From positions 1-64,000 of the IMG/VR virus record IMGVR_UViG_3300034389_000010: 64,000 bases of DNA, one strand, 5' to 3'. Below, piece after piece: positions 1 through 64,000 of the stretch. A program made the position numbers and the translations under genes. Source of the DNA: a virus. Each line of letters starts with the position of its first letter. Positions within the stretch are counted from its first letter, which is position 1. The notes beneath the pieces are model-generated. The model worked only from the letters and a program-made list of their open reading frames with translations. It searched no databases and was not told the origin of the DNA.

Positions 1-128
1 ACGCCCGGCTTCATGGCCCGGAAGTTCTGGCCCCTGGGCGAGGACTTTGTGCGCGAGCTGGCGCCGCCCGCCGTAGCCGAGGACATCCAGGCCATCGTCG
101 GCGCCGCCCTAGCCGCCTGGAGCGATCA

Positions 129-575
129 ATGAGTCGCAGTATGGTGCGCACGGCGATCGCTCGCCGGCGCCACGCCCACTACTTCAAGGACGTTAGCCAG
201 CTGACCGAGCTGGACGTGTACATGGTCTGCGAGCTGTGGCAGGTGGACGATCACAGCGGCGCCACCCAGCACGCGATCAAGAAACTGCTGCTGCCCGGTC
301 AGCGAGGCGGCGGCAAGGATCGGGTCCGTGATCTACGCGAGGCGCGCGACACGATCAATAGGCGGCTTGAACTACTGGACGCGACCGCTAATCTACTGGT
401 TAGATATACAGGTGATGGCGCTTTGGATAAGGAATCAAATGATGCGCAAAATCGGAATCAGAATATTGCATTTAGCAAGTCGCTTGCGTATCGTCTCCTG
501 ACATCGGCCCAAGGCTTTATCGGGTCGATTTTCGGAAGTCATCGCCCTGCAGGGGATTGCCGGCAACGCCAGTGA
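129..575 (+). CDS. Phage hypothetical protein (HYFKDV...QHAIKKLL..G.RG.KD motif)
   Basis: N-terminal ~85 aa resembles a common small phage protein; the 3' part is low-GC and may be an incidental extension. Confidence 0.6.
   Translation: MSRSMVRTAIARRRHAHYFKDVSQLTELDVYMVCELWQVDDHSGATQHAIKKLLLPGQRGGGKDRVRDLREARDTINRRLELLDATANLLVRYTGDGALDKESNDAQNRNQNIAFSKSLAYRLLTSAQGFIGSIFGSHRPAGDCRQRQ
396..411. promoter_or_regulatory. LexA (SOS) box-like site CTGG-TTAGATAT-ACAG
   Basis: CTG-N10-CAG with AT-rich core, directly after a sigma70-like TTGAAC(367)-16nt-TAATCT(389). Confidence 0.55.
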
Positions 576-699
576 CAGCCTGCACCGACTCTTCTGATAG
601 ACCGCTTGACCGCTGCACCGTTTGACCGCCAGGGGGCCATAGAGCGCCCGGCACCTAAGTCCGGCAGGACCGCCGGCGTCACCATGAGGATTCCGTACC

Positions 700-1020
700 A
701 TGAGCATCAAAGACCGAGCTACGCGCGCAATTAAGCTGCTGATGCGCCGCTACACCCCCCGCGTCGCCTACCGCTACGCTGCCCTGCGCACCCAGGGCGT
801 GCCGGCCTTCAAGGCCCTGCGTCACGCCCTGGTGCTGCTGAGCAGCATCCGCCCCTGCTCCGCCTCCCAGTTCGATCGCGCCAGCGCCCTGCCGGGCGTC
901 TCGATCACCTTCACCAAGAGCAACGGCATCACCCTGACCCGTGCCGGGAAGGTGCTGGGCGTGATGACTAGCCTCTGCGCCGGCTCGCACTTCCTCGACT
1001 CGTCCGCGTTCGCGGCTTGA
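700..1020 (+). CDS. Hypothetical protein
   Basis: ORF with GAGGA RBS, phage-like codon use. Confidence 0.6.
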   Translation: MSIKDRATRAIKLLMRRYTPRVAYRYAALRTQGVPAFKALRHALVLLSSIRPCSASQFDRASALPGVSITFTKSNGITLTRAGKVLGVMTSLCAGSHFLDSSAFAA

Positions 1021-1030
1021 GGGGTGCGCT

Positions 1031-1600
1031 ATGTCCTACTTCAAGACCGATAACGACCTGGTCCGCCAGGCCCGCGCGCTCTATATCGACGACTGCCACC
1101 GCGTCCAGCGTGAGGCCGTCAACTTCGCCAAGGGCTTCGCCTTCGCTCGCGCCGTGTGCGCGGGCGACATCCATGGCCGCCGCTTCGTAGGCCTTTCCTT
1201 CTCGCAGCCGGTGGATCTGGAGCTGTGGCAGGAGACCGAACGTGCCGGAGTCTACGAACCGCGCACCGAAGTGGCTGAGACTGTGACCCTTGAGCGGTTG
1301 TCCGATGTCCGTGAAAGGCTGGGCGCGCTTCGCCTCAAGTGGGCGACTGAGCGACCCTATTTCCAAGCGGACCTTGGCCCGCTCACCACCCTGCTTGGGA
1401 TCCATGGCGCTGACGAGTCGATCGGCACGCGGTTCCATTACGTCGATGGGGTGGATGGGTATTTCTACTTCCACGCCCGTGCCCAGGTCGGTACCAACTG
1501 CTCCGAGATCACCAAGGCCGAATACGCCTGCGCCGAACTCAGTGCTGTACAGCGTCAAGGTCGTCTCACCGACGCCCGCGAGCGCGCCCGCATCCTTTGA
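1031..1600 (+). CDS. Hypothetical protein
   Basis: ORF track, GAGGGG RBS. Confidence 0.65.
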   Translation: MSYFKTDNDLVRQARALYIDDCHRVQREAVNFAKGFAFARAVCAGDIHGRRFVGLSFSQPVDLELWQETERAGVYEPRTEVAETVTLERLSDVRERLGALRLKWATERPYFQADLGPLTTLLGIHGADESIGTRFHYVDGVDGYFYFHARAQVGTNCSEITKAEYACAELSAVQRQGRLTDARERARIL

Positions 1601-1622
1601 ATGATGCCGGGCCTCCGGCTAA

Positions 1623-2546
1623 GTGAGACCAATCGTGACCAACTCCATCACCCTGATGCGACAACAACGCATCATCGAGAAGACCCCCGATGGCCTGTAC
1701 ATCGGCATCGAGCACCTGCACCTGGCCGAGGGCTGGGACAGCTCCTACGACAAGGAGACGCTGTGGGACGCCTGCTTGGATCTCGCCAAGCGCTTGATCC
1801 TGGACGAGACGACCAAGACCCTGCGCGACTTCGCCCCCATCCTCAAGCCGATTCAGGTCTGGCCGCGTGAACAGGGTGGCGTGTGGGTGGTAAAGGGCCA
1901 CTGCACCGTGCGCACCTATCACCTCTTGCGGGACTTGGGCTTTAAACTGCCGGCTATTCGCATCATCCCCTTTGAAGGTACGGCCGTGCAGCGCAACGTG
2001 AACATGAACAGCGACAAGGAATTCGACGAACTGGACAGCCTGGCGCAAGCCGACCTGGTGCTGGCCATGGTCGAGCGCCACGGAATGACCGTCGCTGAAA
2101 TCTCGCGGGACGTGGACCAAAAGCGCCAGGTGATCGAGCAGCTGCTGCAGCTGGGTCGCGCGCCGGCCGCGCTGCATGATGAGGTGCGCCAGGGGCATAT
2201 CGCCGCCTTCACCGCCATCAAGGCGCTCAAGCTGTTCGGCGATGACGCCGCCAAGGTGGTGGCCAAGCTGTTCAAGCGCAACGGCGGCAAGCGCGTCATG
2301 CCCAAGCACCTCAACGAGGAAAGCGGCCGCACCGTGGCCAGCTCCCAGCCACCGCGTGGCATCGATGCCCTGCTGCAGCAGGTGCCCGTGGTCGGTGATG
2401 CGCCGGCCGCCGAGGCCGTCGAGCTGCTGCAGCGCTTTCGCGAGGGCGAGGACCTGCTGGGCGATATGCCCGTGGCCCTGAGCGTGCGCGACCTCAATTC
2501 CCTGGTGACCGCCCTGGCCAGCACCGCCTGCCGAGGGGTGAAGTGA
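1623..2546 (+). CDS. ParB/Srx-like N-terminal domain plus HTH DNA-binding protein
   Basis: PIQVW...VVKGH segment followed by an HTH-like GMTVAEISRDV segment. Confidence 0.55.
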   Translation: MRPIVTNSITLMRQQRIIEKTPDGLYIGIEHLHLAEGWDSSYDKETLWDACLDLAKRLILDETTKTLRDFAPILKPIQVWPREQGGVWVVKGHCTVRTYHLLRDLGFKLPAIRIIPFEGTAVQRNVNMNSDKEFDELDSLAQADLVLAMVERHGMTVAEISRDVDQKRQVIEQLLQLGRAPAALHDEVRQGHIAAFTAIKALKLFGDDAAKVVAKLFKRNGGKRVMPKHLNEESGRTVASSQPPRGIDALLQQVPVVGDAPAAEAVELLQRFREGEDLLGDMPVALSVRDLNSLVTALASTACRGVK

Positions 2547-2866
2547 TGGCCCTGCAACCCGATGACCTCGCCATCATCATCAACAGCGGCGATGAGGCCG
2601 TGATCGGCCACGTCGTGCGTGTGGTCGCCGTCCTGGGCGTCGGCCCGGATCTGGAGTTCGATAACGACGTCTGGCGCGTGAGCCATGGCGAGCCCTGCTA
2701 TGGCGTCGAGCTGCTGCACGAAACGTTCAAGGGCTGCACCACGGTATCTGGCAAGCCGCTGCTCGATACCCCGCGCAACGTCTTCCGCGAGTCGTACCTT
2801 GCGCGCCTCGGGCGCGATGAGGCTCACGCGCTGCGCCAGCAGCTGGAGGTGTGCGATGCGAGTTGA
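2543..2866 (+). CDS. Hypothetical protein (KOW/SH3-like start LQPDDLAIII)
   Basis: ORF overlapping upstream stop. Confidence 0.6.
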   Translation: MMALQPDDLAIIINSGDEAVIGHVVRVVAVLGVGPDLEFDNDVWRVSHGEPCYGVELLHETFKGCTTVSGKPLLDTPRNVFRESYLARLGRDEAHALRQQLEVCDAS

Positions 2867-3065
2867 AGTGACCGACGATGGCCAGCTGGTCATCACCCCG
2901 GAATCGAACGCCGAGAAGTTCGCCCTGCGCCACTGGCTGGAGACCCACGCCAGGGGCTCGCGGGCTGAGCTGGTGACCACCGACTACCAGGTCGATAAGT
3001 ACATGGGGCGCGATGAGTTCCAGATCCAAGAAGGGCTGACCATCAGCCTGGAGGTGGACGGATGA
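2856..3065 (+). CDS. Hypothetical protein
   Basis: GGAGG RBS before ATG 2856. Confidence 0.55.
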   Translation: MRVEVTDDGQLVITPESNAEKFALRHWLETHARGSRAELVTTDYQVDKYMGRDEFQIQEGLTISLEVDG

Positions 3066-3235
3066 CCGGCCCTGTATTTCTCACCCCCGGCGCGGCGAGC
3101 CTGACCATCGTCGTCGGCAGTGGCCACCCCGGCACGGCCGCGATCCTGCGTGCGCTCGACTCGCGACCCTGGGGCATCAAGCCCCGACAGCACCAGGCGC
3201 CCTTTTGGGCGCGGGATTGGAGGAAGCGCCGATGA
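3062..3235 (+). CDS. Small hypothetical protein (57 aa, not in ORF track)
   Basis: ATGA overlaps at both ends with neighbours; GGAGG upstream. Confidence 0.45.
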   Translation: MTGPVFLTPGAASLTIVVGSGHPGTAAILRALDSRPWGIKPRQHQAPFWARDWRKRR

Positions 3236-3576
3236 GACCACCCTTCCCGCTTCTGCCTGGCGCCCGCGCGCACACTCTGCCGGCCAGCGAGTTCAACGAG
3301 GTACGTTTCGTCCGCACCCCGCATGGCTTTGATCCGGGCATCTATCATGACGAAGCCGTGGAACAGATGCTCGCCATGTGTCCGGAGCCCAGCGAGGAGC
3401 AGCTACAGCGGCGCCAGCGCCTGCTGGCCGAAATGATCGCCCATCCCGACAGGAACCCTTTCATGACCGCACAGCGTGAGCCCACGGAGGGTTCCAGGCT
3501 ACTGCAGCAGGCCTTTGTGGAAGTCAGTCGGATGCGCGGCCGAATGATCGCGGTTTCGCGCGGGGCCAAGTCATGA
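3232..3576 (+). CDS. Hypothetical protein
   Basis: GGAGG RBS, ATGA coupling. Confidence 0.55.
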   Translation: MRPPFPLLPGARAHTLPASEFNEVRFVRTPHGFDPGIYHDEAVEQMLAMCPEPSEEQLQRRQRLLAEMIAHPDRNPFMTAQREPTEGSRLLQQAFVEVSRMRGRMIAVSRGAKS

Positions 3577-4085
3577 CGGACAAGACCCCGACCAACCCCA
3601 GCCGCACGGCTATCGCGCGCGTCGATCACCCACTGCCGGTACCGACCTGCTGCCCGTACTGCCAGGCCGAGGTCGTCATCAAGGGCCATGCCGAGATTTA
3701 CAACGGCCGGGCCTACGGTGACTGGCCCTGGGTCTACGGCTGCAGCGCGTGCGATGCGCGTGTGGGCATGCACCCGTACACCAACCTGCCCCTGGGCACG
3801 CTGGCGGACGAGGCGCTGCGCAAGGCCCGCGAGCAGCACAAGAAGCCGTTCGAGGCGATCTGGCGCGAGAAGCACCTGAGCCGCAACGCGGCCTATCGCT
3901 GGCTCGCCGAGCAGCTGGGCATCAGCACGGCCGAATGCCACTTCGGGCTGTTCGATCAGGCGCGCTGCGAGCTGGCCAGCACGGTCTGCCAGGTCTACCT
4001 GGGCATGCTGCGCTACAACCGCGAGGTGTTCGTGCAGCCGCCGGCCGTCCGCTCTGTCGAAATACATGGCGTCGTGACCCGCTGA
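3573..4085 (+). CDS. Zinc-finger protein (DUF3268-like)
   Basis: CPYC...CSAC..VGMH....PLGTLA...AY.WLA..LG....CH.G.F motif pattern. Confidence 0.75.
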   Translation: MTDKTPTNPSRTAIARVDHPLPVPTCCPYCQAEVVIKGHAEIYNGRAYGDWPWVYGCSACDARVGMHPYTNLPLGTLADEALRKAREQHKKPFEAIWREKHLSRNAAYRWLAEQLGISTAECHFGLFDQARCELASTVCQVYLGMLRYNREVFVQPPAVRSVEIHGVVTR

Positions 4086-4088
4086 GTT

Positions 4089-4130
4089 AGGAAAGTCCGC
4101 GCAAGCGACCCCCTTCCGCAGCAGTAGGGT
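4089..4130 (+). promoter_or_regulatory. Late-promoter element (variant AGGAAAG-N29-TAGGGT) for terminase operon
   Basis: Same 36-nt offset as other copies. Confidence 0.6.
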
Positions 4131-4160
4131 TTTCCGGATGCAACGTCCGGAAAGCCCCTG

Positions 4161-4298
4161 ATGCCCAAGCCCCCACCACCCTCCCGCGCCGCCCAGCAGC
4201 GAGCCGCCCATGACTGCCTGGAGCAGCTGGCCCGCGCCATGCCCCTGGACGTGATCGAACAGGCCTTCAAGGCCGTGAAGCGGGCGCGTCGTGGCTAA
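4161..4298 (+). CDS. Small hypothetical protein (45 aa, MPKPPPPSRAAQQ...)
   Basis: Fills gap between promoter and terminase and overlaps terminase GTG. Confidence 0.4.
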   Translation: MPKPPPPSRAAQQRAAHDCLEQLARAMPLDVIEQAFKAVKRARRG

Positions 4299-5826
4299 AA
4301 AGATCGCCGCCCTCACGGCGGATCCGCGCTGGCGCGCCTTCGCCGAGCGCTACGCCCTGGACATCACCCGGTTCGCGATCGAAGTCTGCGGCATGACCGG
4401 GATCACCTGGCAGCAGGTGCAGCTGTTCGACGCGGTGTCCGGCTTCGGCTCGCGCACCACGGTGTCGTCTGGTCACGGTACCGGCAAGACGCGCGGCTTT
4501 GCCGTCATCGCCCTGTGGCACCTGCTCTGCTACGCCGACAGCAACACCTACCTGACCGCGCCCAAGCTTTCGACCCTGCAAGAGGGTATCTGGAAAGAGT
4601 TTTCGACCCTCAAAGAGGTGATCGAGCAAGGACCGCAGGGGTGGATCGCCAGCTACTTCGAGATCAAGTCCAAGAAGGTCTATGTCGTCGGCGCTGGCAT
4701 GCGCTGGTTCATCACCTGCCGGACCGCCCCGCGTGGCGCTCCGGAAAACATGGCCGGTACCCACAACAACTACCTGCTGTGGCTGGGTGACGAGGCGTCC
4801 GGTATCCCGGAGGCGAACCTCAAGGTGATCGCGGGCGCTCTGACCGACAAGCGCAACCGCTTCGCGCTGGCCAGCCAGCCCACGCGCTCCTCCGGCTACT
4901 TCTACGACACCCACCACGCCTGGGCGGTGGACAACGGCGGCAACTGGACCAACCTGGTCTTCAACTCCGAGGAATCGCCGATCGTCTCGGACGAGTTCCT
5001 GCGCGATAAGCAGCTGGAGTACGGCGGCCGCGACTCGGTCGAGTACCAGATCAAGGTCCAGGGCCGATTCCCCGAGCACAGCGACAAGTACCTGATCGGT
5101 CGGAAGGCGATCGAAAAGGCCATCGACAAGCGCGTCATCGGCGACGAGGAGCCCTATGGCAACCTGCTGGTGGTGGACGTCGCGGCCGGCGTCTACCGCG
5201 ACAAGACGGTGGCCACCCATCAGCGCGTGATCGGCACCGGCGGCCCGGAGGCCCTGGAGCCCCGGCGCATGGACGTGGTCGGGTACCCCGTCTACACCAA
5301 CAGCCTGGACTGGACCGATGCGGCCGCGCGGGTGGCGCACCAGGCGGCGGAGCTGTCGAACTGCACCGTGGTGGTGGACATCGGCGGCCAGGGCGTCCAG
5401 TTCGCCCGGATGCTGGAGCGCCTGGAGGTGCCCAACATCATCAAGGTCAACTGGGGCGAGCCCAACTTTCGGCCCGAGTACAAGCAGCGCTTCGTCAACC
5501 AGCGCGCCCAGGGCTTCGTCCACCTCAAGTACGCCATCGACCAGGGCCGCTGTGGCTTCTGCAACGAGAACACCAAGGACCTGCTGGATCAGGGCGCGCG
5601 CCTGCCGTTCTTTTTCGACGACCGCGCCCGCTGGCAGATGATGAGCAAGAACGATATGGCCAAGGAGGGGCTGTCATCCCCTGACCTGTTCGACACCCTG
5701 GCCATGGGCTTCCTGGAGAAGGTGAATTACATCCAGACCGATGGGGTGGCCACCGAGGTGACCAGCGAGCGGAAAGCCAAGGCGCGGGCCGACGTAATGG
5801 CCGCGCTGGGCTTGGGCGCGGCCTAG
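4291..5826 (+). CDS. pacB: Terminase large subunit, P1 PacB-like
   Basis: Walker A SGHGTGKT, Walker B LWLGDEASG, RNase H-like VVDVAAG ... SPDLFD. Confidence 0.88.
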   Translation: MAKKIAALTADPRWRAFAERYALDITRFAIEVCGMTGITWQQVQLFDAVSGFGSRTTVSSGHGTGKTRGFAVIALWHLLCYADSNTYLTAPKLSTLQEGIWKEFSTLKEVIEQGPQGWIASYFEIKSKKVYVVGAGMRWFITCRTAPRGAPENMAGTHNNYLLWLGDEASGIPEANLKVIAGALTDKRNRFALASQPTRSSGYFYDTHHAWAVDNGGNWTNLVFNSEESPIVSDEFLRDKQLEYGGRDSVEYQIKVQGRFPEHSDKYLIGRKAIEKAIDKRVIGDEEPYGNLLVVDVAAGVYRDKTVATHQRVIGTGGPEALEPRRMDVVGYPVYTNSLDWTDAAARVAHQAAELSNCTVVVDIGGQGVQFARMLERLEVPNIIKVNWGEPNFRPEYKQRFVNQRAQGFVHLKYAIDQGRCGFCNENTKDLLDQGARLPFFFDDRARWQMMSKNDMAKEGLSSPDLFDTLAMGFLEKVNYIQTDGVATEVTSERKAKARADVMAALGLGAA

Positions 5827-5865
5827 CCAGGCGGTAGAATGTGCGCAGCGTCACATAACTAGACT

Positions 5866-5883
5866 CACCAGGACATCACCATG
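5866..5883 (+). repeat. Start-associated repeat CACCAGGACATCACCATG
   Basis: 16-nt core identical at 27974, 54901(-), 62461(-). Confidence 0.8.
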
Positions 5884-6126
5884 CAGACCTTCCGTATCAC
5901 CCAGGGCGCTCGCGCCCGCCAGATCCAGGCCGCCAGCCCCTTCCACGCGCTGTGCGCCTTAACCAAGCAAGACCCGGCCGCGCCGGCCCAGTCCATCACC
6001 CTGGTGGTGACCGGGCGCCCTGCTGCTGGCCGGCGGCCGGCGGTACCGAGCGAGTGGCAGGTAGGCGACCAGCGCTATGCGGTCGAACACGTCGAGGCCC
6101 AGGCCTTGGGGAGCGTGGCCGCGTGA
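5881..6126 (+). CDS. Hypothetical protein
   Basis: Start-associated repeat; TAGAAT -10 at 5836. Confidence 0.6.
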   Translation: MQTFRITQGARARQIQAASPFHALCALTKQDPAAPAQSITLVVTGRPAAGRRPAVPSEWQVGDQRYAVEHVEAQALGSVAA

Positions 6127-6518
6127 ACGCCCAGCCGGCGGCGCCCCAGGCGCCTCGGGTCTGTCCCCGGTGCGGACATCGCTCGCATCCCAGCGAGACC
6201 GGGAATCACAACTGCGTCAGCGTGCTGCGCAACAACCTGCACGAGCTGAAATCGATCCTTGCGGCCCAGCAGATCGAGCTGGAGACGATCCGCGATCTGG
6301 TCGGTACCAAGGACCTGCGCCGAGGCCTGCAGGGCCTGCTGCGCGAGCGTGATGCACTGCGCCTGCAGGTGCCCCAGGCCTATGGTCGCGGGCTGCTGTT
6401 CGGTCAGCGGCTGGCGCGCGTCGCCCTGCGCCAGCTGGTGCGCTGGCCCCTGCGCCGGCGTGAGGGATTGCGCCACGCCCAGGCCCTGATCGATCAGGTC
6501 GAGGATCGGAAAGTCTAG
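6123..6518 (+). CDS. Hypothetical protein with CPRC-H-C zinc motif and coiled coil
   Basis: GTGA overlap with upstream stop. Confidence 0.55.
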   Translation: MNAQPAAPQAPRVCPRCGHRSHPSETGNHNCVSVLRNNLHELKSILAAQQIELETIRDLVGTKDLRRGLQGLLRERDALRLQVPQAYGRGLLFGQRLARVALRQLVRWPLRRREGLRHAQALIDQVEDRKV

Positions 6519-6548
6519 GGCTGATCACCTGCCGGCGCGGGCCACCAT
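6507..6548 (+). promoter_or_regulatory. Late-promoter element CGGAAAG-N29-CACCAT
   Basis: Conserved motif and spacing; ATG 6 nt after hexamer. Confidence 0.8.
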
Positions 6549-6554
6549 GCCGGC

Positions 6555-6851
6555 ATGATCGCATCCAGCAAGTTCTACCTCCTTGTCCGCCAGTTTGCCG
6601 CCTCGCGCCAGGCGTGGCAGACGGCTGTCCGCTACGACACCCTGCCCGATGAGCGCTGGGACCTCACCCTGGTTTCCCAGCGGGTCTATGGCAACCGGCA
6701 TGAGTTCCTGGCCGTCATGGCGGCCGCCGGGCTCGATCGGGTGAACCAGGAGCTGAAACAGCGCCGCCTGGTGCTGCCCACGCCCGCCCAGCTGGAGGCC
6801 TTGAAGCAGCAGGCCGGCTACACCAGCGCCAGCGTCGTGCAGGTGCGCTGA
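6555..6851 (+). CDS. Baseplate LysM/gpX-like protein (P1 gp26-like)
   Basis: DE..DLTLVSQRVYG...AVMAAAG...LVLP LysM-like pattern. Confidence 0.65.
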   Translation: MIASSKFYLLVRQFAASRQAWQTAVRYDTLPDERWDLTLVSQRVYGNRHEFLAVMAAAGLDRVNQELKQRRLVLPTPAQLEALKQQAGYTSASVVQVR

Positions 6852-7894
6852 TGGCCGACTCCAAGGGCCGTAGCGCCCATATCAGCTCGCAGCAAGGCCT
6901 CAAGGAGCAGCGCCAGGCCTTCGAGCGGGACAACGCGACGCGCAGCCGCTCGCAGACCCTGCTCAACCCGGACGACATCCTCAACGGCAAGCAGGACGCC
7001 GCCCAGCTCTGGCGCTTCGTCACCTCGAACGGTGGCGGCCCGCTGCGCCCGCTCACGATGGAGGATCTGCTGGAGTTCACCCGCCAGCGCGATCGGCTCC
7101 AGAAGAAATACGCCGGCGGCATCAAGCTCAAGGACATCATTGACCTGTCCCTGCCGGACGACCGCAAGCGCGCCCAGCAGCAGATCCACCAGGCGATGCC
7201 GCACACCCATCGCGGGGGCGTGCTGCGGTTCATGACCAACGCCGGCCCGGACAGCGACAGCAAGCGCCACTATGTCACCGTGAGCCTGCGCGACTTCACG
7301 GCGGCCGTCGTCTCGCCCAAGCCGCCCAAGGAAATCGTCCCGGTGCTGCTCAAGGGCGCCGTGTCGGTCAGCTGCGACTGCGGCCGCTGGCGCTACTGGT
7401 ACGCCTACATGGCCACCGCCGGCAACTACAACGCCGACACCCGCCACCGCGAGTCCGCCTATCCCAAGATCCGCAACCCCAAGCTGCACGGCCTGGCCTG
7501 CAAGCACATCCTGCGCGTCGTCACCTCCCTGCAGCAGTCGCCGGCGGTCAAGGCGTACCTGGCGCGGATGGTCGAGGGCGAGCGCAACCAGGTGAGCACC
7601 CAGCAAAAGCGCGTGACCAAGGACCAGATGCAGGCCCTGGCCGAGCAGATGAAGACCGAGCGCAGCCGTACCCGGCAGATCAAGACCACCGCCGAGAAGC
7701 GCGACCAGCGCAAGGCCCAGCCCGGCTACCAGCGCCAGCTGCAGGCCGCCCGCGATCGCCGCGCCAACAGCGCCAGCAAGGCCGCCGCCAAGAAGCCGGT
7801 TACTGACGCCAAGTTTCTGGCCAACCTGCGCGCCATGGGCTTTTCCGAGGCCCAGGCGCAGGCCGCACTGGCCGCCACCAAGAACGCCGGCTGA
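6851..7894 (+). CDS. SWIM-type zinc-finger tail morphogenesis protein (P1 gp25-like)
   Basis: VSCDCGRW.YWY....G..CKH motif. Confidence 0.65.
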   Translation: MADSKGRSAHISSQQGLKEQRQAFERDNATRSRSQTLLNPDDILNGKQDAAQLWRFVTSNGGGPLRPLTMEDLLEFTRQRDRLQKKYAGGIKLKDIIDLSLPDDRKRAQQQIHQAMPHTHRGGVLRFMTNAGPDSDSKRHYVTVSLRDFTAAVVSPKPPKEIVPVLLKGAVSVSCDCGRWRYWYAYMATAGNYNADTRHRESAYPKIRNPKLHGLACKHILRVVTSLQQSPAVKAYLARMVEGERNQVSTQQKRVTKDQMQALAEQMKTERSRTRQIKTTAEKRDQRKAQPGYQRQLQAARDRRANSASKAAAKKPVTDAKFLANLRAMGFSEAQAQAALAATKNAG

Positions 7895-7895
7895 T

Positions 7896-7936
7896 CGGAA
7901 AGCCGCCCGTCCGGCCATCGCCGGCGGCGGCATCAT
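7896..7936 (+). promoter_or_regulatory. Late-promoter element CGGAAAG-N28-CATCAT
   Basis: Motif copy, spacer one nt shorter. Confidence 0.7.
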
Positions 7937-7966
7937 CAGCACATCAACCCAACACTGAGAGCCATC

Positions 7967-8248
7967 ATGAACACCACCGCCCCCGAGGCCCCGTTCTACC
8001 ACCCCGAGAACGCGCCCCTGGCCGCCAAGCTGCGCGATCTGGCTGACGCCATTACCCAGCCTGGCCACTCCGCCCTGCGCAGCGTCATCAGCGTCCTGGA
8101 CTACGAGCAAGGCACCGTGATGCCGACCGTGGCCGGTCCGGGCGACTGGCGCAGCACGGTGGGTGTGCTGACGGCGGCAGCTCACGCGGTGGTGAACCCC
8201 GAAACCGTGGAGCACCCGGTGGCGACCCCCGAAGCCATGGAGGCCTGA
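7967..8248 (+). CDS. Hypothetical late protein
   Basis: ORF behind late element. Confidence 0.6.
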   Translation: MNTTAPEAPFYHPENAPLAAKLRDLADAITQPGHSALRSVISVLDYEQGTVMPTVAGPGDWRSTVGVLTAAAHAVVNPETVEHPVATPEAMEA

Positions 8249-8251
8249 CCC

Positions 8252-8734
8252 ATGCTGCACGCCGTCCCCGAGGGCATGCGCCGCATGGCGCGCATGGTGG
8301 TCTTGAACGGCCCCAACTCGATGCCCTGCGTGGTCTACCGCAAGGAGGTGCTGCGCGAGTCCGACACCAACGTCGGCGGCCTTCCTGACCTGGGCGGGCT
8401 CGGCGTGCTCGACAGCGAGGACGAGCCGGCCTATCGGTTCGTCGAGCTGGGCGAAGCGATGATGCGCCCCGTGGGTGATCACCACCCCATGCCCAGCAAC
8501 GTCGTGGACAGCCGCGACGGGGTCACCTACGCCGAAGGCCCGGTGATCATGCAGATCGAGGCCAAGGTGGCGGGCGCCTTCGAGATCAAGAAGCACGACC
8601 GCATCGACTGTCTGCCGGGGCTGGGTTTCGTCATCCCCTACGAGGTCGTCGGCATCACCGCGCCCGGCGCGATCCCGCCGTATCTGTTCCAGTACGTCCT
8701 GGAGCCGCGCCAGGATGAAGAGGTCGGCATCTAG
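8252..8734 (+). CDS. Putative head-closure/neck protein
   Basis: Beta-rich 160 aa, late region, GGAGG RBS; function inferred from context. Confidence 0.45.
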   Translation: MLHAVPEGMRRMARMVVLNGPNSMPCVVYRKEVLRESDTNVGGLPDLGGLGVLDSEDEPAYRFVELGEAMMRPVGDHHPMPSNVVDSRDGVTYAEGPVIMQIEAKVAGAFEIKKHDRIDCLPGLGFVIPYEVVGITAPGAIPPYLFQYVLEPRQDEEVGI

Positions 8735-8736
8735 TT

Positions 8737-8778
8737 CGGAAAGGGCGCCCAGGAGCGCCCCAGCCTGGCCCCTACCAT
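8737..8778 (+). promoter_or_regulatory. Late-promoter element CGGAAAG-N29-TACCAT
   Basis: Upstream of portal operon. Confidence 0.8.
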
Positions 8779-8812
8779 CGCTGCATCACAGTGGCGATAA
8801 GCCGGGCAATCC

Positions 8813-10444
8813 ATGGCTAAGAAACCTTTACTGAGCGGTCTGGCAGAGAGCACGAAGCGCCTGCTGGGCGTCATCGACGCGGCCGCACAGATCGACCCGA
8901 ACCAATCGGCCTACAACTACGACGGCGTGACCGTCGCCATGTTGGCCGGCAGCGGCGACAAGCCGGTGCGCAACCGGGTGCAGATTTACGAAAAGTGGTT
9001 CCGGATGATGGGGCATCCCATTATCAGTACCGCCCTGCGCGCGCACGTCACCCAGGCCCTGGGCGGTCATGAGACCAGCGGCGACACCATTTTCATGGAG
9101 CCCAAGCCTACCGCCTCGGCGGCCGAGCGCGCCCTGATCGAGGAGATCGCAAGCGACCTGCTGCCGCTGTTCAACCGGGAGGCCCATTCCCTGGCCTTTC
9201 GCGCGACCGGCTTCGGTGATGCCTACCTGCGGATCATTTTCGAGCCCGGCAAGGGCGTCGCGGATCTCTACGGCGGCGAGCTGATCCTGCCCCCGCTGAT
9301 CCAGCCCTATGAGCGCGGCAACATCACCACCGGCTACGTCTGGACCACCGGCGAGAAGGCCAGCGAGCGCCTGACCGTCAAGCAGATGGCCCGCTGCAAG
9401 ATGAAGCGGATGAACTACATCCCCCAGGTGCGCGCCCAGGAGCTGGCGCAGCGCCTGTCGCTGATCCAGGACGAGATCGAGAAGTGGCCGCACATGCCGG
9501 CGCTGGTGGGCGGCGCCTTCCTGGACGCGGCCGAGGAGCCGCACGATCGCCTGCAGACCTCGCTCGCAGGCCTTGTGGCCAACCGCATCCTGGGCTCGAT
9601 CGACGAAAGCCTGGTGACCATGAACATGGAGGGCATGACCCTCGAACAGCAGAAAAAGGCGGTGGGCAACCTCGCCCGAATGCTGGAGACCAGCAAGCGC
9701 GCGGCCCAGGCGCTGATCGACAAGGGCGAGTTTTCCACCCAGCGCATCACCCACGTCATGCCGGTGCATGGCGACAAGGCGATCACCCAGGTCCAGGCCT
9801 TCCAGGGCTCTGCGGCGACCGGGACTATCAGCATCGACGACGTCATGATCCAAGCCCGCCTGCTGGCCGGCGCCCTGGGCATGGATCTCGCCCTGCTGGG
9901 CTTTGCCGACCAGCTCGCCGGCGGCCTGGGCGAGGGCGGGTTCTTCCGCACCAGCGTCCAGGCGGCCGAGCGCTCGGACATCATCCGCACCGCCCTGACC
10001 GAGTGCTGGAACCACATCGTGGACGTCCACACCCTGGAGCGTTACGGCTACTGCTTCGACCCCGGCAAACGCCCCTACCAGTTCAACTACTTCGGCGCCA
10101 CCAGCGCTCTGGACCGCGAGCAGCAGGAGACGCGAGAGCGCTCCATGAATGCGACCTCGGTGATGGTCCAGGTTATGGAGCAGCTGCGCCAGATGGGCCT
10201 GCCCGAGGACGCCATGGCGCTGCTCATGCAGACCTCGATGGCCCTCGACGAGGACTACGCCAAGCGCCTGGCCAAGGCGATCTGCAGCGCCAAGCCGCCG
10301 GGCGATCAAGAGCCCGGTTTCGGCTTCGGTGAAGAGCCGCCCGAGCCGCCTGGCGCGCCGGACTCCGACGAGTCCGACCCCGAAGACGAACCGCCCGCCA
10401 CCCCCAAGAAAACCCGCTTCCCGAAGGCACAGACCAATGCTTAA
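8813..10444 (+). CDS. Portal protein, P1 Prt-like
   Basis: 543 aa; FGDAY.R and LLGFADQLAGGLGEGGFFRTS.QAA motifs recalled from P1-type portals; precedes protease. Confidence 0.8.
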   Translation: MAKKPLLSGLAESTKRLLGVIDAAAQIDPNQSAYNYDGVTVAMLAGSGDKPVRNRVQIYEKWFRMMGHPIISTALRAHVTQALGGHETSGDTIFMEPKPTASAAERALIEEIASDLLPLFNREAHSLAFRATGFGDAYLRIIFEPGKGVADLYGGELILPPLIQPYERGNITTGYVWTTGEKASERLTVKQMARCKMKRMNYIPQVRAQELAQRLSLIQDEIEKWPHMPALVGGAFLDAAEEPHDRLQTSLAGLVANRILGSIDESLVTMNMEGMTLEQQKKAVGNLARMLETSKRAAQALIDKGEFSTQRITHVMPVHGDKAITQVQAFQGSAATGTISIDDVMIQARLLAGALGMDLALLGFADQLAGGLGEGGFFRTSVQAAERSDIIRTALTECWNHIVDVHTLERYGYCFDPGKRPYQFNYFGATSALDREQQETRERSMNATSVMVQVMEQLRQMGLPEDAMALLMQTSMALDEDYAKRLAKAICSAKPPGDQEPGFGFGEEPPEPPGAPDSDESDPEDEPPATPKKTRFPKAQTNA

Positions 10445-11276
10445 AACCGGCGTCATCACCTACAACCTGGCCGAGCGCGGCCGCAAGGCGCGGGGCCAGG
10501 ACCGCAACCTGGATCTGCCCATGGCCGCCAAGCTGATCAACAGCCCGGCCGTGCAGGAAATGGTCGCCCAGGGCGATATGATCGGCTGGTACGGGCATTG
10601 GCCGCGCGAGAGGTTCGGCATCAACGCCGTCGAAGGCGCGGTCGTCAACGGCCAGGCAGTGGCCCTAGTGCCGGCGATCCGGACCCTGTACCTCAAGGCC
10701 TACGACGACGGCACGGTCGAGCACGAGACCCAGTTCCTCGACACCGCCGCCGGCAAGATCGCCGCGCGCAACTGGCAATCCAAGGTCGGCGGTTTTTCCT
10801 CGGCGATGCTGACCAAGGCCATTGGCCAGAAGGCGGTGGCTACCACCTTCGCCGGCTTCGACTACGTCCTGGAGCCCAACTACACCGCCAATCGCGGCTA
10901 CATCCTGGCGCTCGACGCCGTCGCCCCCGACAGTCCCGAGCATGCCCTGCTGCTGGACGCCCTGGAGCGCCAGCAGGAGCTTGAGCAGACCGCGCTGATG
11001 CTGGACAGCCTGCAGGGTCAATACGACAGCCTGCTGGCCTCTATGGCTCACCTGGGGCAGGAGAACGAGTATTACCGCGAGCGGCTGATCCGCACCGGCA
11101 TGAACCTCACCGTGCTCGATGCCGTGCGCGAGCTGCGCCAGACCCAGGCGCCGCACCCCCTGCTGCAGGCGGACGACTTCAAGGGTGCCAAGCTCGCCGG
11201 CTACCAGAAGGTCGAGGACCCCACGCCCAAGACCCCCGGCCTCTTTGGCGGCGTGCTGGCCAGGCTCGGGCTCTGA
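10437..11276 (+). CDS. Prohead (head-processing) protease, P1 Pro-like
   Basis: GWYGH, GGFSS, FDYVLEPN motifs; follows portal. Confidence 0.8.
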   Translation: MLKTGVITYNLAERGRKARGQDRNLDLPMAAKLINSPAVQEMVAQGDMIGWYGHWPRERFGINAVEGAVVNGQAVALVPAIRTLYLKAYDDGTVEHETQFLDTAAGKIAARNWQSKVGGFSSAMLTKAIGQKAVATTFAGFDYVLEPNYTANRGYILALDAVAPDSPEHALLLDALERQQELEQTALMLDSLQGQYDSLLASMAHLGQENEYYRERLIRTGMNLTVLDAVRELRQTQAPHPLLQADDFKGAKLAGYQKVEDPTPKTPGLFGGVLARLGL

Positions 11277-11279
11277 TCC

Positions 11280-14168
11280 ATGGCAGACGAGCAGATCAAG
11301 CCGTTGATCCAGCTGCGCGCCGACGACCTGGGCTTTCTGCTGGGCGATCGCCTGGAGCTGACCCAGGACCGCGAGCGCCTGGAGCTGCTGCGCGCCATCA
11401 AGGCCGACACCGCCGCCATGCGCCAGGCCCTGGGCCAGGGCGTAAAGGGTGGCGTCGCGGCCCGTCCGGGCGCGGCCGAACAGCTGCAGCAGCAGACGCT
11501 GCCGGCCAGCCCCGCCCTGGCCTCGGTGAAACGTGCCGAGCCTACCCAGGCGGCCGCCGTGCGCGAGCTGCAGGGCATCAACCAGGCACTGGACGGCATC
11601 AGCGAGCAGCTGGCTCAGCCCGAGGGCAAGCAGGCGCCGGTGCTGCGCGTGGTGCCGACTGTAGCCCCGCCGACGCCGGTGGTATCGGCGCGGCCCCAGG
11701 CCGCTGCACCCGTGGCGGTGGCCACCCCAGCCAAGGCGGCCGCACCCGTCGCCGCCAACCGACAGCGCGACGACCGTGGCCGGTTCATTCCCAAGGCCCA
11801 GCGCGAAGCCATGCGCAAGGCCGGTGGCGATCAGCAGGCGAGCGAGGAGCACGACGCCCACGAGCAGGATGCCAAGGACGAACGGCGCCAGCGCCGCACC
11901 GAAGGCGTCATGACCCGGCTGACCGGGGCGCTCGCCCGGCTGCGCGGTGGCCTGACTGGCGCCGGCAGTGGCGCCGAGCAGCTGGATCCGACCCTGGCCG
12001 CCATGCACGAGGCCCGAGGCCTGGCCGCCCCCATCACCGGGACCCTGGGCCGGCTGTTCGGCTCGCGCCGGGGCACCGAGGCCGAGCAGATCGAACGCAA
12101 GGTCAACGTGCCCTGGTACCGCCGCCTCTATGGCGAGCTGCACGAGATCAACAAGAAGACCGAGCGCCAGAGCCTGCTGTCGCGCCTGGGCGGCCTGCTG
12201 ACCAAGCTGCCGCTGCTCGGGCCGCTGCTGGGCCTGCTGGGCGGCCTGCTCAAGCGCATGGGGCTGATGAGCCTGGCGGGCGCTGCAATGCGTGGCCTGG
12301 GCTCTGCCCTGGGTGGCCGTGGTCGTCGTGGTGGCCGAGCGGGCCGCGCGGGGGCTACCGCGCGCACGCCTCGCACCTGGCGGGAACGCCGCGAGCGCGA
12401 TCGCCGGGCACGCGCCCTGCGTCGGCAACGTCGTGGCCGCGACCTCACCCGCAAGGGCGAGCGCCGCGAGGAGGCCCGCAAAGCCCGCGTGGCCACCGCT
12501 CGCGAGACCGAGCGCACCCTGCAGGCCGAGCAGCGCACGGCACGCGAAGCCAAGGGCGCCAGCAGTGGCAAGACCGCGCCCAGTGGTGGCGGTCTGTGGG
12601 GCTCGCTCAAGAAGCGTGGCGGCAGCCTGCTGGGTCCCCTGCGCCGTATTCCGGTGCTGGGCACATTGATAGGCCTGGCCATGGCTGGCGGCAGCCTTGC
12701 AGGCCTGGGCGATCAGACCCGCGAGGAGAAATTCAACACCGTAGGCTCTGTGGCCGGTAGCGGTATCGGCGGCGCCCTGGGTGGCCTGTTCGGTGGTCCG
12801 GTGGGCGCCGTCCTGGGCGCGGCCCTGGGTGACAAGATCGGCGGCATGGTCGGCGACTGGCTGGCCACCGTGGACTGGGAGAAGGTCGGCGACCAGATCA
12901 CCGGCGCCTGGGATGGCGCGGTGGCGGCCGTCAAGGACGGCTGGGCCTGGTGCCAGGACAAGTTCGGCGGGGTGATCGACACCCTGGGCGAGTGGGCCGG
13001 CAAGGCTGGCGACTGGGTCAAGGAGAAGACTGCCCAGGCCAGGGAGACGCTGCAGAAGGCGGGCGAGTTCGTCACCGAGAAAGCCGGGCAGGCACGCGAT
13101 GCGGTCATGCAGAACGAGACCGTGCAGAAGGGCGTCAAGGCTGCCGGCGAGGTGGTGGACAAGGTCAAGGAGAAGGCCGCCCCCGTGGTCGAGGCTGCTG
13201 GCGACAAGCTGAGCGAGGTCAAGGATGCGGCGGTGGTCGCCGGCGGACGCCTGGCGGGCCGGCTCGACAAGAGCTTCCGCCACAAGGAGAGCTTCGAGGG
13301 CGTCAAGGGCGGTGACAACCTGGCCAGGTACGGCCGCTACACCAACGACGAAGCCGAGCGCATCCGCCAGCTCAAGGCCTCCGGCGCCAACACCGGTGGC
13401 AGCACCCCCGGCGGCCTGTCGATCGAGAACCGCAACAAGATCATTGCCTCGGCCAAGGCACATGGCCAGGACCCGCAGGCGATGCTGGAGATCGCGGCGC
13501 TGGAGAGCGGCGGCAACCCCAACGCCATCAGCTCCACCGGTGCGATCGGCCTGTACCAGCACACCGGCGGCACCGCCTCGGGCGTGGGCATCACCGACCG
13601 TTTCGACGTCGATCAGAACATCGAAGGCGCGATGAGGCTCGCCCAGGAGAACAGCGCCGCCCTGCAGAAGGCCGGTCTGCCGGTGACCCGCGACAACCTC
13701 TACATGATGCACCAGCTCGGTCCGGTGGCCGCCAAGGAGATCATCCGGGGCGCCGCCCAGGGCAAGAGCATGGACCAGCTGTCCCAGGGCACGCAGAACG
13801 CCGCTGGCTTCAACGTCGGCAAGGGCAGCAAGACCGCCGCCCAGTACCTGGCCACCAACAGCCAGGCGCTCGATACCCGGCTGGGCAAGGTCACCACCGC
13901 TGACCCGGTGGGCGTCAAGCCCATGCCGGCGGCCGCCACCAACCCGGCCGCCTCGGCAAGGTCCCCGGCTACCGCGTCCGTGGTCCCGCGCGCCCTTCCG
14001 AGCGATGCCAGCAAGACCCCGAGCGTGCAGGTCAAGGTCGCCAGCAATGGCGGCGATCGCAAGGATCCGCCGGTCGTGATCAACCAGCCCCTTACCCAAA
14101 ACGTCGCCGATCGCGGCCTGGCGCACGCCGCCACCGGCGGAATCGGAATGGACGGCCGGAGACCCTAG
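11280..14168 (+). CDS. Tape measure protein with C-terminal lytic transglycosylase (Sit-like)
   Basis: Ala/Gly-rich with TM-like stretches and 11-mer repeats; SLT motif LESGGNPNAIS..GAIGLYQ. Confidence 0.8.
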   Translation: MADEQIKPLIQLRADDLGFLLGDRLELTQDRERLELLRAIKADTAAMRQALGQGVKGGVAARPGAAEQLQQQTLPASPALASVKRAEPTQAAAVRELQGINQALDGISEQLAQPEGKQAPVLRVVPTVAPPTPVVSARPQAAAPVAVATPAKAAAPVAANRQRDDRGRFIPKAQREAMRKAGGDQQASEEHDAHEQDAKDERRQRRTEGVMTRLTGALARLRGGLTGAGSGAEQLDPTLAAMHEARGLAAPITGTLGRLFGSRRGTEAEQIERKVNVPWYRRLYGELHEINKKTERQSLLSRLGGLLTKLPLLGPLLGLLGGLLKRMGLMSLAGAAMRGLGSALGGRGRRGGRAGRAGATARTPRTWRERRERDRRARALRRQRRGRDLTRKGERREEARKARVATARETERTLQAEQRTAREAKGASSGKTAPSGGGLWGSLKKRGGSLLGPLRRIPVLGTLIGLAMAGGSLAGLGDQTREEKFNTVGSVAGSGIGGALGGLFGGPVGAVLGAALGDKIGGMVGDWLATVDWEKVGDQITGAWDGAVAAVKDGWAWCQDKFGGVIDTLGEWAGKAGDWVKEKTAQARETLQKAGEFVTEKAGQARDAVMQNETVQKGVKAAGEVVDKVKEKAAPVVEAAGDKLSEVKDAAVVAGGRLAGRLDKSFRHKESFEGVKGGDNLARYGRYTNDEAERIRQLKASGANTGGSTPGGLSIENRNKIIASAKAHGQDPQAMLEIAALESGGNPNAISSTGAIGLYQHTGGTASGVGITDRFDVDQNIEGAMRLAQENSAALQKAGLPVTRDNLYMMHQLGPVAAKEIIRGAAQGKSMDQLSQGTQNAAGFNVGKGSKTAAQYLATNSQALDTRLGKVTTADPVGVKPMPAAATNPAASARSPATASVVPRALPSDASKTPSVQVKVASNGGDRKDPPVVINQPLTQNVADRGLAHAATGGIGMDGRRP

Positions 14169-14477
14169 ATGAGCGACTTTAAGCTGGACCTCAGTGAAGT
14201 CGTGGACATGGTCCGCCATTGGCTGCAGATGCGCGCCAATGGCTACTTGGGCCAGCCCTACGGCAACAACCTCAAGGATCTGCTGCAAAAGCCCATGAAC
14301 GCCATGCAGGCAGATGACCTGCTGCGAAAGCTGATCAAGGACGTGCCGATTCTGGCCGAGCTGCCCAAGGGTTCGATCAACCTCTACCAGGAGGACCTGA
14401 GCAACCAGCACAAGCGGCTGATCCTGGATCTGGCGGGCCGGCAGGTGACGATTGATAGTCTCGGGAATGTGAAGTGA
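14169..14477 (+). CDS. Baseplate wedge/sheath initiator (gp25/PmgA-like)
   Basis: HWL....GYLG..YG motif, position before baseplate J-like gene. Confidence 0.6.
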   Translation: MSDFKLDLSEVVDMVRHWLQMRANGYLGQPYGNNLKDLLQKPMNAMQADDLLRKLIKDVPILAELPKGSINLYQEDLSNQHKRLILDLAGRQVTIDSLGNVK

Positions 14478-15880
14478 CGACGACAGCAGCAGACTTTCTG
14501 GCCAAGGCGGAGGCGGCCATCACCGCCTACCCCAACGCCGCCGCGCTCTACCGCATCCAGGACCCGCGCATTGTGGCCCTGGTCGGCGCCATGGCCGCGA
14601 TGCTGGCGCTTTCCTCCGAGGAACAGGCTGTCGCCGCCATGGAGCCCTTCACCAAGGCGCGTGACGTGACGGTGCTGGCGGATGCGGCCGTGAAGGGCGT
14701 GCTGCCCTTCGGTACCGGGCAGCGCTCGGTGCTCACGGTGAAGAACGTCACCGACGCCGCCTTCACCCTCGCCGCCGGCCGGCGCCTGCTCGACCCCCAG
14801 GGTCGCGTGCATATCGTCACCGTGGGCGCCACCGTGCCCGCCCAGGGCCAGGCCAGCATCACCGTCAAGCAGGAGGTCACCACCGTCCTGACGCACAAGG
14901 TGACGCAGAGCCAGCCCTTCTACGCGGTGCCGATCGATGCGCCCGAGACCGGCTATCTGTCGGCCATCGCCGTGACGGACAGCAGCGGCAACCAGTACAG
15001 CTACAAGCCAGCCTTCGCCAACACCGAGCTGGATGAATACGCCTACAACATGGAGAGCGACGAGGAGCGCCAGCTAACCGTGCGCTTTGGTGCAGAGGGC
15101 ATCGGCGGCTACCAGCCCGGTGTCGGCGAGACTCTGCTGATCGCCGTGAGCCAGACCGAGGGCGCCATCACCCTGTCGGCGAACGCGCCCTTCGTCCTGG
15201 AGTACACCCCGACCCGCGCCGAGGCCGGCGCCGTCATCACCCTGGCCGAGGTGGTCGCCGGCGGCAAGGCGCCGATGGACATCGAGACGCTGCGCGAGGT
15301 GACCGGTTACCCCTCGCTCTACGATGAGTCGGCGGTGTTCCTGGGCGAGTGGGACTTTCTGCTGCGCAAGAATCTGCCCGGCTTCCGCTTCCTGTCGGTC
15401 TGGAATGAGCGCCATGAGGAGGCCGTGCGCGGCGCCAGCGTGGACAACATGAATACGCTGTTCATCGCCGCGCAGATGGACGACGTGGACAGCGCCAGCC
15501 TGTTCACCGACATCACCCGCGTCATCAAGCGCGCGGACGACTCCTACCGCCTCAAGCAGGTGCCGGTGGCCGAGGTGGCCATCCCGGTGGAGATCCTGCT
15601 GATCGTGCCCTCGATCTACGACGCCGATACCGTCAGATCCACCGCCCGCGCGCTGATCCTCAAGGAGTACGGCCGCGACTCCGCCTTCGCCAAGCGCGGC
15701 CGTAGCCGGATCCTTCACCGCAGGATCATCACCCTCCTGCAGAGCAGCATCGCCGCCTGCCAGGCCGAGGGCGCCGACATCCAGGTCAGCGTTAAGGATA
15801 GCTCCACCATCCTGCCGGAGAGCTACCGCTACGTCTCCGAGGCAAGCCTGGTGCTCAACGTGGAGCCGCCGGAGGAATGA
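14474..15880 (+). CDS. Baseplate wedge protein (BplA/J-like)
   Basis: Size, position, VRFG...G..P motif. Confidence 0.7.
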   Translation: MTTTAADFLAKAEAAITAYPNAAALYRIQDPRIVALVGAMAAMLALSSEEQAVAAMEPFTKARDVTVLADAAVKGVLPFGTGQRSVLTVKNVTDAAFTLAAGRRLLDPQGRVHIVTVGATVPAQGQASITVKQEVTTVLTHKVTQSQPFYAVPIDAPETGYLSAIAVTDSSGNQYSYKPAFANTELDEYAYNMESDEERQLTVRFGAEGIGGYQPGVGETLLIAVSQTEGAITLSANAPFVLEYTPTRAEAGAVITLAEVVAGGKAPMDIETLREVTGYPSLYDESAVFLGEWDFLLRKNLPGFRFLSVWNERHEEAVRGASVDNMNTLFIAAQMDDVDSASLFTDITRVIKRADDSYRLKQVPVAEVAIPVEILLIVPSIYDADTVRSTARALILKEYGRDSAFAKRGRSRILHRRIITLLQSSIAACQAEGADIQVSVKDSSTILPESYRYVSEASLVLNVEPPEE

Positions 15881-16560
15881 GCATGAATCCGCTGCTCAAC
15901 ACCCTGCAGGTCGGCGACGTCGAGCGCGAGCTGGTGCAGCTGTTCGCCCAGCTCTACCAGGACAACCTTGCCGAGCTTGCCGACGAGATCAACGTCTACG
16001 GCGCCCAGCACCTGGGGCCGCTGTCGCTGATCCAGCGGGCGCTGACCGGTGACGGTCTGTCGGTGCTCAACCTCACCGATGAGGCCGGCATGCGCTACCT
16101 GTACAAGGCCTGGCGCCATCGCAACCCCAAGCGCGGCATGCACTTCCTGCGCAAGTACCTGCAGGTGCTGTTCGGCTCGGTCTACAACGTGGACCAGCTG
16201 TGGCAGAAGAAGTCCGGCGTCTATCCCGAGGACTGCAAGTCCCTGGCGGAAATCGCGCTCGATGGCGAGACGATCGAGCAGTATTTCCTGACCTCGCGGG
16301 TGCGCGTGGACGTGGCCACCGAGGTCGTCCCCGAGCGCGTGCTGCGCGCCCTGCTATCCACCGTGGCCGCGCGGATCGTGCTGGAGGTGCGGGTTACCCG
16401 CGCCTTCCGCATCGACTACGTCGCCGCACCCGTCTTTTACCCCTTCACCCTGTGTTACGTCGCCGGCGAGCTGCTGGCCGACGTTCTGCCTGCGGGCAGC
16501 CTAGCTGTGGACGGTCTCACCGTCGTCGATAGCGGCGCCTACGTCACCTCCCTCAAATAG
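15877..16560 (+). CDS. Baseplate protein (P2 gpI/P1 gp16-like)
   Basis: NPKRG..FL..YL..LF motif following J-like gene. Confidence 0.65.
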   Translation: MSMNPLLNTLQVGDVERELVQLFAQLYQDNLAELADEINVYGAQHLGPLSLIQRALTGDGLSVLNLTDEAGMRYLYKAWRHRNPKRGMHFLRKYLQVLFGSVYNVDQLWQKKSGVYPEDCKSLAEIALDGETIEQYFLTSRVRVDVATEVVPERVLRALLSTVAARIVLEVRVTRAFRIDYVAAPVFYPFTLCYVAGELLADVLPAGSLAVDGLTVVDSGAYVTSLK

Positions 16561-16573
16561 CTAGAGCTGCCCA

Positions 16574-17887
16574 ATGGCCGACACTATCGATCTATCCGCT
16601 GCGCTTCTCCGCATGGGCTACACCCGCCCGGCGCCTTCCAATCGCTACATCGCAGGGTTCGGCGACAGCCGTATTTTCCTGTCCTGGTCCGGCTCGAACG
16701 GCAATGACTTCCTCAAGTCCTGGGGCGTCATGACCTGGATCCAGCGCTACAGCGGCGGCGCGGCCGCCTGCCCGGTGGCCTATAACGGCGGCGTCGCCGG
16801 CGAGACCACGAGCGATATGCTCAAGCGTCAGGCCGCGTTCATCACGCTGCTCAAGGCCAACAGCATCAACCTGGTGGTGGTGTGGGGCTCGACCAACGAC
16901 CGCACCCAGGGCATGGACATCCTCGACAGCCAGCGCAACCTGATGGACATCGTGCGCAACTTCCAGCAGAACGGCATCGCGGTCATCGTGGTGAGCGAGA
17001 CGCCGCGCGGCAACGGCTCCAGCAGCTACGAGCTGTCCGCCGCTGGCAAAGCCGCTCACTACGCCATGCACGTCTGGATCGAGACGGTGCTGAGCCAAAT
17101 GTGCGCGGTGGCCAACGTGTGGGACCGCTGGGTCAACGTCGGCAGCGGCTCGCTCTACTACGCCCTGACCAGTGTCGTGCGCGATGGTATCCACGCCAGC
17201 AAGATCGGCGCCCAGCTGGCCGGCATGGTGCTCGGCCCGATCGTCAAGGCGTACTGCCGGGGCCTGCCCGATGTCCCGGAGTCGAACGTGGTCTACAACG
17301 CCACCACCAACCCCAGGGGCTCGCTCACCACCAACCCCCAGGTAGCCGGTACCAGCGGCAACATCAACGCCAACTGCGCACCCACGGCCGGCTCCCAGCT
17401 GGCGGATGGCTGGGGCGCGGAGCTGTCCGGCGGCAGCATCAGCGGCCTGGCCACGACCTTCTCCAAGACCACCCTGGCCGACACCTTCACCTACCAGAAA
17501 GTCTCCGTGAAAGGGATCTCGACGGCCAGCCAGACCGAGCTGAGTTTCTTCGTGGACGTGCCCCTGGCGAGCCTTGCCAACGGCGACAAGGTCAAGGCCG
17601 CTGGCCTGATCGCAAGCGAGGGTGTCGGCATCAGTGCGGTCGGCCTGGGCCTGCTGCTGGTCCCGAGCTACACGCAAAAGCTCGATGGCGATGAGTCCGA
17701 TCCGACCCTGCCCTACCCGAGCGACAACACCGGGGTGCTGCCTTTTGAGGGGCCGATCCTCAACTACGCGACCGCCTCGGGCCACACGCTCATCCGGGTG
17801 CGCATCACCCTCACGCTGACCCCCTCGCGGGACGTGAACTGCAGTATCTGGTTCCGCAAGATCGGCGCGGTGAAAGTGGCGTACTGA
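16574..17887 (+). CDS. SGNH/GDSL esterase with C-terminal beta-sandwich, probably tail-associated
   Basis: All four SGNH blocks: GDS, GVAGET, GSTND, DGIH; no signal peptide. Confidence 0.85.
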   Translation: MADTIDLSAALLRMGYTRPAPSNRYIAGFGDSRIFLSWSGSNGNDFLKSWGVMTWIQRYSGGAAACPVAYNGGVAGETTSDMLKRQAAFITLLKANSINLVVVWGSTNDRTQGMDILDSQRNLMDIVRNFQQNGIAVIVVSETPRGNGSSSYELSAAGKAAHYAMHVWIETVLSQMCAVANVWDRWVNVGSGSLYYALTSVVRDGIHASKIGAQLAGMVLGPIVKAYCRGLPDVPESNVVYNATTNPRGSLTTNPQVAGTSGNINANCAPTAGSQLADGWGAELSGGSISGLATTFSKTTLADTFTYQKVSVKGISTASQTELSFFVDVPLASLANGDKVKAAGLIASEGVGISAVGLGLLLVPSYTQKLDGDESDPTLPYPSDNTGVLPFEGPILNYATASGHTLIRVRITLTLTPSRDVNCSIWFRKIGAVKVAY

Positions 17888-17901
17888 CGGCGGCGCCCTA
17901 T

Positions 17902-17943
17902 CGGAAAGGGCGCCCCGGAGGCATGTGACCAAGGTCACAAAAT
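17902..17943 (+). promoter_or_regulatory. Late-promoter element CGGAAAG-N29-CAAAAT
   Basis: Upstream of tail fibre; motif sits in GGCGCCCT/AGGGCGCC hairpin. Confidence 0.8.
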
Positions 17944-18005
17944 TGTGGGCAGCATAGGCGTGCCCTCGTGGCCGCCTGCACCTCTTAGGCGCCCACGAGG
18001 ACCGC

Positions 18006-21000
18006 ATGGCCACATCCACCACAAAATCCGTCGTGTTCATTCCGACGCTGACCAACGCGGGCAAGGCCGCCGCGCTGGCGGCGAGCAACGACGGGTTGTC
18101 GCTCAAGATCGACGCCGTATCGTTCGGCTCCCAGGCCTTCAACCCAACCGGGGGCGAAAGCACGTTTCCCGGCGAGATCAAGCGCGTGCCGGTGGCATCG
18201 GCCGCGCGCGTCTCGAACAACCAGATCCGCATGACGGCCATTTGGCCGGCGGACAACAGCACCGGCACCATCCAGTCGATCGGCTTTTGGGCCGGTACCA
18301 CGCTGGTGGCCACCTGGAGCCGCACCACCGGCGCCCTGGGCAGCAAGACCGCCGGCGTCGCCTTCGTCCTGGTCAACGACATCGTTTTCGACCAGCTGCC
18401 CTCCGGCAGCATCAATGTCTCGATCGATCCGGACACCGCTGCCGTCTACGCGATCGTGGCCGCCCATGAGTCGGCGACCAATCCGCACCCCGGTTACATC
18501 CTGTCCAGCGCCTTCGATGGCCTGTACGGCGGCGGCGCCATGCCGCTGGTCAATGGCCAGGGCGCGATCGGCACCAGCAAGCGCTTCGCGCGTGAGGATC
18601 ACGTCCACCCGACCGATACCAGCCGTGCCCCGGTAGAGGCGCCGAACTTCACCGGCGCGGCCAAAATGGCCGGCACCCTGGCGGTGGCAGGCCTCACCAC
18701 GCTCGCCACGCTGACTGCCACGGGCCTGGCCACCTTCGCCGATGCCAAGGTAACCGGGCAGCTCAACGTGCCCACGCAGGCGGCCGGCAATAACACCACG
18801 CTCGCGGCCTCGACGGCCTTCGTGTCCACGGCCATCAGCAACCTGGTCAATGGCGCAGGCTCGGCCCTGGACACGCTCAACGAGCTGGCCACCGCCCTGG
18901 GCAACGACCCGAACTTCGCCACCACCATTTCCAACGCCCTGGCGCTCAAGGCGCCGCTGGCCTCGCCCAACTTCACCGGCTCGGTGAACATGGCAGGCAC
19001 CCTGGGCGTCAATGGCGCGGCCACCTTCGCCAGCACCCTGGCGGTCACGGGCGCGGCGTCCCTGAGCGGGAACGCCACGGTCGGCGGCACCCTGGGCGTG
19101 ACGGGCAAGCTCACCACGGCCGGGGATGTCGCGATCGGCGGCACGTCCACCGTGGCGGGCTGGCAGTACCTGACCGGTGCGGCCTTCATGTTCCAGCCGT
19201 CCACCGCTGTGGCGGCCCGGATGGAGATCGGCTACATCGGCGGCACCGCCACCGCGCCCTATATCGACTTCCATTCCGGCGCGACCGCCGTGGACTTCGA
19301 TACCCGCCTGATCGCGTCGGGCGGCAACGGCGCCAATGGCGGCGGTACCCTGACCTTCAACGGTGCCACCTTCGCGGTCGCGGGCACGCTCAAGACCACC
19401 GGCGAGGTGCAGACCACCAACGGCGTCGGCTACCGCCAGGTCGTCGGTAACTACGGCACATTCTGGTACAACGACGGCGCGGCCCTGTACCTGCTGATGA
19501 CCGCCAACGGCGACCCCTACGGCACGTTCAACAGCCTGCGGCCCTTCGCCGTGAACCTTGCGACCGGCCAGGTCTACATCGCCAACGGCCTCACCTCCTC
19601 CGGCCCGACGACCCTGCAGGACCAGACCACGCTGACCACCAGCGGCCAGGCCTGGGGCCTCACCGTGCAAGATACGGGCGTCAATGGCGCCACCATCAAG
19701 ATGGTCGGTAACGGCGCCACCACGCCAGGCAAGTACCTGCGCGTGAAAGACGGCTCGTTCGTGATGATGAACAGCGCCTACAGCGCCAACATCTTCACCC
19801 TGTCGGACGCCGGTACCGGGGTGTTCGCCGGCGAGGTGCAATCGACCTCGAACCAGTCCTTCCGGATCGTGCAGGGCAATTACGGCACCTTCTGGCGCAA
19901 CGACGGCACCAACCTGTGGCTGATGCTGACGGACTCGGGGTCGCCCTACGGCGGCTACAACGCCCTGCGACCCATGCGCGTGGGTCTGGCCGATGGCAAG
20001 GTCATCTTCGGCAACGATATGGCAGTCGCCGGGCTGGCCACCTTCGATAGCGCCATCACGGTCAACAACCAGGCGAACATCAAGACCAGCGGCAGCAGCA
20101 CCTCGCTGGTGATCACCGACACCGGCGGCAATGGCGCCAACATCAAGCTGGTCGGTAACGGGGCGACCACCCCGAACAAGCACATTCGGGCGAATGCGGG
20201 CTCGCTGCAGGTTATCAACAGCGACTACAGCGCCCAGCTGTTCACCCTGAGCGACGCGGGCAATGCCTGGTTCGCCGGCACGCTGTCGGCCGCCGGCGCC
20301 ACTACGCTGAACTCGACCCTGTACGTCAAAGGCGACACCACGCTGGGCGATGGCGGTTTCGTCTTCACGTCCAACACCCTGTCGATCAAGCCATCCGGCA
20401 TGAACGCAGGCTTTGAACTCGGCGACACCCGATCGGGCACGGCGTCCACGCCCTTCATCGACTTCCATTCCGGCGCCACGGCGGTGGATTGGGACTTCCG
20501 CATCATCGCCGGCGGCGGCAACGGCCAGAACAGCGGCGGTTACCTCTCGTTGCTGGGGGCGAGCCTGTTCGTCAACCCGGTCACCTGGTTCTACAAGCCG
20601 GTCAACGTCCAGGTGCAGGGCGCCACTTCGGGCGTGTTCGTCTCCGGCGATGCCGGCCAATACCGCATGATCAGCTACCGGACGGCGAACTCCGTGCGCT
20701 GGGAGACGGGCGCCGACTCAGGCGCCGAGGGCGGAAACAATGCGGGCTCGAACTACTACCTGAATCGCTTCGCCGATGACGGTTCGTATATCGATACGCC
20801 GTGGTCGGTCACTCGCCAAACGGGCGTCGTAAATGTGACCACGATGGCTGTCGGCACGGGCATCACCATGCCGACCCTGGCGCGTGGGGACAGCAGCAAC
20901 AAAGGCGCGACGACTGCCTTTGTCCAGGATGCAGTAAGCACCAAGGGCGTCACCGTCCGGATCACAAGCTCGACCACCTGGGTCTGCCCGGCGGGCGTTA

Positions 21001-21605
21001 CCACCGTGTGGATCTCCGCCTGTGGTGGGGGCGGCGGCGGCGCTGGTGGTGGCGGTTTCAGTAGTGCCTATGGTTCGGGCGGCGGCGGTGGCGGCGGTGC
21101 CGGATCTGTTCTCTTGGCCTTGCCCTTCACCGTCACGCCGGGTGCGACCTACACGATCTCCATCGGGGCAGGCGGCGCGGCAGGCACTGCAGGCTCTTCC
21201 GGCAATAACGGGGGTAACGCCAGCAGCGGTGGAACCACCGTCATGCGAGACGGCAGCAATTCGGTGATGTTCTCCCTAGCCGGCGGCGGCGGTGGCATTG
21301 GTGGTACGACTGCCTCGGGCGCTGGTGGCCAGGGTGGTTCGCGCGGGGGCAGCTGTGGGACGGACTCCAAGTGCATGACGCAGGGCCAGGGCGCCGGCTT
21401 CGGTGGCGATGGTGGTGCGGGCGCGAGCGGCCCCTTTGGGGTCGGTGGTGGTTCTGGTCGTGCCGGCCAGGGCGGCGCTCTGCCTGCCACCGCTGCTGAT
21501 GGATTTGGTACTGGAGGCGGCGGTGGCGGTGCGGGTTACGCATCCAGCTCCTCGGGCAGCGCCGGTACGCCGGGTATGCCTGGCATCGTGATCATCGAAT
21601 ACTAA
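18006..21605 (+). CDS. Tail fibre protein with internal repeats and Gly-rich C-terminal domain
   Basis: LDTLNELATALGNDPNFATT and NYGTFW.NDG fibre motifs; C-terminal poly-Gly domain ending GIVIIEY. Confidence 0.92.
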   Translation: MATSTTKSVVFIPTLTNAGKAAALAASNDGLSLKIDAVSFGSQAFNPTGGESTFPGEIKRVPVASAARVSNNQIRMTAIWPADNSTGTIQSIGFWAGTTLVATWSRTTGALGSKTAGVAFVLVNDIVFDQLPSGSINVSIDPDTAAVYAIVAAHESATNPHPGYILSSAFDGLYGGGAMPLVNGQGAIGTSKRFAREDHVHPTDTSRAPVEAPNFTGAAKMAGTLAVAGLTTLATLTATGLATFADAKVTGQLNVPTQAAGNNTTLAASTAFVSTAISNLVNGAGSALDTLNELATALGNDPNFATTISNALALKAPLASPNFTGSVNMAGTLGVNGAATFASTLAVTGAASLSGNATVGGTLGVTGKLTTAGDVAIGGTSTVAGWQYLTGAAFMFQPSTAVAARMEIGYIGGTATAPYIDFHSGATAVDFDTRLIASGGNGANGGGTLTFNGATFAVAGTLKTTGEVQTTNGVGYRQVVGNYGTFWYNDGAALYLLMTANGDPYGTFNSLRPFAVNLATGQVYIANGLTSSGPTTLQDQTTLTTSGQAWGLTVQDTGVNGATIKMVGNGATTPGKYLRVKDGSFVMMNSAYSANIFTLSDAGTGVFAGEVQSTSNQSFRIVQGNYGTFWRNDGTNLWLMLTDSGSPYGGYNALRPMRVGLADGKVIFGNDMAVAGLATFDSAITVNNQANIKTSGSSTSLVITDTGGNGANIKLVGNGATTPNKHIRANAGSLQVINSDYSAQLFTLSDAGNAWFAGTLSAAGATTLNSTLYVKGDTTLGDGGFVFTSNTLSIKPSGMNAGFELGDTRSGTASTPFIDFHSGATAVDWDFRIIAGGGNGQNSGGYLSLLGASLFVNPVTWFYKPVNVQVQGATSGVFVSGDAGQYRMISYRTANSVRWETGADSGAEGGNNAGSNYYLNRFADDGSYIDTPWSVTRQTGVVNVTTMAVGTGITMPTLARGDSSNKGATTAFVQDAVSTKGVTVRITSSTTWVCPAGVTTVWISACGGGGGGAGGGGFSSAYGSGGGGGGGAGSVLLALPFTVTPGATYTISIGAGGAAGTAGSSGNNGGNASSGGTTVMRDGSNSVMFSLAGGGGGIGGTTASGAGGQGGSRGGSCGTDSKCMTQGQGAGFGGDGGAGASGPFGVGGGSGRAGQGGALPATAADGFGTGGGGGGAGYASSSSGSAGTPGMPGIVIIEY

Positions 21606-21614
21606 GAGGCCCCT

Positions 21615-22196
21615 ATGCGCTACGCACATTTCGACCCTACCTCTCGCCAGGTGATCGGCTGGATCGACACCGAGGCCTATCACTATGACAGCCTGCCCCC
21701 GGAGGGGCAGCTCCTCCTGGTCAGCGATGACCAGTACGAAGCGCGCCAGGATCCCTGGTGGGTATCTAGCGCCCATGAGCTGACCGACGTCGAGCCCATC
21801 GCCGAGATCAGTCTGGCCGCGCTCAAGGAGCAGAAAGTCACCGAGATCACTGATGCCTGCGCCAAGGCGATCGTTGCCGGCTTCGTCTGCGACGTGCTCG
21901 GCAAGGCCTACCTGTACCCCTCGAACACCGAGGACCAGCTCAACCTGACCGGTACCGTGGCGGCCTCGCAGCTGCCGCAGAACGCCAAAAACGCGGACTG
22001 GCGCGGCCCGTTCACCTGTCTGGACCCCGAAACGGGCGTGTGGGCCGACCAGATGCACACCGCCGAGCAGATCCAGAAGGTCGCCGGCGTGAGCTACGAC
22101 ACCATCTTGTCGCTGCGCATCAAGCGTAAGGGCCTGCTGGCCAAGATCGCCGCCTACGAGGATGCGGCCAGCGTCCGGGGCGTGGCCTGGTCCTGA
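21615..22196 (+). CDS. Tail fibre assembly chaperone (DUF4376-like)
   Basis: Directly after fibre; YPS..EDQLNL, H...QI, terminal V.W. Confidence 0.75.
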   Translation: MRYAHFDPTSRQVIGWIDTEAYHYDSLPPEGQLLLVSDDQYEARQDPWWVSSAHELTDVEPIAEISLAALKEQKVTEITDACAKAIVAGFVCDVLGKAYLYPSNTEDQLNLTGTVAASQLPQNAKNADWRGPFTCLDPETGVWADQMHTAEQIQKVAGVSYDTILSLRIKRKGLLAKIAAYEDAASVRGVAWS

Positions 22197-22197
22197 T

Positions 22198-22239
22198 CGG
22201 AAACCCTGCGCCAGGCGAGCCCTGGCGCCCCTTCACCAT
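22198..22239 (+). promoter_or_regulatory. Late-promoter element CGGAAAC-N29-CACCAT
   Basis: Variant last base, same spacing. Confidence 0.75.
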
Positions 22240-22269
22240 GGGCGAACTCTCATACACCGAGGTTCGCCC

Positions 22270-22956
22270 ATGTCTTTTTCTGACGTCCCGTTGCGCTACC
22301 GGCTGGCTGCCTTCTGGCAGTGGGGCTGGGTCGGCGCCCTGCTGGCTGTCGGCGTCCTGCTGACCTACTTCCCCATGGGCATGCTGGTGGCCCTGACCGC
22401 CAAGGTCCAGACCAAGCACCCCCAGGGAAAGCCCCTGTCCGCGCGCCACAGCGCGAAATACCTCGCGGCCGGTGCCTCGGGCTGGTGGGAGTACGCCAAC
22501 AGCGCCTGGGCGCTCCTGCGGCCCTGGAACAACTACGAGGACGGCCTGTACGGCGAGCCCAGCGGCAAGACCAGCGCCCGCTGCAAAGGGCGCGAGCGCA
22601 CCCGCTGGAACGTCTATCTGTGGCTGTGCCGCAACCCCTTCAACTGGGCCAAGCGCACCAGCACCCTGTTTGCCTGCCTGATCAACGACTGCGACCTGCA
22701 GTGGTGGGGTACTGGCCAGGGCCTGACCGACAAGGCGCCGGTCGTGGCCGGCTGGTATTTCTGCCGCGCCGTGCATCGCCAGACGGGCCGGGTCTACTAC
22801 GGCTATCGCCGGGTGCGCTTGAACGATGACGGCACGGTCTACCAGGCGACGCTGGGCTACAAGATCAAGCCCGAGCACGCCGGCCAGCTGCAGGACAGCG
22901 ACGATCTCGACAAGGCCTTCACCCTGCGCGTGCAGTTCTCCGCCGAGGCGGATTGA
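22270..22956 (+). CDS. Phage membrane-anchored protein (WL.RNP motif)
   Basis: N-terminal hydrophobic segment, Trp-rich. Confidence 0.6.
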   Translation: MSFSDVPLRYRLAAFWQWGWVGALLAVGVLLTYFPMGMLVALTAKVQTKHPQGKPLSARHSAKYLAAGASGWWEYANSAWALLRPWNNYEDGLYGEPSGKTSARCKGRERTRWNVYLWLCRNPFNWAKRTSTLFACLINDCDLQWWGTGQGLTDKAPVVAGWYFCRAVHRQTGRVYYGYRRVRLNDDGTVYQATLGYKIKPEHAGQLQDSDDLDKAFTLRVQFSAEAD

Positions 22957-22959
22957 GCC

Positions 22960-23481
22960 ATGGGCGAGGTCGTGCTGCTGTTCTCCCGCACCCGGACGCT
23001 GCACAGCCTCGCCGTGCGGCTGTTCACCGGCTCGCCCTGGTCGCACGTCGAGTTCATCGACGGCCGCAACGTGATCGGCGCCCTGCCCGGTGGCGTGGCC
23101 CTGGACAGCCTGCAGCGCCGCCTGGAGAGCGTTTCGGCCTACCAGGTGGTGCGGGTGCCCTGCCCTGAGCCGCGCCGCATCCTGGCGGCCTGCTATGGCC
23201 AGCTGGGCAAGCCCTATGACTTCCTCGGCATCCTGGGCCTGGTGACCCGCCGGCGCCGGTGGCAGCAGGCCAGCAGCTGGTTCTGCAGCGAGCTGGTGTC
23301 CTGGTGCTTTGCCGCTGCCGGCCGCCCGCTGTTCCGGGACAACCAGGTCTGGCGCGTCACGCCCCAGCACCTGTGGATGCTCAAATTTCCGGACTCCCTC
23401 CCGGAAAGCGTCACCGGGGCGCTGCCGCTGGCCACCCTACTATCCACCACCGACAACCAGACATCGGAGTACAACCCGTGA
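22960..23481 (+). CDS. Permuted papain-like NlpC/P60 (YiiX/YaeF-type) enzyme
   Basis: WSHVE ... GKPYDF ... WFCSELV ... VTP. Confidence 0.8.
   Translation: MGEVVLLFSRTRTLHSLAVRLFTGSPWSHVEFIDGRNVIGALPGGVALDSLQRRLESVSAYQVVRVPCPEPRRILAACYGQLGKPYDFLGILGLVTRRRRWQQASSWFCSELVSWCFAAAGRPLFRDNQVWRVTPQHLWMLKFPDSLPESVTGALPLATLLSTTDNQTSEYNP
23402..23443 (+). promoter_or_regulatory. Late-promoter element CGGAAAG-N29-TACTAT (inside 3' end of upstream CDS)
   Basis: Motif and spacing. Confidence 0.8.
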
Positions 23482-24260
23482 GCCAGACCGGCGAAATGAT
23501 GCCCCTCGATACCGCCATCGGCCGCATGATGGGGCGCTGGTATGCCGGTCTGTACGGCGATACCCAGGCCGTCGCCGAGTTCGTCGGCCGGGGCCTGGCC
23601 AAGTCGATCAAATGGGTACCGGGGCGCATGATCGACGACGCCCAGGCCATGCTGCAGAGCTACCAGCGCGACCAGCAGGGCGAGCACGGCAGCAATGCCC
23701 GGCTGCCGGTGGTCATGGTGGCCGCCTCGCGCGACTACCTGCCGATCTCCGGGGACTGGGGCGCCCGCGCCCTGCCCCGCACCATGGGCGTCTTCTCCGT
23801 CGCCGAGGGCGCGATCGAGGGCGAGACGCCGTCCTACTACGGGCTGCGCTCGGTGCAGCACCAGGTGCGCGTCCAGGTGGTGGTGATCGCCGCTGAAAAG
23901 CACAGCGCCCGGAGCCTTGCCGCCCAGTTCGATATGTTCGTGCGCAACGCCGAGAATCGCCACCTGGTGGTAAAGCACACCTTTGGCCAGTACAGCAGCG
24001 AAGCCCCGGCTGTGATCGAGGATCCCGAAGTGGTGTTCGCCGTCGCCGGCGAGTCCAAGACGATGACCGTCCTGGCCGGCGACTTCACCATCAAGGCCAC
24101 CACGCCCTACTACGACGCCCCGCGCCCCGGCGAGCCCAACGATGGCAGCGCCAACAATCCGCCCGGCTACCCGCTGGTGGATGGCGTCTACTGGGACGAC
24201 CAGACGCTGGTCCGCCAGGGCTTCACCGATGAGCTGGGCACCACCTGGGGCGATGCGTGA
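23478..24260 (+). CDS. Tail completion/terminator-like protein (P1 gp24-like)
   Basis: LPVV....R motif, context. Confidence 0.5.
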   Translation: MSQTGEMMPLDTAIGRMMGRWYAGLYGDTQAVAEFVGRGLAKSIKWVPGRMIDDAQAMLQSYQRDQQGEHGSNARLPVVMVAASRDYLPISGDWGARALPRTMGVFSVAEGAIEGETPSYYGLRSVQHQVRVQVVVIAAEKHSARSLAAQFDMFVRNAENRHLVVKHTFGQYSSEAPAVIEDPEVVFAVAGESKTMTVLAGDFTIKATTPYYDAPRPGEPNDGSANNPPGYPLVDGVYWDDQTLVRQGFTDELGTTWGDA

Positions 24261-25150
24261 ATCTGTTCCTGACCGAGAAGGGCGAGCAGCTGCCGGGCGA
24301 CCTGGTGCTGGAGACGACCCTGCGCAGCGATCTGGCGCCGGTACCGCGCACGCTGGAGTTCACCGTGCGCCTCAAGGACGACCTGGAGAAGCGCCTGGCC
24401 GATGGCGCGTCCATTTGGGCCGGTCGCGAGCACCTGCAGTACACGATCGTGCATGGCGATCGCAGCGCACCGATGGGCGTGGTCCAGGGCGATGCCGCCC
24501 TGCAGGCCAAGAGCTACACCGCCTTCCTCACCAGCTGTAAGGACCTGGCCAAGCCCCTGTCGCGGGCCGTGATCGCGCACCAGCAGTCGCTGGCCTCGCT
24601 GTATCTGGCCTGCGGGGCGCGGGTGTCGATCGACAACGACTTCACCGTGGCGCGCTTTGCCGCCCTGGTGGGCGACGTGCCGAGTGTGGCCATCGCCGTG
24701 GCCCTGCAGGAGGAAGGCGCCGCCCTGGTGCTGCGCAAGGGGCGGCTATCGATCGAGCGCCTGCAGAACCTCATGCGCCAGGAGCCCATCGACTTCATCG
24801 GCCAGTTCGATTCCAGCGCCTACAGCGAGAGCGCCCTGGTCGAGCAGCATCAGATCCCGACCGGCTATTCGATCAATTCCGCCGGCGCTCTGGTGCGCGG
24901 CAACTACGACGTGCCCCGGCGCACCCTGTTCATGCCGCACCACGATGAGCGGATGCTGCACAACCTGACGCGGGTGCTGGTGCGCCGGCGGGTCATCAGC
25001 TCGCGCATGGCCCAGCAGGTCAATGCCGGCGACATCGTCGAGGTGGGCGGCGTGCGCCAGCTGGTGATCACCGCCGCGCACCGCTTCAAGGAGGCGGACG
25101 GCTCCACCAACACCGAGTCGCGCTTTTGGGTAGGAGACCTATCGCTGTGA
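24257..25150 (+). CDS. Baseplate hub protein (P1 gp6-like)
   Basis: LRSDL.PVP.TLE start; precedes spike. Confidence 0.6.
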   Translation: MNLFLTEKGEQLPGDLVLETTLRSDLAPVPRTLEFTVRLKDDLEKRLADGASIWAGREHLQYTIVHGDRSAPMGVVQGDAALQAKSYTAFLTSCKDLAKPLSRAVIAHQQSLASLYLACGARVSIDNDFTVARFAALVGDVPSVAIAVALQEEGAALVLRKGRLSIERLQNLMRQEPIDFIGQFDSSAYSESALVEQHQIPTGYSINSAGALVRGNYDVPRRTLFMPHHDERMLHNLTRVLVRRRVISSRMAQQVNAGDIVEVGGVRQLVITAAHRFKEADGSTNTESRFWVGDLSL

Positions 25151-25662
25151 GCCGCACCCCTGCTGTCGTCGTCTCCTACGCCCCCAAGGCCAAGACCTGT
25201 GAGATCGAGCTGCCCGGCCTCACCGATGGCGCCGGCGCGCGCCTGATCTGCGAGATCGAGCTGGCCATCGGCGATCGCGGCGAGGACACCGAGATCCGGA
25301 TCAAGCCGGGCGATAAAATTTGGGTGGACTTCATCAACGGCGATCCGCGCTATCCGATCATGACCGGCTTCCGGGCGCAGCAGGACGTCAACATGGTCGG
25401 CACGCGGCACTGGGAGCACGCGAACTTCACCGTGATCGCCGACGATACGGTGCTGATCCAGGCCGGCAAGTCGATCAAGCTGCAGGTCGGGGGCTCGACC
25501 TTCGAGCTGACGCCCGAGAAAATCGCGCAGATGGCCAGCGCCAACACCATCCAGGGACCGGTCGAGCAGACGGGGGGCGATATGACGTCCGATGGCATCA
25601 GTGCGCAGAAGCACGTCCACCTGGAGCAGGGTGACGGGGCGCTAGTCAGCAAGCCGAGGTAG
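25147..25662 (+). CDS. Baseplate spike (gpV/gp5-like)
   Basis: OB-fold GD.IWV.F..GD.R.P; C-terminal HVH iron-binding motif. Confidence 0.85.
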   Translation: MSRTPAVVVSYAPKAKTCEIELPGLTDGAGARLICEIELAIGDRGEDTEIRIKPGDKIWVDFINGDPRYPIMTGFRAQQDVNMVGTRHWEHANFTVIADDTVLIQAGKSIKLQVGGSTFELTPEKIAQMASANTIQGPVEQTGGDMTSDGISAQKHVHLEQGDGALVSKPR

Positions 25663-25669
25663 CCAGGGC

Positions 25670-25711
25670 CGGAAAGCAGGGGCAGGAGCCCCGTCTGCAG
25701 AGCGCCAGAAT
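25670..25711 (+). promoter_or_regulatory. Late-promoter element CGGAAAG-N29-CAGAAT
   Basis: Upstream of hdf-like gene. Confidence 0.8.
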
Positions 25712-25737
25712 AGGCGAAACTGCACGAGGCTCCACCG

Positions 25738-26481
25738 ATGGATACCCTGTTCGACTTCGACAACCAGGCAGACTCCCAGCGCTCGCTCAAGCGCATCAGT
25801 CAGGCCATGCTGCGCGCGGGCCAGCCCGTGGTCAGTAGCGAGTTCAACCTCAAGACCCAGCGCACCGCCGGCGTCAGCTTCCGCTCGGCGCTGCTGACCC
25901 TGGCCAGCGGTCAAACCGTCACCCTGCGCGTCAAGCTGACCGGCGACATCTTCCAGGTCCTGCTCAACAAGTCGGTGCTGCCGATCAAGGACCAGAGCGG
26001 TACCGGCGCGATCGCCGAGATCGCTGCCGCCGCCACTGCCAATCAGAAGAAATTCCAGGCCGCCCAGGCCCGCCAGAAGGCCGAGCTGCCCAAGGGTATC
26101 AAGAGCACGGCGCCGACCATGCTGGCCGCACTGACGACCCGCAGCGCGTTCCTGGACGACCAGATCAAGGAGGCCAGCGCTACCCGCGACGGCCTGCGCC
26201 GTGAGCTGGGCATTGCCCTGGATGCGGTGGGCGAGATCCGCGAGATCAATGACACGGCCACCCACTACGCCCTGAGCGTGTCGCGGAGCATCGGCAAGGG
26301 CCTCACGCTGGACGCCGTAGGCGTGCAGGGCGCCATTGCGCAGCTCGAAGTCTCTCTGGACGTGGTAGAGACCAACGCCCCGCTGTGGGAGGCCAAGGGC
26401 GATCTGGAGCAGGCCGCCTGCAGCCGGGCCAATGCCGCCTCCTACCGCGAGGCGATCCAGATCCTGACCAAGCACCTGTGA
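25738..26481 (+). CDS. hdf: Hdf-like protein (DarA N-terminal domain homolog)
   Basis: GQTVT...GDIFQV.LN...P shared with DarA-like domain in 28586 ORF. Confidence 0.65.
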   Translation: MDTLFDFDNQADSQRSLKRISQAMLRAGQPVVSSEFNLKTQRTAGVSFRSALLTLASGQTVTLRVKLTGDIFQVLLNKSVLPIKDQSGTGAIAEIAAAATANQKKFQAAQARQKAELPKGIKSTAPTMLAALTTRSAFLDDQIKEASATRDGLRRELGIALDAVGEIREINDTATHYALSVSRSIGKGLTLDAVGVQGAIAQLEVSLDVVETNAPLWEAKGDLEQAACSRANAASYREAIQILTKHL

Positions 26482-26518
26482 GGGCCGCCATGCGCGACGA
26501 ATACGAAGGGTTCTAGAG

Positions 26519-26556
26519 ATTACGCCATGCTTATTACGAATTAAGCATGGCGTAAT
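26519..26556. repeat. Perfect 15-bp inverted repeat ATTACGCCATGCTTA/TAAGCATGGCGTAAT
   Basis: Directly visible, 8-nt spacer. Confidence 0.85.
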
Positions 26557-26568
26557 TATTTCCGCCTC

Positions 26569-26597
26569 TTGCAGCAAATAACCAATCTGGTTAGTCT
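26569..26597 (+). promoter_or_regulatory. mqsRA promoter TTGCAG-17-TAGTCT with MqsA-type operator TAACCAATCTGGTTA (26579-26593)
   Basis: Palindrome resembles MqsA operator TAACCT-N3-AGGTTA. Confidence 0.7.
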
Positions 26598-26603
26598 TGA
26601 GCT

Positions 26604-26906
26604 ATGGAAAAGCCCACCCCCCACTACAAACTAACCGACATCAAAGCTTTGGTAGCGGCGCGCAAGGTGCGGTCTACGCGTACTGCCGACAATGGCGCTA
26701 CAGAGTTGGGAATGAACACCAGGGCAATGCTACTGGTCGTGACGGCACTCAAATCCAGCGACTTTGACAAGAGCATGACTACCTACGCCGATCACACTGC
26801 CTGGCAGGATGTTTACAAGCCCGTGGTTGGGGGTGTCGAGTTGTACGTCAAGCTTATGGTTGATAACGATGCCGTAATCGTTTCGTTCAAGAGGTCAACA
26901 CTATGA
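26604..26906 (+). CDS. mqsR: MqsR family mRNA interferase toxin
   Basis: MEKPTPHY.L...KSMTTYADHT.WQDVY.P...YVKL...VSFK. Confidence 0.95.
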   Translation: MEKPTPHYKLTDIKALVAARKVRSTRTADNGATELGMNTRAMLLVVTALKSSDFDKSMTTYADHTAWQDVYKPVVGGVELYVKLMVDNDAVIVSFKRSTL

Positions 26907-27328
26907 AATGTCCCACCTGCGGCCGCGCTGAAATGGCTCAAGACACGCGCGACATTTTTTATACCTACAAGGGCGCAAGGACAAAGATCAAAGCTGTGAC
27001 GGCTCAGTTCTGCCCAGCTTGCAACGAGTATGTTGCGACCATTGATGAGTCCGAGCGCATCACCGATGAAATGCTGGCATTCCAGCGCAAGACGAATGCC
27101 CTGCGGGTCAATCCTGGCTTTGTGCGTACCGTTCGTCGCAAGCTCGGCCTGGGCCAAAAAGAGGCCGGGGTGCTGTTTGGTGGCGGCGTGAATGCCTTCT
27201 CGCGCTACGAGAAAGGCGTTATCGAGCCGCCTGTGGCCACCGTGCAGCTGCTGCGCGTTCTGGACCGCCATCCCGAGCTGCTGGAAGAGGTCCGCGCCGA
27301 TACGGCCGCAACACCCGCGAGCGCCTAG
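26903..27328 (+). CDS. mqsA: MqsA antitoxin (zinc ribbon + HTH)
   Basis: CPTC...CPAC, RRKLGL.Q.EA..LFGGGVNAFSRYE.G. Confidence 0.95.
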   Translation: MKCPTCGRAEMAQDTRDIFYTYKGARTKIKAVTAQFCPACNEYVATIDESERITDEMLAFQRKTNALRVNPGFVRTVRRKLGLGQKEAGVLFGGGVNAFSRYEKGVIEPPVATVQLLRVLDRHPELLEEVRADTAATPASA

Positions 27329-27810
27329 AACGACAGCACCGAATACAGCCCTGCCAGCTCGTCGGCCACGCTTTCGGCCGCGCACAGGCTGAGCTGCCGA
27401 TCGGCAAAGCCGCAAGCGGCCAGCACGGCCAGCTGGCCATTGGTGATGTCGGGCGCAATTTGATAGCGCGGGCCATTCTCGTCGAAGCCGACCTTGACGA
27501 TGCTGTTCTTCGGATCGTGCCGGCCCAGCTGCTCGATGATGTCGAGCGTGCCCTGGGTGCTGCGCGTGAAGTAGCTGGCGATCGCCTTGCGGATATGGTC
27601 GTCGGTGAACAGCCAGTCGGCCGCATCCAGATGCTGATTCGTCACCAGGGCGAACCCCTCCCTGCGCACCTCGCGCGCCTCACGCTCCTCGGCGGCGATC
27701 ACCACCACGTTCGTGTCCGTCTTGAGGGCGCAGATCAGCGTGATGCCTGGCCCCTCATAGCCGCAGATGCTGACCTCGATGGGCTGGATGTTCGGGGGTG
27801 ATTCGGTCAT
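27325..27810 (-). CDS. Conserved phage hypothetical protein
   Basis: Good codon use, GAGG RBS, TAGTAT -10 at 27863-27868(-). Confidence 0.65.
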   Translation of the reverse strand: MTESPPNIQPIEVSICGYEGPGITLICALKTDTNVVVIAAEEREAREVRREGFALVTNQHLDAADWLFTDDHIRKAIASYFTRSTQGTLDIIEQLGRHDPKNSIVKVGFDENGPRYQIAPDITNGQLAVLAACGFADRQLSLCAAESVADELAGLYSVLSF

Positions 27811-27973
27811 GGCTTGCCTCGCTGGGGATATGCAAGTGACTTGCATATTTGGGTATCAGGTGATACTAATTTGCCGTCGATCGACGTAGGGCAGGCAGCT
27901 TATCCGCTGGCGCTTGCCCTGCTCGGTACGGTTACCGATTAGGTGGGCACAGACCTGCCGCCCAAGAACGCAC

Positions 27974-27989
27974 CCAGGACATCACCATG
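27974..27989 (+). repeat. Start-associated repeat CCAGGACATCACCATG
   Basis: Exact core copy. Confidence 0.8.
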
Positions 27990-28070
27990 ACCCACTCCCG
28001 CTCTGCAGAGGCGCGCCGTGCTGTGCGCTGCTGTTCTTCCAGCCCCTTGGCACGGGGGCGCAGGTCATGA
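27987..28070 (+). CDS. 27-aa peptide MTHSRSAEARRAVRCCSSSPLARGRRS
   Basis: Begins at repeat ATG; ends in ATGA overlap with next ORF. Confidence 0.45.
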   Translation: MTHSRSAEARRAVRCCSSSPLARGRRS

Positions 28071-28243
28071 GCCCGGAGCAGGTCAATCAGCTGATCGAGC
28101 AGGAGCTGGCCCGCTGGCCGCTGTGGTCCCCGGCGGAGCTGAGCCTGGCGCGTGACGCCATGTATGACGCCCTGCTGCCGCTGGTGGCTGGCGCCGATAC
28201 CTTGACCGAGGCGCCCGCCCCGGTCCGCCCTGCGGAGGGCTGA
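28067..28243 (+). CDS. Small hypothetical protein
   Basis: ATGA coupling. Confidence 0.5.
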   Translation: MSPEQVNQLIEQELARWPLWSPAELSLARDAMYDALLPLVAGADTLTEAPAPVRPAEG

Positions 28244-28246
28244 GCC

Positions 28247-28519
28247 ATGCGCATCGTCGTTACCGTTACGTCAGTCGATGCCGCTGGCCACCTGGTGGAC
28301 TCCGGCCTGGACGTTCGCCCGCAGCGGGTCTATCACAACGGCTGCAGCTATGTGGCTGACCTGGGCGAGGCCGAGGTGGCGCGGGTCTGCGCGGCGGGCC
28401 ACTACACCCGGCCGCACTGCTGGACGATGCCGGTGGATCCCGAGCGCAATCCTGCTCATGACTTCGCCAGGATCCCCCACGGGGCGCGCTTCGAGACGCT
28501 GCAGGTCTCCGCCTTCTAA
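28247..28519 (+). CDS. Hypothetical protein
   Basis: GGAGG RBS. Confidence 0.55.
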   Translation: MRIVVTVTSVDAAGHLVDSGLDVRPQRVYHNGCSYVADLGEAEVARVCAAGHYTRPHCWTMPVDPERNPAHDFARIPHGARFETLQVSAF

Positions 28520-28537
28520 GGTCGCTCGGGACCGGAT

Positions 28538-28579
28538 CGGAAAGCCGACCCGAAAGCCACCCTCGCCGGCGCCGATCAT
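28538..28579 (+). promoter_or_regulatory. Late-promoter element CGGAAAG-N29-GATCAT
   Basis: ATG of darA-like gene 6 nt after hexamer. Confidence 0.8.
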
Positions 28580-28585
28580 GGCGGC

Positions 28586-30910
28586 ATGACCGACCTACAC
28601 GCATCCATCCATCAAGCAGCCCACTCGGGCGCCTTTGGCGCTCACCAGGTAGGCCGCCCCTCCGAGGCTCAGTGCCGCGCCGGCAATTACCGCAAGGGCC
28701 GCGTCGTGGTGCAGGGCCTGCGCATCGCCATCGAGGTGCCGCGCAACGAGGAGCGCCGGGGCGTCGATCCCAACGGGACCGCCTGGGCCTGCCGCATGGC
28801 GGCCCACTACGGCTACTTCGAGAAAACCCGTGGCCGCGATGGCGATGAGGTGGATGTCTTCCTGGGTCCGGTCCCTGAGTCACCGCGCGTCTATGTCGTG
28901 AACCAGAACGACGACGCCGGCGCCTTCGACGAACACAAGGTCATGCTCGGCTTCAACGATGCCGAGGCCGCCCGCGCGGCCTACCTGGGCAGCTATTCGC
29001 CGGGCTGGAAGGGCCTGGGCTCGATCGTCGGCGCCACCGTCTCCCAGCTGCGCTGGTGGCTCAAGCATGGCGACACCGCGCGCCCCTTCTCTGCAAACGC
29101 ACTGCCCTACGATGGCGAGGCCGATATGACTCCGACTACCTGGGACGCGAACGCCATGCCGGTGGAAACCGACCTGGCCGCCCTGCTCTACAACATGCGC
29201 CGCAGCGAGGACGCCCCGCTGCTGCTCGATGCCGTCACCGCCGCCGACGTCCTGGAAGGGGTCGAGGAGCTGGCCCAGTTCGACGCCCTGGTGGTGGTCA
29301 ACCAGCGCCTGAACGCCAAGATGGAGCAGATCCAGCGCGTGATGGCCACGGCGAGCGACACCGTCGAGCCGACCGCCCTGCAGATCACCCCGCCCTTCCG
29401 CCAGCGCGGTACCACCCACATCTGCGCCATTTTCGAGCTGAGCGACGGCCAGACCGTCACGATCTGGTTCCACAACCCGGACAGCACTCCGAACAAGATC
29501 CTGCCGACCGATGAGCTGGTCAGCTGGAAGTGGATGCTCAACAAGCTCGACATCACCATCGTGGTGGCGCCCGAGCGCGGCCGCGACCTCAACCCGCGCG
29601 AAGTGGCCCGCCGCATCATGCGCCTGGCCGAGAAGAACAGCGCCCGCTTCCAGAAGGCCAACGCCGGCCGAGCCGAGCGCCTGGCCAAGGTCGAGCAGCT
29701 GCGCGGCGAGGTCGCCGGCAAGGAGGCCCAGCTGCAGGGCCTGGAAGCCGAGATTGAGGCCCTGACCGCCCAGCTCGAAGCCAAGCGAGCCGAGCCCGAG
29801 CCCGTGGCCGACCCTGAGCCTGCTGCTGGTGCAATCCCCGAGTCCGTCCTGCGCATGGTTCGCTACCATGTGGCTGCCCTGCAGCGCCTGGCCAAGCGTT
29901 TCGACGACGTGATCGCCGCGCGCGGCTATGGCCACACGCTGGACCTGGAGCTGGCGGAGTATCAGCCCGAAGTGGACAAGTCCCTGGAAGAGCTGGCCAA
30001 GATTCGTGAGGTTGCCGACCGCAACGGCGCTGACCTGGATAGCGTTATCGCTGAGCTGGGTGGCGTGCCCGACTTCGCCAAGTACCGCGAGGCCCCGGCT
30101 CCAGCCGAAGCGTTCGCTGATCGAGTCCGCCGCCTGATCCCGGATGAGTTCGTGACTACCAGCCAGGGCTCGGACGACATCACCGCTATGGCCGCCGATG
30201 GCTTCGGTATCCGCGTGATGCTCAAAAGCTTTACCAGTGGCCGCGTTAGCGCCGCCGCCTATGTCGTGGACGCCAAGGGGCAGGACAGCATGGGCCATGC
30301 CGCGCCGGACGAAGTGCAGTCGCTGATTGCCGATGCCCTGAACGTGATCGCAGAGAAGCGCGCCGCTGTGGTGTCGGAGCCGGAGCCTGTAGACGAATTT
30401 GCCGAGGTCGATGCGATCCTGACCGGCTTCGGCTTCAAGCGCGTGATGAGCAATGACTGGGCAAGCCGGGCGATCAATCTGGAGAGCGGTGCTGGCGCGG
30501 TTTCCTACAACGTCCGCGCTGGGGGCGAGCCTTTGCAGTACATCCTGCGCAAGAAGGTCACATTCCCTGGTATCACCGGCGCTGGCCAGCTCGTGGGCAC
30601 CTACAGCACGATCGAAGGCCTGACCGAGGCGCTTCGCTCTGTGTCGCTCACCAATGGCGAGCCTGAGACCGCGCCCGAACCGACCCCCGAGCCCGAGACC
30701 AACCCGGCCCAGGACGCCGCCCGCGCCCTGCTGCAGGCCGTCATTGACGGCAGCGAGGATCTGTTCGCCAGCGACCTGGCTGCGCGCCTGGAGGAGGTCT
30801 ATAACGCCTTCACCGAGGACGCCGAGATCATGGCCTTGTTCGAGGAGGCCGCCGGGGTCTACTCGGCCGCCGTGGTCGCCAAAGCCAAGGAGGCGCTGGC
30901 CGCCGCTTAA
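28586..30910 (+). CDS. darA: DarA-like head protein with N-terminal inorganic pyrophosphatase-like domain
   Basis: AGNY.KG..IAIE.P..HYGY..T.G.DGDEVDVF..FDEHKVMLGF; LSDGQTVTI.FH.PD...LNK.DIT..VAPE.G DarA motif. Confidence 0.8.
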   Translation: MTDLHASIHQAAHSGAFGAHQVGRPSEAQCRAGNYRKGRVVVQGLRIAIEVPRNEERRGVDPNGTAWACRMAAHYGYFEKTRGRDGDEVDVFLGPVPESPRVYVVNQNDDAGAFDEHKVMLGFNDAEAARAAYLGSYSPGWKGLGSIVGATVSQLRWWLKHGDTARPFSANALPYDGEADMTPTTWDANAMPVETDLAALLYNMRRSEDAPLLLDAVTAADVLEGVEELAQFDALVVVNQRLNAKMEQIQRVMATASDTVEPTALQITPPFRQRGTTHICAIFELSDGQTVTIWFHNPDSTPNKILPTDELVSWKWMLNKLDITIVVAPERGRDLNPREVARRIMRLAEKNSARFQKANAGRAERLAKVEQLRGEVAGKEAQLQGLEAEIEALTAQLEAKRAEPEPVADPEPAAGAIPESVLRMVRYHVAALQRLAKRFDDVIAARGYGHTLDLELAEYQPEVDKSLEELAKIREVADRNGADLDSVIAELGGVPDFAKYREAPAPAEAFADRVRRLIPDEFVTTSQGSDDITAMAADGFGIRVMLKSFTSGRVSAAAYVVDAKGQDSMGHAAPDEVQSLIADALNVIAEKRAAVVSEPEPVDEFAEVDAILTGFGFKRVMSNDWASRAINLESGAGAVSYNVRAGGEPLQYILRKKVTFPGITGAGQLVGTYSTIEGLTEALRSVSLTNGEPETAPEPTPEPETNPAQDAARALLQAVIDGSEDLFASDLAARLEEVYNAFTEDAEIMALFEEAAGVYSAAVVAKAKEALAAA

Positions 30911-30992
30911 CCCTACCAAACAAGGCGTTACGGCTCACAGGTGACATTTTACGACACTATAAAGCAAGTCACTTGCCTGTTATGCTTTCCTT

Positions 30993-31119
30993 CTCCCGAC
31001 CGCTATTTCGTCAGTTTTGGCGCGATATGTCGGGTAATCACCAGGATCCGTGGATCCTGATGGTGAATGGGGCATGGAAGCCCACCCATTCAGACCCGCC
31101 GCTTTGGCGGGTTTTTTTT
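30993..31119 (+). ncRNA. Candidate ~125-nt structured sRNA
   Basis: Extended -10 TGnTATGCT (30978-30986), three hairpins, intrinsic terminator. Confidence 0.6.
31094..31119 (+). terminator. Rho-independent terminator ACCCGCC-GCTTT-GGCGGGT-T7
   Basis: GC stem plus U tract. Confidence 0.9.
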
Positions 31120-31125
31120 GCCCGC

Positions 31126-31167
31126 CGGAAAGCCCGGCGAAGCGCCCCCTCTGGCGCACGCGATCAT
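31126..31167 (+). promoter_or_regulatory. Late-promoter element CGGAAAG-N29-GATCAT
   Basis: Immediately after terminator, upstream of ddrB-like operon. Confidence 0.8.
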
Positions 31168-31195
31168 GGCGTATCTGATTCTGCGAGCGCCACGC

Positions 31196-33760
31196 ATGCC
31201 GACCCCCAACACCCTCACGCCCCTCGCGCGCATCCGTCTGACGGGCGAACTGGGCGAGAAAACCCAGGCGCTGGAAGGCGCCCCCTCCCCCCTTACCCGC
31301 GTGCAGCTGTCCGGCAGCATCATCGAGCTGCTGGCCCTGCTGGGCGCCCCCGTGGCCATCGAGCCCGAGCCCGAGCCCGACACCGAGGACGACGGTCTAT
31401 CCGACGATCCGAACAGCCCGAATTACCGCTTCCGCGACACCGGCTACATCGCCGACAGCCGCAAGGAGCTGGCGCAGAACCTGATCCGGACCGCGCGCCA
31501 GAACGGCGACCAGGTGCTGGCCACCGACCTCGACTGGGAGGCGATCGAGAGCAACCCGCGCGCAGCCGCCGAGATCATCACCAAGTCGAACCTATTCGGC
31601 CAGGTGGACTGGCAGGCCCTCCGAGAGGGCGGGATGGAAGCCGGCGCCGGCTTCCTCATCGATCGCGTCTATGCGTCCATCGCGCCCCAACCGGGCGCCG
31701 ATACGCCCCGCGCGCGCAAGGACTACGCCACCGCCTTGCAGACCGTTCGCCAGCGCCTGGAGTCCTGCAAGACGGCCCAGCAGGTCACCGAGGTGATTCG
31801 CGAGATCCGTGACGAGCTGACCGGTACCCAGCTCAACGCCGAGGAGACTGCGCGCTATGAGCTGGTCACCAAGGACATCGAGGCCTTGGAGACCCGCTGG
31901 CGGGCTCTGCACGACCAGCGCAGCGCCCTGGTCGATGCCGTGACCACGATCCGCAGTGAACTGTGGGGGTTCCAGCGCCAGCAGGACGTCCGCACGCGGC
32001 GCAACTGGAAGCCGGACCCGGCCATACAGGCGGAGATCGATCGCCTGCAGCCGGGCGTCGATGAGGCGATGGCCAAGGTCACCGCCTGGGAGGCGGCCCA
32101 TCCCGAGTACAAGGACACGATGACCACCGTCCATCACCCTGATGGCGGGGTCTCGATGGAGCGCACCGGCGGCATCCGCGCGGAGATCGACGGGCTGCGC
32201 AAGCGGCGGCGCGCGATCGAGGACGCGGCGCGCATCCGCAACATCAGCGAGAGCAGCCTGACCCGTGGCTGGCTGACCTTCGGCGATCGCTTCACCGCCG
32301 TGCTCAACTACCGGCGCTCGAAGGGCTCGGACGCCTTCGACTCGCACGTCACCAACGCCAAGAACGGCAAAATCGACTGGTCGTGGGCTGAAAAAGAGCG
32401 CGTGACCGTCAAGCGCGCCAGTAAGAAAGAGATCGGGTTCCAGCTCAAGGTCGCCGAGCGTCACCAGCGCATCGGCGGCCGCCAGGTGTCCGTCGATTCG
32501 ACGTTCGCGCTCAAGGAGCTGCTGGGCCTGCGCGAGGTGCAGTCCGGTAACTGGGTGCTCAAGGACCCCAACAGCGCCCGCTTCCACGTCGAGCAGACCG
32601 CCATGGCCATGAGCGACCTGTCGGACGTGCTCGGCATTGACATCAAGGCCTTGAGCCTGGGTGGCCGGCTGGCCATGGCCTTCGGCGCCCGTGGTGCGGG
32701 CAATACCGGCTGGGGCGGCGCGGCCGCTGCGCATTACGAGTCGGTCCACCGGGTGATTAACCTGACCAAGATGGGCGGCGGCGGCTGCCTGGCCCATGAG
32801 TGGTTCCACGCCATCGACGACATGCTGGCCGAGCTGGTGAAGGGCGAGGCAGGCCCGGCGCGCAACTTCGCCAGCCTCAATGCCGACGTCCTGCCAGCGG
32901 GCGCCCTGCGCGCGGCCATGACCGAGATCCACGCGGCGATCAATCACGGCGAGCACCGTCTGGTCGAGGCCATCAAGGTCACCGACAAGGATCGCAAGTA
33001 CGCCAAGCACAACATCGACACCGGCATGCCCAATGCGCTGGCGCGCGGCATCAAGCAGGCCGGCGAGCTGAGCGCGGCCGTGCTCTTCGTGAATCGCTAC
33101 TTTGCCGGCCGCGTGGACAAGCGCAGCCAGAAGAATCAAAAGGCCTGGCGCACCCTGGCCGCCGCCTACTACGCGCCGGCGGGCGAGGATGTCGTCCTGG
33201 CCGCCACCGGTCCCGCTGTGTCGAGCTTCTTTTTCGAGGCGGTACGCCTGGACGATGGCCAGCCCGGCAAATACTGGTCCAAGGGCCACGAAATGGCCGC
33301 CCGCGCCTTCCAGTCGTACCTGGAGGACCGCCTGGGCGAGCGTGGCCAGCAGAACGACTACCTGTCGGTCTATGCCGACAACAAGTACCACTTCGACCCC
33401 TTGCTAGGCATCCAGTGGAACCCCTATCCCGAGGGCGAGGAGCGCACCCGCCTCAACGCGGCTTTCGATCGCTTCTTTGCCGCGCTGCGTGATGACCAGG
33501 TGCTGGAGCGCGCGAGCGAAAACACCCCGCTGCTCGACTCGATCTTTGGCGCCGGCCTGCCCAGCGCGCCCGAGGATCCCGAGCAGGAGCTGGCCAGGCT
33601 CCTGGGCCTGATGCGTGAGTACGCCCCCCAGGGCGGCCGCATCCAGCAGGCGCAGCGCGTCATGGAGCTGATCAGCCAGGTCGCGTTCGACGACCCGGAG
33701 ACCGAGGACGAGATTGTGGCCATGGCATCCGAGATCCTGGCGGAGGTGGACCATGCTTAA
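31196..33760 (+). CDS. ddrB: DdrB-like polyvalent head-cargo protein (HEWFH zincin-like and LPD1-like regions)
   Basis: SDDPNSPNYRFRDTGYIADSRKE, LAHEWFHAID, YWS...EMAARAF..Y, PYP.GEER. Confidence 0.75.
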   Translation: MPTPNTLTPLARIRLTGELGEKTQALEGAPSPLTRVQLSGSIIELLALLGAPVAIEPEPEPDTEDDGLSDDPNSPNYRFRDTGYIADSRKELAQNLIRTARQNGDQVLATDLDWEAIESNPRAAAEIITKSNLFGQVDWQALREGGMEAGAGFLIDRVYASIAPQPGADTPRARKDYATALQTVRQRLESCKTAQQVTEVIREIRDELTGTQLNAEETARYELVTKDIEALETRWRALHDQRSALVDAVTTIRSELWGFQRQQDVRTRRNWKPDPAIQAEIDRLQPGVDEAMAKVTAWEAAHPEYKDTMTTVHHPDGGVSMERTGGIRAEIDGLRKRRRAIEDAARIRNISESSLTRGWLTFGDRFTAVLNYRRSKGSDAFDSHVTNAKNGKIDWSWAEKERVTVKRASKKEIGFQLKVAERHQRIGGRQVSVDSTFALKELLGLREVQSGNWVLKDPNSARFHVEQTAMAMSDLSDVLGIDIKALSLGGRLAMAFGARGAGNTGWGGAAAAHYESVHRVINLTKMGGGGCLAHEWFHAIDDMLAELVKGEAGPARNFASLNADVLPAGALRAAMTEIHAAINHGEHRLVEAIKVTDKDRKYAKHNIDTGMPNALARGIKQAGELSAAVLFVNRYFAGRVDKRSQKNQKAWRTLAAAYYAPAGEDVVLAATGPAVSSFFFEAVRLDDGQPGKYWSKGHEMAARAFQSYLEDRLGERGQQNDYLSVYADNKYHFDPLLGIQWNPYPEGEERTRLNAAFDRFFAALRDDQVLERASENTPLLDSIFGAGLPSAPEDPEQELARLLGLMREYAPQGGRIQQAQRVMELISQVAFDDPETEDEIVAMASEILAEVDHA

Positions 33761-35615
33761 CGGTCTGGCACGCATCAAGCTGAGCGGCGAGCTGTCCGAG
33801 CACGTCGCCACCCTGGAAGCGGGTGCGGCGCCCCTGGAGCGCGTGCGGCTGTCGCAGCGCATCCTGGAGCTGCTGGCCCAGCTGGGCGAGGGGCTGCGCC
33901 GCGCGGTGCGCCGCCTGGCCTACTCCCGGACCGACAAGGAGCGCACCAGCCAAGAGCTGGTCAGCTACCTCGCCACCGACCTGGACGCCCTGCCGCCGGC
34001 GCTGGTGCCCTTCGAGCGCAGCACCGTGGCGGATCTGGCCGCGAGCGCGCAGCTCAAGGACCTCGGCGAGCAGGCGCGAGCAGCAGCGCGCCAGGCGCTG
34101 GAGTCTACCGGGCGCGACCAGGCCTATCTGGACGTGCTCGCCGAGCTGAGCCGGGGCGGCGTCACGCCCAGCTTCGAGGCGCAGGCCGTGCTGGACAAGC
34201 ACGAGGAGGCCCTGCAGATCCAGCGCGAGAGCTACGCCAGTAGCCCGGCCTATCAGGCCCTGGTGGCCGAGTGGAGCGCCTACCACAAACAGACCAATGC
34301 GCTGATGATCGAACTGGACCAGCAGGCCAGCGCCCTGCCAAAGGGTGACCCCCAGCGCGAAGCCCTGCTTGAGCGGGTCAATCTGCTGGCGGACGAGTAC
34401 AAGGCGCGGCGCGATGAGGTGAACGCCCGCAACGATGAAATGAACCAGGCCTTCAACCGCGACCGGGCCACCCGTGTGCGCGAGCTGACCGAGACCGAGG
34501 GGCGCAGCGTGCTCGCGGCGATCATGGCCGCATCCCCTGTGACCGAGGAGCAGGCGCAGGCCTGGGCGCAGTCCCAGGAGATCGATGCCAAGGCCCTGGC
34601 CAAGCTCACCAAGGGCGGCTATCCCGAGGCCGACCTGCGCCGGGACCTCGCTGAGTTCTACCGCCTCACCGGCGGCAAGGCATCGGTCGTGCGCCTGACC
34701 ATGGACGGCGGCAAGCGCGCCAACGCCGTGGGCGTCGATACCAAGACCGACGAAAAGCTGATCAACATCGGCGGCGGCTTCTCCAAGGCGATCCTGTTCC
34801 ATGAGCTGGCGCACCACCTGGAGAACGACCCGATCGCTCGCGCCGGCGCCAATGGCTACCTGGTCGCCCGCCGGGAGAGCAGCGACACCCACAAGCTGCG
34901 CGACCTGACCGGCCACAAGGGCTATGACCCGCACGAGATCGCCTACAAAGACAGCTTCCTCAACCCCTACATGGGCAAGGTCTACGAGGGCGGCATCACC
35001 GAGGTGTTTTCGATGGGCGTGGAATACCTGGCCAGCCCGCAGTCGGCGGCGCTCATGGCCGCGCGCGACCCGCAGCTGTTCGCCCTCATCACCGGGTACC
35101 TGACCCGCGAGCTGACCCCGGCCATGCAGGCCAAGCTCGATCTGCACAATGCGGCGATCGACGATATGGCCAGCGAGGAGGAGCGGCTGCAGGAGCAGTT
35201 CCTGCAGGCCCTGCGCGAATTGGTCGATCGCACGCCCCTTACCCCAGATAGCTGGTTCGACGACCTGGACGACTGGCGCCGGCGGCTGCTGATGGACACC
35301 TGTTTCCGCGCCGGCGACCCCCAGTACCTGGGTGCCTTCGGAAACTACCGGGTCTTTGCCGGGGTGTTTAAGAACAAAAATACCGGGCGCAACGCCAAGG
35401 GCCACCTGGTGGTGCAGTGGGGTGAGGAGTACGCGCCCGAGTACGCCACGATCCACGGCGGGCTCGATCTGGCCAAGGCCTTCATCGCCCTGCACCAGAC
35501 GCAAGGCCTGAGCTTTTCCAGCCTCTGGTACGCCTACTTTTTCGAGAAGGCAGGGCGGTCCCCGCGTCGCGCCATCATCAGCACCGCCCAGGCCATCCAG
35601 GAGGCCCGCACTTGA
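33753..35615 (+). CDS. Head-cargo protein with HEXXH metallopeptidase-like domain
   Basis: LFHELAHHLE ... TEVFSMGVE; shared N-terminal tag. Confidence 0.7.
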   Translation: MLNGLARIKLSGELSEHVATLEAGAAPLERVRLSQRILELLAQLGEGLRRAVRRLAYSRTDKERTSQELVSYLATDLDALPPALVPFERSTVADLAASAQLKDLGEQARAAARQALESTGRDQAYLDVLAELSRGGVTPSFEAQAVLDKHEEALQIQRESYASSPAYQALVAEWSAYHKQTNALMIELDQQASALPKGDPQREALLERVNLLADEYKARRDEVNARNDEMNQAFNRDRATRVRELTETEGRSVLAAIMAASPVTEEQAQAWAQSQEIDAKALAKLTKGGYPEADLRRDLAEFYRLTGGKASVVRLTMDGGKRANAVGVDTKTDEKLINIGGGFSKAILFHELAHHLENDPIARAGANGYLVARRESSDTHKLRDLTGHKGYDPHEIAYKDSFLNPYMGKVYEGGITEVFSMGVEYLASPQSAALMAARDPQLFALITGYLTRELTPAMQAKLDLHNAAIDDMASEEERLQEQFLQALRELVDRTPLTPDSWFDDLDDWRRRLLMDTCFRAGDPQYLGAFGNYRVFAGVFKNKNTGRNAKGHLVVQWGEEYAPEYATIHGGLDLAKAFIALHQTQGLSFSSLWYAYFFEKAGRSPRRAIISTAQAIQEART

Positions 35616-35938
35616 TCGCAACCCAATACACCGTGCTGACCCCTTGCGGCAGCTTCCTGGCCCAGTGGGACGCCGATGCGGAGGTGCCGGTGCAGTACGC
35701 AGGCAACCCGGACGGCATCGAATTTTTCCGCCTGAATCTGAGCCTCAATCTCGTCTCCGGGCGCGACGGCCGCCTGCTCAACGCCGACAGCCTTGAGCCC
35801 GACGATCTGTATGGCTTCTGCCAGGACGAGGCGAGCGGCATCGTCGTCATGCCCGGCGCCCAGGATCTGCTCGACATTGCTCAGGCCGAGGCCGAGCGCG
35901 CTCACGAGCACCGCGAGGAGGTGCTGGGCGATGAGTAA
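35612..35938 (+). CDS. Small acidic protein in cargo operon
   Basis: TTG start with GGAGG RBS, overlaps both neighbours. Confidence 0.55.
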   Translation: MIATQYTVLTPCGSFLAQWDADAEVPVQYAGNPDGIEFFRLNLSLNLVSGRDGRLLNADSLEPDDLYGFCQDEASGIVVMPGAQDLLDIAQAEAERAHEHREEVLGDE

Positions 35939-38900
35939 GCCTGTCATGACGGCGCTGCTGCGCGTCCAGCTATCGAATGACCTGGCGGCCGAGGTGGCCG
36001 CCTTGCCGGCAACCAGCCCCCTGGGGCGAGTGCAGGCCACGGGGCGCATCGTCGCCCTGCTGCAGCGCCTGGAAGGCCTGACCATCACCCCCGAGCAGGC
36101 CGCGTTCGACAAGGCCAAGGCGTTCTATCAGGGCACCCTGCAGGGGCAGATCGTGCAATCCGTGGTTGGCCCGGTACGACTGACCGGCAAGGGCTGGCGC
36201 AAGGCGAAATTCGGCCTCAAGGAGGACCTGCTCAAGGCCCGCCTCATCGAGCACATCGTGGAGATCCTGCAGGGCGGTACCGCTGGCCAGCGCCGCGAGC
36301 CCTACAAAGAGCGCGATGACGGCATGGTCGCGTTCTACTTCATCCAGAAGGATGTCCAGATCGACCAGGAGCTGGTCACCGCCGGCGTCACCGTGGGCGA
36401 GGATGCCCAGGGCAATCTGTTCTACAACGTCTCGCATGCCGGGGCCAAGGGCTGGACCGCAAACGAAAACGAAAACGGCACCCTTGATTCCACATGGATA
36501 GAGCCACGCTTCGTCTTGGATGCCGTCAATGACAGCGTAGCAGAGGACGATCTCAATATCACTATCCTGGCAGTGCGTCCTGTCGGCGGCCGCCAGGCCT
36601 TCGCCACGGTGGTGCCGGACAAGGGCGGCGCCGTGCTGATCCTGGGCGATGCCGATGCGATCGCCATGCGGGTCCGCGAGCAGTTCGGCAAGCCGCAGAT
36701 CGTCGAAGGTGGCGTGCGCCTGACCAAGGGCGACGCGCGCCTGGCCGAGTTCATCCCGCGCGAGATCGAGACGCTGGCCAGCGGCGCGGTGCTTGAGCAC
36801 TACGCCTCGGGCGGCGTCGCCGTGCGCGGGGACTTCCGGGGCGGCCTGGAGGGCATCGCCCAGGACCTGCCGCACCTGGAGTCGGCTTTCGTGTACAGCC
36901 ACGGGCCGGAGGTGTTCGCCCAGGTGTTCGGCAAGGAGGCTGACCCAGCGGATGCTCAAGCCTATTTCGAGCAGCAGGACGAGATCGCCCAGCGCCACGC
37001 GGACAACGAAGCCCGCGAGACGGCGGAACGCATCGAGTACGCCCGGCGCACCGACGACTGGAGCAAGGTCACCGCTGAGGAGCGCGCCCAGCTCCAGGCC
37101 GAGCGGGATGCCGCCATGCGTGCCTATGCCGAGCGCGACCTGGCCAATTGGATGGCCACCATCGGCACCGGTACCTCGGATAACCCGCGCCTGCAAGCCT
37201 ATCTGGACACCGTCGAGGATCTGTCGCCAGAAAACCGCACCATGATCCAGGTCGGTTATATGGGCTGGATCCCTAAGCGCATTGCCGAGTACGAGCCCAC
37301 CGCCGGCCGTATGCCCTACCTGCCGGGCTCGCCCACATACATCGCCTGGCAGGCGGGCTTTACCGCCCTTTGCCGCGCCTGGGCTGATGCGCACCTGTCC
37401 GAACGGGTCAAATCTACCGCCTCCGCTGAGCAGGCGCCGCTGTACCAGGTGACCGAGCTGTATCACGGCACGGCCCTGCCCTTCGATACGTTCGCCGAGG
37501 GCCAGCGCCGTGGCGCCGGCTTCGATCACCAGGGCGCCGGCTGGTACCTGACCAACGATCGCCAGGGCCTGGCCCGCTACTTCGCCAGCATGGCCGCCGT
37601 CAAGCTGTCGGGTCGCCCAGGCTTCACCCCCGAGGAGCAGGAGCTGCTGGAAGAGGGCGTGATTCTGCGCGTCTCGATCGCGGGCACCAGGGTGCTGGAT
37701 CTGACCCGAGTGGACGCCGATCCCGAGCTGGTGGCCATGGTGAGCGACATCGTCAACGGCAACGCCCTGCGCGAGCGTGTGCTGGCCATGGGGCTCGATG
37801 GCGTCGCCTTCGTCGAGCCCAACCCGCCCGAGGGCGTGGTAACGCTGCCTGACGCCGTCACTGTGGTCATGTACCACCCGGAAAAGGGCAAAGTCCTGGG
37901 CTACGAGGCCGCCGAAAGCGTGCCGGAGCTGCCTTTCCCCTCGGAGGATCCCCAGCCCGTGCCCCCTACCGGCCGCGCCAAGCCGGGCGGCGAAGTGGGC
38001 GTTAATGGCTTCTTCTACAAGGGCGGCACCTTCCTGCCGACCACCCAGCTGCCGCTACAGGGCAGCCAAGGCCGTACCGCGACCCGCGTCCGTACCTTGC
38101 TGATCGAACCCGGCGTGCGCGCTGAGGCGCCCGATGGCTATGCGGCCATTTTCGGCAGCTACCTGGAGTTCATCCAAGTCGGCGCCGATGGCGTGGCCAG
38201 CCTCCTGGTGCGTCCAGACGAGGCGATCGCCGCCTATGTGAACGATGACGTGGCCGAAGGGCGTGCGTTCCTGCGCGCGGCCGTGGATGCCTACAACGGC
38301 GGCATGCGCTGGTACAAGGCGGGCGACATCGAGGTCACCGAGGAGCACCGGGAGGAGCCGGCCGCCCCTGAGTACGAGATCATCGAGCACGAGACCGGCC
38401 GGAAAAAGATCCTGCGCGGCATCGTCCGGACCGACCTCACCTATGCCCAGGCCAAGGCGATCGATGAGTACACGTTCAAGAAGAACGGCGGCTACTTCAT
38501 CCGCGAGAAGCACCTGGAGAGCATGGGTCTTGCTCCGGCCGGCGGTGGCGAGCCCGCACCGGAGCCGGCTCTGGACCCCGAGGCCGAGGCCCTGCGCCAG
38601 CAGCAGCGCGAGATCGAACGCCAGCAGCGCGAGGCCGATCGCCTGGCCAATGAGCAGGAGCGTGAGCGCCGCCGGGTGACCGAGCAGGTCGCGACCCTGC
38701 GCAAGGTCGCCGCCAGCAGCCTGGAAAAGGCCACCGAGGAGCTGAATCGCGACCGCCAGACCAATACCGCCCGCCGCGCCGGCATGGCGGCCAGCATCCT
38801 GGAGCGCGCCGAGAAAGATCGCGCCCTGTCGGTGACCCTGGGCAACCTCGCCGATGCCATCGAGCAGGGCAAGGCGACGCACCTGGCGGGCCTCACCAGC

Positions 38901-39899
38901 AAGGCCCAGCTGGACACCCTGCATAACGCCCTGGTCGGCGGCCGGCACCGGGCGCAGACCGGCCTGAGCTATGCCCAGCAGCAGGAACTCAAATACTCGC
39001 CGCTGTCGGGCAAGGACGCAGGCTATGCCCAGCTGCCGCGCCTGTTCATGAACCATGACTATGACGCCGTGCAGCGCGCCCTGGAGACCGGCAAGCCCAA
39101 GGGCTGGCAGGCCCTTTCCCGGCAGCTCAAGCAGCAGGACCGGGACAACATCGACCCCGTGCTCTACAACGCCGTGTGGAAGGCCCTGGAGAGCGTCGGC
39201 AAGACGGACGCCTTCAACTGGTACGGCCGCGAGCAGCTGGCCAAGCGGAACCGCCTGACCCGCATGGGCCTCACCACCGACGATGAACTACGCATCGCCC
39301 TGGGCGAGTACCTGCAGTTCAAGGAGGGCGTGCGCGACGATCCGATCGCCAGGGCGGAGCTGGCCATCGTCGGCGAGAAGGTTGGCCTCGATTTCTTCCC
39401 AACGCCCAAGGGCGAGGCCAGCAACATGGCAAGCCTGGCGCAGATCACCAAGGGCATGCGAGTGCTGGAACCGTCCGCCGGCAACGGCAACCTGGCCGAC
39501 GCGGCCCGCGCCGCCGGCGCCGACGTGGACGTGATCGAGATCAGCAGCAGCCTGCGCAAGATCCTGGACGCCAAGGGCTACAACCTGGTGGCGCACGACT
39601 TCATGGAGTTCGCGCCCGAGCAGCCCTATGACGCGATCCTGATGAACCCGCCTTTCTCGAACCGCCGCGACGCCGACCACATCCGACACGCCTTCGGGAT
39701 GCTCAAGCCCGGTGGCCACCTGGTGGCGATCGCAGGCGAAAGCGTGTTCAACGGATCGGACGCCAAGGCGGTGGCCTTCCGCGACTGGCTGGACCAGCAC
39801 GGCGCCGAGGTCGAGCGGCTGGCCAAGGGGACGTTCGAGGACAAGAAACTGCTGGCCACCACCAGCGCCAATGCCCGGCGGATCGTCCTGGTCCGCTGA
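35931..39899 (+). CDS. Large polyvalent protein: LPD3-like, ADP-ribosyltransferase-like, C-terminal N6-adenine methyltransferase
   Basis: LYHGT..F..F...G.G.YLT (ART-PolyVal-like); DFFPTP, VLEPSAGNG, NPPF methylase motifs. Confidence 0.8.
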   Translation: MSKPVMTALLRVQLSNDLAAEVAALPATSPLGRVQATGRIVALLQRLEGLTITPEQAAFDKAKAFYQGTLQGQIVQSVVGPVRLTGKGWRKAKFGLKEDLLKARLIEHIVEILQGGTAGQRREPYKERDDGMVAFYFIQKDVQIDQELVTAGVTVGEDAQGNLFYNVSHAGAKGWTANENENGTLDSTWIEPRFVLDAVNDSVAEDDLNITILAVRPVGGRQAFATVVPDKGGAVLILGDADAIAMRVREQFGKPQIVEGGVRLTKGDARLAEFIPREIETLASGAVLEHYASGGVAVRGDFRGGLEGIAQDLPHLESAFVYSHGPEVFAQVFGKEADPADAQAYFEQQDEIAQRHADNEARETAERIEYARRTDDWSKVTAEERAQLQAERDAAMRAYAERDLANWMATIGTGTSDNPRLQAYLDTVEDLSPENRTMIQVGYMGWIPKRIAEYEPTAGRMPYLPGSPTYIAWQAGFTALCRAWADAHLSERVKSTASAEQAPLYQVTELYHGTALPFDTFAEGQRRGAGFDHQGAGWYLTNDRQGLARYFASMAAVKLSGRPGFTPEEQELLEEGVILRVSIAGTRVLDLTRVDADPELVAMVSDIVNGNALRERVLAMGLDGVAFVEPNPPEGVVTLPDAVTVVMYHPEKGKVLGYEAAESVPELPFPSEDPQPVPPTGRAKPGGEVGVNGFFYKGGTFLPTTQLPLQGSQGRTATRVRTLLIEPGVRAEAPDGYAAIFGSYLEFIQVGADGVASLLVRPDEAIAAYVNDDVAEGRAFLRAAVDAYNGGMRWYKAGDIEVTEEHREEPAAPEYEIIEHETGRKKILRGIVRTDLTYAQAKAIDEYTFKKNGGYFIREKHLESMGLAPAGGGEPAPEPALDPEAEALRQQQREIERQQREADRLANEQERERRRVTEQVATLRKVAASSLEKATEELNRDRQTNTARRAGMAASILERAEKDRALSVTLGNLADAIEQGKATHLAGLTSKAQLDTLHNALVGGRHRAQTGLSYAQQQELKYSPLSGKDAGYAQLPRLFMNHDYDAVQRALETGKPKGWQALSRQLKQQDRDNIDPVLYNAVWKALESVGKTDAFNWYGREQLAKRNRLTRMGLTTDDELRIALGEYLQFKEGVRDDPIARAELAIVGEKVGLDFFPTPKGEASNMASLAQITKGMRVLEPSAGNGNLADAARAAGADVDVIEISSSLRKILDAKGYNLVAHDFMEFAPEQPYDAILMNPPFSNRRDADHIRHAFGMLKPGGHLVAIAGESVFNGSDAKAVAFRDWLDQHGAEVERLAKGTFEDKKLLATTSANARRIVLVR

Positions 39900-39901
39900 A
39901 T

Positions 39902-39943
39902 CGGAAAGTCCCGAAAATGGGGTGTCCGTCACGCTTTTATCGT
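39902..39943 (+). promoter_or_regulatory. Late-promoter element CGGAAAG-N29-TATCGT
   Basis: Upstream of capsid operon. Confidence 0.8.
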
Positions 39944-39998
39944 TGAAGCCAGCCCGCCCAGCCGTGGGCGACTCATTTCAGCGAGAGACGGACACCCT

Positions 39999-41663
39999 AT
40001 GACTCGTCACACCTACGACAACCTGGACCACGCGAAGACCGAACGGGCTTTCGATGGTCTGTACCACGAAACCAAAGGCGGCGAACTGCTGCTGGACAGC
40101 GCCGGCGATGGCCCTGTGCAGAGCTTCCTCAAGTCCGAGCAGCTGCCCGAGTGCCTGACCGTCGCCCTGGACCGCGTCTCCGGCATCGCCGACGTCAGCC
40201 GCAAGATGATCGTGGACTCCGTGCTGCAAGGCATGCGCATCCACGAGCAAAAGCACGGCGTCCTGCCGAGTGCTGACCTGATCGCGTCCGCCCTGGACCA
40301 GGTCAAGGCTCACACCTCCACCGGCAAGGAACTGCTGCAGATCGACGGCGTCGGCAGCACCGAGCACCACGACCCGCTGGGCACCCAGCCCGAGCGCATC
40401 CAGCTCGGCATCCTGGCGCAGATCGCCGAAGGCTTCCCGGCCGCGACCTACCTGCCTTGCGACATCGGTTCCAACAAGGCGCTGCTGGGCATCGTCGGCC
40501 ACCGCGCGCTGACCTCTACCGGCGAGTACAACGCCAAGGACTCGCTGGACGGCATCGCCCTGGGCGGTACCTTCCTGAACTCCGAGCGTCGCGTGACCAT
40601 GACCATCGGCGCCGATCGCCTGAGCGCCACCGGCGCCCTGAGCCTCAACAAGGCCGGCGGTTCGGTCAAGCTGTTGCGCAATCGCACCATGGTGTACGTC
40701 AACGGCTTCCCCATGGCCGAGGAAAACACCAACTACAACACCACCCCGACTCAAAGCCCGATCAGCGGCATGGTCACCCTGGCCGGTGTCGAGATCGGCA
40801 TCACTGGTTGGGTCAAGCCGGACACCGGCGAGATCAGCCTGACCTTCACCTCTGCGCTGCCGGCGGGCACCAAGGTCGTCGGTGAGGGCTTCCTGGACTA
40901 CGAGGCCGATCCGAGCATCACCCCGGAGCTGTCCAGCAACGTCCAGACCTACTCGCTGTACGCCCATGCCTGGCGCGGCGTGATGCGTCAGACCATCGAC
41001 TCCAAGACCCAGTACCAGAACGAGCTGGGTATCGACCTGCTGAGCGAGTCGATGATGTCGGCCCGTAACCAGCAGACCGTCGAGCGTCACCGTTCGATCC
41101 TGCGCAAGGCGATCGACCTGGGTGCTGCCAACCAGGATACGTTCGACTTCGACTACGACGGCATGATGCAGCAGAAGACCCGCGCCCAAATCTGGCAGGA
41201 CTTCACTGCCATCCTGGGCAACGTCGATCAGCAGATGGCGATCGACACCATGGATCGCGGCATCACCCACCTGTATGTCACCAAGCTGGTGAAGGCGCAG
41301 TGGGAGGCCCTGCCCTCGGACCTGTTCGAGAAGTCGGGTCTGCCGTCGCAGCCGGGTATCTACCGCCTGGGCCGCCTGTTCGGTCGCTTCGAGGTGTACT
41401 ACACCCCGTGGGAGCTGAAAGAGGACGAGGCCGCCGGTACCGCGCAGATCCTGTGCCTGGGCCGTTCCGCGACTCCGGCCCGCAACAGCTTCGTGCTGGG
41501 CGACGCCGTGCCGCTGATCATGCTGCCGCTGGCTGTGAACTCCGACCTGCGCTACGGCCAGGCGCTGTACGCCCGGAACTTCACCGCCGTGAACCCGCAC
41601 CAGCCCAGCGCCAAGGGCGCCGCGCTGATCACCGTCACCGGTCTGTTCAAGAAGGCCGCGTAA
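39999..41663 (+). CDS. Major capsid protein (P1 gp23-like)
   Basis: 554 aa, highly biased codons, before sheath, P1-like Q.QNELGID and G.AVP motifs. Confidence 0.8.
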   Translation: MTRHTYDNLDHAKTERAFDGLYHETKGGELLLDSAGDGPVQSFLKSEQLPECLTVALDRVSGIADVSRKMIVDSVLQGMRIHEQKHGVLPSADLIASALDQVKAHTSTGKELLQIDGVGSTEHHDPLGTQPERIQLGILAQIAEGFPAATYLPCDIGSNKALLGIVGHRALTSTGEYNAKDSLDGIALGGTFLNSERRVTMTIGADRLSATGALSLNKAGGSVKLLRNRTMVYVNGFPMAEENTNYNTTPTQSPISGMVTLAGVEIGITGWVKPDTGEISLTFTSALPAGTKVVGEGFLDYEADPSITPELSSNVQTYSLYAHAWRGVMRQTIDSKTQYQNELGIDLLSESMMSARNQQTVERHRSILRKAIDLGAANQDTFDFDYDGMMQQKTRAQIWQDFTAILGNVDQQMAIDTMDRGITHLYVTKLVKAQWEALPSDLFEKSGLPSQPGIYRLGRLFGRFEVYYTPWELKEDEAAGTAQILCLGRSATPARNSFVLGDAVPLIMLPLAVNSDLRYGQALYARNFTAVNPHQPSAKGAALITVTGLFKKAA

Positions 41664-41674
41664 GGGGGTAGATC

Positions 41675-42301
41675 ATGGGACGGCGGACTAGCTCCAAAGC
41701 AACCTCCGCTGCCGTTGCGAAGCCTGCCGCCACTACCTCGGTAGTGGCGGACACCGCCGCCCTGGATCCCCTCGCGGGGGCTCAGGGCGGTTCCGCATCT
41801 GCAGCAGACCAAACCCCTCCCACCCTGACCGGCGAGCTTCTGCCGCCCGAGGGTGGCCCTTCCACCGGTACCGAGCCGCCGGCCAGCGCCGACGCGCCGC
41901 CTTCGAGCGAGGCGTTTGCCCCGCAGAGCGAAGGCCCGGCAGACGATGAGCCCCCGGCTGACCCTGAGACGCCGCCCGCCGGAGACGACACCCCGCCCGT
42001 GCCTACGCCCGAGACGCCGAAGCCGGACGAGCAGGAGCAGGACCAGGACGGCGACGGCGACGGCGAGACCGACCAGGACGACGACGAGCCCGCCGAGATC
42101 CTGCAGGCCGAGCTGGCCAACCACACCCCGACCCGTCAGGTGCTGCGCCCGCTGGCGCTGGTGCTGGAGCCGGCCGAATCGAAAACCGTGACCTTCCGCG
42201 ATGCCGAGCACGAGACCAAGTGCCGTGAGCACATCGCTGCCCTCGCCCGCCTCAATGGCTGGGGTGAAGGCGAAGGCCTGCACTGGAGCACCCAGGAATG
42301 A
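41675..42301 (+). CDS. Acidic Pro-rich virion/assembly protein
   Basis: Low-complexity N-terminus with small C-terminal domain. Confidence 0.55.
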   Translation: MGRRTSSKATSAAVAKPAATTSVVADTAALDPLAGAQGGSASAADQTPPTLTGELLPPEGGPSTGTEPPASADAPPSSEAFAPQSEGPADDEPPADPETPPAGDDTPPVPTPETPKPDEQEQDQDGDGDGETDQDDDEPAEILQAELANHTPTRQVLRPLALVLEPAESKTVTFRDAEHETKCREHIAALARLNGWGEGEGLHWSTQE

Positions 42302-42651
42302 CCACCCGTAAGAGCAAGGCCGACGTGGCCACCGACGCCCCGGCCGACACCGCCGATGCTGTGGCGGTCACCGAGCCCAAGGTGCTGGTGATCGGCGCCG
42401 GCATGGACGTGGGCGTGCTGATCGAGCGGTTCGGCGAGGGCCTTGTGTACCCCGCCGACCTGACCATCAGCAACAGCCATCACAAGGCGCTGGTGCTGTC
42501 GCAGGCCCAGCCGATCCGCGTGATCGACGCCGGCGAGAGCGTGCAGCACACCGTGAACAACCCGGCCCAGCTGCACGACGTGATTTTCGGAATGGTGGCC
42601 GTGGGGGACCGTTTGGAGCGGGACACCATAGGCACCATCACCCAGGCCTAA
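42298..42651 (+). CDS. Hypothetical virion protein
   Basis: ATGA coupling. Confidence 0.55.
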   Translation: MTTRKSKADVATDAPADTADAVAVTEPKVLVIGAGMDVGVLIERFGEGLVYPADLTISNSHHKALVLSQAQPIRVIDAGESVQHTVNNPAQLHDVIFGMVAVGDRLERDTIGTITQA

Positions 42652-42664
42652 AGGGGCTCTATTC

Positions 42665-44287
42665 ATGACTCAAATCGCATTCATCCGAGGCGCGCCGGTG
42701 GCGCGTTCGGCTGTCCAGCTGCAGTACCTGCGCGACAACACCGGTCGCGGCGTGGTGACCGACAGCGACCAGGTGGTGGCCACCCTCGGCCGCTTCGAGC
42801 GCGGCCCGATCGATCGTGCTTTCGACGTCGATTCGAGCAACCGCACCCGTCGCCTGGGCGCCTCTGGATCCCTGCTGGCCAGCGCGCTCAACGAGCCGCA
42901 CCTGCAGGCCTATGAAATGCTCGACCGTGGCGCCGCTGCCCTGGTCGTCTCGCGCCTGGTGCCGGCCGCTGCCGTCAACAAGTACCTGATCGCCACCCAG
43001 GATGCGGCCACCAAGGCCATCACCTGGAGCACCGCCGCCGCCCTGCCCGCTGACTTCCTGGTCGCCATCAAGCACCTGGAATGCTTCAACGATGGCGTGC
43101 GCGTGTCGATCAACGCCGTGGCCGCACTGGCTGCCGATGGCGTCACCGCCGCCGACGCCACCGTGATCAAGCTGCGCCTGATCGACATCGCCACCGGCGA
43201 TGCGCTGTTCGACGACTTCGTGGGTTCGCTGGTGGCCACCGCCAAGGACGAGTTCGGCCAGTCCTATTTCCTGCCGTCGCGCGTCTCCAGCCTGACCGAC
43301 CTGGTCGAAGTGACCGTCAAGGGCACCAGCGTGGGCGCCGCCTCGAACGCCTACGGCGTGGACGCGAGCGAAGCCGACAAGTGGGTCACCGCCGACCTCA
43401 ACTACTTCTCCGAGGGCGGCACCACCTACGCGATGACCGACTACGACGCGGCGATCAGCCGGCTGTTCCACAGCAACGTCACCTTCGGCTACCTGCACGC
43501 CGGCGGTACCGCCAACGTCGCCTTGATCGGCAAGCTCGGCACCCTGGCCAAGCGCATGAACAAGAAGTGGGCCTTCGACGTGCCCAGCAGCCTGACCACC
43601 GTCGCGGCCGCTGTCGCCTTCATGGCGAACCTGGGCCTGGACGACCACTACGCCGACGCCTACTGGGCGCCACTGGTCTGCGATGATCCGCTCAACGGCG
43701 GCAAGGCCTCCTGGGGCGCCTCCGGCGTGAACCTGGGCCTGCGCTGCCAGCGCAACGCACAGACCAACGGTGACGGCGTCGCACCCAAGCACTTCGCCGT
43801 GGCTGGCTCCGACTGGAGCCTTGGCCGTACCGGCGTGCGCCAGCTGCTGAACTTCGAAGACACCGATATGGAGAAGTTGGCCAAGGCCAAGATCAACCTG
43901 GTGGCCTACGAAAACTACGCCAGCGGCGGCAAGTACGCCTTCCTCGACTCGCTGACCTGCTCCAAGAGCAGCGGCGACAAGCAGCTGTCCACCGTCTCGG
44001 AAATGGCCACCGCCGTGGATGACGCGGTGACCCGCTACGCCAAGGAATGCCTGCAGAAGCCGATCGACGTGGCGATCGCCAACCTGACCACCTACCTCGA
44101 ACAGCTGTTCAAGGCGCTACAGCGCGCCGGCTGGCTGGTGGCTTCCGACGCCCTCAAGGGCGCCGCCTGGCGTTTCAGCGTGACCCCCAACAGCGCCAGC
44201 CCCAAGCAAAAGATCGACGTCAGCTACGACCTGAGCTACCAGGGCACCGCGCGCGTCATCACCGTTGCTCAGACCCTGAGCAAGTAA
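42665..44287 (+). CDS. Tail sheath protein (P1 gp22-like)
   Basis: GRFERGP N-terminus, LAKAKINLV..DSLT sheath C-terminal pattern. Confidence 0.8.
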   Translation: MTQIAFIRGAPVARSAVQLQYLRDNTGRGVVTDSDQVVATLGRFERGPIDRAFDVDSSNRTRRLGASGSLLASALNEPHLQAYEMLDRGAAALVVSRLVPAAAVNKYLIATQDAATKAITWSTAAALPADFLVAIKHLECFNDGVRVSINAVAALAADGVTAADATVIKLRLIDIATGDALFDDFVGSLVATAKDEFGQSYFLPSRVSSLTDLVEVTVKGTSVGAASNAYGVDASEADKWVTADLNYFSEGGTTYAMTDYDAAISRLFHSNVTFGYLHAGGTANVALIGKLGTLAKRMNKKWAFDVPSSLTTVAAAVAFMANLGLDDHYADAYWAPLVCDDPLNGGKASWGASGVNLGLRCQRNAQTNGDGVAPKHFAVAGSDWSLGRTGVRQLLNFEDTDMEKLAKAKINLVAYENYASGGKYAFLDSLTCSKSSGDKQLSTVSEMATAVDDAVTRYAKECLQKPIDVAIANLTTYLEQLFKALQRAGWLVASDALKGAAWRFSVTPNSASPKQKIDVSYDLSYQGTARVITVAQTLSK

Positions 44288-44296
44288 GGAGCCCTC

Positions 44297-45196
44297 ATGA
44301 TCGATTACCGCATGATGCTGCACGACATCCGTTCCAAGGGGGTGGCGCCGCAAGGCGCCACCCTGGACGCGGTCAAGCCTGCAGCCACTCCGGAGGTGCC
44401 CGAGGTGCCCCTGGCTGAGCCGGTCGTTACCGAGCCTGTGACGACCCTGGACAACGCGGCCGAGCCGACCCCTACCGAGCCCACGCCGGCGGCTGATCCT
44501 GCTGCTGGCGCCCCCGCAGGCGATCCTGCGCCGGTGCTGGATGGTGTCGTGGTCGAGCCCGAGCCTGCGCCTACCCCGGAAGGCAAGCCGATCTATGACG
44601 CGGCCGGTACCGCCCTGTTCGTCGATGACGTGGTCGGCACCGATCTGGACATCACCGCCGCCGCCATCGTCCAGGAGTGGGCGGAAACCCTGCCCGAGGA
44701 TCTGGACGACGGCGAAGGCCCGGCCGACCGCCTGCTGGCCCTGATGATCGGCGCCATGCCCGAGGACGAGTTCCCGGACGTGATCAGCGACGATGCGGCC
44801 GACGACCTGATGGACCTGGGCGACGCCGTGGGCGACGTGCTGGCCGACCTGGGCGTGGCCGATGAGGACCTGGACATCCTGCTCAACGACTTCGACAACG
44901 ATGTCGGCGAGCGCGTCCAGGAGCTGATCGCCGGCAGCCTCGCCGAGGGCGCAGATCCTGTGACCTTCGTGCTGGGCGATGGCAGCGATGAACCGGCCTT
45001 CGACGCCGTCTACCGCCGCCGCATCGCGGTCCGTGGTGGCAAGAAGGTGCGCATCAACAAGCGCGTCTCCGGTCGCGTGGTGCTGTCCGGCGCGCAAAAG
45101 GCATCGGTACGCAAGATGCAGCTCAAGGCCCGCACCAGCATGGCCAAGCTGCGCCGCGCCAAGTCGATGCGTGTCCGCCAGCGGATGGGCCTGTAA
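44297..45196 (+). CDS. P1 gp21-like protein (acidic body, basic C-terminal tail)
   Basis: Follows sheath; VRGGK...LSGAQK..R.KS.R.R..MG tail. Confidence 0.6.
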   Translation: MIDYRMMLHDIRSKGVAPQGATLDAVKPAATPEVPEVPLAEPVVTEPVTTLDNAAEPTPTEPTPAADPAAGAPAGDPAPVLDGVVVEPEPAPTPEGKPIYDAAGTALFVDDVVGTDLDITAAAIVQEWAETLPEDLDDGEGPADRLLALMIGAMPEDEFPDVISDDAADDLMDLGDAVGDVLADLGVADEDLDILLNDFDNDVGERVQELIAGSLAEGADPVTFVLGDGSDEPAFDAVYRRRIAVRGGKKVRINKRVSGRVVLSGAQKASVRKMQLKARTSMAKLRRAKSMRVRQRMGL

Positions 45197-45199
45197 GCC

Positions 45200-46132
45200 A
45201 TGAGCGTCTTTGACGGACTGAGTTCGACACTGTCGAGCGCCGCCAAAGGCGCAGGCTCGGTGCTTTCGGGCGCCACCAGTGGCCTGGTACATGACATCGG
45301 CGGCGAGGTCCTGGGATCTGTCGGGGACTCCGGCAGCATCCTGGGCACCCTTGCCGGCGCCCTGGGCGGGGTGTTCGACACCTTCGGCGCCCGCCAGACC
45401 TGGGGCCGCCTCAATCCCAAGTTGCTCGCCCAGCTCTACGCCTGCGACAAGGAGGGCAACATGGTCGAAACCGGCTATGTGGCCGGTCCGATCAGCGACG
45501 ACAACATGGAGATTGGCCTCAACTGGCAGAGCCCGTTCGAGAACTCGGGTCCCGAGACCAAGGTGCCCTCGATCATGGCGCTGCTGCAGAGCGGCCAGGC
45601 GGCCACGGTGATCAACGCCCTGCAGGTGTCCGGCGTGCTCGGTACCAGCGAGGAGCTGAACACCATCGCCGACAACGCCAAGAAAGCAGCCGCTGCCTTG
45701 GAAGGCCGCACCGGCATCACCAAGGTGAACAGCCGGCAGGTATTTTCGGGCATGCCGCCGATCAAGGTGTCGATGACCCTGCACATGCGGGCGCTGGTGG
45801 ATGCGCAGCGCGAGCTGATGGAGCAGTACAACCGCCTGCTGTCCTGGTCCCTGCCCCAGCAGCTGGCCGAGGACAGCTACCTGACCGGCATCATCCGCCA
45901 GGGTGGTGACGTGACGGAAATGGTCAAGGCGCTGTTCCCCTCCGAGGCGCCGCGCATGGTGTCGTTCCACTACGGGCCGCTGGCCTTTCCGCCCATGGTC
46001 ATCGAGCACGTCGGCCACCCGCTGAGCGCGCCGCAGAACAAGGACGGCAACTGGATCCAGCTACCGGTGCAGATCACCCTGGCGACGCTCACAGCGATGG
46101 ACCGGCAGGACCTGGTCTATTTCTTCCGCTGA
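45200..46132 (+). CDS. Tube-fold/baseplate protein (PmgG-like)
   Basis: WQSPFEN, NSRQVF.G.PP; position. Confidence 0.55.
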   Translation: MSVFDGLSSTLSSAAKGAGSVLSGATSGLVHDIGGEVLGSVGDSGSILGTLAGALGGVFDTFGARQTWGRLNPKLLAQLYACDKEGNMVETGYVAGPISDDNMEIGLNWQSPFENSGPETKVPSIMALLQSGQAATVINALQVSGVLGTSEELNTIADNAKKAAAALEGRTGITKVNSRQVFSGMPPIKVSMTLHMRALVDAQRELMEQYNRLLSWSLPQQLAEDSYLTGIIRQGGDVTEMVKALFPSEAPRMVSFHYGPLAFPPMVIEHVGHPLSAPQNKDGNWIQLPVQITLATLTAMDRQDLVYFFR

Positions 46133-46181
46133 TCGAAAGCTACGACGCCGGCACCTGAGCGGGCCGGCGTCGCTGGCATCT

Positions 46182-47162
46182 CTACTTGAACGCCTTTCCC
46201 GCCACCGAGGTGCGTAGGTGCCGCCACAGTGGACGTTCCAGGATGAAATGGAAGGCAACAGCCAGCGCCAGCGCGAGGCCAAAGACCAGCAAGAACTGCC
46301 ACCCCTTCTCCAGGTGCAAAGGCTCGGTGAGCCATATCATCGGGAAATGAAACACAAATAGTCCGTAAGACGTAGCCCCTGCGTATTGCTGCAATGTGTG
46401 CATTGCCGGTGAAAGTCTGGCTTTGCTGGTCAGCAGGATCAGGGGAATGCCCAGTAAGATACCGGCGCTTACTTCCAAGTCAGGCACTTGCCGCGTCCCT
46501 GTGATTAGCAGTGCTGCCACATGCAGCAATGCCAGCACGCAGATGGCAGCCAGTAGGCATCTGCTCGCGAGTGTTCGCCGCTCTATCAAAACGCCGATCA
46601 TGAATACAAAAAGCACACCAAAAAGCAGTCGGTATCCATACCAATCGGCATGCAGCACGCCAATATGCGCGCAAATAAATACGACGAAACTTCCCGCTGC
46701 ACACAGCGCCCCTACCCTGGGGTATGTGAGAAGCAGAGGCATGATCAGATAGAACTGCAATTCGGCCCCTAGCGACCATGCCGGCGGTATCAGCGTGAAT
46801 CTATCAATACCGTTATACATATAGTAGTTAAGAGGTACGATGGTCAGATTGCCTAGCCATGACGCTATGTTGCTGGCCTCTGATAGGTAGTAAGACTTTG
46901 CACCTGATAGCCAAATCCCTGTCGCCACCAGTAGTGCAGCAAAATAAAGTGGATATATCCTTAATAGCCTGTCGGTATAAAACCACTTTATAGATGGTAG
47001 CAGGTCAGCGTGGGGGCGTTTCGCCCACAACTTCGTTACTACATGACCAGCCAGCATATAGAAAATTATGACTGCCCATACCCCGACGTTGTAACCCAGC
47101 GGCTCAATGCCTACATGGCTGACCACCACCAGGGTGGCGAGAAGAAAACGTAGAAACCCCAT
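46182..47162 (-). CDS. Acyltransferase-3 (OafA/Oac-like) O-acyltransferase moron
   Basis: LRF.LA..VV.SH, AV.IFY.LAG, R.LRIYP, PAWSLG.ELQFY, SYG.F.FH.P; multi-TM; low GC; opposite strand. Confidence 0.9.
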   Translation of the reverse strand: MGFLRFLLATLVVVSHVGIEPLGYNVGVWAVIIFYMLAGHVVTKLWAKRPHADLLPSIKWFYTDRLLRIYPLYFAALLVATGIWLSGAKSYYLSEASNIASWLGNLTIVPLNYYMYNGIDRFTLIPPAWSLGAELQFYLIMPLLLTYPRVGALCAAGSFVVFICAHIGVLHADWYGYRLLFGVLFVFMIGVLIERRTLASRCLLAAICVLALLHVAALLITGTRQVPDLEVSAGILLGIPLILLTSKARLSPAMHTLQQYAGATSYGLFVFHFPMIWLTEPLHLEKGWQFLLVFGLALALAVAFHFILERPLWRHLRTSVAGKAFK

Positions 47163-47243
47163 TTCGTTGCAGTGCCTTGTCCTAAAGGCGCGAATACTAA
47201 CGTGGCACAGCCTTGCCTGTACCAAATGAGGCTGTGTTCCTTT

Positions 47244-47285
47244 CGGAAAGTCTCCCCGAGAGGCCCCAGGCCTGCGCCCCACACT
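47244..47285 (+). promoter_or_regulatory. Late-promoter element CGGAAAG-N29-CACACT
   Basis: Upstream of tube operon. Confidence 0.8.
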
Positions 47286-47314
47286 CTGCCCATTACTCGC
47301 ATTGGGAGAGCCCC

Positions 47315-47788
47315 ATGACTGTATCCACCGAGGCCTACATGGCCCAAATGATCAACGAAACCCTCGCCCTGGGCGACAAGACCCTCAGTTCCGACGCGCA
47401 CTTCGTGATCGACGGTTTCGAGAACCTGACCGTGCTGGCCAAGCAGTTTCCCTGGCCCGTGCTGACCCCCGAGGGCGAGATCGAAACCCCCGCCCCCATG
47501 GGCATCAAGATCGGCCAGCCGCAGCAGATCAATGCGTTCCAGCGCAGCCCGATCGCCTTCATGGAAACCCGCGCGGGCCACATCGAAAAGATGATCCGCG
47601 AGATCAACGAGAAGGGCGGCCGCTTCAATGCCCGGATCTACGAAGGCACCCGCGAAAACCCGCTGCGCACCGCGCGGATCTTCAACTGCTGGGTGCAGAT
47701 GGAGCCGATCGATCGCGACATCGAGAACCGCGCGCAGATCGTGCTGTGGTCCGGCACCCTCTTCTACCACTACACCGGCGAGGCCTAA
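47315..47788 (+). CDS. Tail tube protein (P1 BplB-like)
   Basis: 157 aa beta-rich tube-like pattern, strong codon bias. Confidence 0.6.
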   Translation: MTVSTEAYMAQMINETLALGDKTLSSDAHFVIDGFENLTVLAKQFPWPVLTPEGEIETPAPMGIKIGQPQQINAFQRSPIAFMETRAGHIEKMIREINEKGGRFNARIYEGTRENPLRTARIFNCWVQMEPIDRDIENRAQIVLWSGTLFYHYTGEA

Positions 47789-47791
47789 GCC

Positions 47792-48337
47792 ATGCGCTGC
47801 TCGGTGCTGCTGGCCAGTTACGTCGCCGTCCGCCCGCTCGGCATCATCCTTGAGGATGACCAGCTGGCGCGCAGCCTGAAACGGTCCATCCGGTTCTATT
47901 GCGGCTATGCCACGCTGACCCATGCGCCGAGCGCCTTCGAGATCCTGCTGCAGGACGCCGAGGCGGCGCGCATCGCGGCCGAGCGCCAGCAGATCGACCT
48001 GCTGGGTATCGGCGGCGTGCTCACGCCCTGGGAACGCGCCGCGCTGCCGAAGGTGCCGCTGTACGCCCCGCGCGGGGTGGACGTGCATTCCCCGGTCGAT
48101 GCCAGCAACGGCTTCATCGGCGACCAGGACTTCGACCTGACGCCGAGCGAATACGCACTGATCTGGCCGCTGTTCGAGCTGTATGTGGAGTTGGAGAACG
48201 CCGAGGCCCTGGAAGCCTCGCGCGCCAGCGGCATGGACGGCTGGGGCCGCAGCACCGACACCATCCGCGCCGAGATCGAGCAGACCGAGGAGCGGATGAG
48301 CAAGGCCGCCTTCGAGTTCGAGTGCATCACCCTATGA
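47792..48337 (+). CDS. Head-tail adaptor-like protein (PmgC-like)
   Basis: FYCGYA, EYALI.PLF.LY.E.E.A..LEASR. Confidence 0.5.
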   Translation: MRCSVLLASYVAVRPLGIILEDDQLARSLKRSIRFYCGYATLTHAPSAFEILLQDAEAARIAAERQQIDLLGIGGVLTPWERAALPKVPLYAPRGVDVHSPVDASNGFIGDQDFDLTPSEYALIWPLFELYVELENAEALEASRASGMDGWGRSTDTIRAEIEQTEERMSKAAFEFECITL

Positions 48338-49008
48338 GCGTGTTCGATCGCATCGCCAACCAGGTCGGACAGAACTACCTGTCCGCCCTGGGCCAGGCCT
48401 CCCCGCTGATCAAGTTCGGTACCGACCTGCTGAGCCAAAAGCTCACCAGCCGGGTCAAGCTCGGCAAGCGGGCGCTATTCGGCGGCCTGTCGGAGAGCAA
48501 CTGGCGCGGGATGATCGAGGACTTCATTTCGATCGACCGCAGCAAGGCCAACCTCTTCCACTTCAACGCCACCAACCTGCAGACCGGCACCGCGCCGGAT
48601 CTGAATATGTTCGTGATCGGCTTCCAGGCCTCGCCCATGACGGTGCGCGGCGAGTCGGTACCGATCGGCGCCAGCTTCTACGACAAGGTCGAGGGGATGG
48701 ACGCCGTCCAGCTGCGCGTCACCACCATGGACGACGCCGGCGGCTCGGTGAAGACCTGGTTCAAGAACATGCACCGGGCGATGGCCCCCGGCGACGGCAC
48801 GGTCGGCATGCCGCTGTCCTACCTGGTCCGGATCACCATCACCCACGCCTTCCCCAGCCAGAAGTCGGACGGCGCCGGCGGCGCCTTCGTCGATAGCTGG
48901 GTCATGCGCCCCGGCTCGATCGAGTACGAGGGCGATCGCCGCAATGACGGCCTGCAGGAGCTGCAGCTGTCGTTCGTTCAATTCGACGGTTTTTCCAACC
49001 TGATCTAG
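48334..49008 (+). CDS. Tube initiator-like protein (P1 Tub-like)
   Basis: T.DD..G...WF......DGT...P..Y tube fold pattern. Confidence 0.55.
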   Translation: MSVFDRIANQVGQNYLSALGQASPLIKFGTDLLSQKLTSRVKLGKRALFGGLSESNWRGMIEDFISIDRSKANLFHFNATNLQTGTAPDLNMFVIGFQASPMTVRGESVPIGASFYDKVEGMDAVQLRVTTMDDAGGSVKTWFKNMHRAMAPGDGTVGMPLSYLVRITITHAFPSQKSDGAGGAFVDSWVMRPGSIEYEGDRRNDGLQELQLSFVQFDGFSNLI

Positions 49009-49015
49009 GTGGTTC

Positions 49016-49801
49016 ATGCGCCATATCGCCCCGTACCGCACGCCCCGCATCGGCGTGGATCTCAAAGAGCTGACCTTGGGCGCCGCCATCGTGCTGACCG
49101 CCCGGCCCTTTACCACCTACGAGGCCAACCAGGGCGCGTGCCTGGCGGCGATCGTGGAGCGCCACGAGGATCGGGATGGCCAGGTGACCGATCTGCGTCT
49201 GTGGACCGTCCAGGAGCGGCACGCGGTGATCTCGCACTACCTGGCGCACACCTTCGACAGCTTCGACTTCCCGGTCGGCGAGAATGCCCGCTTCTCGAAC
49301 TACCTGCTGATGGAGCGGCCCATGGCCGAGCCGGTCGCGCTGGGGCCGATCGCCGATGACGAGTGGACCCTGCTGCCGCTGCTGGGCCTCTACGCCGAGT
49401 CGATCGAGCGCCTGATGGCCCAGCAGCGCATCCCCGCAAAGCGCCACGGCTGGGTGATCGCCTGCATGGCCGCGCAGATGCGTTCCACCGACGCCCGCGA
49501 GTCCGAGTTCCTGGCCAAGTGCAACCTGCCCAATGCCGCGCACCAGGACCTGCCCGAGGCCCTGGTGGACGACTGGCTGGAGCGCCGCGTGCAGATGCTG
49601 CTCAACACCGCCGAAAGCGACTTCGCCGACCTGATGGGCGCCTACCTTGCCGGCTTCGAGCAGCAACAGCACCTGGTGCGCATGGCGCATCACGACGATG
49701 GCCTGGTACTGGTCGGGGAGGCGCCGGGGCTGCCCCCGGCCCGATTTCCAGTTTCCGACCTGTTTGGACGCCAAACGCAACGACTTCTTGGTATCGCTTG
49801 A
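49016..49801 (+). CDS. Tail assembly protein (PmgB-like)
   Basis: WTVQER....HYL; context. Confidence 0.5.
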   Translation: MRHIAPYRTPRIGVDLKELTLGAAIVLTARPFTTYEANQGACLAAIVERHEDRDGQVTDLRLWTVQERHAVISHYLAHTFDSFDFPVGENARFSNYLLMERPMAEPVALGPIADDEWTLLPLLGLYAESIERLMAQQRIPAKRHGWVIACMAAQMRSTDARESEFLAKCNLPNAAHQDLPEALVDDWLERRVQMLLNTAESDFADLMGAYLAGFEQQQHLVRMAHHDDGLVLVGEAPGLPPARFPVSDLFGRQTQRLLGIA

Positions 49802-49820
49802 GAACCGGCGCAACGAGCTG

Positions 49821-50021
49821 ATGCTGCACTTCGGCCAGCCCTTCGGCCACGCCGGCCAGATCCCGCTGAGCGCGGCCGATCGCATGATCGAGTCCAAGGC
49901 CTTCGAGCTGTGGCGCAAGATGGACGAGAACAAGGACGAGCTGATGATTCACCTGATGAAGCGGGTGGACACCGTCACCAAGGCCGTCGTCAGCCTGGGC
50001 AATGCCCTGGCCAGCCGGTAG
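49821..50021 (+). CDS. Small protein, possible second part of tail assembly chaperone
   Basis: Good codon use; frame open from 49647. Confidence 0.45.
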   Translation: MLHFGQPFGHAGQIPLSAADRMIESKAFELWRKMDENKDELMIHLMKRVDTVTKAVVSLGNALASR

Positions 50022-50034
50022 CGCTTAGCGCAAT

Positions 50035-50076
50035 CGGAAAGCCCCCGGTGGGGCGCTGCTCCGGCGCCCCCACACT
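50035..50076 (+). promoter_or_regulatory. Late-promoter element CGGAAAG-N29-CACACT
   Basis: Upstream of lysis cassette. Confidence 0.8.
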
Positions 50077-50105
50077 CTGGCCATCACCTGACGCCGGAGT
50101 CTTCC

Positions 50106-50420
50106 ATGACCCCCAACACTCACACCCGCCTCAAGTCCCTGTTCGACAAGGGTGCCTGGCTGCTCATGCTGCCCGCTGCCCTGCTGCTGTTCTTCATCGA
50201 CCCCGCCATGCTCCTGACCATCCTGCAGTGGCTGCTGGTGGGCCTGGTCATCGCCGGCGTGACCATCATCGTCAGCCGCATCATGTTCCCGCAGGTCAGC
50301 ATGCCCTGGCTGGTGGCCGAGATCGCCAAGGGCAACATAGCCGCAGGCCTCACGGCCGCCGCGCTGATCCTGTTCGTGGGCATCATCTTCCTGGGGCTGG
50401 TGCTATGGGCCAAAGCATGA
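50106..50420 (+). CDS. Putative holin
   Basis: 104 aa, three hydrophobic segments, precedes endolysin. Confidence 0.7.
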   Translation: MTPNTHTRLKSLFDKGAWLLMLPAALLLFFIDPAMLLTILQWLLVGLVIAGVTIIVSRIMFPQVSMPWLVAEIAKGNIAAGLTAAALILFVGIIFLGLVLWAKA

Positions 50421-51181
50421 CGGGCGTGGGCGCTGGCAGCGCCCTGGTACGCGGCCTGCTCGCCCTGCTGGTGGCCATCTTCCTCGCCGCCATGGTGGCG
50501 ATCGGCCTGACCCTGCCGGGCTCGGCCTTCGCCGCCGAGGTGCCGGCCGCCGCCAAGCCGCTGCTGCCGATCCTGGCGCAGCAGCAGCGCACCACCTGGC
50601 CGGACCTGGTGGCGCCCGAGTTCCTGGCCGGGCAGATCGAGCAGGAGTCCTGCCTGTCGCTGACCCACTCCAAGTGCTGGAACCCGCGCGCCGAGCTGAA
50701 AACCAAGCGCGAGAACGGCATCGGCCTGGGCCAGTTCACCCGCGCCTATAGGGCTGATGGCTCGATCCGCTTCGACAAGATCGGCGAGCTGGCGGCCGCC
50801 TACCCCTCCCTCAAGGGCTGGGGCTGGGCGAACCGCTACGACGCCCGGTACCAGCTGACCGCCCTGGTGGAAATGGATCACGGCCTGTACCGCCAGGTGC
50901 GCGACGCGGCGACCGAGCGCGATCGCAAGGCCTTCACCCTGTCGGGCTACAACGGCGGCGCCGGCGGCGTGCTGCAGGACCGGCGCCTGTGCGGAAACAC
51001 CCGAGGCTGTGACCCTGGGCGCTGGGCGGGCCACGTCGAGCGCACCAGCCTCAAGTCCCGCGTGCCGGTACCGGGCTACAAGCAGTCCTTTTTCGCGATC
51101 AATCGCGAGTACGTCCACAACATCCTGGACGTGCGCAGCGCTAAGTACCGCGCCTATTTCGTGGAGCCTCCCCATGGGTGA
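50417..51181 (+). CDS. Endolysin, lytic transglycosylase with N-terminal signal/SAR segment
   Basis: QIEQES..WNP.A, GLGQF, YNGG.G, NREYV; hydrophobic N-terminus ending AFA. Confidence 0.85.
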   Translation: MTGVGAGSALVRGLLALLVAIFLAAMVAIGLTLPGSAFAAEVPAAAKPLLPILAQQQRTTWPDLVAPEFLAGQIEQESCLSLTHSKCWNPRAELKTKRENGIGLGQFTRAYRADGSIRFDKIGELAAAYPSLKGWGWANRYDARYQLTALVEMDHGLYRQVRDAATERDRKAFTLSGYNGGAGGVLQDRRLCGNTRGCDPGRWAGHVERTSLKSRVPVPGYKQSFFAINREYVHNILDVRSAKYRAYFVEPPHG

Positions 51182-51386
51182 TGACAACAAGATCCCCGAG
51201 GTTCGTTTGGCGCTGCTGGAGCATCGCCTGGGGAAAATTGAGGAAGACATCAAGGGACTGCCAGAGAAATTCGCCTCGATAAAGGAATTTCTGATCGTCC
51301 GAAACCTGGTGTTCACCGGGGTCGGGTCCGTTCTTCTGTCCGTCCTGGGCGGCCTGCTCGCCCTGGTGAAGAGTCTCCCATCATGA
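51174..51386 (+). CDS. Small coiled-coil plus C-terminal TM protein
   Basis: Sequence pattern. Confidence 0.55.
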   Translation: MGDDNKIPEVRLALLEHRLGKIEEDIKGLPEKFASIKEFLIVRNLVFTGVGSVLLSVLGGLLALVKSLPS

Positions 51387-51856
51387 AAAACCTACTCAAC
51401 AAGCACGTTCCGCCCCACATTTTCTGGCCGTCCTTTCTGCTGCTGATCTTTGGCGGCATGGCGGGCGCGATCCTGAGCATCATGGTGGTGGGCAGTAATC
51501 CGTTCCAGGTGACGAACCTGGGCACGATCAACGTCGCCGGCGAGGCGCAGACCCAGTTCCATCCCGGCGACGTCGTGGTGGTCCGCCGGCAGGTCTGCAC
51601 CGACAAGGGCGTCACCCTGACGTTCTATCCGGGGATGCGCAGCGGCCAGGGCGTGCTGTTCGCGCTGCCCGTGGGCGCCTCCCGCTTCGCCCAGGGCTGT
51701 CGCGAGACGCTGTATGGCTTCGTGCTGCCCGCGCAGATCCTGCCCGGCACCTACACCTACCAGAACCTGGTCCAGTACCAGACCAACTGGATCGGCCGGG
51801 ATGAGGCAAACGTCTACCCGCCCCTGACCTTCGAGGTGGTGGCCAATGATCACTGA
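51383..51856 (+). CDS. Membrane-anchored periplasmic protein
   Basis: N-terminal TM, two Cys, beta domain. Confidence 0.6.
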   Translation: MKNLLNKHVPPHIFWPSFLLLIFGGMAGAILSIMVVGSNPFQVTNLGTINVAGEAQTQFHPGDVVVVRRQVCTDKGVTLTFYPGMRSGQGVLFALPVGASRFAQGCRETLYGFVLPAQILPGTYTYQNLVQYQTNWIGRDEANVYPPLTFEVVANDH

Positions 51857-52259
51857 CACCCTGATGAAACCCCTGTACGTCGCCCTCGCCCTGCTGGCGG
51901 CGCTGGGCTTCGGCGTCGGGACCTACGTCGTGGTCGGCTGGCAGATGGAGAACACCTATCTGCACCAGCTCAACGACAGCAAGACCACCATCATCAACCA
52001 GAACACCAGCATTCTGACCCTAACGCAGAATCAGACGACACTGCAGGCGGCGATCCAGCGGCAGAATCAGGCGGTGGAGCTGGCCGAGGAGCGCACCCGG
52101 CACGCCGAGCAGCAGCAGGCCCTGGCCAAGGCGGCGCTGGCCAGCCAGGCCAAGCAGAGCGATGCACGCATTGTCGGCCTGCAGAAGGATCTGGCGAACG
52201 TCCAGGTGACGCTGGCCACCCTGCTGCGCAAGAACTGGGAGGCGAGCCGCCATGAGTGA
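51846..52259 (+). CDS. i-spanin (Rz-like)
   Basis: N-terminal TM and coiled coil. Confidence 0.75.
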   Translation: MITDTLMKPLYVALALLAALGFGVGTYVVVGWQMENTYLHQLNDSKTTIINQNTSILTLTQNQTTLQAAIQRQNQAVELAEERTRHAEQQQALAKAALASQAKQSDARIVGLQKDLANVQVTLATLLRKNWEASRHE

Positions 52260-52575
52260 TCTTGCGAAGTTGTTGCTGCTGTTCCTGTTCGTGCTGGCGC
52301 TGTCGGCCTGCGGATCCTCGCCCACGGCCCCGCTGGTGCCCAAGATCGAGACGGTCGAGGTCAAGGTGCCGGTTTCCACGCCGTGCATCGTCGAGGCCCC
52401 CGCCCGGCCGTTGTACGCCTGGGGCAAGGGCGACTATCCAGGCGACAAGGCCGCCGTGGGCATCCTGCTGATCGACCATGAGCGGTCCGTGCAGTACGGC
52501 AAGGCCTGGGAGGCGGCCAGCACGGGGTGCGTCCGGAGCGTTTCGGAAAGTGCCAGCGTAACGCCATCACCCTGA
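52252..52575 (+). CDS. o-spanin lipoprotein (Rz1-like)
   Basis: Lipobox LSAC, Pro-rich VEVKVPV..PC. Confidence 0.8.
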   Translation: MSDLAKLLLLFLFVLALSACGSSPTAPLVPKIETVEVKVPVSTPCIVEAPARPLYAWGKGDYPGDKAAVGILLIDHERSVQYGKAWEAASTGCVRSVSESASVTPSP

Positions 52576-52585
52576 GCCCTACCCT
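52544..52585 (+). promoter_or_regulatory. Late-promoter element CGGAAAG-N29-TACCCT
   Basis: Motif and spacing. Confidence 0.75.
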
Positions 52586-52619
52586 AGCGGCATCACTCCC
52601 CTGCCCCGCCGGTGCCGCT

Positions 52620-52955
52620 ATGATCTCCCCCGCCTACGCTCTGCTACCCCTGATCGCTATCCTGGCCCTGCTGCTGTGGCTGCAGATGCGTCGCGGTGAT
52701 CGCCTGGTGCAGGAGAACCATCGTCATCAGTTCGAGGTGATGAGCGCGACTGAGGAGGCCTTGCGCTGGCGCCAGCTGGCCGAACGGGCCATCGGCACAA
52801 CCTCCGAAATGGCAGGCACCGCCGCCGAGGGCAACCTGGATCCCGGCCTGCTGATCCAAGCTGCTGGTGCGCTCCAGCGCGCTCACCGCCTGGTCGCAAG
52901 CCCCGTGGCTGATGAGGGCATGGGTAATGACCACGCAGCATTGAGCGTGGCGTAG
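52620..52955 (+). CDS. Membrane-anchored hypothetical late protein
   Basis: N-terminal TM. Confidence 0.5.
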   Translation: MISPAYALLPLIAILALLLWLQMRRGDRLVQENHRHQFEVMSATEEALRWRQLAERAIGTTSEMAGTAAEGNLDPGLLIQAAGALQRAHRLVASPVADEGMGNDHAALSVA

Positions 52956-52964
52956 GAGTCAGGA

Positions 52965-53135
52965 CGTCATGGCCACGGCCTCATGGTCGTGAGGTCCTGG
53001 CCATTCCCTCACGCCAATTAGCTATTTCCTATTTCTTCATGGGAATTAGGGAATAGCCATTTCCTGACACCTCATGGGTCACGGCTCATGCCCGTGGCGC
53101 CATGGTTATGATGTCCTGCCTACTGGCCGGCATGA
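52965..53135. repeat. Degenerate CATGG/CCATG and AATTAG/CCTAT array
   Basis: Non-coding, lower GC, dense short motifs. Confidence 0.5.
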
Positions 53136-53235
53136 TCTGAAAGACACAGAAGACAGTCTTGACAGCCCCTCCCTTGCTGGTCGGCAGCTCCCTGGGCGGC
53201 TACATTGGTCGCCTCGAAGTGGAAGGCGTGCGGTG

Positions 53236-53775
53236 ATGGGTAGTCGAGACCGAGGCAACAGCCTCAAGTATTCTGTTTGGAAGAGCACGGCGCGCAGCCT
53301 CGGCGAGGATGCGGCCCGAGCCAGGCCCGAGGTTCTAAAGCGCGGCCTGTCGCCGGAGCTGGTCCGCTTCGATACGATCGATGCCGTCGCAATAGACGCC
53401 TATGGCGAGTGGCCGAGCCCAGTCGCTGGTTACCCCTGGGAGAGCGTTCACGACTGGAAGCAAGACGACGTCAAGGGGCTGGATCTATCGCTCTGGTACG
53501 ACGCCCAGCTATGCGGTATGTGCTACGCCACGCCTCGCGGCAGCAGACTGACCATCACCATCATTCTCCTGGAGCGCTCAGCGGGGCCGGGTAATCCACT
53601 CCAAGGCCTGGTGATGGCCATGATGGTGTTCACCATCATCACCTATGCCGAGATCATTAAGTGCCTGGAGATCGAGGTAGAGAAACCAGATCCAGGGGCG
53701 GTGAAGCATTACCGCGATCAGGGTTTCGAGTTCAAAGGTACCGGCAAGCAGGCGCGGCTTGTCTTGGAGGTCTAG
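53236..53775 (+). CDS. GNAT-like acetyltransferase
   Basis: LE....NPLQG and P...AV.HY...GF GNAT-like motifs. Confidence 0.6.
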   Translation: MGSRDRGNSLKYSVWKSTARSLGEDAARARPEVLKRGLSPELVRFDTIDAVAIDAYGEWPSPVAGYPWESVHDWKQDDVKGLDLSLWYDAQLCGMCYATPRGSRLTITIILLERSAGPGNPLQGLVMAMMVFTIITYAEIIKCLEIEVEKPDPGAVKHYRDQGFEFKGTGKQARLVLEV

Positions 53776-53820
53776 CAGGGGTAGTGTGGCAGTATACGAT
53801 TCGTATACTCCGAGACCGAA

Positions 53821-54012
53821 ATGGCGCAGCCTAAGCGCAAGCCCAAGACCAACCTGGTGACTCTGTATCGCGCAGAGGCACTTAGTCGCGTCTCGAAAAC
53901 GTCCAAGGCCAAGCAGCGCATCCAGTCGCTCGAACTGGACGAGAACTCGGATCCGGACGGCCCAATGGCTGGCCCCTCGCTCTCCGCGCGCTCACCTCGC
54001 ACCCGCCGCTGA
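53821..54012 (+). CDS. Small basic protein
   Basis: 63-aa ORF after GNAT gene. Confidence 0.4.
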   Translation: MAQPKRKPKTNLVTLYRAEALSRVSKTSKAKQRIQSLELDENSDPDGPMAGPSLSARSPRTRR

Positions 54013-54044
54013 TCCCGACTCAGTCATTCTGCTGCACCCGCCTG

Positions 54045-54255
54045 CATTGCCCAGGCCTTCATGCGTCACGCCTATTCGCTACCGCCTAATACAACATGGC
54101 CCATGGGGATTACCCCACGGGCCATGCCTATTTTCCGGGCTGCAATGGCTACTGCTCAATCTGAATTAGGAATTATCCATTGGGTAATTCGTCATGCGCA
54201 TGGCGGCGTGCCTATTTGCCGATGCCTAATGGGGATTTCGGAATGCCTATTAGGC
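54045..54255. repeat. Second degenerate CATG/GCCTA(A/T)T array
   Basis: Same motifs as 52965-53135 and par upstream region. Confidence 0.5.
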
Positions 54256-54903
54256 CCTGAATCGTGGCTGTGATTCATGGAAGCCCTCTAGAATCGCGTC
54301 TCCAGCGGGCGCCAGCTCCAGCGACTCTTTGGTCTGCGCTTGCAGGGCAACGGTGAAGCCGGCCAGCTTCTGCAGCGATTCCTTGAGATCCGCCGCAGGT
54401 GGCTCCTTGGCAATCGAGACGAGCATGTGCGCCAGCGGGGCTATGGGCAAGGGGAGGGCGTGCAGATTGAGCGACTGCAGGTTGCTCAGGCTTTCCTCGG
54501 CAAGGCCGCCATCGATCAGGCTGCGCGTCATGTTGCAGGTGGTGATCTGCAGGAGGCCTACGCCCTTGGCCTTGCAGAAGTCTTTGACTTGCGTCGCCAG
54601 CCGCTGGAGTTCGGCCTGGTCGTCCTCGCTCAGCTCGGCGCAGCGGTAGCTCTTGGCTTCCGGGGCCGGCTCGCTGGCGTTCGTCAGCGGCACCTCGATG
54701 CCGAGCATAGCCGCGACCTTGGCCGCGAACTCGGGATGCGCAGGTGTCTCTCCGCGCTCGAAGCGTGCCCAGTCTTCGGGCCGGATCTTGGTGGAGTAGG
54801 GTGGATGGCCGATCTTTTCGGCGCACTCGCGTATGGTCACGCCGAGGCGGGCGCGGGCTTCCTGGACGCGCTGGATCAGCGCGGGGGTGTCGATCGTCTG
54901 CAT
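54250..54903 (-). CDS. XRE-like HTH protein
   Basis: ARARLGVTIRECAEKIG...WARFERG. Confidence 0.7.
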   Translation of the reverse strand: MQTIDTPALIQRVQEARARLGVTIRECAEKIGHPPYSTKIRPEDWARFERGETPAHPEFAAKVAAMLGIEVPLTNASEPAPEAKSYRCAELSEDDQAELQRLATQVKDFCKAKGVGLLQITTCNMTRSLIDGGLAEESLSNLQSLNLHALPLPIAPLAHMLVSIAKEPPAADLKESLQKLAGFTVALQAQTKESLELAPAGDAILEGFHESQPRFRA

Positions 54904-54918
54904 GGTGATGTCCTGGTG
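54901..54918 (-). repeat. Start-associated repeat CACCAGGACATCACCATG
   Basis: 18/18 identical to 5866-5883. Confidence 0.8.
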
Positions 54919-54939
54919 TTTCTATTTATGGGGGTGGTG

Positions 54940-55395
54940 CTATCGGGTGTAGACAGGTACCGGCTCGCCGTCTCGCTCGCGGCTGCGCCAATGGGTGCCC
55001 TGGTCCTTGGTGATGACCAGGTCGTTGCGGCCGCCGGCGGCGGCGCCTAGTTGGAAGTGTCGCAGCTCCTTGGCATTGGCATAGCCGAGCAGGGTAGGGG
55101 CGTCGGCCAGGGGTAGAGGGTAGATAGCGAAGCCCATGCCGCCGGCTGCAATCTCGCCACCAGGGTGCGCCTTTCGCCAGGCATCAAGCCGCTCATAGGC
55201 TGCATCACGCTCGGCATCCGTCGCATCGTCGCCCCACCAGCCGGGATGAGTGGCATGGTAGGCCTGCAGCTCGGCGTGCCACTTCTTGGCACGATCCTCA
55301 TCCAGGAACGCCTGCAGCAGATCCGGCGTCTCGTAGTCGGTGGTGGTCATCACCAGGTAGACGCTGGCCAGCGCGGGGGAGGGTAGGGTGCTCAT
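54940..55395 (-). CDS. W-x3-HP-x-G domain protein (1 copy)
   Basis: Paralogous to two upstream genes. Confidence 0.65.
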   Translation of the reverse strand: MSTLPSPALASVYLVMTTTDYETPDLLQAFLDEDRAKKWHAELQAYHATHPGWWGDDATDAERDAAYERLDAWRKAHPGGEIAAGGMGFAIYPLPLADAPTLLGYANAKELRHFQLGAAAGGRNDLVITKDQGTHWRSRERDGEPVPVYTR

Positions 55396-56003
55396 GCGGG
55401 CGTCCCCCAAGCCGAGACATCCAGCCACTCGATCGGCGCGACCACAAAGCCCCGGCAGCGGGCGGCATCGATGCCGCAGGGATGCTTGGCCACCCAATCC
55501 GTCAGCGCCGTGCGAGCGGCCTGCAGCTCGATTGGTCCCAAGCTCTGCCAGTCAGGCTCCTCGGGCTTCTGGTCGTGGTGCGCCTGCATGGCCGCGCAGA
55601 TCCGGGCGGCCTCGGCCTGGTCCGGATGCCAGCCAACCAGCTGCAGGTGGGTGTCGAACTCGGCGGACACCACATAGACCGGTTTGCCCGGCTCGACGTC
55701 GGCGCTGCTCGCGGGTGGCGTAGTCTGCTCATTCTGCGGGAAAGGCTCGACCTTGAAGCCGTCGTAGTTGGCCGCCAGGCTCCCGCCCGGATGCTGTAAT
55801 GCCCAATTCTGCAGCCTGGCCCGAGCCGTGGTATCGCCTGGCTCGGCCGCCGGCGGCCTGGCGCGCTGATAGGCATTCAGCTCCTCGCAGTGCTCGATCG
55901 CTCGGGCTTCGGTGCCGATCAGCAGCGCGTACTTGAAGTCATCGCCGCCGTGGCCGACCACCACATAGAGCGGATCATCCGGTAACTCGCTGGCGGCGTT
56001 CAT
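55392..56003 (-). CDS. W-x3-HP-x-G domain protein (2 copies)
   Basis: Internal duplication. Confidence 0.65.
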   Translation of the reverse strand: MNAASELPDDPLYVVVGHGGDDFKYALLIGTEARAIEHCEELNAYQRARPPAAEPGDTTARARLQNWALQHPGGSLAANYDGFKVEPFPQNEQTTPPASSADVEPGKPVYVVSAEFDTHLQLVGWHPDQAEAARICAAMQAHHDQKPEEPDWQSLGPIELQAARTALTDWVAKHPCGIDAARCRGFVVAPIEWLDVSAWGTPA

Positions 56004-56350
56004 GGCAGCTTGTCCAGGGTGGCGAGCTTGGTGCTATCCAGGAACGGCCGCGACAGCGTCTCGAAGCCGGCCACGTTGTAGGATCGGTTTTCGCCTACCG
56101 GATGGAGCAGCCGCCATTTATTCAAGGCGTCCCGCCGCTTGAAGCCTTCGTCAGGGCTGTGGTCGCGCGAATTGCCCAGCTCGGGCTGCTGCTCGTGGTA
56201 GCGCTGCAGCTTGGCCACCGCCTCGTCGGCGATCTCTTCGCTGTCGGCAAACCAGAGCACGATCAGATGGCCATCCGTGTGTCGCATGCACACGGCATGG
56301 CCGTAGCGCGGCCCGTTGCCTGATCCGTTGTCTTGTGGCATCGTTTGCAT
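56000..56350 (-). CDS. W-x3-HP-x-G domain protein (1 copy)
   Basis: GAGGGG RBS before ATG 56350. Confidence 0.6.
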   Translation of the reverse strand: MQTMPQDNGSGNGPRYGHAVCMRHTDGHLIVLWFADSEEIADEAVAKLQRYHEQQPELGNSRDHSPDEGFKRRDALNKWRLLHPVGENRSYNVAGFETLSRPFLDSTKLATLDKLP

Positions 56351-56440
56351 CCCCTCTGTTGTACCTCTTGATTCACCCATCCGCGTGACCCTCCCGAAAA
56401 ACTGACCCGAAAGCCAAGCGGGACAGGTACGAATGGGCTC

Positions 56441-56468
56441 CTTTAACATAATCGGTATTATGCGAAGT
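56441..56468 (-). other. XerC/XerD dif-like recombination site ACTTCGCATAA-TACCGA-TTATGTTAAAG
   Basis: 11-6-11 layout; XerD arm matches TTATGTTAAAT at 10/11; XerC arm ends TTCGCATAA; intergenic. Confidence 0.85.
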
Positions 56469-56540
56469 CAAGCCAAAGCCGGGCAGGGCGACCGGACGCA
56501 GATTCCACGTCAGGCCGCGCACTATGGACGGCTTCCCGGC

Positions 56541-56768
56541 CTAGCTGCTTGCCCAGTCCAGCACCGACTGTTCGTAGGGTTGGAGTGAGCCGTTAACTTC
56601 CCGGATCTCTTCGGCAGCCTGGCGGCAGTTCGCTTTCAGCTGCTCCACAGTGATGCCGTGGAGCGCCGCCACGCTGTTGGCGTTCTTGGGGCCGCCGCCG
56701 TCGCGGATTCCCAGGAACTGCATGTGATGTACTGGCGCGCCTTCAAAGGGATTTTTGCTATCGCTCAT
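56541..56768 (-). CDS. Hypothetical protein
   Basis: GGAG RBS. Confidence 0.6.
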   Translation of the reverse strand: MSDSKNPFEGAPVHHMQFLGIRDGGGPKNANSVAALHGITVEQLKANCRQAAEEIREVNGSLQPYEQSVLDWASS

Positions 56769-56815
56769 AGGTGAATCTCCATGCTGCCGGCAGCACCGGC
56801 GGTTTCGTTACGTTG

Positions 56816-57022
56816 CTATTCTGCCAAGTAGTCGTCGGGCAGGTACCGTAGGGATTTCAGCGCCTGACCGTGGCCATCGGTCCAGTCGATCGCCTCGGCA
56901 CTGTTCGGCTTGTGCGGGCACTCTTCGCCCAGGCCATCCATCTGCGCCAGGTAGCCAGCCACCCAAGCGCGCGTGCGGTACCGGCCTGCACCGGTACGCT
57001 GGGCGTCCAGGTGGCTTGGCAT
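56816..57022 (-). CDS. Rmf/CrpP-fold-like small protein
   Basis: GY.A...G....CP.......W..G pattern. Confidence 0.5.
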   Translation of the reverse strand: MPSHLDAQRTGAGRYRTRAWVAGYLAQMDGLGEECPHKPNSAEAIDWTDGHGQALKSLRYLPDDYLAE

Positions 57023-57288
57023 CAGTATTCGCCTCGCATCAGGCCGTCATCGTCCGGACCGTAGGCGCCATCGCCACCGTCGTACATGCCGTCCAGGGAC
57101 GCCACCACCAGGCGGCCCAAGGTGCTGCGATCATGCTCCGCGCGCAGCGAGCCGGAGCCGCTACCCCCGAACACCTCAAGGCCCAGCTTTTGCGCCTCTT
57201 TGGCGTAGCGCGAGAGTCCCCGAGCGATCCGGGCGACCTCTTTAGGGTCCACGCCCGCAGCGTGGCACTCATCCTCGTAAACGTGCAT
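57022..57288 (-). CDS. Hypothetical phage protein (GGSGSGSLR..DGGD)
   Basis: GGAG RBS. Confidence 0.6.
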   Translation of the reverse strand: MHVYEDECHAAGVDPKEVARIARGLSRYAKEAQKLGLEVFGGSGSGSLRAEHDRSTLGRLVVASLDGMYDGGDGAYGPDDDGLMRGEY

Positions 57289-57327
57289 CCGTCTGTCTCC
57301 CCATGGCCGAACTTCTGGCCTAAACTA

Positions 57328-57343
57328 CTGTTTATAGATACAG
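57328..57343. promoter_or_regulatory. LexA (SOS) box CTGT-TTATAGAT-ACAG
   Basis: Near-consensus TACTGT-N8-ACAGCA in divergent intergenic gap. Confidence 0.85.
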
Positions 57344-57362
57344 CACTTTACGGACAATTCCC

Positions 57363-57749
57363 ATGTATCTCTGTCACACGCTGATCGAACAGATCGACGG
57401 CCAGAACGACATGCTCGGCGAGGGACCCGCTGATGAGGTCGAGCGCCTGCGCATCGCTCTGCTCAATCGCACCGCCCTGGCCGCGCACCTGTCGCGCGAG
57501 TGCGAGGATGCCCAGCTCAAGGCCAACGACCTGCTGGCCTGGGTGAAGCGCCTCATCGCCGAAAACCGCCAGTACCGCCAGGCGCTGGGCCTGGAATCGC
57601 TCGATCCGCCGCACCTGCCACCGCGCTATCCGGATAGCGCCCTGGCCAAGGCCCTAGGCGCCACCCGGTCCCCGATCGCGTTCGATCCGAACGACGACTA
57701 CCCGGTGCGCAGCACCTACCAGCTGCCGCTGCTACCAACGGTAAAGTAG
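57363..57749 (+). CDS. SOS-boxed coiled-coil hypothetical protein
   Basis: Only + strand gene here, 19 nt after LexA box. Confidence 0.65.
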   Translation: MYLCHTLIEQIDGQNDMLGEGPADEVERLRIALLNRTALAAHLSRECEDAQLKANDLLAWVKRLIAENRQYRQALGLESLDPPHLPPRYPDSALAKALGATRSPIAFDPNDDYPVRSTYQLPLLPTVK

Positions 57750-57902
57750 CCGGGGCGCATGCCCTGGCCAGGCCTATACTGTCGCCGAGGCCCTGGGGCG
57801 GCGCAGGGTTGGTGCCTACTAGCAGCGGGCAGGCGATACAGCGAACCGATCTGATCAACCGGGACGCCGTGCCGCTGGAACCGCTGCACTGCCGCTTCCC
57901 TC

Positions 57903-58388
57903 CTAACTCCGGCGGCGCTGCTCGATTTTGAACGCCACCGTTCCTCGCGCCGGCTCCAAGCCCAGGATGTGTTCGATGATGTCCCTCCTGGTCGGCATGC
58001 CCATCTTGCGCCGTTCTTCCTCATCGGCCACCAGTTCCTGATTGACCGCTTCCAATGCCGCAGCGGCTTCCCCTTCGGTGTAACCGGCGAGGCCGATCGG
58101 GATCTTGTTGATGCTATTGATGGCGGCGCCGATCAAGCGACTACGCAGGTCAATGGCGCCCTTATCGCTTGCTGACGGCGCCTGGCTGTACGCCTCGGCG
58201 AGCCATTCATAGTCGATCACCAGTGTGCGGCTGCTATCGCGACCACGAATGATCCTGTAGGTCAGCTGATCCGGGACAAGCGCCTGTAGATCCCAGCGCG
58301 CGGACAGCCACTCCGGGAACATCTGCTCGACAGACGCATAGGGTGGGAGATCCAGAGTCTGCAGATTGAAGGGGTTGTGCTTGGTCAT
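57903..58388 (-). CDS. Hypothetical protein
   Basis: ATGA coupling with upstream gene. Confidence 0.55.
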   Translation of the reverse strand: MTKHNPFNLQTLDLPPYASVEQMFPEWLSARWDLQALVPDQLTYRIIRGRDSSRTLVIDYEWLAEAYSQAPSASDKGAIDLRSRLIGAAINSINKIPIGLAGYTEGEAAAALEAVNQELVADEEERRKMGMPTRRDIIEHILGLEPARGTVAFKIEQRRRS

Positions 58389-59023
58389 GGTCGGTTGTCC
58401 TGGCCACAGTGGTGGCAATCCGCGAGGTACTGCTGGGGGTAATAGATGAAGCGGCCGCAGCCGGTGCAGTTCATGCGATCGGGCTTTGGCTTGCGCGCCT
58501 TCTGCAGCTCGATGCCGGTACCGCGCAGCGCCTGGGCGAGCTGTACGTTCTGCCGGTGGACCAGGCGCCGTGCCTTGCTCTCTATATAAAGGAGGGGCCA
58601 GGCGGTGCATCCCTCGCCCAGGGCGATCTCCAGATCCTCCTCGCTCCAGGCCTTGCGCGCGAGATCCAGCACCGGGCCGCGCTGGCCGTGGCTGGTGAGC
58701 CAGATCAGATCGTTCCCGTTCCAGTCCTTTGGTACCTGGAGCACTACCGGGCCGCCCTGAGTGCGGAGCGGTTCCGCCTCCTGCGGCCGGACGTACTGGC
58801 AGTCAACGCCCCGGTGCGCGCGCTGCTCGATGTAGGTCGCCGGCCAGGGCACGTCCGTCTCGCGGCAGTCGTGCTGGCCCTGCGCCTGGTCCTGGGTGAA
58901 GCGCTCGGCCCGGTCGATGTTGGTGGTGTAGCCGCCGCCGAGTGCCCAAAACATGAGCCCGTCGCCGGTGTGTGATCGCGAGTCCTGCAGGAGGAACGCC
59001 TGCTCGATGCGTGGTTGCTGCAC
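58385..59023 (-). CDS. Hypothetical protein with internal duplication and C-terminal zinc ribbon
   Basis: LQ....GN/D.L.W repeats; CTGC...CHHC. Confidence 0.7.
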   Translation of the reverse strand: MQQPRIEQAFLLQDSRSHTGDGLMFWALGGGYTTNIDRAERFTQDQAQGQHDCRETDVPWPATYIEQRAHRGVDCQYVRPQEAEPLRTQGGPVVLQVPKDWNGNDLIWLTSHGQRGPVLDLARKAWSEEDLEIALGEGCTAWPLLYIESKARRLVHRQNVQLAQALRGTGIELQKARKPKPDRMNCTGCGRFIYYPQQYLADCHHCGQDNRP

Positions 59024-59039
59024 GATGATGTCCTTGGTG
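59021..59039 (-). repeat. Variant start-associated repeat CACCAAGGACATCATCGTG
   Basis: Degenerate copy at GTG start. Confidence 0.55.
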
Positions 59040-59067
59040 TGCAGCTCTATGGCCGCATCGATGAGTG

Positions 59068-59502
59068 TTACTGGGTGTGGCGCTGTTGGCCCTTATTAGG
59101 CCCACTCCACGGGGTCTCTACCAAAACGGTCATACCGACTTTGTCATTTTCCAGGTAGCTGACGACCTGGCTGCAGCCGGCGCTTTCCGCTTGCTCGACG
59201 GTCAGGCAGTCGAAGAACTCCCCTTCCGTTGCCTTCATCCGGCGTATGGCCCGGTGGACTACTTCGGCGTCCTGAATAACGACTTCGCGACTGCGCAATA
59301 GCCCTTCAATGACAGTAATCGGGGCGTCGGGACTTACCTTTTCATCAAGGGCAAGCGTCGTGTACAGGTCCAGCATCACCGAGGTGGAAATATAGATGCT
59401 CGCCTCGCCTAACGAGCCTATTAGGCCATTTGCGTGAGCCGACTGCTGCAGGTCGTCTTGCAGTAGATAGCGCAGCAGGACATCTGTATTGAGGGCGATC
59501 AT
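59068..59502 (-). CDS. vapC: PIN-domain VapC-like toxin (atypical active-site residues)
   Basis: MIALNTDVLLRYLL.DD..Q, F.DCL; downstream of AbrB gene. Confidence 0.8.
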   Translation of the reverse strand: MIALNTDVLLRYLLQDDLQQSAHANGLIGSLGEASIYISTSVMLDLYTTLALDEKVSPDAPITVIEGLLRSREVVIQDAEVVHRAIRRMKATEGEFFDCLTVEQAESAGCSQVVSYLENDKVGMTVLVETPWSGPNKGQQRHTQ

Positions 59503-59699
59503 TGGCTGGCTCCGCCTTTCGTTGCGACTTTGAGCAGCCCGCACAGCTCCTTGATCGAGCGCGTGGCGGGGATGAAAGAAAACTCATTGGGGCCAATCTG
59601 GACGAACTCGATGCGGTCACCGGCCTGTAGGCCAAGCCGCTCGCGGACGTCGGCCGGGATGGTGATCTGCCCTTTGCTGGTGATCGTTGCGGTACTCAT
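59499..59699 (-). CDS. AbrB/MazE-fold antitoxin
   Basis: TITSKGQITIP..VR..LGL..GDRIEF. Confidence 0.9.
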   Translation of the reverse strand: MSTATITSKGQITIPADVRERLGLQAGDRIEFVQIGPNEFSFIPATRSIKELCGLLKVATKGGASQ

Positions 59700-59873
59700 T
59701 GAATTTCGCCTTACCTTGAAGTCAGGTTTCAATATATCTGACAGGAACGACGTCGGATAGTCCCGGCCAGCGCCGGTTTTCTGTGCTCCGCATCACGCTC
59801 GATCGCCCTGGGCAATGGCCAATATTGATTGCCCCATGGGCATGGCGCCATGATCACGACCCCATCTATAATG

Positions 59874-59910
59874 GGCATGGCTAATTTCCTCATGCTTAAT
59901 TAGCCATGCC
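59874..59910. repeat. Perfect 13-bp inverted repeat GGCATGGCTAATT/AATTAGCCATGCC within CATG-rich par operator/centromere candidate (59810-59910)
   Basis: Directly visible upstream of parA. Confidence 0.8.
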
Positions 59911-59939
59911 AAATAACTAATAGATCGCAAGGAATCACC

Positions 59940-60599
59940 ATGGGCCAAATCATCATCATCGGCGGCAACAAAGGCGGCAGCGCCAAGACCGCTACCTGCA
60001 TCCAGCTAGCCGTCCAGCTCGCCCACATTGGCGCTGACTTCCTGGTCGTGAACGCCGACCCGCAGAAGTCGATGGCCAACTTCGTGCGCTATCGCCAGCA
60101 GCATGGCGTGACCCCGGCCATTCCCTTGGCCGAGGCCTACGGTGACATCTCCACCCAGCTGCATACGCATGCCAAGAAGTACGACATCGTGCTGGTGGAC
60201 GTTGCCGGCCGTAACAGCGCCGAGCTGGTCACCGGCCTGCTGGTGGCTGATCAGGTCATCGCGCCGCATCAATCCACCCAGGTGGATCTCGATACGCTGG
60301 AAGAGCTGGCCACCCAGGTCCGTGTGGCCCGGATGCGCGGTAATAACCCGGATCTGCGCGCTCGCGCATACCAGACCATCACCAGCACCCATCGCCACAA
60401 GGGGCCGATCGAGCGTCAGGAGTTCCTGACCTTTGTGAAAGAGTTTCCCGAGTTGGAAGCCATGGAGTCAGCGAGTAACTACCGGTCCGTCTACCGTTCG
60501 AGCTTTGGCGAGGGCAAGGGTGTGACCGAGTGCGACGACGAGAAAGCAGCGGCCGAAGCGGTCGCTCTGTTCAATGAGGTATTTCCCCAATGGTCATGA
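59940..60599 (+). CDS. parA: ParA partition ATPase (short, type Ib)
   Basis: KGGSAKT deviant Walker A, ADPQ, VLVDVAG. Confidence 0.9.
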   Translation: MGQIIIIGGNKGGSAKTATCIQLAVQLAHIGADFLVVNADPQKSMANFVRYRQQHGVTPAIPLAEAYGDISTQLHTHAKKYDIVLVDVAGRNSAELVTGLLVADQVIAPHQSTQVDLDTLEELATQVRVARMRGNNPDLRARAYQTITSTHRHKGPIERQEFLTFVKEFPELEAMESASNYRSVYRSSFGEGKGVTECDDEKAAAEAVALFNEVFPQWS

Positions 60600-60955
60600 C
60601 CCCAAGCCAAAAACGCGCCCTGGCTGAAAGAGCTGAGCGCCCTGCGCCAGACCCCAAGGTCGCGCAGGAGATCGCCGAGGAGTTCGCGGGCCGTACCTAC
60701 GGCGAGTCCAAGCCGCCCGTTGCCGCGCCTGAGCCCGCCCAGGCCGCGCCTGCTGCATCGCCAGGCCGTGGCCGCCCCGCTGCAGCGGTACCGCGCCGAT
60801 CGATCACCCTGAGCCTTCCTGAGCCTATGGTGGAAGCGCTGGAGCTGGCAGCGTTCCAGAACAAGCGCGCCAAGACGGGCGAGAAGACGTCAAGCGGCCT
60901 GGTCGAAAAGGCGCTGGCGGAAGCGGGATGGCCGGTGGACGTGCCGCAGGAATGA
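60590..60955 (+). CDS. ParA partner, probable ribbon-helix-helix centromere-binding protein
   Basis: Disordered N-terminus, SITLSLP..L...S.LVE.AL RHH pattern. Confidence 0.7.
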   Translation: MVMTPSQKRALAERAERPAPDPKVAQEIAEEFAGRTYGESKPPVAAPEPAQAAPAASPGRGRPAAAVPRRSITLSLPEPMVEALELAAFQNKRAKTGEKTSSGLVEKALAEAGWPVDVPQE

Positions 60956-60979
60956 AAAGGGGCGCTAAGGCGCCCCTTT
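60956..60979. terminator. Bidirectional hairpin AAAGGGGCGC-TAAG-GCGCCCCTTT
   Basis: Between convergent genes. Confidence 0.7.
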
Positions 60980-61270
60980 CGCTTTGAGGTATTCGATGTA
61001 CCCCTGGGGGCCACCCAGTACCTGGGACATCGTCAGCGCCTCATCAGCGGCCGCATGGGTGCGGATCCGCTGCTGCTCGATCTGCACCTGGATGGCCACG
61101 GTGTCGAAGTGGCTCCAGGTCAGCTGGCCGGCGAGGATGGAGATCGCCCCAGCCACGCCCAGGGCGAGCATGGTGAGGCGATTGCCGAGCGTGGGTGTCA
61201 TGCGATACCAGCGGTAGCTGAATAGGCCCAGCAGCAGGCCGAGGGCGGTGAAGGCAAGCATGACGTTCAC
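60965..61270 (-). CDS. Small two-TM membrane protein
   Basis: Two hydrophobic segments. Confidence 0.6.
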   Translation of the reverse strand: MNVMLAFTALGLLLGLFSYRWYRMTPTLGNRLTMLALGVAGAISILAGQLTWSHFDTVAIQVQIEQQRIRTHAAADEALTMSQVLGGPQGYIEYLKAKGAP

Positions 61271-61273
61271 GGG

Positions 61274-61633
61274 TCAGGACTCCAGGCGAAACTCGATTCG
61301 CCAGCACAGGGGGTTCATGATGGCCTGCCCGTGCGTGCGCCCGTGCCGGTCATCCCAGGCGTTCGAGAATAGAGCCCAGCTGTCGTACCCCTCGCGGGTG
61401 ATTTCCGACTCATCGATGTCCTCCAGGGGCACGATGCTCGCGGCCTGGATTCTCGCCATGATCAGTGGCCCGACCTTGCCGAAAGGCAGGCCCTCGATCA
61501 GCTCCAGCCGCTGGCCCGCGTAGAACTGCGGATCTCCCAGGCTCTTGGCCTGCTCGAAGGGCACCCGGTGGACCGTCTTGCGTCCCTCGCGCACCGCCTG
61601 GGCGAGCGCTGGGGTCAGGGTGATGCCGCTCAC
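61274..61633 (-). CDS. ASCH domain protein
   Basis: GRKTVHR...L.DI...E...EG....F...W...NP..W.IEF. Confidence 0.8.
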   Translation of the reverse strand: MSGITLTPALAQAVREGRKTVHRVPFEQAKSLGDPQFYAGQRLELIEGLPFGKVGPLIMARIQAASIVPLEDIDESEITREGYDSWALFSNAWDDRHGRTHGQAIMNPLCWRIEFRLES

Positions 61634-62463
61634 TGAGCGGCTTCCTTGGCGGCAGACAGGGCCGACTCGGCGCGATCAAGCCGGGCGCAGGCCTCTACCA
61701 CCTGTTTTTCAGCCTCGGCGATGGCGGCCTTGTGCAGGGCCTCGCGGGCGCTCGTGGGTACCGGTGCGCCGAACTTCTCCAGATAGCCGATAAAGGATTC
61801 GAGCGCCCGCGCGGTGGGCGTCTTTTCCTGATTGAGGTAGTTGGCCAGCATCTGTTCGACCATTTCCACAGCCTTGGCGGTGGCCTCCTCCAGAGAGAAG
61901 CATGGCCAGGCCTCATGGCTGCTGCCCGAGCCGTCCGAGTAGCTGTTCAGTCGGTACTCCAGGTCTCCCATGGCATTCCCGAACAGCGACAGCAGGCGCG
62001 CCTTGCCATTCCAGCCTGTGTCCGACAGGTCATCCGCTGCTCTGATGCCGACCACGCCGTACTCGACACTGACCACATGCGTGACCCGGCCAGCCAGCAC
62101 GTCATCGATGCGCTGCAGCACCTGGTGCTGCTTGAGGCGGTCCAGGAGAGCGCCATGGTCGATCTTGGCGGCGCTGAGCTGGCTATTGAGGTCTGCCAGT
62201 TCCTTGCGCCGGCTGGCCAGCTGCTCGTCCAGGGTGGCGATCTGCTGCGCCCGGCGGCCGATCGGCGGCTCAGCATGCAGAGGGCCGTGGTGGATGATGT
62301 CCGGGCCTTCGTGGGTCACTTCGTTGCCGGCGCCGTCGAAGGTGTCGAATCGGGCCGAGACGACGTGGCCATGACCGGGGACCGTGGTGGCGTAGGTGTA
62401 TTCGTGGCCCTCGCCGTCATAGACGGTCTGGCCCTGCTCGAACTGCTGGGATTGTGCTTGCAT
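61630..62463 (-). CDS. Hypothetical coiled-coil phage protein
   Basis: Starts at start-associated repeat. Confidence 0.65.
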   Translation of the reverse strand: MQAQSQQFEQGQTVYDGEGHEYTYATTVPGHGHVVSARFDTFDGAGNEVTHEGPDIIHHGPLHAEPPIGRRAQQIATLDEQLASRRKELADLNSQLSAAKIDHGALLDRLKQHQVLQRIDDVLAGRVTHVVSVEYGVVGIRAADDLSDTGWNGKARLLSLFGNAMGDLEYRLNSYSDGSGSSHEAWPCFSLEEATAKAVEMVEQMLANYLNQEKTPTARALESFIGYLEKFGAPVPTSAREALHKAAIAEAEKQVVEACARLDRAESALSAAKEAAQ

Positions 62464-62477
62464 GGTGATGTCCTGGT
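62461..62477 (-). repeat. Start-associated repeat ACCAGGACATCACCATG
   Basis: Exact core copy. Confidence 0.8.
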
Positions 62478-62518
62478 CGATCTCGTTATGGGATGCCCGG
62501 CGAACCGGGCTATGTGGG

Positions 62519-62731
62519 TCAGGCGTTAACGCGCGTGAGGTAATTGCAGATGTCGCGGGCGGTGCTGGTGCCGCATCCGTACACCTGGGCCAGGGCGACA
62601 TAACCGCCCTTGCCGGCGGCGTACTGCCTGCGCATCGCCTGTACCTGGTCGAAGGTCAGTCGCGCCTTGGGATGGCTGGCGCCACAGCGGTGACCGCTGG
62701 GCGCTCGCGTGATGCGGCTGCTGGTCTTCAC
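62519..62731 (-). CDS. Small HTH DNA-binding protein
   Basis: G..HP.A.LT..QV..MR.....LA..YG....T.RDI. Confidence 0.65.
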
Positions 62732-64000
62732 AGGGCGGCTGCCTTGGCGACCACCTCACGGGCTCCATTGGAGTCCATCGGCGTGATGATCCCCTCCAGC
62801 TCCATCCGCTCGATCATCCGGGCGGCGCGGTTGTAGCCGATCAGCAGGCCGCGCTGCACGACACTGATGGATGCCCGGCCGGTCTTGCGAACCACGGCTA
62901 CGGCCTGGGCATACATGGGGTCGTTCTCGTCGCCGGTCTCCAGGGCGGGCTCGGTCTGGCCCTGGTCGGCGAAGGCATCCAGCTGCTCCTCGCGCACCTC
63001 ACGGCGTGGCTTGGTGACCAGCTCGACGGTGACGCGCTCGGCGGTGGCGCGCTGAGTGGTCGTCAGCGGCACCAGCTCGACCGCGTCGCCATCCAGGCCT
63101 TGCGGCAGCTCCTCGCCACCCAGGGCCTCGACCAGCTGGGGCAGGAACTCCAGCAGGGTCATGCACATGAGCACGAAGCTTGCGTCGAACTGAGCGGCCG
63201 CATCCTCGCCGCCATCGGCCTCGGCCTGGTCCTGCAGCAGATCCTCGAAGCGCAGGCGGGTCACCTGGGCCTTGTCATTCAGAACGAACGACAGCTTGTC
63301 CTGCCAGGCCAGGGACAGCTTGCTGACCAGCTTGCCGGCGCCCAGGTGGTTCTGGATCTCGTCGCTGGTGAGGTCTTGGCCGGTGGCCACCACCTTGCCG
63401 CCCTCGTCACCTGCATCGACCAGGCTGGCCTGATCCAGGATGTACAGCCCGTGGGTGGCGTCGCCGGCCTTGACCCAGTCGGTCATGGTGGCGGTCGGCG
63501 CCTGCTTCACGCCCAGCGGCCGCACCGGTAGCGAGCCCAGGGCGTCGCGCAGGGTGGACAGCAGATCCTCGGCCACCTTGGGGCTGCTCGCGTCCACCAG
63601 GATCAGACCAGCCTGGGGCAGGATCGCGGCGAAGGTGGTGCGGCGCTTGATGAAAGCGCGCGGCAGGAAGGCCTGCACGATCTCGTCTTTGATCTGCTCC
63701 TTTTCCTTCTTGTAGACCTTGCGCATCTGCTGGGTCTCGATCTCGTCCACCTTCTCCTGGACGGCTTCCTTGACCACGTTGCTCGGCAGGATGCGCTCCT
63801 CCTTGCGGGCGGCGATCAGGGTGTAGCCGTGGGCGTGGTGCGCCAGGGTCTCGCCACCCTTGAGCGGGGAAACGAACCCATAGGTGGACAGCTCCTGGCT
63901 GGCGCAGGGGCGCGCGGGCTTCGCCTGCAGAGCGGCCTCCAGGGTGTCGATGGTCAGGTCGATGGATTGGGTCAGGCGGAAAACCAGCAGATTCTTAAAC
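62728..64000 (-). CDS. rdgC: RdgC with fused C-terminal FtsK-gamma domain (5' truncated by window)
   Basis: Frame open to window end (FKNLLVFRL), EER.LP..VV, LPRAF, LR..LGSLPV; tail DP.Y..AV...[21 protein letters not shown]. Confidence 0.9.

Follow-up and report, generated by a model that had tools for sequence, protein, structure and literature searches.

The late genes of bacteriophage P1 are read from promoters that depend on the phage activator Lpa together with the host protein SspA, and whose box, the 9-bp inverted repeat AAGTGACTT, lies 4 bp from the -10 (the '-22 region'). Other phages also drive late genes from -35-less promoters. The middle and late promoters that respond to Mor and C of phage Mu combine a -10 without a -35 with an activator site whose centre lies in the mid -40s, in a fixed geometry, and the Mor/C sites are dyads of roughly 20 bp bound by dimers. 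In P2, 186 and P4, the small activators of the Ogr/B/Delta group serve several -35-less late promoters at fixed spacing, the Ogr site being TGT-N12-ACA centred near -55. Lambdoid cI/C2 at OR2 (centre about -42) and the controller C proteins of restriction-modification systems bind palindromic operators as dimers, at one promoter.

Here we describe about 17 predicted promoters of another design in a P1-related Pseudomonas phage of 98 kb, where they stand ahead of particle, packaging and lysis genes. The analysis centres on a stretch of 64,000 nucleotides of this genome (the window). The phage shares its lineage with P1, as homologs of PacB, portal, gp23, sheath, DarA and mat are present, and it shares much of the late layout: about a dozen promoters heading virion, lysis and packaging operons, with a weak YANNNT -10 and no -35, and a putative activator gene upstream of the terminase genes (the order in P1 is lpa-pacA-pacB). 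The box differs, being asymmetric here and placed 29 bp upstream of the -10. The original prediction had set these sites apart from the Lpa operator, and this is borne out, since a AAGTGACTT-like box 4 bp before the -10 is found at 0 of the 14 sites in the window and Lpa is absent. Only two copies of AAGTNACTT exist in the genome (27834 and 30966), neither of them at a GGAAAG site. Searches for Lpa (PF25716 / phrog_1704) gave no match in the phage's own genome at E <= 10 and no tblastn match, and Lpa was not found in 12 relatives; the same search recovered P1 Lpa at 192.7 bits.

The likeness to the other systems is also partial. With the Mor/C promoters the sites share the -35-less -10, a box in the mid -40s and a fixed geometry repeated over several late promoters, but they carry a single asymmetric box of 7-9 bp and no dyad of about 20 bp with its centre near -43.5. 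With P2, 186 and P4 they share -35-less late promoters at fixed spacing, but nothing is conserved upstream of -50. With the lambdoid proteins the common element would be an XRE/Cro-C1 helix-turn-helix (HTH) protein, here a candidate, sitting just upstream of the -35 position and touching sigma region 4; in this phage, however, 15-20 promoters share a box the size of a half-site, and the C-terminal domain of the candidate is unrelated.

The window contains 16 copies of CGGAAAG, 14 of them on the plus strand and two on the minus, against 6.4 expected. A gapped search for CGGAAAG-N30-A-N3-T, proposed with the original prediction, returned 11 matches where 0.17 were expected, and shuffled sequences gave at most 2. 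The 14 predicted sites are all where they had been placed (Table 1), including the variants CGGAAAC at 22198 and AGGAAAG at 4089, which likewise have their hexamer at offset 36; the deviating spacer at 7896 is real, and the CGGAAAG copies at 4148 and 5770 are indeed without a hexamer. The spacing extends to relatives: in this genome and three others, 65 of 124 plus-strand GGAAAG copies have the A and the T at the N30 offset, against 6 at N29, 5 at N31, about 3 at other offsets and 2 on the opposite strand. The sites also head operons, as claimed, with boxes starting 2-19 nt past the preceding stop and the predicted +1 falling 0-56 nt before the next start. Beyond the window, additional copies lie at genome positions 79193, 85366 and 97092, and others within coding sequence at 70478, 71373 and 73825.

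Table 1. Predicted late promoters and the mat homolog in the 64,000-nt window.
Feature	Positions	Strand	Predicted +1	Context
Promoter AGGAAAG-29 nt-TAGGGT	4089-4130	+	4137	before a small ORF and PacB-like large terminase 4291-5826
Promoter CGGAAAG-29 nt-CACCAT	6507-6548	+	6555	+1 falls on the A of the start codon of baseplate-wedge gene 6555-6851
Variant CGGAAAG-28 nt-CATCAT (28 nt instead of 29)	7896-7936	+		before ORFs 7967-8248 and 8252-8734
Promoter CGGAAAG-29 nt-TACCAT	8737-8778	+	8785	portal, pro, SLT tape-measure-like, baseplate and GDSL genes downstream (8813-17887)
Promoter CGGAAAG-29 nt-CAAAAT	17902-17943	+		before tail-fibre gene 18006-21605
Promoter CGGAAAC-29 nt-CACCAT	22198-22239	+		8-bp GC hairpin in spacer; before ORF 22270-22956
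Promoter CGGAAAG-29 nt-TACTAT	23402-23443	+		before ORF 23478-24260, then tail/baseplate genes
Promoter CGGAAAG-29 nt-CAGAAT	25670-25711	+		before DarA_N-domain gene 25738-26481
mat homolog of P1	27325-27846	-		inside the late arm, no late box of its own; matches phrog_4179
Promoter CGGAAAG-29 nt-GATCAT	28538-28579	+	28586	+1 falls on the A of the start codon of InPase + DarA_N gene 28586-30910
Promoter CGGAAAG-29 nt-GATCAT	31126-31167	+		preceded by T-run terminator; LPD1, DdrB-like and DarB-like polyvalent protein genes downstream (31196-39899)
Promoter CGGAAAG-29 nt-TATCGT	39902-39943	+	39950	before major capsid gene 39999-41663, then sheath gene
Promoter CGGAAAG-29 nt-CACACT	47244-47285	+	47292	before tail-tube gene 47315-47788
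Promoter CGGAAAG-29 nt-CACACT	50035-50076	+	50083	before holin 50106-50420 and lysis genes
Promoter CGGAAAG-29 nt-TACCCT	52544-52585	+		overlaps 3' end of ORF 52252-52575; before unannotated 111-aa ORF

In alignment, the CGGAAAG core of the original prediction stood, but its extent did not: the box is longer, Y[C/G]GGAAAGY, and spans -49 to -41, followed by a -10 element YAnnaT. A-11 and T-7 are invariant and the predicted +1, 48 nt past the C of the box, is usually an A. At the positions independent of the search, Y occupies -49 in 56 of 57 sites, C or G stands at -48 and Y at -41, and Y-12 is seen in 50, A-8 in 33 and A+1 in 33 of the 57. A-11, T-7, Y-12, A-8 and a purine start are the features of a sigma-70-type -10. 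Upstream, the information content is limited to -49 to -41, the box is not palindromic, and neither a second half-site near it nor conservation beyond -50 was seen. The claim that a -35 is missing also holds: T is depleted at -35 to -30, no TTGACA-like element precedes the -10 by 16-18 bp, and positions 33001-53000 contain 0 sigma-70 consensus promoters against 1.7 expected. At genes 6555 and 28586 the predicted +1 coincides with the ATG, and therefore their mRNAs are predicted to be leaderless; the wedge-gene orthologs are the same, the ATG being kept 6-7 nt past the hexamer in the three counterparts of the 6507 site (G001, G002 and G003). Taken together, the invariant A-11 and T-7, the purine +1 and the leaderless ATGs support the reading of these sites as promoters.

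When orthologous promoters are compared, the box is the best conserved part (identity 0.93), ahead of the hexamer (0.75) and the spacer (0.39); spacer length is constant. The 4089 site has a counterpart in G001 (59459) and in W01, and the ortholog of the 7896 variant in G002 (8277) has the standard 29-nt spacer; the variant itself may be weaker or non-functional. The spacers are unrelated in sequence, as originally described, yet they are enriched in hairpins: their folding is stronger than that of shuffled sequences and of genomic windows of matched GC (mean z -1.15, with 17 of 57 under -1.5; p = 4e-4), with a strong hairpin at about one third of the sites and many loops of the GAAA type. T-runs follow the stem in the orthologs of the capsid promoter (39902), where hairpin and T-run reach into the -10, and in the GCAAAS clade.

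The same layout recurs in at least nine Lpa-less P1-like elements, with boxes that are specific to each clade. Strand-biased copies, 15-18 per genome, are found in G001-G003 and in P. psychrotolerans pPRS08-11306; three other Pseudomonas plasmids carry 13 copies each of GCAAA[C/G]-N29; Xanthomonas phage Rb1 and an Ideonella element have GGAAAA-N29, and one Acinetobacter plasmid has GGAATA with 27 nt. Since these relatives lack Lpa and keep the layout with box variants of their own, a different, putative activator would read the box.

We consider it probable, judging from sequence, that the sites are activator-dependent late promoters of a P1-like phage-plasmid, which join a sigma-70 -10 to a phage activator at the box. 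Host sigma-70 polymerase would read the weak -10 (Y-12 A-11 n n a-8 T-7) and start 7 nt beyond it, usually at the A of CAT, and in place of a -35 a phage activator would occupy the asymmetric Y[C/G]GGAAAGY box at -49 to -41. Because the box adjoins the places taken by the alpha C-terminal domain and sigma region 4, an activator bound there could recruit the polymerase or stabilise it. The strict 29-bp spacer would fix the geometry and leave the spacer sequence free, often to be reused for an RNA hairpin by which the preceding operon's transcript is terminated or protected. Late timing, transcription start at the sites and protein binding to the box are what we infer from this arrangement.

Could the box be read without a phage protein, through an UP-like contact of the polymerase alpha C-terminal domain with AAA at -45 to -43, by a host factor or by an alternative host sigma? 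The A-tract does fall in the region of the proximal UP subsite, which is -46 to -38, and G-S-A-A-A/T is kept across all clade variants of the box. However, phages of one genus, Pseudomonas, differ in their box (GGAAAG versus GCAAA[C/G]), as would sooner be expected of a phage-specific reader, conservation is as strong in the G/C flanks as in the A-tract, the 29-bp distance matches no sigma -35/-10 spacing, and constitutive virion genes would be odd for a plasmid prophage, so that we regard this reading as unlikely. Direct recognition of the bipartite signal by a phage-encoded sigma factor or RNA polymerase would account for a spacing as rigid as that of single-protein recognition, and the box resembles the -35 elements of ECF sigma factors, which are of the GGAAC/GAAAC type. 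It is nevertheless highly improbable: Sigma70_r2 has no match in the genome, where the r4-like HTH matches are all sub-threshold, no polymerase-like domain appeared among the proteins scanned, A-11/T-7 suits a housekeeping-type reading of the -10, and ECF promoters, whose -35 stands 16-17 nt from a CGT-type -10, have much shorter spacers than the 29 nt seen here, with no conservation at that distance past our box.

Because spacer hairpins are significantly enriched, part of the module may act at the level of RNA. That the whole module acts in RNA, GGAAAG and hairpin forming a processing, termination or antitermination signal with the -10-like hexamer separate or incidental, appears very unlikely, even with folding in excess of both controls, the GAAA-type loops and the T-runs of some relatives in its favour. 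Strong hairpins are confined to a minority of sites, the 33-53 kb region shows no excess of canonical terminators (13 against 9.2 expected, only 1 of them on the plus strand), and leaderless ATGs at +1 suit promoters. Moreover, hairpin length and position vary while the distance from the box to A-11/T-7 stays constant, which points to a ruler at the level of DNA.

As to the activator that the promoter reading calls for, neither gene originally put forward survives comparison. The zinc-finger ORF at 3573-4085 (DUF3268) has no homolog in G003, W03, W04 and W05 despite the same geometry; DUF3268 is present in more than 500 unrelated phages as well and does not track the motif, which is a further difference from P2, 186 and P4. 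The HTH ORF at 62519-62731, a real 70-aa ORF on the minus strand only, is unique to this genome, without a homolog in any relative. The most likely activator, though still a tentative choice, would be an XRE-type HTH protein encoded beyond the window (genome 74599-75312), with a helical C-terminal domain, a four-helix region. Its family is present in 8 of 8 genomes (jackhmmer), and also in W01, W07 and W08, and is absent from P1. The gene lies upstream of TerS (directly so in Rb1, W03, W05, W07 and W08; in W04, where no TerS was found, it adjoins TerL) and thus has the position before the terminase genes where P1 carries lpa. The protein matches ImmR (2.3e-11) and P22 C2 (3e-7) in a profile search of the PDB, its fold agrees with that of P22 C2 (TM 0.79-0.81) and its model is good over residues 20-90 (pLDDT 84-90); it has the five-helix HTH_3/HTH_31 domain, with Pfam matches below the curated cut-off, and no homology to Lpa (hhalign probability 0.3%). 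For lambdoid repressors of the P22 C2/ImmR-like type, the site from which PRM is activated has its centre near -42.

XRE-type proteins are usually dimers on dyad sites, yet a second half-site is not seen here, an observation that speaks against the candidate. Box class is not cleanly mirrored in the recognition helix, as G001 has the GGAAAG box and a helix like that of the GCAAAS class, and the co-occurrence of the XRE gene with this promoter type is confounded by shared ancestry, as all elements examined are P1-like. A second-rank candidate is the mat homolog (Table 1), whose phrog_4179 family also matches P1 inside mat. It is present in every relative, stands within the late arm but on the other strand and with no late box in the Pseudomonas clades, and is preceded by a 21-bp operator-like palindrome; mat of P1 carries the annotation 'maturation control' and is controlled by C1. 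We nevertheless think it quite unlikely that this protein, and not the XRE protein, serves as late activator or as an essential co-factor, since mat does not track promoter type (P1 has both mat and Lpa), it shares the strand of the late genes in Rb1, pBVIE05 and the Ideonella element, apparently within a late operon in Rb1, and no DNA-binding domain was found in the homolog, whose model is of low confidence (pLDDT 60.7).

The XRE-type candidate and the single box suggest a possible history of the family, which we put forward with reserve: a large Lpa-less branch of P1-like phage-plasmids, in Pseudomonas, Xanthomonas, Burkholderiales and perhaps Acinetobacter, may have had Lpa replaced at the same slot by an unrelated XRE HTH protein, acting at a single box near -45 with a 29-bp ruler. 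If this is true, the box variants (GGAAAG, GCAAAS, GGAAAA, GGAATA) and the corresponding activator variants would make up naturally orthogonal promoter-activator pairs, and the free spacer would be reused for a hairpin that terminates the preceding operon.

The spacing between the GGAAAG-type box and the -10-like hexamer of the predicted late promoters is essentially invariant, and the motif itself is real and lies far beyond chance. In a census of GGAAAG-N(d)-A-N3-T at every d, covering this genome and three complete IMG/VR relatives (G001, G002 and G003), 65 of the 124 plus-strand GGAAAG fell at d = 30, with 6 at d = 29, 5 at d = 31 and about 3 at other offsets, and the opposite strand gave 2. 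CGGAAAG occurs 16 times in the window (6.4 expected), 14 of them on the + strand, and in 11 copies the C of the box is followed by A at offset 38 and T at offset 42, where 0.17 would be expected. The original prediction had placed 14 promoters between 4089 and 52585, at the heads of virion and lysis operons; when re-checked in the window sequence all of these coordinates and hexamers were correct, as were the shorter spacer at 7896 (28 nt) and the lack of a hexamer after CGGAAAG at 4148 and 5770. Further copies of the full motif are found outside the window and inside coding sequences of the early operon (see table). For the in-coding copies, a constraint from the reading frame is indistinguishable from a role as promoter; those at 71373 and 73825 are kept in G001, and the latter also in G002 and in another P1-like relative, W01.

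The element carrying these sites is, as judged by its genes, a P1-like phage-plasmid of Pseudomonas. The record is a single contig of 97,934 bp with 65.6% G+C, rated 100% complete, and the window spans its first 64 kb. The assignment draws on distant homologs of P1 PacB, gp25, portal, Pro, BplA, S, DarA, DdrB, gp23, sheath, gp21, HrdC, Ssb and Ref, found by searching the genome with P1 proteins; on Pfam and PHROGs matches to DarA_N, LPD1, an LPD3-methyltransferase (DarB-like), an SLT domain, baseplate wedge, tail tube, holin and ParA/ParB-like proteins; on the closest cultured relative, the Pseudomonas psychrotolerans plasmid pPRS08-11306, whose capsid is 71% identical; and on the leaf and plant metagenomes from which the DNA runs containing the sequence derive. 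For positions 38500-47500 of the window, no RNA run containing the sequence was listed. Scans of the window for Rfam families and tRNAs returned none.

Comparison with relatives argues for a signal made of two parts. The three complete relatives, whose terminases are 73-74% identical to that of this genome, yield 15-16 matches per genome on the gene strand, 0-1 on the other strand and 0-1 with a reversed-pattern control, and pPRS08-11306 has 18, in a record that is partly duplicated. Pairwise comparison of orthologous promoters (nine sets) gives an identity of 0.93 for the box, 0.75 for the hexamer and 0.39 for the spacer, and spacer length is unchanged throughout; this is, at the level of sequence, a phylogenetic footprint of two elements kept at a fixed distance. 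In distant P1-like elements (capsid 35-44% identical) GGAAAG is rare and the same geometry occurs with other boxes: [C/T]GCAAA[C/G] with 29 nt in plasmids of P. atacamensis, P. putida (pKF715C) and P. fluorescens DR133 (13 each; other strand 0-4), CGGAAAA with 29 nt in Xanthomonas phage Rb1 and in an Ideonella element (where 10 of 21 GGAAAA have this spacing), and GGAATA with 27 nt in an Acinetobacter plasmid (14 of 30). The GGAAAA and GCAAA[C/G] classes were worked out on public records.

Aligning 57 sites from the four genomes gave the consensus Y[C/G]GGAAAGY, 28 nt, YAnnaT, 6 nt, A. Information is also present at positions left free by the search: the box flanks Y-49 (T in 39, C in 17), C/G at -48 and Y-41, then Y-12 (T in 28, C in 22, never A), A-8 and A+1 (each in 33 of 57) and G at -5. 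No conservation was seen upstream of -50, and T is depleted across the -35 region, which bears out the claim that no -35 element is present. A consensus scan of the 20-kb late arm (window 33001-53000) found no sigma-70 promoter where 1.7 would be expected by chance. Readings of the motif as a PIP-box (TTCG-N15-TTCG) or as a sigma-32 or sigma-54 promoter were dropped by inspection, on spacing and sequence. The box starts 2-19 nt past the stop codon of the preceding gene, and the leader from the predicted +1 to the start codon is 0-56 nt; at window sites this +1 is frequently the A of a CAT. The genes at 6555 and 28586 would be translated from leaderless mRNAs beginning with AUG, and the wedge-gene orthologs of G001-G003 keep their ATG 6-7 nt past the hexamer, so that the leaderless ATGs lend independent support to the predicted start point from the sequence. 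We infer the start sites and the late timing; the reading of the sites as promoters has good support from the sequence and from relatives.

P1 serves as the model phage-plasmid, and its late switch (Lpa, a -22 box and SspA) is taken as representative of such elements. In P1 late promoters ACAAGTGACTT lies 4 bases upstream of the -10, an arrangement that occurs at none of the sites here. Lpa (PF25716, phrog_1704) was not found in this genome or in 12 relatives by a search that scores 192.7 bits in P1, and the genome encodes no Sigma70_r2 domain. With the box laid out differently and Lpa absent, the contrast with P1 that had been proposed is well supported. The window does hold two copies of a palindrome, GCAAGT[G/C]ACTTGC, with the P1 Lpa box, AAGTGACTT, as its core; one copy has the exact P1 late-promoter layout, though in a genome without Lpa. 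G003 has 10 copies and G001 and G002 none, and given this patchy distribution the palindrome looks more like a repressor operator. A limited literature search yielded no description of this promoter grammar and nothing relevant on the motif and phage Rb1; for mat it returned only an essentiality table.

Compared with shuffled sequences (mean z -1.15; 17 of 57 below -1.5) and with genomic windows of matched GC content (p = 4e-4), the spacers fold better. GAAA-type loops are common among the hairpins, and in the capsid promoter orthologs and the GCAAA[C/G] clade the stem is followed by a T-run that reaches into the -10. A strong hairpin is present at only about a third of sites, and canonical terminators are not enriched in window 33001-53000. 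We read these hairpins as probable structures at the 3' end of the preceding transcript, optional, housed in a sequence-free spacer and outside the recognition signal.

We infer that an activator binds the box. Neither of the two candidates originally put forward holds up: the DUF3268 ORF has no homolog in G003 or in the P1-like relatives W03, W04 and W05 and is common in unrelated phages, and the 70-aa HTH ORF is unique to this genome. Once the clearly structural proteins are set aside, the only ones present in every element are RdgC, a homolog of P1 mat and an XRE-type HTH protein. The mat homolog was discarded as a tracker of promoter type, as P1 also has mat; its AlphaFold model is poor (pLDDT 60.7), the ESM Atlas gave no usable match, and we regard it as an improbable activator. 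The XRE-type protein (229-237 aa across elements) combines an XRE/Cro-C1 HTH, for which ImmR and P22 C2 are the nearest matches, with four long helices. Iterative searches found it in 8 of 8 genomes tested, and it is also present in W01, W07 and W08; its family is absent from P1 and has no homology to Lpa. Four further IMG/VR records encoding the candidate regulator show strand-biased GGAAA[G/T/A]-N29.

The gene of the XRE-type protein closes an early recombination block (resolvase, a small Cys-rich ORF, NinB) and lies upstream of TerS, directly so in Rb1, W03, W05, W07 and W08; in W04, where TerS was not found, it adjoins TerL. Its slot before the terminase genes mirrors the P1 order lpa-pacA-pacB. 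The family comprises 156 clusters at E <= 1e-10, with about 100 full-length matches (205-260 aa) among the 150 clusters listed. The evidence for this protein is co-occurrence within one lineage; against it, no dyad is visible in the box, and variation in its recognition helix follows box class only imperfectly. We propose it tentatively as the leading candidate activator, at less than even odds; after a small share for the mat homolog, the rest of the probability goes to some other protein of the phage or to a host factor as reader of the box. If the copy at 73825 were active, it could feed back positively on NinB and on the gene for the XRE-type protein. A second XRE-type HTH protein, with no homolog in close relatives, would fit an immunity repressor on account of its variability.

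Positions of promoter-like motifs, candidate regulators and other sequence features
Feature	Position	Strand	Remark
Predicted promoter	window 6507	+	predicted +1 is A of start codon at 6555 (baseplate wedge)
Predicted promoter	window 28538	+	predicted +1 is A of start codon at 28586 (InPase-DarA_N protein)
Box-N29-hexamer	genome 79193		outside window, ahead of TerS
Box-N29-hexamer	genome 85366		outside window
Box-N29-hexamer	genome 97092		outside window
In-coding box-N29-hexamer	genome 70478 (L022 10478)		helicase-loader-like ORF
In-coding box-N29-hexamer	genome 71373 (L022 11373)		Cys-rich N-terminal extension of dUTPase
In-coding box-N29-hexamer	genome 73825 (L022 13825)		84-aa Cys-rich ORF
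DUF3268 ORF	window 3573-4085
70-aa HTH ORF	window 62522-62731	-
mat homolog	window 27325-27846	-
XRE candidate	genome 74599-75312
Second XRE-type HTH protein	window 54250-54903	-	217 aa
Palindrome	window 27824-27844		reaches 21 bp (ATATGCAAGTGACTTGCATAT); between mat homolog and divergent ORF 27914
Palindrome	window 30963-30975	-	copy at 30966; TATAGT 4 nt after
AT-rich inverted repeat	window 26520-26566		arms ~16 nt, ATTACGCCATGCTTA..TAAGCATGGCGTAAT; gap after gene 25738-26481
GCCATG/CATGGC-rich stretches	window near 53030-53065, 54137, 59890		related to the repeat at 26520-26566
ORF	window 48375-48638	-	spurious; antisense to a coding frame
Tandem 30-bp repeats, at least 12	~37.3-37.7 kb of NZ_CP110255.1		Acinetobacter oleivorans plasmid; ..TTCATCGAAGACATGTCATGATCCATACCT..; iteron-like in look; ~44.9-45.3 kb on reverse-complemented record

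A cultured host is known for a relative, P. psychrotolerans PRS08-11306 carrying plasmid CP018759.1, which makes the activator question directly testable. The motif already permits annotation from sequence of late operons, leaderless genes and unexpected members of the late regulon. If the proposed XRE-type activator were confirmed, it would represent non-orthologous replacement of a late regulator with its place in the genome conserved, would explain the silence of virion genes in plasmid prophages, and would provide several compact, probably orthogonal promoter-activator pairs for Pseudomonas and relatives. On these data, a broad environmental branch of phage-plasmids has a promoter grammar different from that of P1, and no Lpa.

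Follow-up and report, generated by a model that had tools for sequence, protein, structure and literature searches.

Three large proteins encoded downstream of a DarA-like gene begin with the same N-terminal module of about 45 residues, and this tag is probably a handle that loads the three enzymes into the phage head. As judged from profile and pairwise comparisons, the homology of the tag across these proteins (cargo1, cargo2 and cargo3) is real, and the tag is the sole region common to all three. We think it fairly likely that the tag is a docking module derived from DdrA, which was fused to the cargo and would act like the capsid-targeting signals of P1 DarB and phage T4; packaging is here deduced from sequence homology and analogy. 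If that deduction were wrong, the tag would still stand as a new domain conserved among polyvalent proteins of phages. The window, that is, the whole stretch of 64,000 nucleotides analysed here, covers the initial 64 kb of a virus record of 98 kb (97,934 bp), which belongs to a P1-like Pseudomonas phage-plasmid.

The Dar locus and its cargo genes

A Hdf-like gene, a DarA-like gene and then the tagged genes follow each other in the window (Table 1), and portal, protease-position, sheath, baseplate and PmgG-like genes lie around them. DarA with a DarA_N domain and the Hdf paralogue are both located in the late/morphogenetic region, and the cargo is related to the DdrB metallopeptidase (cargo2) and to the DarB adenine methylase (cargo3). 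Judged by its gene content, this is a genuine P1-type Dar locus. The DarA-like protein consists of an InPase domain, a DarA_N domain and a long C-terminal region, which ends in a "type-2" C-module of about 65 residues. This C-end is kept in the DarA-like proteins of Xanthomonas phage Rb1, L002 and L006 and in a small Acinetobacter protein, L010b (z 5.7-12).

Table 1. Features of the Dar locus, in window coordinates.
Feature	Position	Strand	Evidence
Hdf-like internal head protein gene	25738..26481	+	phrog_1620 "Hdf-like antirestriction" E 8.9e-31; BLASTP vs P1 Hdf 5e-7
DarA-like gene	28586..30910	+	Pfam InPase 1.2e-52, DarA_N 2.7e-40; BLASTP vs P1 DarA 1e-22
Non-coding leader between darA and cargo1	30966..31122	+	promoter-like box and terminator-like hairpin
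cargo1, 854 aa	31196..33760	+	Pfam LPD1 4.7e-19; phrog_29900 1e-101; HEWFH motif
Tag 1, helical hairpin at the N-terminus of cargo1	31196..31345	+	stand-alone DdrA-position HMM E 2.3e-5
cargo2, 620 aa	33753..35615	+	BLASTP vs P1 DdrB residues 781-971, 3e-12; HELAHH motif
Tag 2, N-terminus of cargo2	33753..33887	+	stand-alone N-module HMM E 2.1e-9; phrog_1855 E 1.6e-4
Small untagged gene, 108 aa	35612..35938	+	separate ORF in L002, L006, L007 (z about 40); dN/dS 0.23
cargo3, 1322 aa polyvalent protein	35931..39899	+	Pfam LPD3 1.9e-12, Methyltransf_23 3e-8; BLASTP vs P1 DarB methylase 5e-6
Tag 3, N-terminus of cargo3	35931..36074	+	leave-one-out E 1.1e-6; shuffle z about 10

The leader box AAGTCACTT (30966-30974) resembles the -22 box of P1 late promoters when compared with P1 LPdar and LPs, and the late-promoter-like pattern occurs twice in the window, with 0.14 occurrences expected. 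A terminator scan found a strong terminator-like hairpin with a T-run at 31092-31122, between darA and cargo1. Inspection of the upstream DNA revealed no obvious Shine-Dalgarno sequence at the cargo1 start; the start agrees with the annotated start in a Pseudomonas plasmid orthologue and with database gene calls. Because the neighbouring ORFs of cargo1, cargo2, the 108-aa gene and cargo3 overlap by 4-8 nt, these four genes are surely co-transcribed with each other. The first-pass annotation had described three consecutive, co-transcribed genes. Co-transcription is supported by these overlaps, and the genes do lie close together on the + strand; however, the second and third are separated by the conserved 108-aa gene (35612-35938). 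In other phages, DarB-like giants have an N-terminal domain that is homologous to the 108-aa protein (z 8 for that of Rb1). The 108-aa protein had neither a Pfam family nor a match in PHROGs.

In cargo1, the tag is followed by an acidic/Pro-rich linker, a helical region and an HExxH zincin with LPD1. It had been called DdrB-like in the first-pass annotation, but it is an LPD1 zincin protein that gave no BLASTP match to P1 DdrB. Cargo2 comprises the tag, a long helical region and an HExxH zincin homologous to the C-terminal metallopeptidase of P1 DdrB; the ParB domain of DdrB is not present in the window cargo. A Foldseek search with the cargo2 model against PDB found nothing significant. Cargo3 is built of the tag, LPD3, middle domains, a coiled coil and a DarB-type adenine methyltransferase, without a helicase. 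The effectors had been given as zincin, ART and methylase: two zincins and a DarB-type methylase are indeed found, but the supposed ART domain of cargo3 had no Pfam match, even for sub-regions at E<=0.5. The catalytic domains of cargo2 and cargo3 are homologous to P1 DdrB (3e-12) and DarB (5e-6), both of which are packaged in P1 heads.

Iyer et al. (2017, PMC5512222) have described polyvalent proteins, and the window cargo is of this kind: multi-domain LPD/MPTase/methylase mosaics in a late-gene context. The likeness includes LPD1, LPD3, the zincin MPTase and the DarB-type methylase, and extends to the setting, with InPase and DarA-N next door and late/head genes around (PMC5512222). The main text of that survey never mentions DdrA (PMC5512222), and Pfam has LPD models but no family for the tag or for DdrA.

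The shared tag and its conservation

The three tags align over about 45 residues with 42-53% identity and 13 invariant columns. Smith-Waterman scores between tags were 109, 74 and 72, against about 24 +/- 4.8 for shuffled sequences (z 10-18), and 0/2000 shuffles scored as high. Leave-one-out tag profiles, run on all six reading frames of the complete genome (97,934 bp), recovered the third tag at E 3.7e-15, 2.9e-12 and 1.1e-6; besides the left-out tag, nothing in these frames was better than E 0.2. Outside the tag, BLASTP shows no significant similarity among cargo1, cargo2 and cargo3. The N-termini read as they had first been quoted, and the original claim of an N-terminal tag on three otherwise unrelated proteins is borne out. 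A search of the 98-kb genome found no tag on its DarA and Hdf. A fourth, weaker copy had been proposed near the C-terminus of cargo1; it was rejected as noise (domain score 1.6, E 26; BLASTP E 0.18).

The tag is an internal duplication of one helix of about 20 residues, as its two halves match each other in hhalign at P 8.6e-10. AF2 modelling of cargo2 (mean pLDDT 81.6) placed the two helices of tag 2 at residues 4-22 and 27-51. In cargo2, as in a stand-alone protein described below, the model gave a two-helix hairpin and then a low-confidence linker. Both results agree with the two-fold helical repeat noticed at first reading. The hairpin is amphipathic; each repeat has conserved Arg residues, and the tags are net neutral in charge.

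Zincin peptidases often have inhibitory pro-segments. Cargo1 and cargo2 are such peptidases, and a flexible linker follows the tag, so that the module might be an intramolecular pro-domain or a chaperone-like segment, which would keep the peptidases and the methylase folded or inactive in the producer cell and have no role in localisation. We consider this very unlikely, because the same module is carried by non-peptidase mosaics and by small enzyme-free proteins, and because the AF2 hairpin is separate from the rest and leads into a low-confidence linker.

Our comparison of orthologues shows purifying selection on the tags. In a P. psychrotolerans plasmid, each of the three proteins has kept its orthologous tag (dN/dS 0.23-0.52), and the tags diverge faster than the catalytic parts. 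The orthologous tags of two phages are more similar than the paralogous tags inside one phage, and the DNA identity between tags is modest. These data bear on whether the tag similarity could be a functionless by-product, left by a recent duplication or by gene conversion where gene starts are translationally coupled. In favour of such an origin, the genes lie next to each other, with starts that overlap the stop of the gene before. However, the modest DNA identity, the greater similarity of orthologues, dN/dS below 1 and the conservation of the module in Pseudomonas, Xanthomonas, Uliginosibacterium and Acinetobacter elements all speak against it. We give a by-product of this kind next to no credence, and the conservation data have effectively refuted it already.

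Distribution of the module and its relation to DdrA

The first-pass annotation had suggested a profile search with the tags for diverse fused domains. Among 1.84e9 representatives, we obtained 18 matches at E<=1e-3, and 16 of them were true. The module lies <=13 residues from the N-terminus in 14 of the 16, and P0038 would be the fifteenth if it started at Met26. In P0037 the module is internal, after an LPD3 domain; because of this protein and of the N-terminal extensions on some stand-alone proteins, the extreme N-terminal position is, on the evidence of these matches, not obligatory. Module-bearing representatives range from 120 to 1285 aa and differ in their downstream domains, which gives at least six architectures. 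Non-peptidase mosaics are included, and mosaic relatives share and swap modules.

All traced sources of the module are P1-like elements of about 90-114 kb, mostly from Pseudomonas oryzihabitans/psychrotolerans, and the elements with the module span Pseudomonas, Xanthomonas, Uliginosibacterium and Acinetobacter. The suggestion of a portable label is upheld by the number of architectures, but the family is narrow and confined to P1-like phages, and it is no general label of phages and plasmids. A tblastn search with tag2 against 50,697 phage records and a scan of genome contigs with cargo2 alone returned nothing, and the ESM Atlas gave no usable match. When IMG/VR was scanned with the tag alignment and P0036, a single spurious locus was all that turned up.

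The small relatives of the tag form a 31-member family of 123-243-aa proteins, in which an N-module, a Pro-rich linker and a C-module follow each other; some carry N-terminal extensions. An HMM of the stand-alone N-module alone finds tag2 and tag1 (Table 1), together with the tags of L002 and L006. The present analysis establishes, at the level of sequence profiles, homology between the tag and the N-module of these stand-alone DdrA-position proteins. This relation is new and gives the tag a concrete origin.

In Xanthomonas phage Rb1, the stand-alone gene is an unannotated ORF (L001:19646-20119) directly downstream of a darA-like gene; its counterpart in an Acinetobacter lwoffii contig likewise comes directly after a darA-like gene. 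This is the position of ddrA in P1, and in the window the same position, first downstream of darA, is taken by cargo1. In a Uliginosibacterium prophage, the gene for the same small protein lies just upstream of the zincin gene. PHROGs contained no match for the Acinetobacter and Uliginosibacterium small proteins, and Foldseek with a stand-alone protein model against BFVD found nothing significant.

The relation to P1 DdrA itself (phrog_1855, a 121-aa internal head protein) was compared in several ways. The DdrA-like profile phrog_1855 matches tag2 (E 1.6e-4 in the own-genome search, 1.8e-3 elsewhere), covering only profile positions 2-50 of 114, and it did not match tags 1 and 3 directly. It also matches P0031, P0036 and P0038 (1e-3 to 7e-3), each time along positions 2-64 of the profile; P0036 and P0038, which are stand-alone relatives, score 5e-3 to 7e-3. 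Conversely, when the stand-alone-family HMM was run on P1 (791 six-frame ORFs of a 45-kb stretch), DdrA came out on top (E 0.042), followed by the C-terminus of DarA. The hhalign comparison of the stand-alone family with DdrA was in register (P 0.0013). Besides the gene position, the likeness includes an N-terminal two-fold repeat that ends in [LM]G and is followed by a Gly/Pro-rich linker. Direct similarity to E. coli P1 DdrA is marginal, however, at 5-10 bits, and the charge pattern of enteric DdrA is inverted, with acidic or hydrophobic residues in place of the conserved Arg of the tag. On this moderate evidence, P1 DdrA probably belongs to the same group as the stand-alone N-module proteins.

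Unlike DdrA, a small stand-alone protein of about 120 aa that has an N-half and a C-half, the window proteins (620-1322 aa) keep the N-half only, and enzymes replace the C-half. The 98-kb genome has no stand-alone N+C protein.

Docking to the head interior

Gonzales et al. (2022, PMC9024508) reported that the N-terminal 30 residues of P1 DarB suffice as a capsid-targeting signal, a published result that agrees with what the first-pass annotation had stated. They expected a common signal among Dar proteins and found no consensus in P1 (PMC9024508). The window clade supplies a conserved, domain-sized N-terminal module common to Dar cargo, which would be that shared signal, and its origin can be traced to a DdrA-type protein. 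In the account of PMC12810830 that cites Piya 2017, DarA and Hdf line the inner capsid and are required for all other Dar proteins, and DdrA enters next.

From these comparisons, the following course of events may be proposed. In the Pseudomonas oryzihabitans/psychrotolerans clade, a small stand-alone DdrA-type module would have been fused to the N-termini of Dar cargo enzymes, namely two zincin peptidases (one DdrB-type) and a DarB-type methylase mosaic. While the prohead is being assembled, the hairpin would dock the attached protein onto the DarA/Hdf layer of the inner capsid wall, most likely at the flexible C-terminal part of DarA. The docked enzymes would become enclosed and would later exit with the DNA. 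By such docking, the module would work like the N-terminal signals of P1 DarB and T4 IPIII, without detectable homology to them.

The module resembles the DarB signal in several respects. Each lies at the N-terminus of a protein from the Dar system of a P1-type phage, the two have homologous cargo (DarB-type methylase), and the same dependence on DarA/Hdf is expected. Portability is experimental for the first 30 residues of DarB and natural for the window module, where at least six architectures are seen and the function is deduced. Unlike the DarB signal (<30 residues), the window module is a conserved domain of 45 residues common to three proteins. Tag HMMs gave no match to the DarB N-terminus in the P1 six-frame translation, and no similarity was detected between the tag and the N-termini of P1 DdrB or Ulx. 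By analogy, we infer that the tag works like capsid-targeting sequences without being a sequence member of the P1 DarB signal.

T4 IPIII also has an N-terminal address (CTS); such addresses bring proteins for injection, anti-restriction proteins among them, into the prohead, and foreign cargo can be loaded in this way too (Mullaney and Black, as cited in PMC9024508). As summarised there, the T4 CTS is some 10 residues long, attaches to the scaffolding core and is removed by gp21 (PMC9024508), whereas the window module is a 45-residue hairpin domain. P1-type phages, unlike T4, have no separate scaffold. We found no conserved protease site after the tags: nothing that corresponds to the cleavage context of P1 gp23 (AMLE|SVAAEM) is conserved there, nor in the capsid protein that the window encodes at 39999-41663.

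The module could also serve exit rather than entry, as a tether to the packaged DNA or to the portal/tail channel by which the enzymes leave with the DNA. Dar protection acts in cis only, on packaged DNA (PMC12707154), and conserved Arg residues in each tag repeat would suit such a role. However, the tags are net neutral, and the acidic or hydrophobic residues of DdrA, the probable P1 counterpart, argue against conserved DNA binding. The published P1 and T4 N-terminal signals, moreover, act at packaging (PMC9024508). We therefore regard an exit or tethering signal as quite improbable.

A self-association module is another alternative, in which the hairpin would form a coiled coil or four-helix bundle and co-assemble the Dar proteins, perhaps as an internal network, instead of addressing the capsid or DarA. 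An amphipathic two-helix hairpin made from a duplicated helix is suited to this, and the tags on several proteins of one phage could bundle. The stand-alone proteins, which join the tag to a C-module also found at DarA C-termini, would fit an adaptor chain of the form DarA(C)-(C)DdrA(N)-(N)cargo. But the window genome lacks a stand-alone N+C adaptor and its DarA and Hdf are untagged; therefore, tag-tag bundling alone would not join the cargo to the head. We judge self-association unlikely, and docking onto the DarA/Hdf layer is the reading that we prefer.

A broader version of docking is tentative, and we hold it to be doubtful. The interior of P1-like Dar heads may be a two-part connector system, in which the hairpin N-module binds the C-module of about 60 residues at the end of DarA, seen in two types. 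DarA would present the C-module from the capsid wall, and the cargo of the window clade would plug in directly by its N-module. DdrA-type proteins, with both modules, would serve as adaptors or lengthen the chain, and P1 DdrA would have this function. P1 would then have no visible common targeting signal because the link there is non-covalent, via DdrA. Apart from this broader version, the relation of the tag to DdrA-type proteins suggests a specific function for DdrA and for the flexible C-terminus of DarA, a part not resolved in the 2026 cryo-EM study (PMC12810830). The comparisons also define two or three new small domains without a Pfam counterpart, and the tag offers a natural, well-delimited object for the study of protein loading into phage heads.

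As independent parallels, common N-terminal regions were also seen in other Dar-type loci. In a Neisseriaceae contig, two neighbouring Dar-type proteins, with only a homologue of the 108-aa gene between them, share another N-terminal motif (z about 11). In Acinetobacter, two small proteins, each encoded just upstream of a large cargo gene, have a common N-module (z about 10).

The Dar locus and its three tagged proteins

The window comprises the initial 64 kb of one virus record (97,934 bp, about 66% G+C). P1-type morphogenesis genes form a long + strand block, which encodes a terminase-like protein, portal, tape-measure/transglycosylase, baseplate, tail fibre, sheath and a PmgG-like protein, with a further gene placed where P1 has its prohead protease. 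The Dar locus is situated within this block (Table). A 285-nt spacer separates the darA-like gene from cargo1, after which cargo1, cargo2, small108 and cargo3 are translationally coupled. In BLASTP against P1, the DarA-like protein matched DarA at 1e-22 and the Hdf-like protein matched Hdf at 5e-7; the zincin of cargo2 matched the metallopeptidase at the DdrB C-terminus (3e-12), and the methylase of cargo3 matched DarB (5e-6). The ART domain that the first-pass annotation assigned to cargo3 was not confirmed by Pfam.

Table. Features of the Dar locus and of related elements. Positions without prefix are in the window; L001, Xanthomonas phage Rb1; L007, Neisseriaceae; L008, Uliginosibacterium; L009, Sphaerotilus; L010, Acinetobacter.
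Feature	Coordinates	Strand	Details
Hdf-like gene	25738-26481	+	phrog_1620 8.9e-31
DarA-like gene	28586-30910	+	Pfam InPase 1.2e-52, DarA_N 2.7e-40
cargo1	31196-33760	+	854 aa; HExxH zincin with LPD1 (Pfam)
cargo2	33753-35615	+	620 aa; zincin
small108 gene	35612-35938	+	108 aa, untagged; between cargo2 and cargo3
cargo3	35931-39899	+	1322 aa; methylase and LPD3 (Pfam)
Region with late-promoter-like box and terminator-like hairpin, between darA-like stop and cargo1	30941-31122
Late-promoter-like box, second copy	27834-27842	-
Second-type C-module: C-end of the DarA-like protein (window) and loci in L010 and L009	30716-30910; L010:11599-11955; L009:11112-12776		~65 aa, helical; LLQAVIDG ... LFEEAA.AY
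Rb1 unannotated ORF	L001:19646-20119 (PQ569993.1 about 51467-51940)		about 150 aa; between 'internal head protein' (DarA-like) and metallopeptidase genes
Neisseriaceae N-terminal motif	L007:9923-10050 and L007:12113-12270		~30 residues, P..P.FFDDLR.LR...QA; score 81 vs 26 +/- 5
Uliginosibacterium DarB-like giant	L008:10954-17751

The N-termini of the three cargo proteins are alike, as had been noticed from the sequence, with 42-53% identity across about 45 residues and local alignment scores 10-18 standard deviations over shuffles. In a six-frame translation of the whole genome, two-tag profiles recovered the third tag (3.7e-15, 2.9e-12 and 1.1e-6) and nothing else below E 0.2. Outside the tag, BLASTP found no significant similarity among the three proteins. 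The proposed two-fold internal repeat is genuine (first-helix against second-helix profile, P 8.6e-10), and AF2 predicted helices at cargo2 residues 4-22 and 27-51, followed by a low-confidence linker. The weaker fourth copy suggested at the cargo1 C-terminus was noise (profile score 1.6).

The box upstream of cargo1 (AAGTCACTT, then TATGCT) resembles the -22 box of P1 late promoters. It is followed, about 100 nt further 3', by a strong hairpin of terminator type that has a run of eight T. There is no ORF here, and the stretch may represent an attenuated leader or encode a small RNA.

Spread of the tag and selection on it

We searched 1.84 billion representatives with the tag profile and obtained 18 matches at E<=1e-3, 16 of them true and two repeat-protein artefacts. 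The module lies at most 13 residues from the N-terminus in 14 of the 16; it would also be N-terminal in P0038 if Met26 is the start, and in P0037 it is internal, C-terminal to an LPD3 domain. The tag-bearing proteins span 120-1285 aa and at least six architectures: cargo1-type, cargo2-type, LPD3/methylase mosaics of varied make-up, short mosaics of 246-384 aa with a phrog_12906 domain, a stand-alone 130-aa form, and LPD3-tag-zincin. Those with a known source come from contigs of 90-114 kb, Pseudomonas oryzihabitans among them. Thus, the module is portable, as the first-pass annotation had proposed, yet it is restricted to a clade of P1-like elements.

The 114-kb P. psychrotolerans plasmid CP018759 has a gene order identical to that of the window locus, with all three tags at annotated gene starts. 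Between the two, dN/dS was 0.52, 0.41 and 0.23 for the tags and 0.17-0.29 for the remainder of the tagged proteins, and orthologous tags were more alike than paralogous ones. These values indicate that the tags are old and under purifying, somewhat relaxed selection, and that they do not form a recent conversion tract.

Stand-alone proteins, DdrA and a possible docking role

Tag2 matched phrog_1855 ('DdrA-like anti-restriction protein') at E 1.8e-3 (1.6e-4 in an own-genome search), spanning the first half of the profile end to end, and three further tag family members matched it in identical register. In Rb1, the ORF directly 3' of the DarA-like gene, the place that ddrA occupies in P1, matched the tag profile (E 3.6e-4) and is a clear stand-alone family member (N-module, E 8e-24; C-module, E 6e-28). 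A database search seeded with such small proteins gave 31 proteins of 123-243 aa with a common layout, in which a Pro-rich linker joins an N-module to a C-module of ~60 aa. An HMM restricted to the N-module of these proteins matched window tag2 (2.1e-9) and tag1 (2.3e-5), as well as tags of two further Pseudomonas elements. Against 791 ORFs from a six-frame translation of a 45-kb P1 stretch, the top-ranked match of the stand-alone-family HMM was DdrA (E 0.042), followed by the DarA C-terminus; in hhalign, the family aligned in register with enteric DdrA (P 0.0013). On these profile matches, we regard the homology of the tag to the stand-alone N-module as established. The identity of the stand-alone family with P1 DdrA is probable rather than proven.

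According to PMC12810830, which cites Piya et al. 2017, the inner capsid wall is lined by DarA and Hdf, both required by all other Dar proteins, with DdrA incorporated next, then DdrB, DarB and Ulx. A reporter enters P1 heads when it carries no more of DarB than the first 30 residues, yet the N-termini of the P1 Dar proteins yielded no consensus (PMC9024508). The window proteins have a DdrA-type N-module covalently joined to domains homologous to the packaged P1 DdrB and DarB. The simplest reading, which we somewhat favour and in which packaging is inferred, is that the N-module, here fused to cargo, would serve as the docking element of the Dar system. A self-association module, a DNA or exit tether, or a pro-domain would be less consistent with the occurrence of the module on enzyme-free small proteins, with a genome that has no stand-alone adaptor, and with enteric DdrA lacking the conserved arginines. 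For the docking element, the most attractive candidate receptor, itself rather doubtful, would be the DarA C-terminal module.

Further modules and genes of Dar loci

The stand-alone C-module also forms the C-terminal end of the Sphaerotilus prophage DarA-like protein (E 3.2e-12) and weakly resembles the P1 DarA C-terminus; its ~60-aa pattern in the stand-alone and Sphaerotilus proteins is ..AG.hD..GL..LL.KI..A...L...G.L.GD.E.lAH.AI.HWA.LE. A second type is found at the C-end of the DarA-like proteins from the window, Rb1 and two other tag-bearing elements (L002 and L006), of another Dar-locus protein in Sphaerotilus, and of the second small N-module protein of Acinetobacter (z 5.7-8.4). An InPase (inorganic pyrophosphatase-like) domain precedes DarA_N in the DarA-like proteins of the window, Rb1, L006 and Sphaerotilus, where P1 DarA has a cleaved-off N-terminal segment of ~69 residues.

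Acinetobacter has two small N-module proteins, each encoded just ahead of a large cargo gene. The contig of Neisseriaceae bacterium TC5R-5 has a different N-terminal motif, common to two neighbouring Dar-type proteins (z about 11) with only a small108 homologue in between, and this motif may take the place of the tag in that lineage. Thus, it appears to be general that Dar proteins within a phage have an N-terminal element in common.

Small108 is conserved as an ORF of its own in other elements from Pseudomonas and Neisseriaceae (z about 40). Its counterpart in Rb1 is the N-terminal part (~90 residues) of the DarB-like giant, and in the Sphaerotilus contig the same part of the protein whose gene follows that of the zincin (z 6.5-8). 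It has no family in Pfam or PHROG, and might act as a helper resembling Ulx or as a further loading element. The Hdf-like protein of the window (phrog_3376) ends in a stretch of ~45 residues (202-243) that matches the Uliginosibacterium DarB-like giant at residues 147-188 (E 4e-7) and constitutes one more small shuffled module among those of the Dar locus.

Follow-up and report, generated by a model that had tools for sequence, protein, structure and literature searches.

The phage-plasmid and its host

The window, a stretch of 64,000 nucleotides covering positions 1-64,000 of a 97,934-bp viral record, contains near its end a 28-bp Xer site, a partition gene and a gene in which RdgC is fused to an FtsK gamma domain. 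The record carries virion genes for tail sheath, baseplate, portal and TerL. The partition gene (59940-60599, plus strand) encodes a ParA-like ATPase that matches the Pfam families AAA_31, MipZ and CbiA as well as PHROG 164 (ParA-like, E 2.9e-33). A small ORF overlaps its end (60590-60955, plus strand) and is, by position alone, a candidate centromere-binding partner; family searches of Pfam and PHROG returned no match for it. The nearest relative is the circular plasmid pPRS08-11306 (CP018759.1, 114 kb), which is syntenic with the phage and encodes these two proteins at 85% and 57% amino acid identity, respectively. Tyrosine and serine recombinases (PF00589, PF00239) have no match across the entire 97,934 bp, which extends to the whole record the remark in the initial annotation that no cre/lox or integrase was in view, and pPRS08-11306 lacks both kinds of recombinase as well. 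No replication initiator was identified in the element, and Rfam and tRNA scans of the full record found nothing. With virion genes, a ParA and a circular plasmid relative all present, the element is best explained, as first proposed, as a phage-plasmid: a 98-kb temperate myovirus of the Pseudomonas oryzihabitans group, low-copy, partitioned by ParA and without an integrase. Two genomes of the host group encode XerD (TIGR02225, 381 bits) and a XerC-like paralogue (289 bits).

The 28-bp Xer site and its surroundings

The site lies on the minus strand at 56441-56468, exactly as initially read, and has the form ACTTCGCATAA-TACCGA-TTATGTTAAAG, with the XerC arm at 56468-56458, the 6-bp central region at 56457-56452 and the XerD arm at 56451-56441. 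Its core, CGCATAA-N6-TTATGTTAAA, is found a single time in the window, where shuffled sequences would give 0.01, and the full 97,934-bp record has one copy of the site. Host dif in the P. oryzihabitans group is ACTTCGCATAA-TGTATA-TTATGTTAAAT. Compared with dif in four genomes of this group, the XerC arm agrees at 11/11 positions and the XerD arm at 10/11, whereas the central region agrees at 2/6, both of them the outermost bases, so the spacer is indeed distinct from the chromosomal TGTATA. The site is 100% identical in pPRS08-11306; searches for the exact site in about 186,000 species-representative genomes (GTDB) and in IMG/VR gave 0 matches. Two 11-bp arms that match the host, a 6-bp centre and a host with XerC and XerD make this a dif-like core site, at which recombination is predicted.

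The position is intergenic. A listed ORF (56000-56449) has its ATG inside the XerD arm, and homology with the annotation of the relative suggests that this ATG is probably spurious and that the real start is near 56341. The resulting 113-aa ORF (56000-56341, minus strand, 53% amino acid identity in pPRS08-11306) begins about 100 bp past the XerD arm and has no assigned function. It was considered as a hidden activator of the site and rejected, as Pfam, PHROG and Atlas gave no lead.

The site is part of an intergenic island (56316-56495) that is 95.6% identical to pPRS08-11306, whereas the surrounding syntenic DNA is only 75-83% identical, and a 41-kb comparison between the two elements places it among the two stretches of highest conservation. 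The island reaches 26 bp on the XerC side, beyond which the following 430 bp cannot be aligned, and about 125 bp on the XerD side, up to the start of the next gene; the small flanking genes are poorly or not conserved. A search among plasmids with the 200-bp island returned pPRS08-11306 as the sole match. Scanning the island for sigma-70 promoter or terminator consensus gave none; its conservation could stem from a promoter or operator or from recent exchange, and not from the Xer site alone. A KOPS-like motif, GGGCAGGG, is found inside the island at 56481-56488, and GGGNAGGG motifs converge near the site. KOPS polarity was considered as a sign of FtsK steering and set aside: shuffling of synonymous codons reproduces the strand skew (4.6/17.2 in the null, 3/23 observed), and since the skew is due to codon usage it offers no positive evidence for such steering.

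The RdgC-FtsK-gamma fusion

The fusion is encoded on the minus strand, 6.26 kb from the site, by one intact ORF of 425 aa (62728-64005). Its start codon is at 64005, so that the first 5 nt lie beyond the end of the window at 64000. That an RdgC about 6 kb away ends in an FtsK-gamma winged helix had been read from the letters, and Pfam and PDB matches back this. The RdgC ring domain (about 63112-64005) spans residues 1-296 and aligns with positions 3-298 of the 298 in the Pfam RdgC model (PF04381, E 1.6e-106) and with PDB 2OWY (E 4.9e-121). A linker follows (about 62929-63111), which shows gaps and variable columns when 71 fusions are aligned, and then the gamma winged helix (62746-62928, residues 358-418), which matches FtsK_gamma (PF09397, E 2.5e-23) and PDB 2J5O/2VE8 (E ~2e-22). 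The protein therefore resembles chromosomal RdgC (2OWY of P. aeruginosa, 2OWL of E. coli) in having a full-length RdgC domain, and differs from it in the added variable linker of about 60 aa, in the C-terminal gamma and in its place in a phage RecT/exonuclease/SSB operon. This RecT-exonuclease-SSB module houses the fusion in the phage, in pPRS08-11306 and in two further records (G004 and G028). The RdgC part shares 78% identity with the chromosomal P. oryzihabitans RdgC, and the two nest together in a tree. The gamma domain is the only one in the element. Fusions of this kind are widespread in Pseudomonas and Vibrio phages and plasmids, the closest proteins being P0002 (95% identity) and P0004 (77% identity). 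In the literature library searched, no paper was found that mentions RdgC, FtsK and "gamma domain" together, nor anything specific on the fusion or on Xer use by phage-plasmids.

Like the gamma of FtsK (PDB 2J5O, 2VE8/2VE9, 2J5P, 5DCF; PF09397), that of the fusion is a winged helix in which GYNRAAR..E is intact and the Q-R pair is retained; unlike FtsK, the fusion has no translocase motor, and its gamma is about 62% identical to that of the host. The statement that the DNA-recognition helix is intact holds in alignments with P. aeruginosa and E. coli gamma structures. The equivalents of E. coli N1296, R1300 and E1303, which read KOPS, are kept, and GYNRAAR..E is near-invariant across the 71 fusions. 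As for XerD, the crystal structure with gamma has contacts at Q1288, R1289, R1292, I1293, G1294 and N1296, a mutant of R1280 (within TEKRKA) behaves as wild type, one gamma surface serves both KOPS and XerD, and gamma, even its 9-mer, is sufficient to activate XerCD-dif when brought close (PMC5052618). The TE[KS]R[KR]A segment, about which the initial annotation had raised a caveat, was therefore dropped as a test of XerD contact and the caveat is outdated, because structure and mutants point to other residues.

The fusion keeps the equivalents of the critical Arg (R1289) and of Q1288 and has Leu at that of R1292, a position that varies across fusions. The activating 9-mer reads RGLLIGYNR in the phage, RKLKIGYNR in the host and RRLKIGYNR in pPRS08-11306; the K-to-G and K-to-L changes are limited to the phage and its closest relative, P0002. 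Most fusions have Arg where FtsK has Thr (VR vs VT). Relative to pPRS08-11306, gamma is 74% identical and the RdgC part 92%, and by this sequence comparison gamma is evolving faster than the RdgC part, while the gamma of host FtsK is nearly invariant across 16 species. A predicted complex of the gamma tail with the C-terminal domain of P. aeruginosa XerD was scored at zero and counts neither for nor against contact.

Distribution of site, fusion and recombinase

Co-occurrence of dif-like sites and gamma-fused RdgC across phages had been proposed as a check, and it is absent in both directions: a dif-like site is missing from about 26 of 28 viral records with the fusion, and a gamma domain is encoded by 0 of 21 site-bearing viral contigs of at least 21 kb. 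Plasmid-like elements in the host group carry sites with host arms and private centres, and the sole gamma in those genomes is that of FtsK. Both results speak against the fusion as a dedicated activator of the site, which was the central proposal of the initial annotation; as the fusion is common with or without the site, it probably does not serve as a switch reserved for it. Further signs that the fusion is independent are its place in the RecT/exonuclease/SSB module, the near-invariant recognition helix of the 71 fusions and the finding that gamma is also fused to NdpA/YejK, to a YqaJ exonuclease and to DUF4423 proteins.

The site and a recombinase, on the other hand, appear to be complementary. 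Among fusion-bearing records at least 90% complete, a sample thus selected for carrying the fusion, 16/18 without the site encode a tyrosine recombinase, against 0/3 carriers of a good dif-like site (G000, pPRS08-11306 and G028); the hypergeometric p is about 0.0075, with the site carriers representing two independent lineages only. In the syntenic relative G004, a recombinase gene comes directly after parA. Since site carriers are without a recombinase and most site-less records have one, the site seems to replace an element-encoded recombinase, and its job is most likely multimer resolution.

Proposed mechanism and known Xer systems

We lean towards a reading in which the phage-plasmid uses host XerCD at a site with a private centre for dimer resolution and the RdgC-gamma fusion is a separate feature. 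Use of host XerCD, already part of the first interpretation, is the best reading of the site on sequence grounds, given its single copy, its host-dif arms and the lack of an own recombinase. As the arms are those of host chromosomal dif, host XerC and XerD should bind the site. A plasmid dimer would hold two copies of it, and host XerCD would recombine these to give monomers. By analogy with dif1/dif2 of Vibrio, where a replicon-specific centre would block cross-replicon recombination (PMC5357621), the mismatched centre (TACCGA vs TGTATA) would prevent recombination with chromosomal dif. The phage site resembles chromosomal dif and V. cholerae dif2 in its 11-bp arms, in its 6-bp centre and in having the arms of the host chromosome site, but it lies on a 98-kb tailed phage-plasmid and not on a chromosome, and shows no sign of selected KOPS polarity. 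When carried by a plasmid, a dif-type site still requires an activator of XerD, and it is not by itself biased to resolution. Since the phage site is of this type, with its centre of 6 bp and only a short conserved stretch beyond the XerC arm, host FtsK would be the activator to expect by default. The fusion combines a RecA-antagonising DNA ring, a flexible linker and a gamma winged helix with its KOPS/DNA-recognition helix, and the gamma tail most likely serves to target or anchor the ring on duplex DNA. That RdgC-gamma moonlights as a XerD activator is improbable.

The plasmid sites cer (ColE1) and psi (pSC101) are similar in that a plasmid borrows host XerCD for multimer resolution. They do not depend on FtsK but require an accessory stretch of about 180 bp next to the XerC arm, to which PepA/ArgR/ArcA bind. 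In contrast, conservation on the XerC side of the phage site stops at 26 bp and its centre has 6 bp like dif, so a cer/psi-type site was rejected. Phage P1 with Cre/lox is comparable in lifestyle, as a myovirus about 95 kb in size that encodes Par and DarB-like proteins and has to resolve dimers, but the present phage has no recombinase of its own and would outsource the job to the host. With about 23 kb between the site and terS, lox-like cyclisation of terminally redundant DNA is unlikely. Borrowing of XerCD by plasmids is known, as is its use for integration by filamentous or small phages; a large tailed phage-plasmid without its own recombinase that uses a host-arm, private-centre Xer site would extend this borrowing to a new class of element. 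It would also provide a simple and testable genomic rule, namely that an element has either the site or its own recombinase.

Alternative explanations

One alternative is that the RdgC ring tethers gamma, which in turn switches on host XerD at the site that the element carries, making dimer resolution or circularisation independent of septal FtsK. XafT of TLC-phi is a precedent for an element-encoded XerD activator. A search of the whole record for XafT-type DUF3653 (PF12375) gave no match at E up to 1, and the fusion holds the sole gamma of an element that lacks a recombinase and has a dif-type site requiring some activator. The fusion also keeps the Q-R and G-Y-N-R contact residues, and proximity of gamma or of the 9-mer alone is enough for activation. 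Against this, site and fusion do not co-occur in either direction, and the fusion persists in syntenic relatives that lack the site and encode a tyrosine recombinase themselves. In addition, the 9-mers of phage and pPRS08-11306 differ at 2/9 positions although the site is identical, the contact equivalent to R1292 is a Leu at a variable position, and gamma diverges faster than the RdgC part while host FtsK gamma hardly varies. We regard this explanation as unlikely.

In a broader version, the gamma tails of several phage recombination proteins (RdgC, NdpA/YejK-like, YqaJ exonuclease) would be diffusible XerD activators that couple phage-driven homologous recombination to FtsK-independent Xer resolution, with the RdgC-gamma ring firing the private-centre site here; this is something of a long shot.

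The gamma tail could instead be a decoy directed at the host: by occupying KOPS or XerD it would disturb the loading of host FtsK or the resolution of chromosome dimers while the phage recombines or grows lytically. The single gamma surface for KOPS and XerD, the recognition helix conserved across fusions and the presence of gamma tails on several phage DNA-metabolism proteins would all suit such a role. However, the fusion occurs on plasmids and prophages that are stably maintained, for which harm to host segregation would be costly, and one or two gamma domains bind KOPS far more weakly than the three of an FtsK hexamer. We consider a decoy quite improbable.

Least likely, and very much so, is an IMEX-type attP through which the phage, like CTX-phi, VGJ-phi and TLC-phi, would integrate at host dif via XerCD and be a plasmid only transiently: the arms do equal those of host dif, there is no integrase, and one host-group genome (G075) has dif-like sites about 2-4 kb from chromosomal dif, suggesting active Xer-exploiting elements in the group, but the centre and host dif have just the two outermost bases in common whereas known IMEX elements retain homology beside one cleavage point (PMC5357621), the element has a ParA partition system and no DUF3653/XafT homologue, its relative exists as a free circular plasmid that carries one copy of the site, the exact site is absent from the genomes and viral records searched, and neither an integrated copy nor a second site turned up in the full record, pPRS08-11306, the species-representative genomes or IMG/VR.

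Whether it lies in KOPS targeting, XerD contact or a decoy, the role of the gamma tail would reveal how phages steer recombination on host-like DNA. In databases, relatives of the fusion are sometimes labelled "DNA translocase FtsK" by PGAP. Judged from domain content this label is wrong, because the fusion protein has only RdgC and gamma domains and no alpha-beta motor ATPase (PF01580).

An element without a recombinase of its own

The IMG/VR virus record of which the window forms the first 64 kb is 97,934 bp long, is rated 100% complete by CheckV and has a GC content of 65.6%. It encodes the virion proteins of a tailed phage (large terminase, portal, tape-measure/transglycosylase, baseplate, tail fibre, tail sheath and DarB-like giant proteins, with the small terminase at 79.4 kb), as well as a maintenance gene, a ParA-like ATPase at 59940-60599 that is overlapped and followed by a small ORF. 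The plasmid pPRS08-11306 (CP018759.1) from Pseudomonas psychrotolerans, circular and 114,250 bp long, is its closest relative and is syntenic with it across the 41 kb compared. Since virion and maintenance genes occur together and the syntenic relative is a circular plasmid, the element is a phage-plasmid, as the initial annotation had proposed. That annotation had also seen no integrase, and this holds for the whole 97,934-bp record, in which neither a tyrosine nor a serine recombinase was found; neither was found in pPRS08-11306.

Other regions of the window also deserve mention. Giant genes stand in a row at 28586-39899 (774, 897, 633 and 1368 aa) with PHROG matches to DarB-like antirestriction, minor-head and DNA-methyltransferase proteins, and their products are reminiscent of the defence-evasion proteins that P1 injects. 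GC content drops to 0.58 at 46001-48000 and to 0.61 at 26001-28000, against 0.66 overall; the ORFs there are on the opposite strand or unassigned, and these stretches may be acquired morons.

A Xer site with host arms and a private centre

At 56441-56468 the minus-strand sequence is ACTTCGCATAA-TACCGA-TTATGTTAAAG, identical to the 28-bp site first quoted for this DNA. Within the window its core, CGCATAA-N6-TTATGTTAAA, is present a single time where shuffled sequences give an expectation of 0.01, and a scan of the whole record for arms that match E. coli dif at 15 or more of their 22 positions found no second site. The site is intergenic, between an ORF at 56541-56768 on one side and a 113-aa ORF starting near 56341 on the other; an ATG at 56449, inside the XerD arm, is probably a spurious start. 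In four genomes of the P. oryzihabitans group, which encodes XerD and an XerC-like paralogue, chromosomal dif is ACTTCGCATAA-TGTATA-TTATGTTAAAT. The phage XerC arm matches this host dif at 11 of 11 positions, including the group-specific outer AC, and the XerD arm at 10 of 11. The central region had been described as unlike chromosomal TGTATA, and indeed only the two outer bases are the same.

The site is 100% identical in pPRS08-11306. It lies in a 180-bp island with 95.6% identity between the two elements, against 75-83% in the surrounding syntenic DNA, and the two small genes that flank it show weak or no conservation. The island reaches about 125 bp past the XerD arm but only 26 bp past the XerC arm, and so does not include the accessory region on the XerC side by which cer and psi are defined. 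A KOPS consensus, GGGCAGGG, is found within the island at 56481-56488, 12 bp outside the XerC arm and pointing away from the site; four more motifs at 54451-55381 are oriented towards it. A second island, at 77502-77789 of the genome (L001:17502-17789, outside the window), has 95% identity to pPRS08-11306 in a region of about 80%. This stretch is intergenic, spans about 410 bp and is situated roughly 1.6 kb upstream of the gene for the small terminase. It carries an inverted repeat of 22 nt whose copies are 91% complementary and 68 nt apart, and may have a regulatory, origin or pac-related function.

The distribution of such sites was examined in 80 IMG/VR loci encoding RdgC relatives, 30 with an FtsK-gamma tail on the RdgC (the fusion discussed below) and 50 without, followed by whole-record feature scans. 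When the comparison is limited to fusion-bearing records that are at least 90% complete, none of the three with a good dif-like site (this phage, pPRS08-11306 and the viral record G028, whose site is TTCCTATAA-TCAGAA-TTATGTTAAA) has a tyrosine recombinase, against 16 of the 18 with no site (hypergeometric p ~0.0075, with the site carriers representing only two independent lineages). In G004, a 93.8-kb relative that is syntenic from the dUTPase via RecT, SSB and the fusion to ParA, the recombinase gene directly follows parA. Tyrosine recombinases are also absent from eight of nine viral contigs (22-110 kb) that have a perfect-arm site and no fusion, taken as a raw count. Read most simply, the Xer site stands in for the Cre-like recombinase of the relatives. 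Exploitation of Xer by plasmids and small phages is already known; a site with host arms and a private centre that replaces the recombinase of a tailed phage-plasmid would be a new variant.

Host XerCD would then catalyse recombination at the phage site, with FtsK as the likely activator. The ParA gene and the free circular relative point to dimer or multimer resolution as the probable role of the site. The private central region would block recombination with chromosomal dif, the same insulation logic as in dif1 and dif2 of V. cholerae, whose central regions prevent cross-recombination (PMC5357621). IMEX-type integration at host dif through the phage site is unlikely, as no central-region homology adjoins either cleavage point, pPRS08-11306 has just one site, and the exact site was not found in ~186,000 species-representative genomes or in IMG/VR.

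The RdgC-gamma fusion

An RdgC with a C-terminal FtsK-gamma domain had been recognised from the sequence, and this architecture is confirmed by one uninterrupted 425-aa frame on the minus strand, which ends at 62728 and starts at 64005, 5 nt past the window. In Pfam, residues 1-296 match RdgC (full model, E 1.6e-106) and residues 358-418 match FtsK_gamma (nt 62746-62928, E 2.5e-23). Beyond the window, downstream of the fusion start, lie a 161-aa ORF, SSB (64492-65082), exonuclease (65149-66426) and RecT (66653-67708), and the fusion is found within a RecT/exonuclease/SSB module in pPRS08-11306 (81% identity to the fusion of this phage), G004 and G028 as well. The fusion is common: matches over at least 80% of its length are found in 49 phage records, among them PA8/JBD90-like phages of P. 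aeruginosa as well as phages of Vibrio, and in 21 plasmid records, and it is present in 71 of the 120 best database clusters. In F116, H66 and LKA5 the RdgC lacks the tail.

The RdgC domain of the fusion shares 78% identity with the RdgC that P. oryzihabitans and P. benzopyrenica encode on their chromosomes, and 65-70% with RdgC from other Pseudomonas. In a tree of 131 RdgC domains, the clade of four fusions that includes this phage is nested with the chromosomal RdgC from P. oryzihabitans (SH-aLRT 99). Most gamma tails of fusions have a derived Arg in common (VR vs VT in FtsK) although the fused state changes at least 6-8 times on this tree, which fits one old gamma tail that was retained while the RdgC body was exchanged with host rdgC by recombination. 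In this phage the body (window 62728-64000 compared with loci L208-L211) shows 52-67% identity to other fusions, against its 78% to the host protein. Because it nests with host chromosomal RdgC and not with the other fusions, the comparison suggests that the ring part was swapped in from host rdgC by recombination and the gamma tail kept.

RdgC is not the only partner of gamma tails. They are also fused to an NdpA/YejK-like nucleoid protein (PF04245), to an exonuclease of the YqaJ type (PF09588), to DUF4423 proteins and to ~340-aa proteins whose N-terminus is unassigned (P0143, P0158, P0139/P0148 and P0130/P0137/P0142/P0145), several of them on phage-sized contigs. From this spread over several partners we infer that gamma is a portable DNA-reading or anchoring tail of phage recombination proteins, and in the fusion it would target the protein to DNA. 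Some relatives of the fusion, on 190-200-kb Pseudomonas plasmids (NZ_CP096947.1, NZ_MK569690.1, NZ_CP115264.1 and NZ_CP114116.1), are labelled 'DNA translocase FtsK' by PGAP, a mis-annotation caused by the gamma tail. The fusion is an unstudied architecture as far as the literature library searched shows, in which no paper combines RdgC, FtsK and 'gamma domain'.

Fusion and site are independent

The initial annotation proposed the fusion as a candidate activator of the site and named their co-occurrence as a check. The distribution does not bear this out: among the records scanned, neither tracks the other, and fusion and site are independent of one another. Only G028 has a convincing site among 28 fusion-bearing IMG/VR records (3-mismatch matches in three others were left uncounted), the 22 records whose RdgC is tail-less contain no site, and no gamma domain is encoded by any of the 21 viral contigs of at least 21 kb that carry a site.

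The gamma sequence is permissive of XerD activation rather than suggestive of it. The TEKRKA segment had been implicated in XerD contact, but R1280 within it is dispensable, the contacts in the XerD-gamma crystal structure are elsewhere (Q1288, R1289, R1292, I1293, G1294 and N1296), and RQFRIGYNR is enough for activation (PMC5052618). The gamma of this phage retains the critical Arg and has Leu as its R1292-equivalent; pPRS08-11306, whose site is identical, has RRLKIGYNR. The residues that contact XerD also touch KOPS DNA, so their conservation cannot tell the two functions apart. Within the clade of this phage, gamma has changed more quickly than the RdgC part (74% vs 92% identity), and host FtsK gamma is almost invariant over 16 species and ~62% identical to the phage tail. 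That the fusion moonlights as an XerD activator is improbable on our assessment; it is still considered because no XafT homologue was found in the 97,934-bp record and the fusion contains the sole gamma domain of the element.

Two P. oryzihabitans-group genomes in which gamma occurs in FtsK alone have additional dif-like sites, whose arms are host-like and whose centres are private (CACAAC and TCTTTG): L324 (G075:C9, near locus position 9920) and L325 (G078:C20, near locus position 9935). One has arms identical to host dif and the other a single XerC-arm change. Each adjoins a transposase-like HTH gene (HTH_32/HTH_29) of 467-483 aa in lower-GC DNA, and one is beside TraF/TraH. On another contig (G075:C45), two 2-mismatch sites lie 2-4 kb from chromosomal dif and may be an IMEX array.
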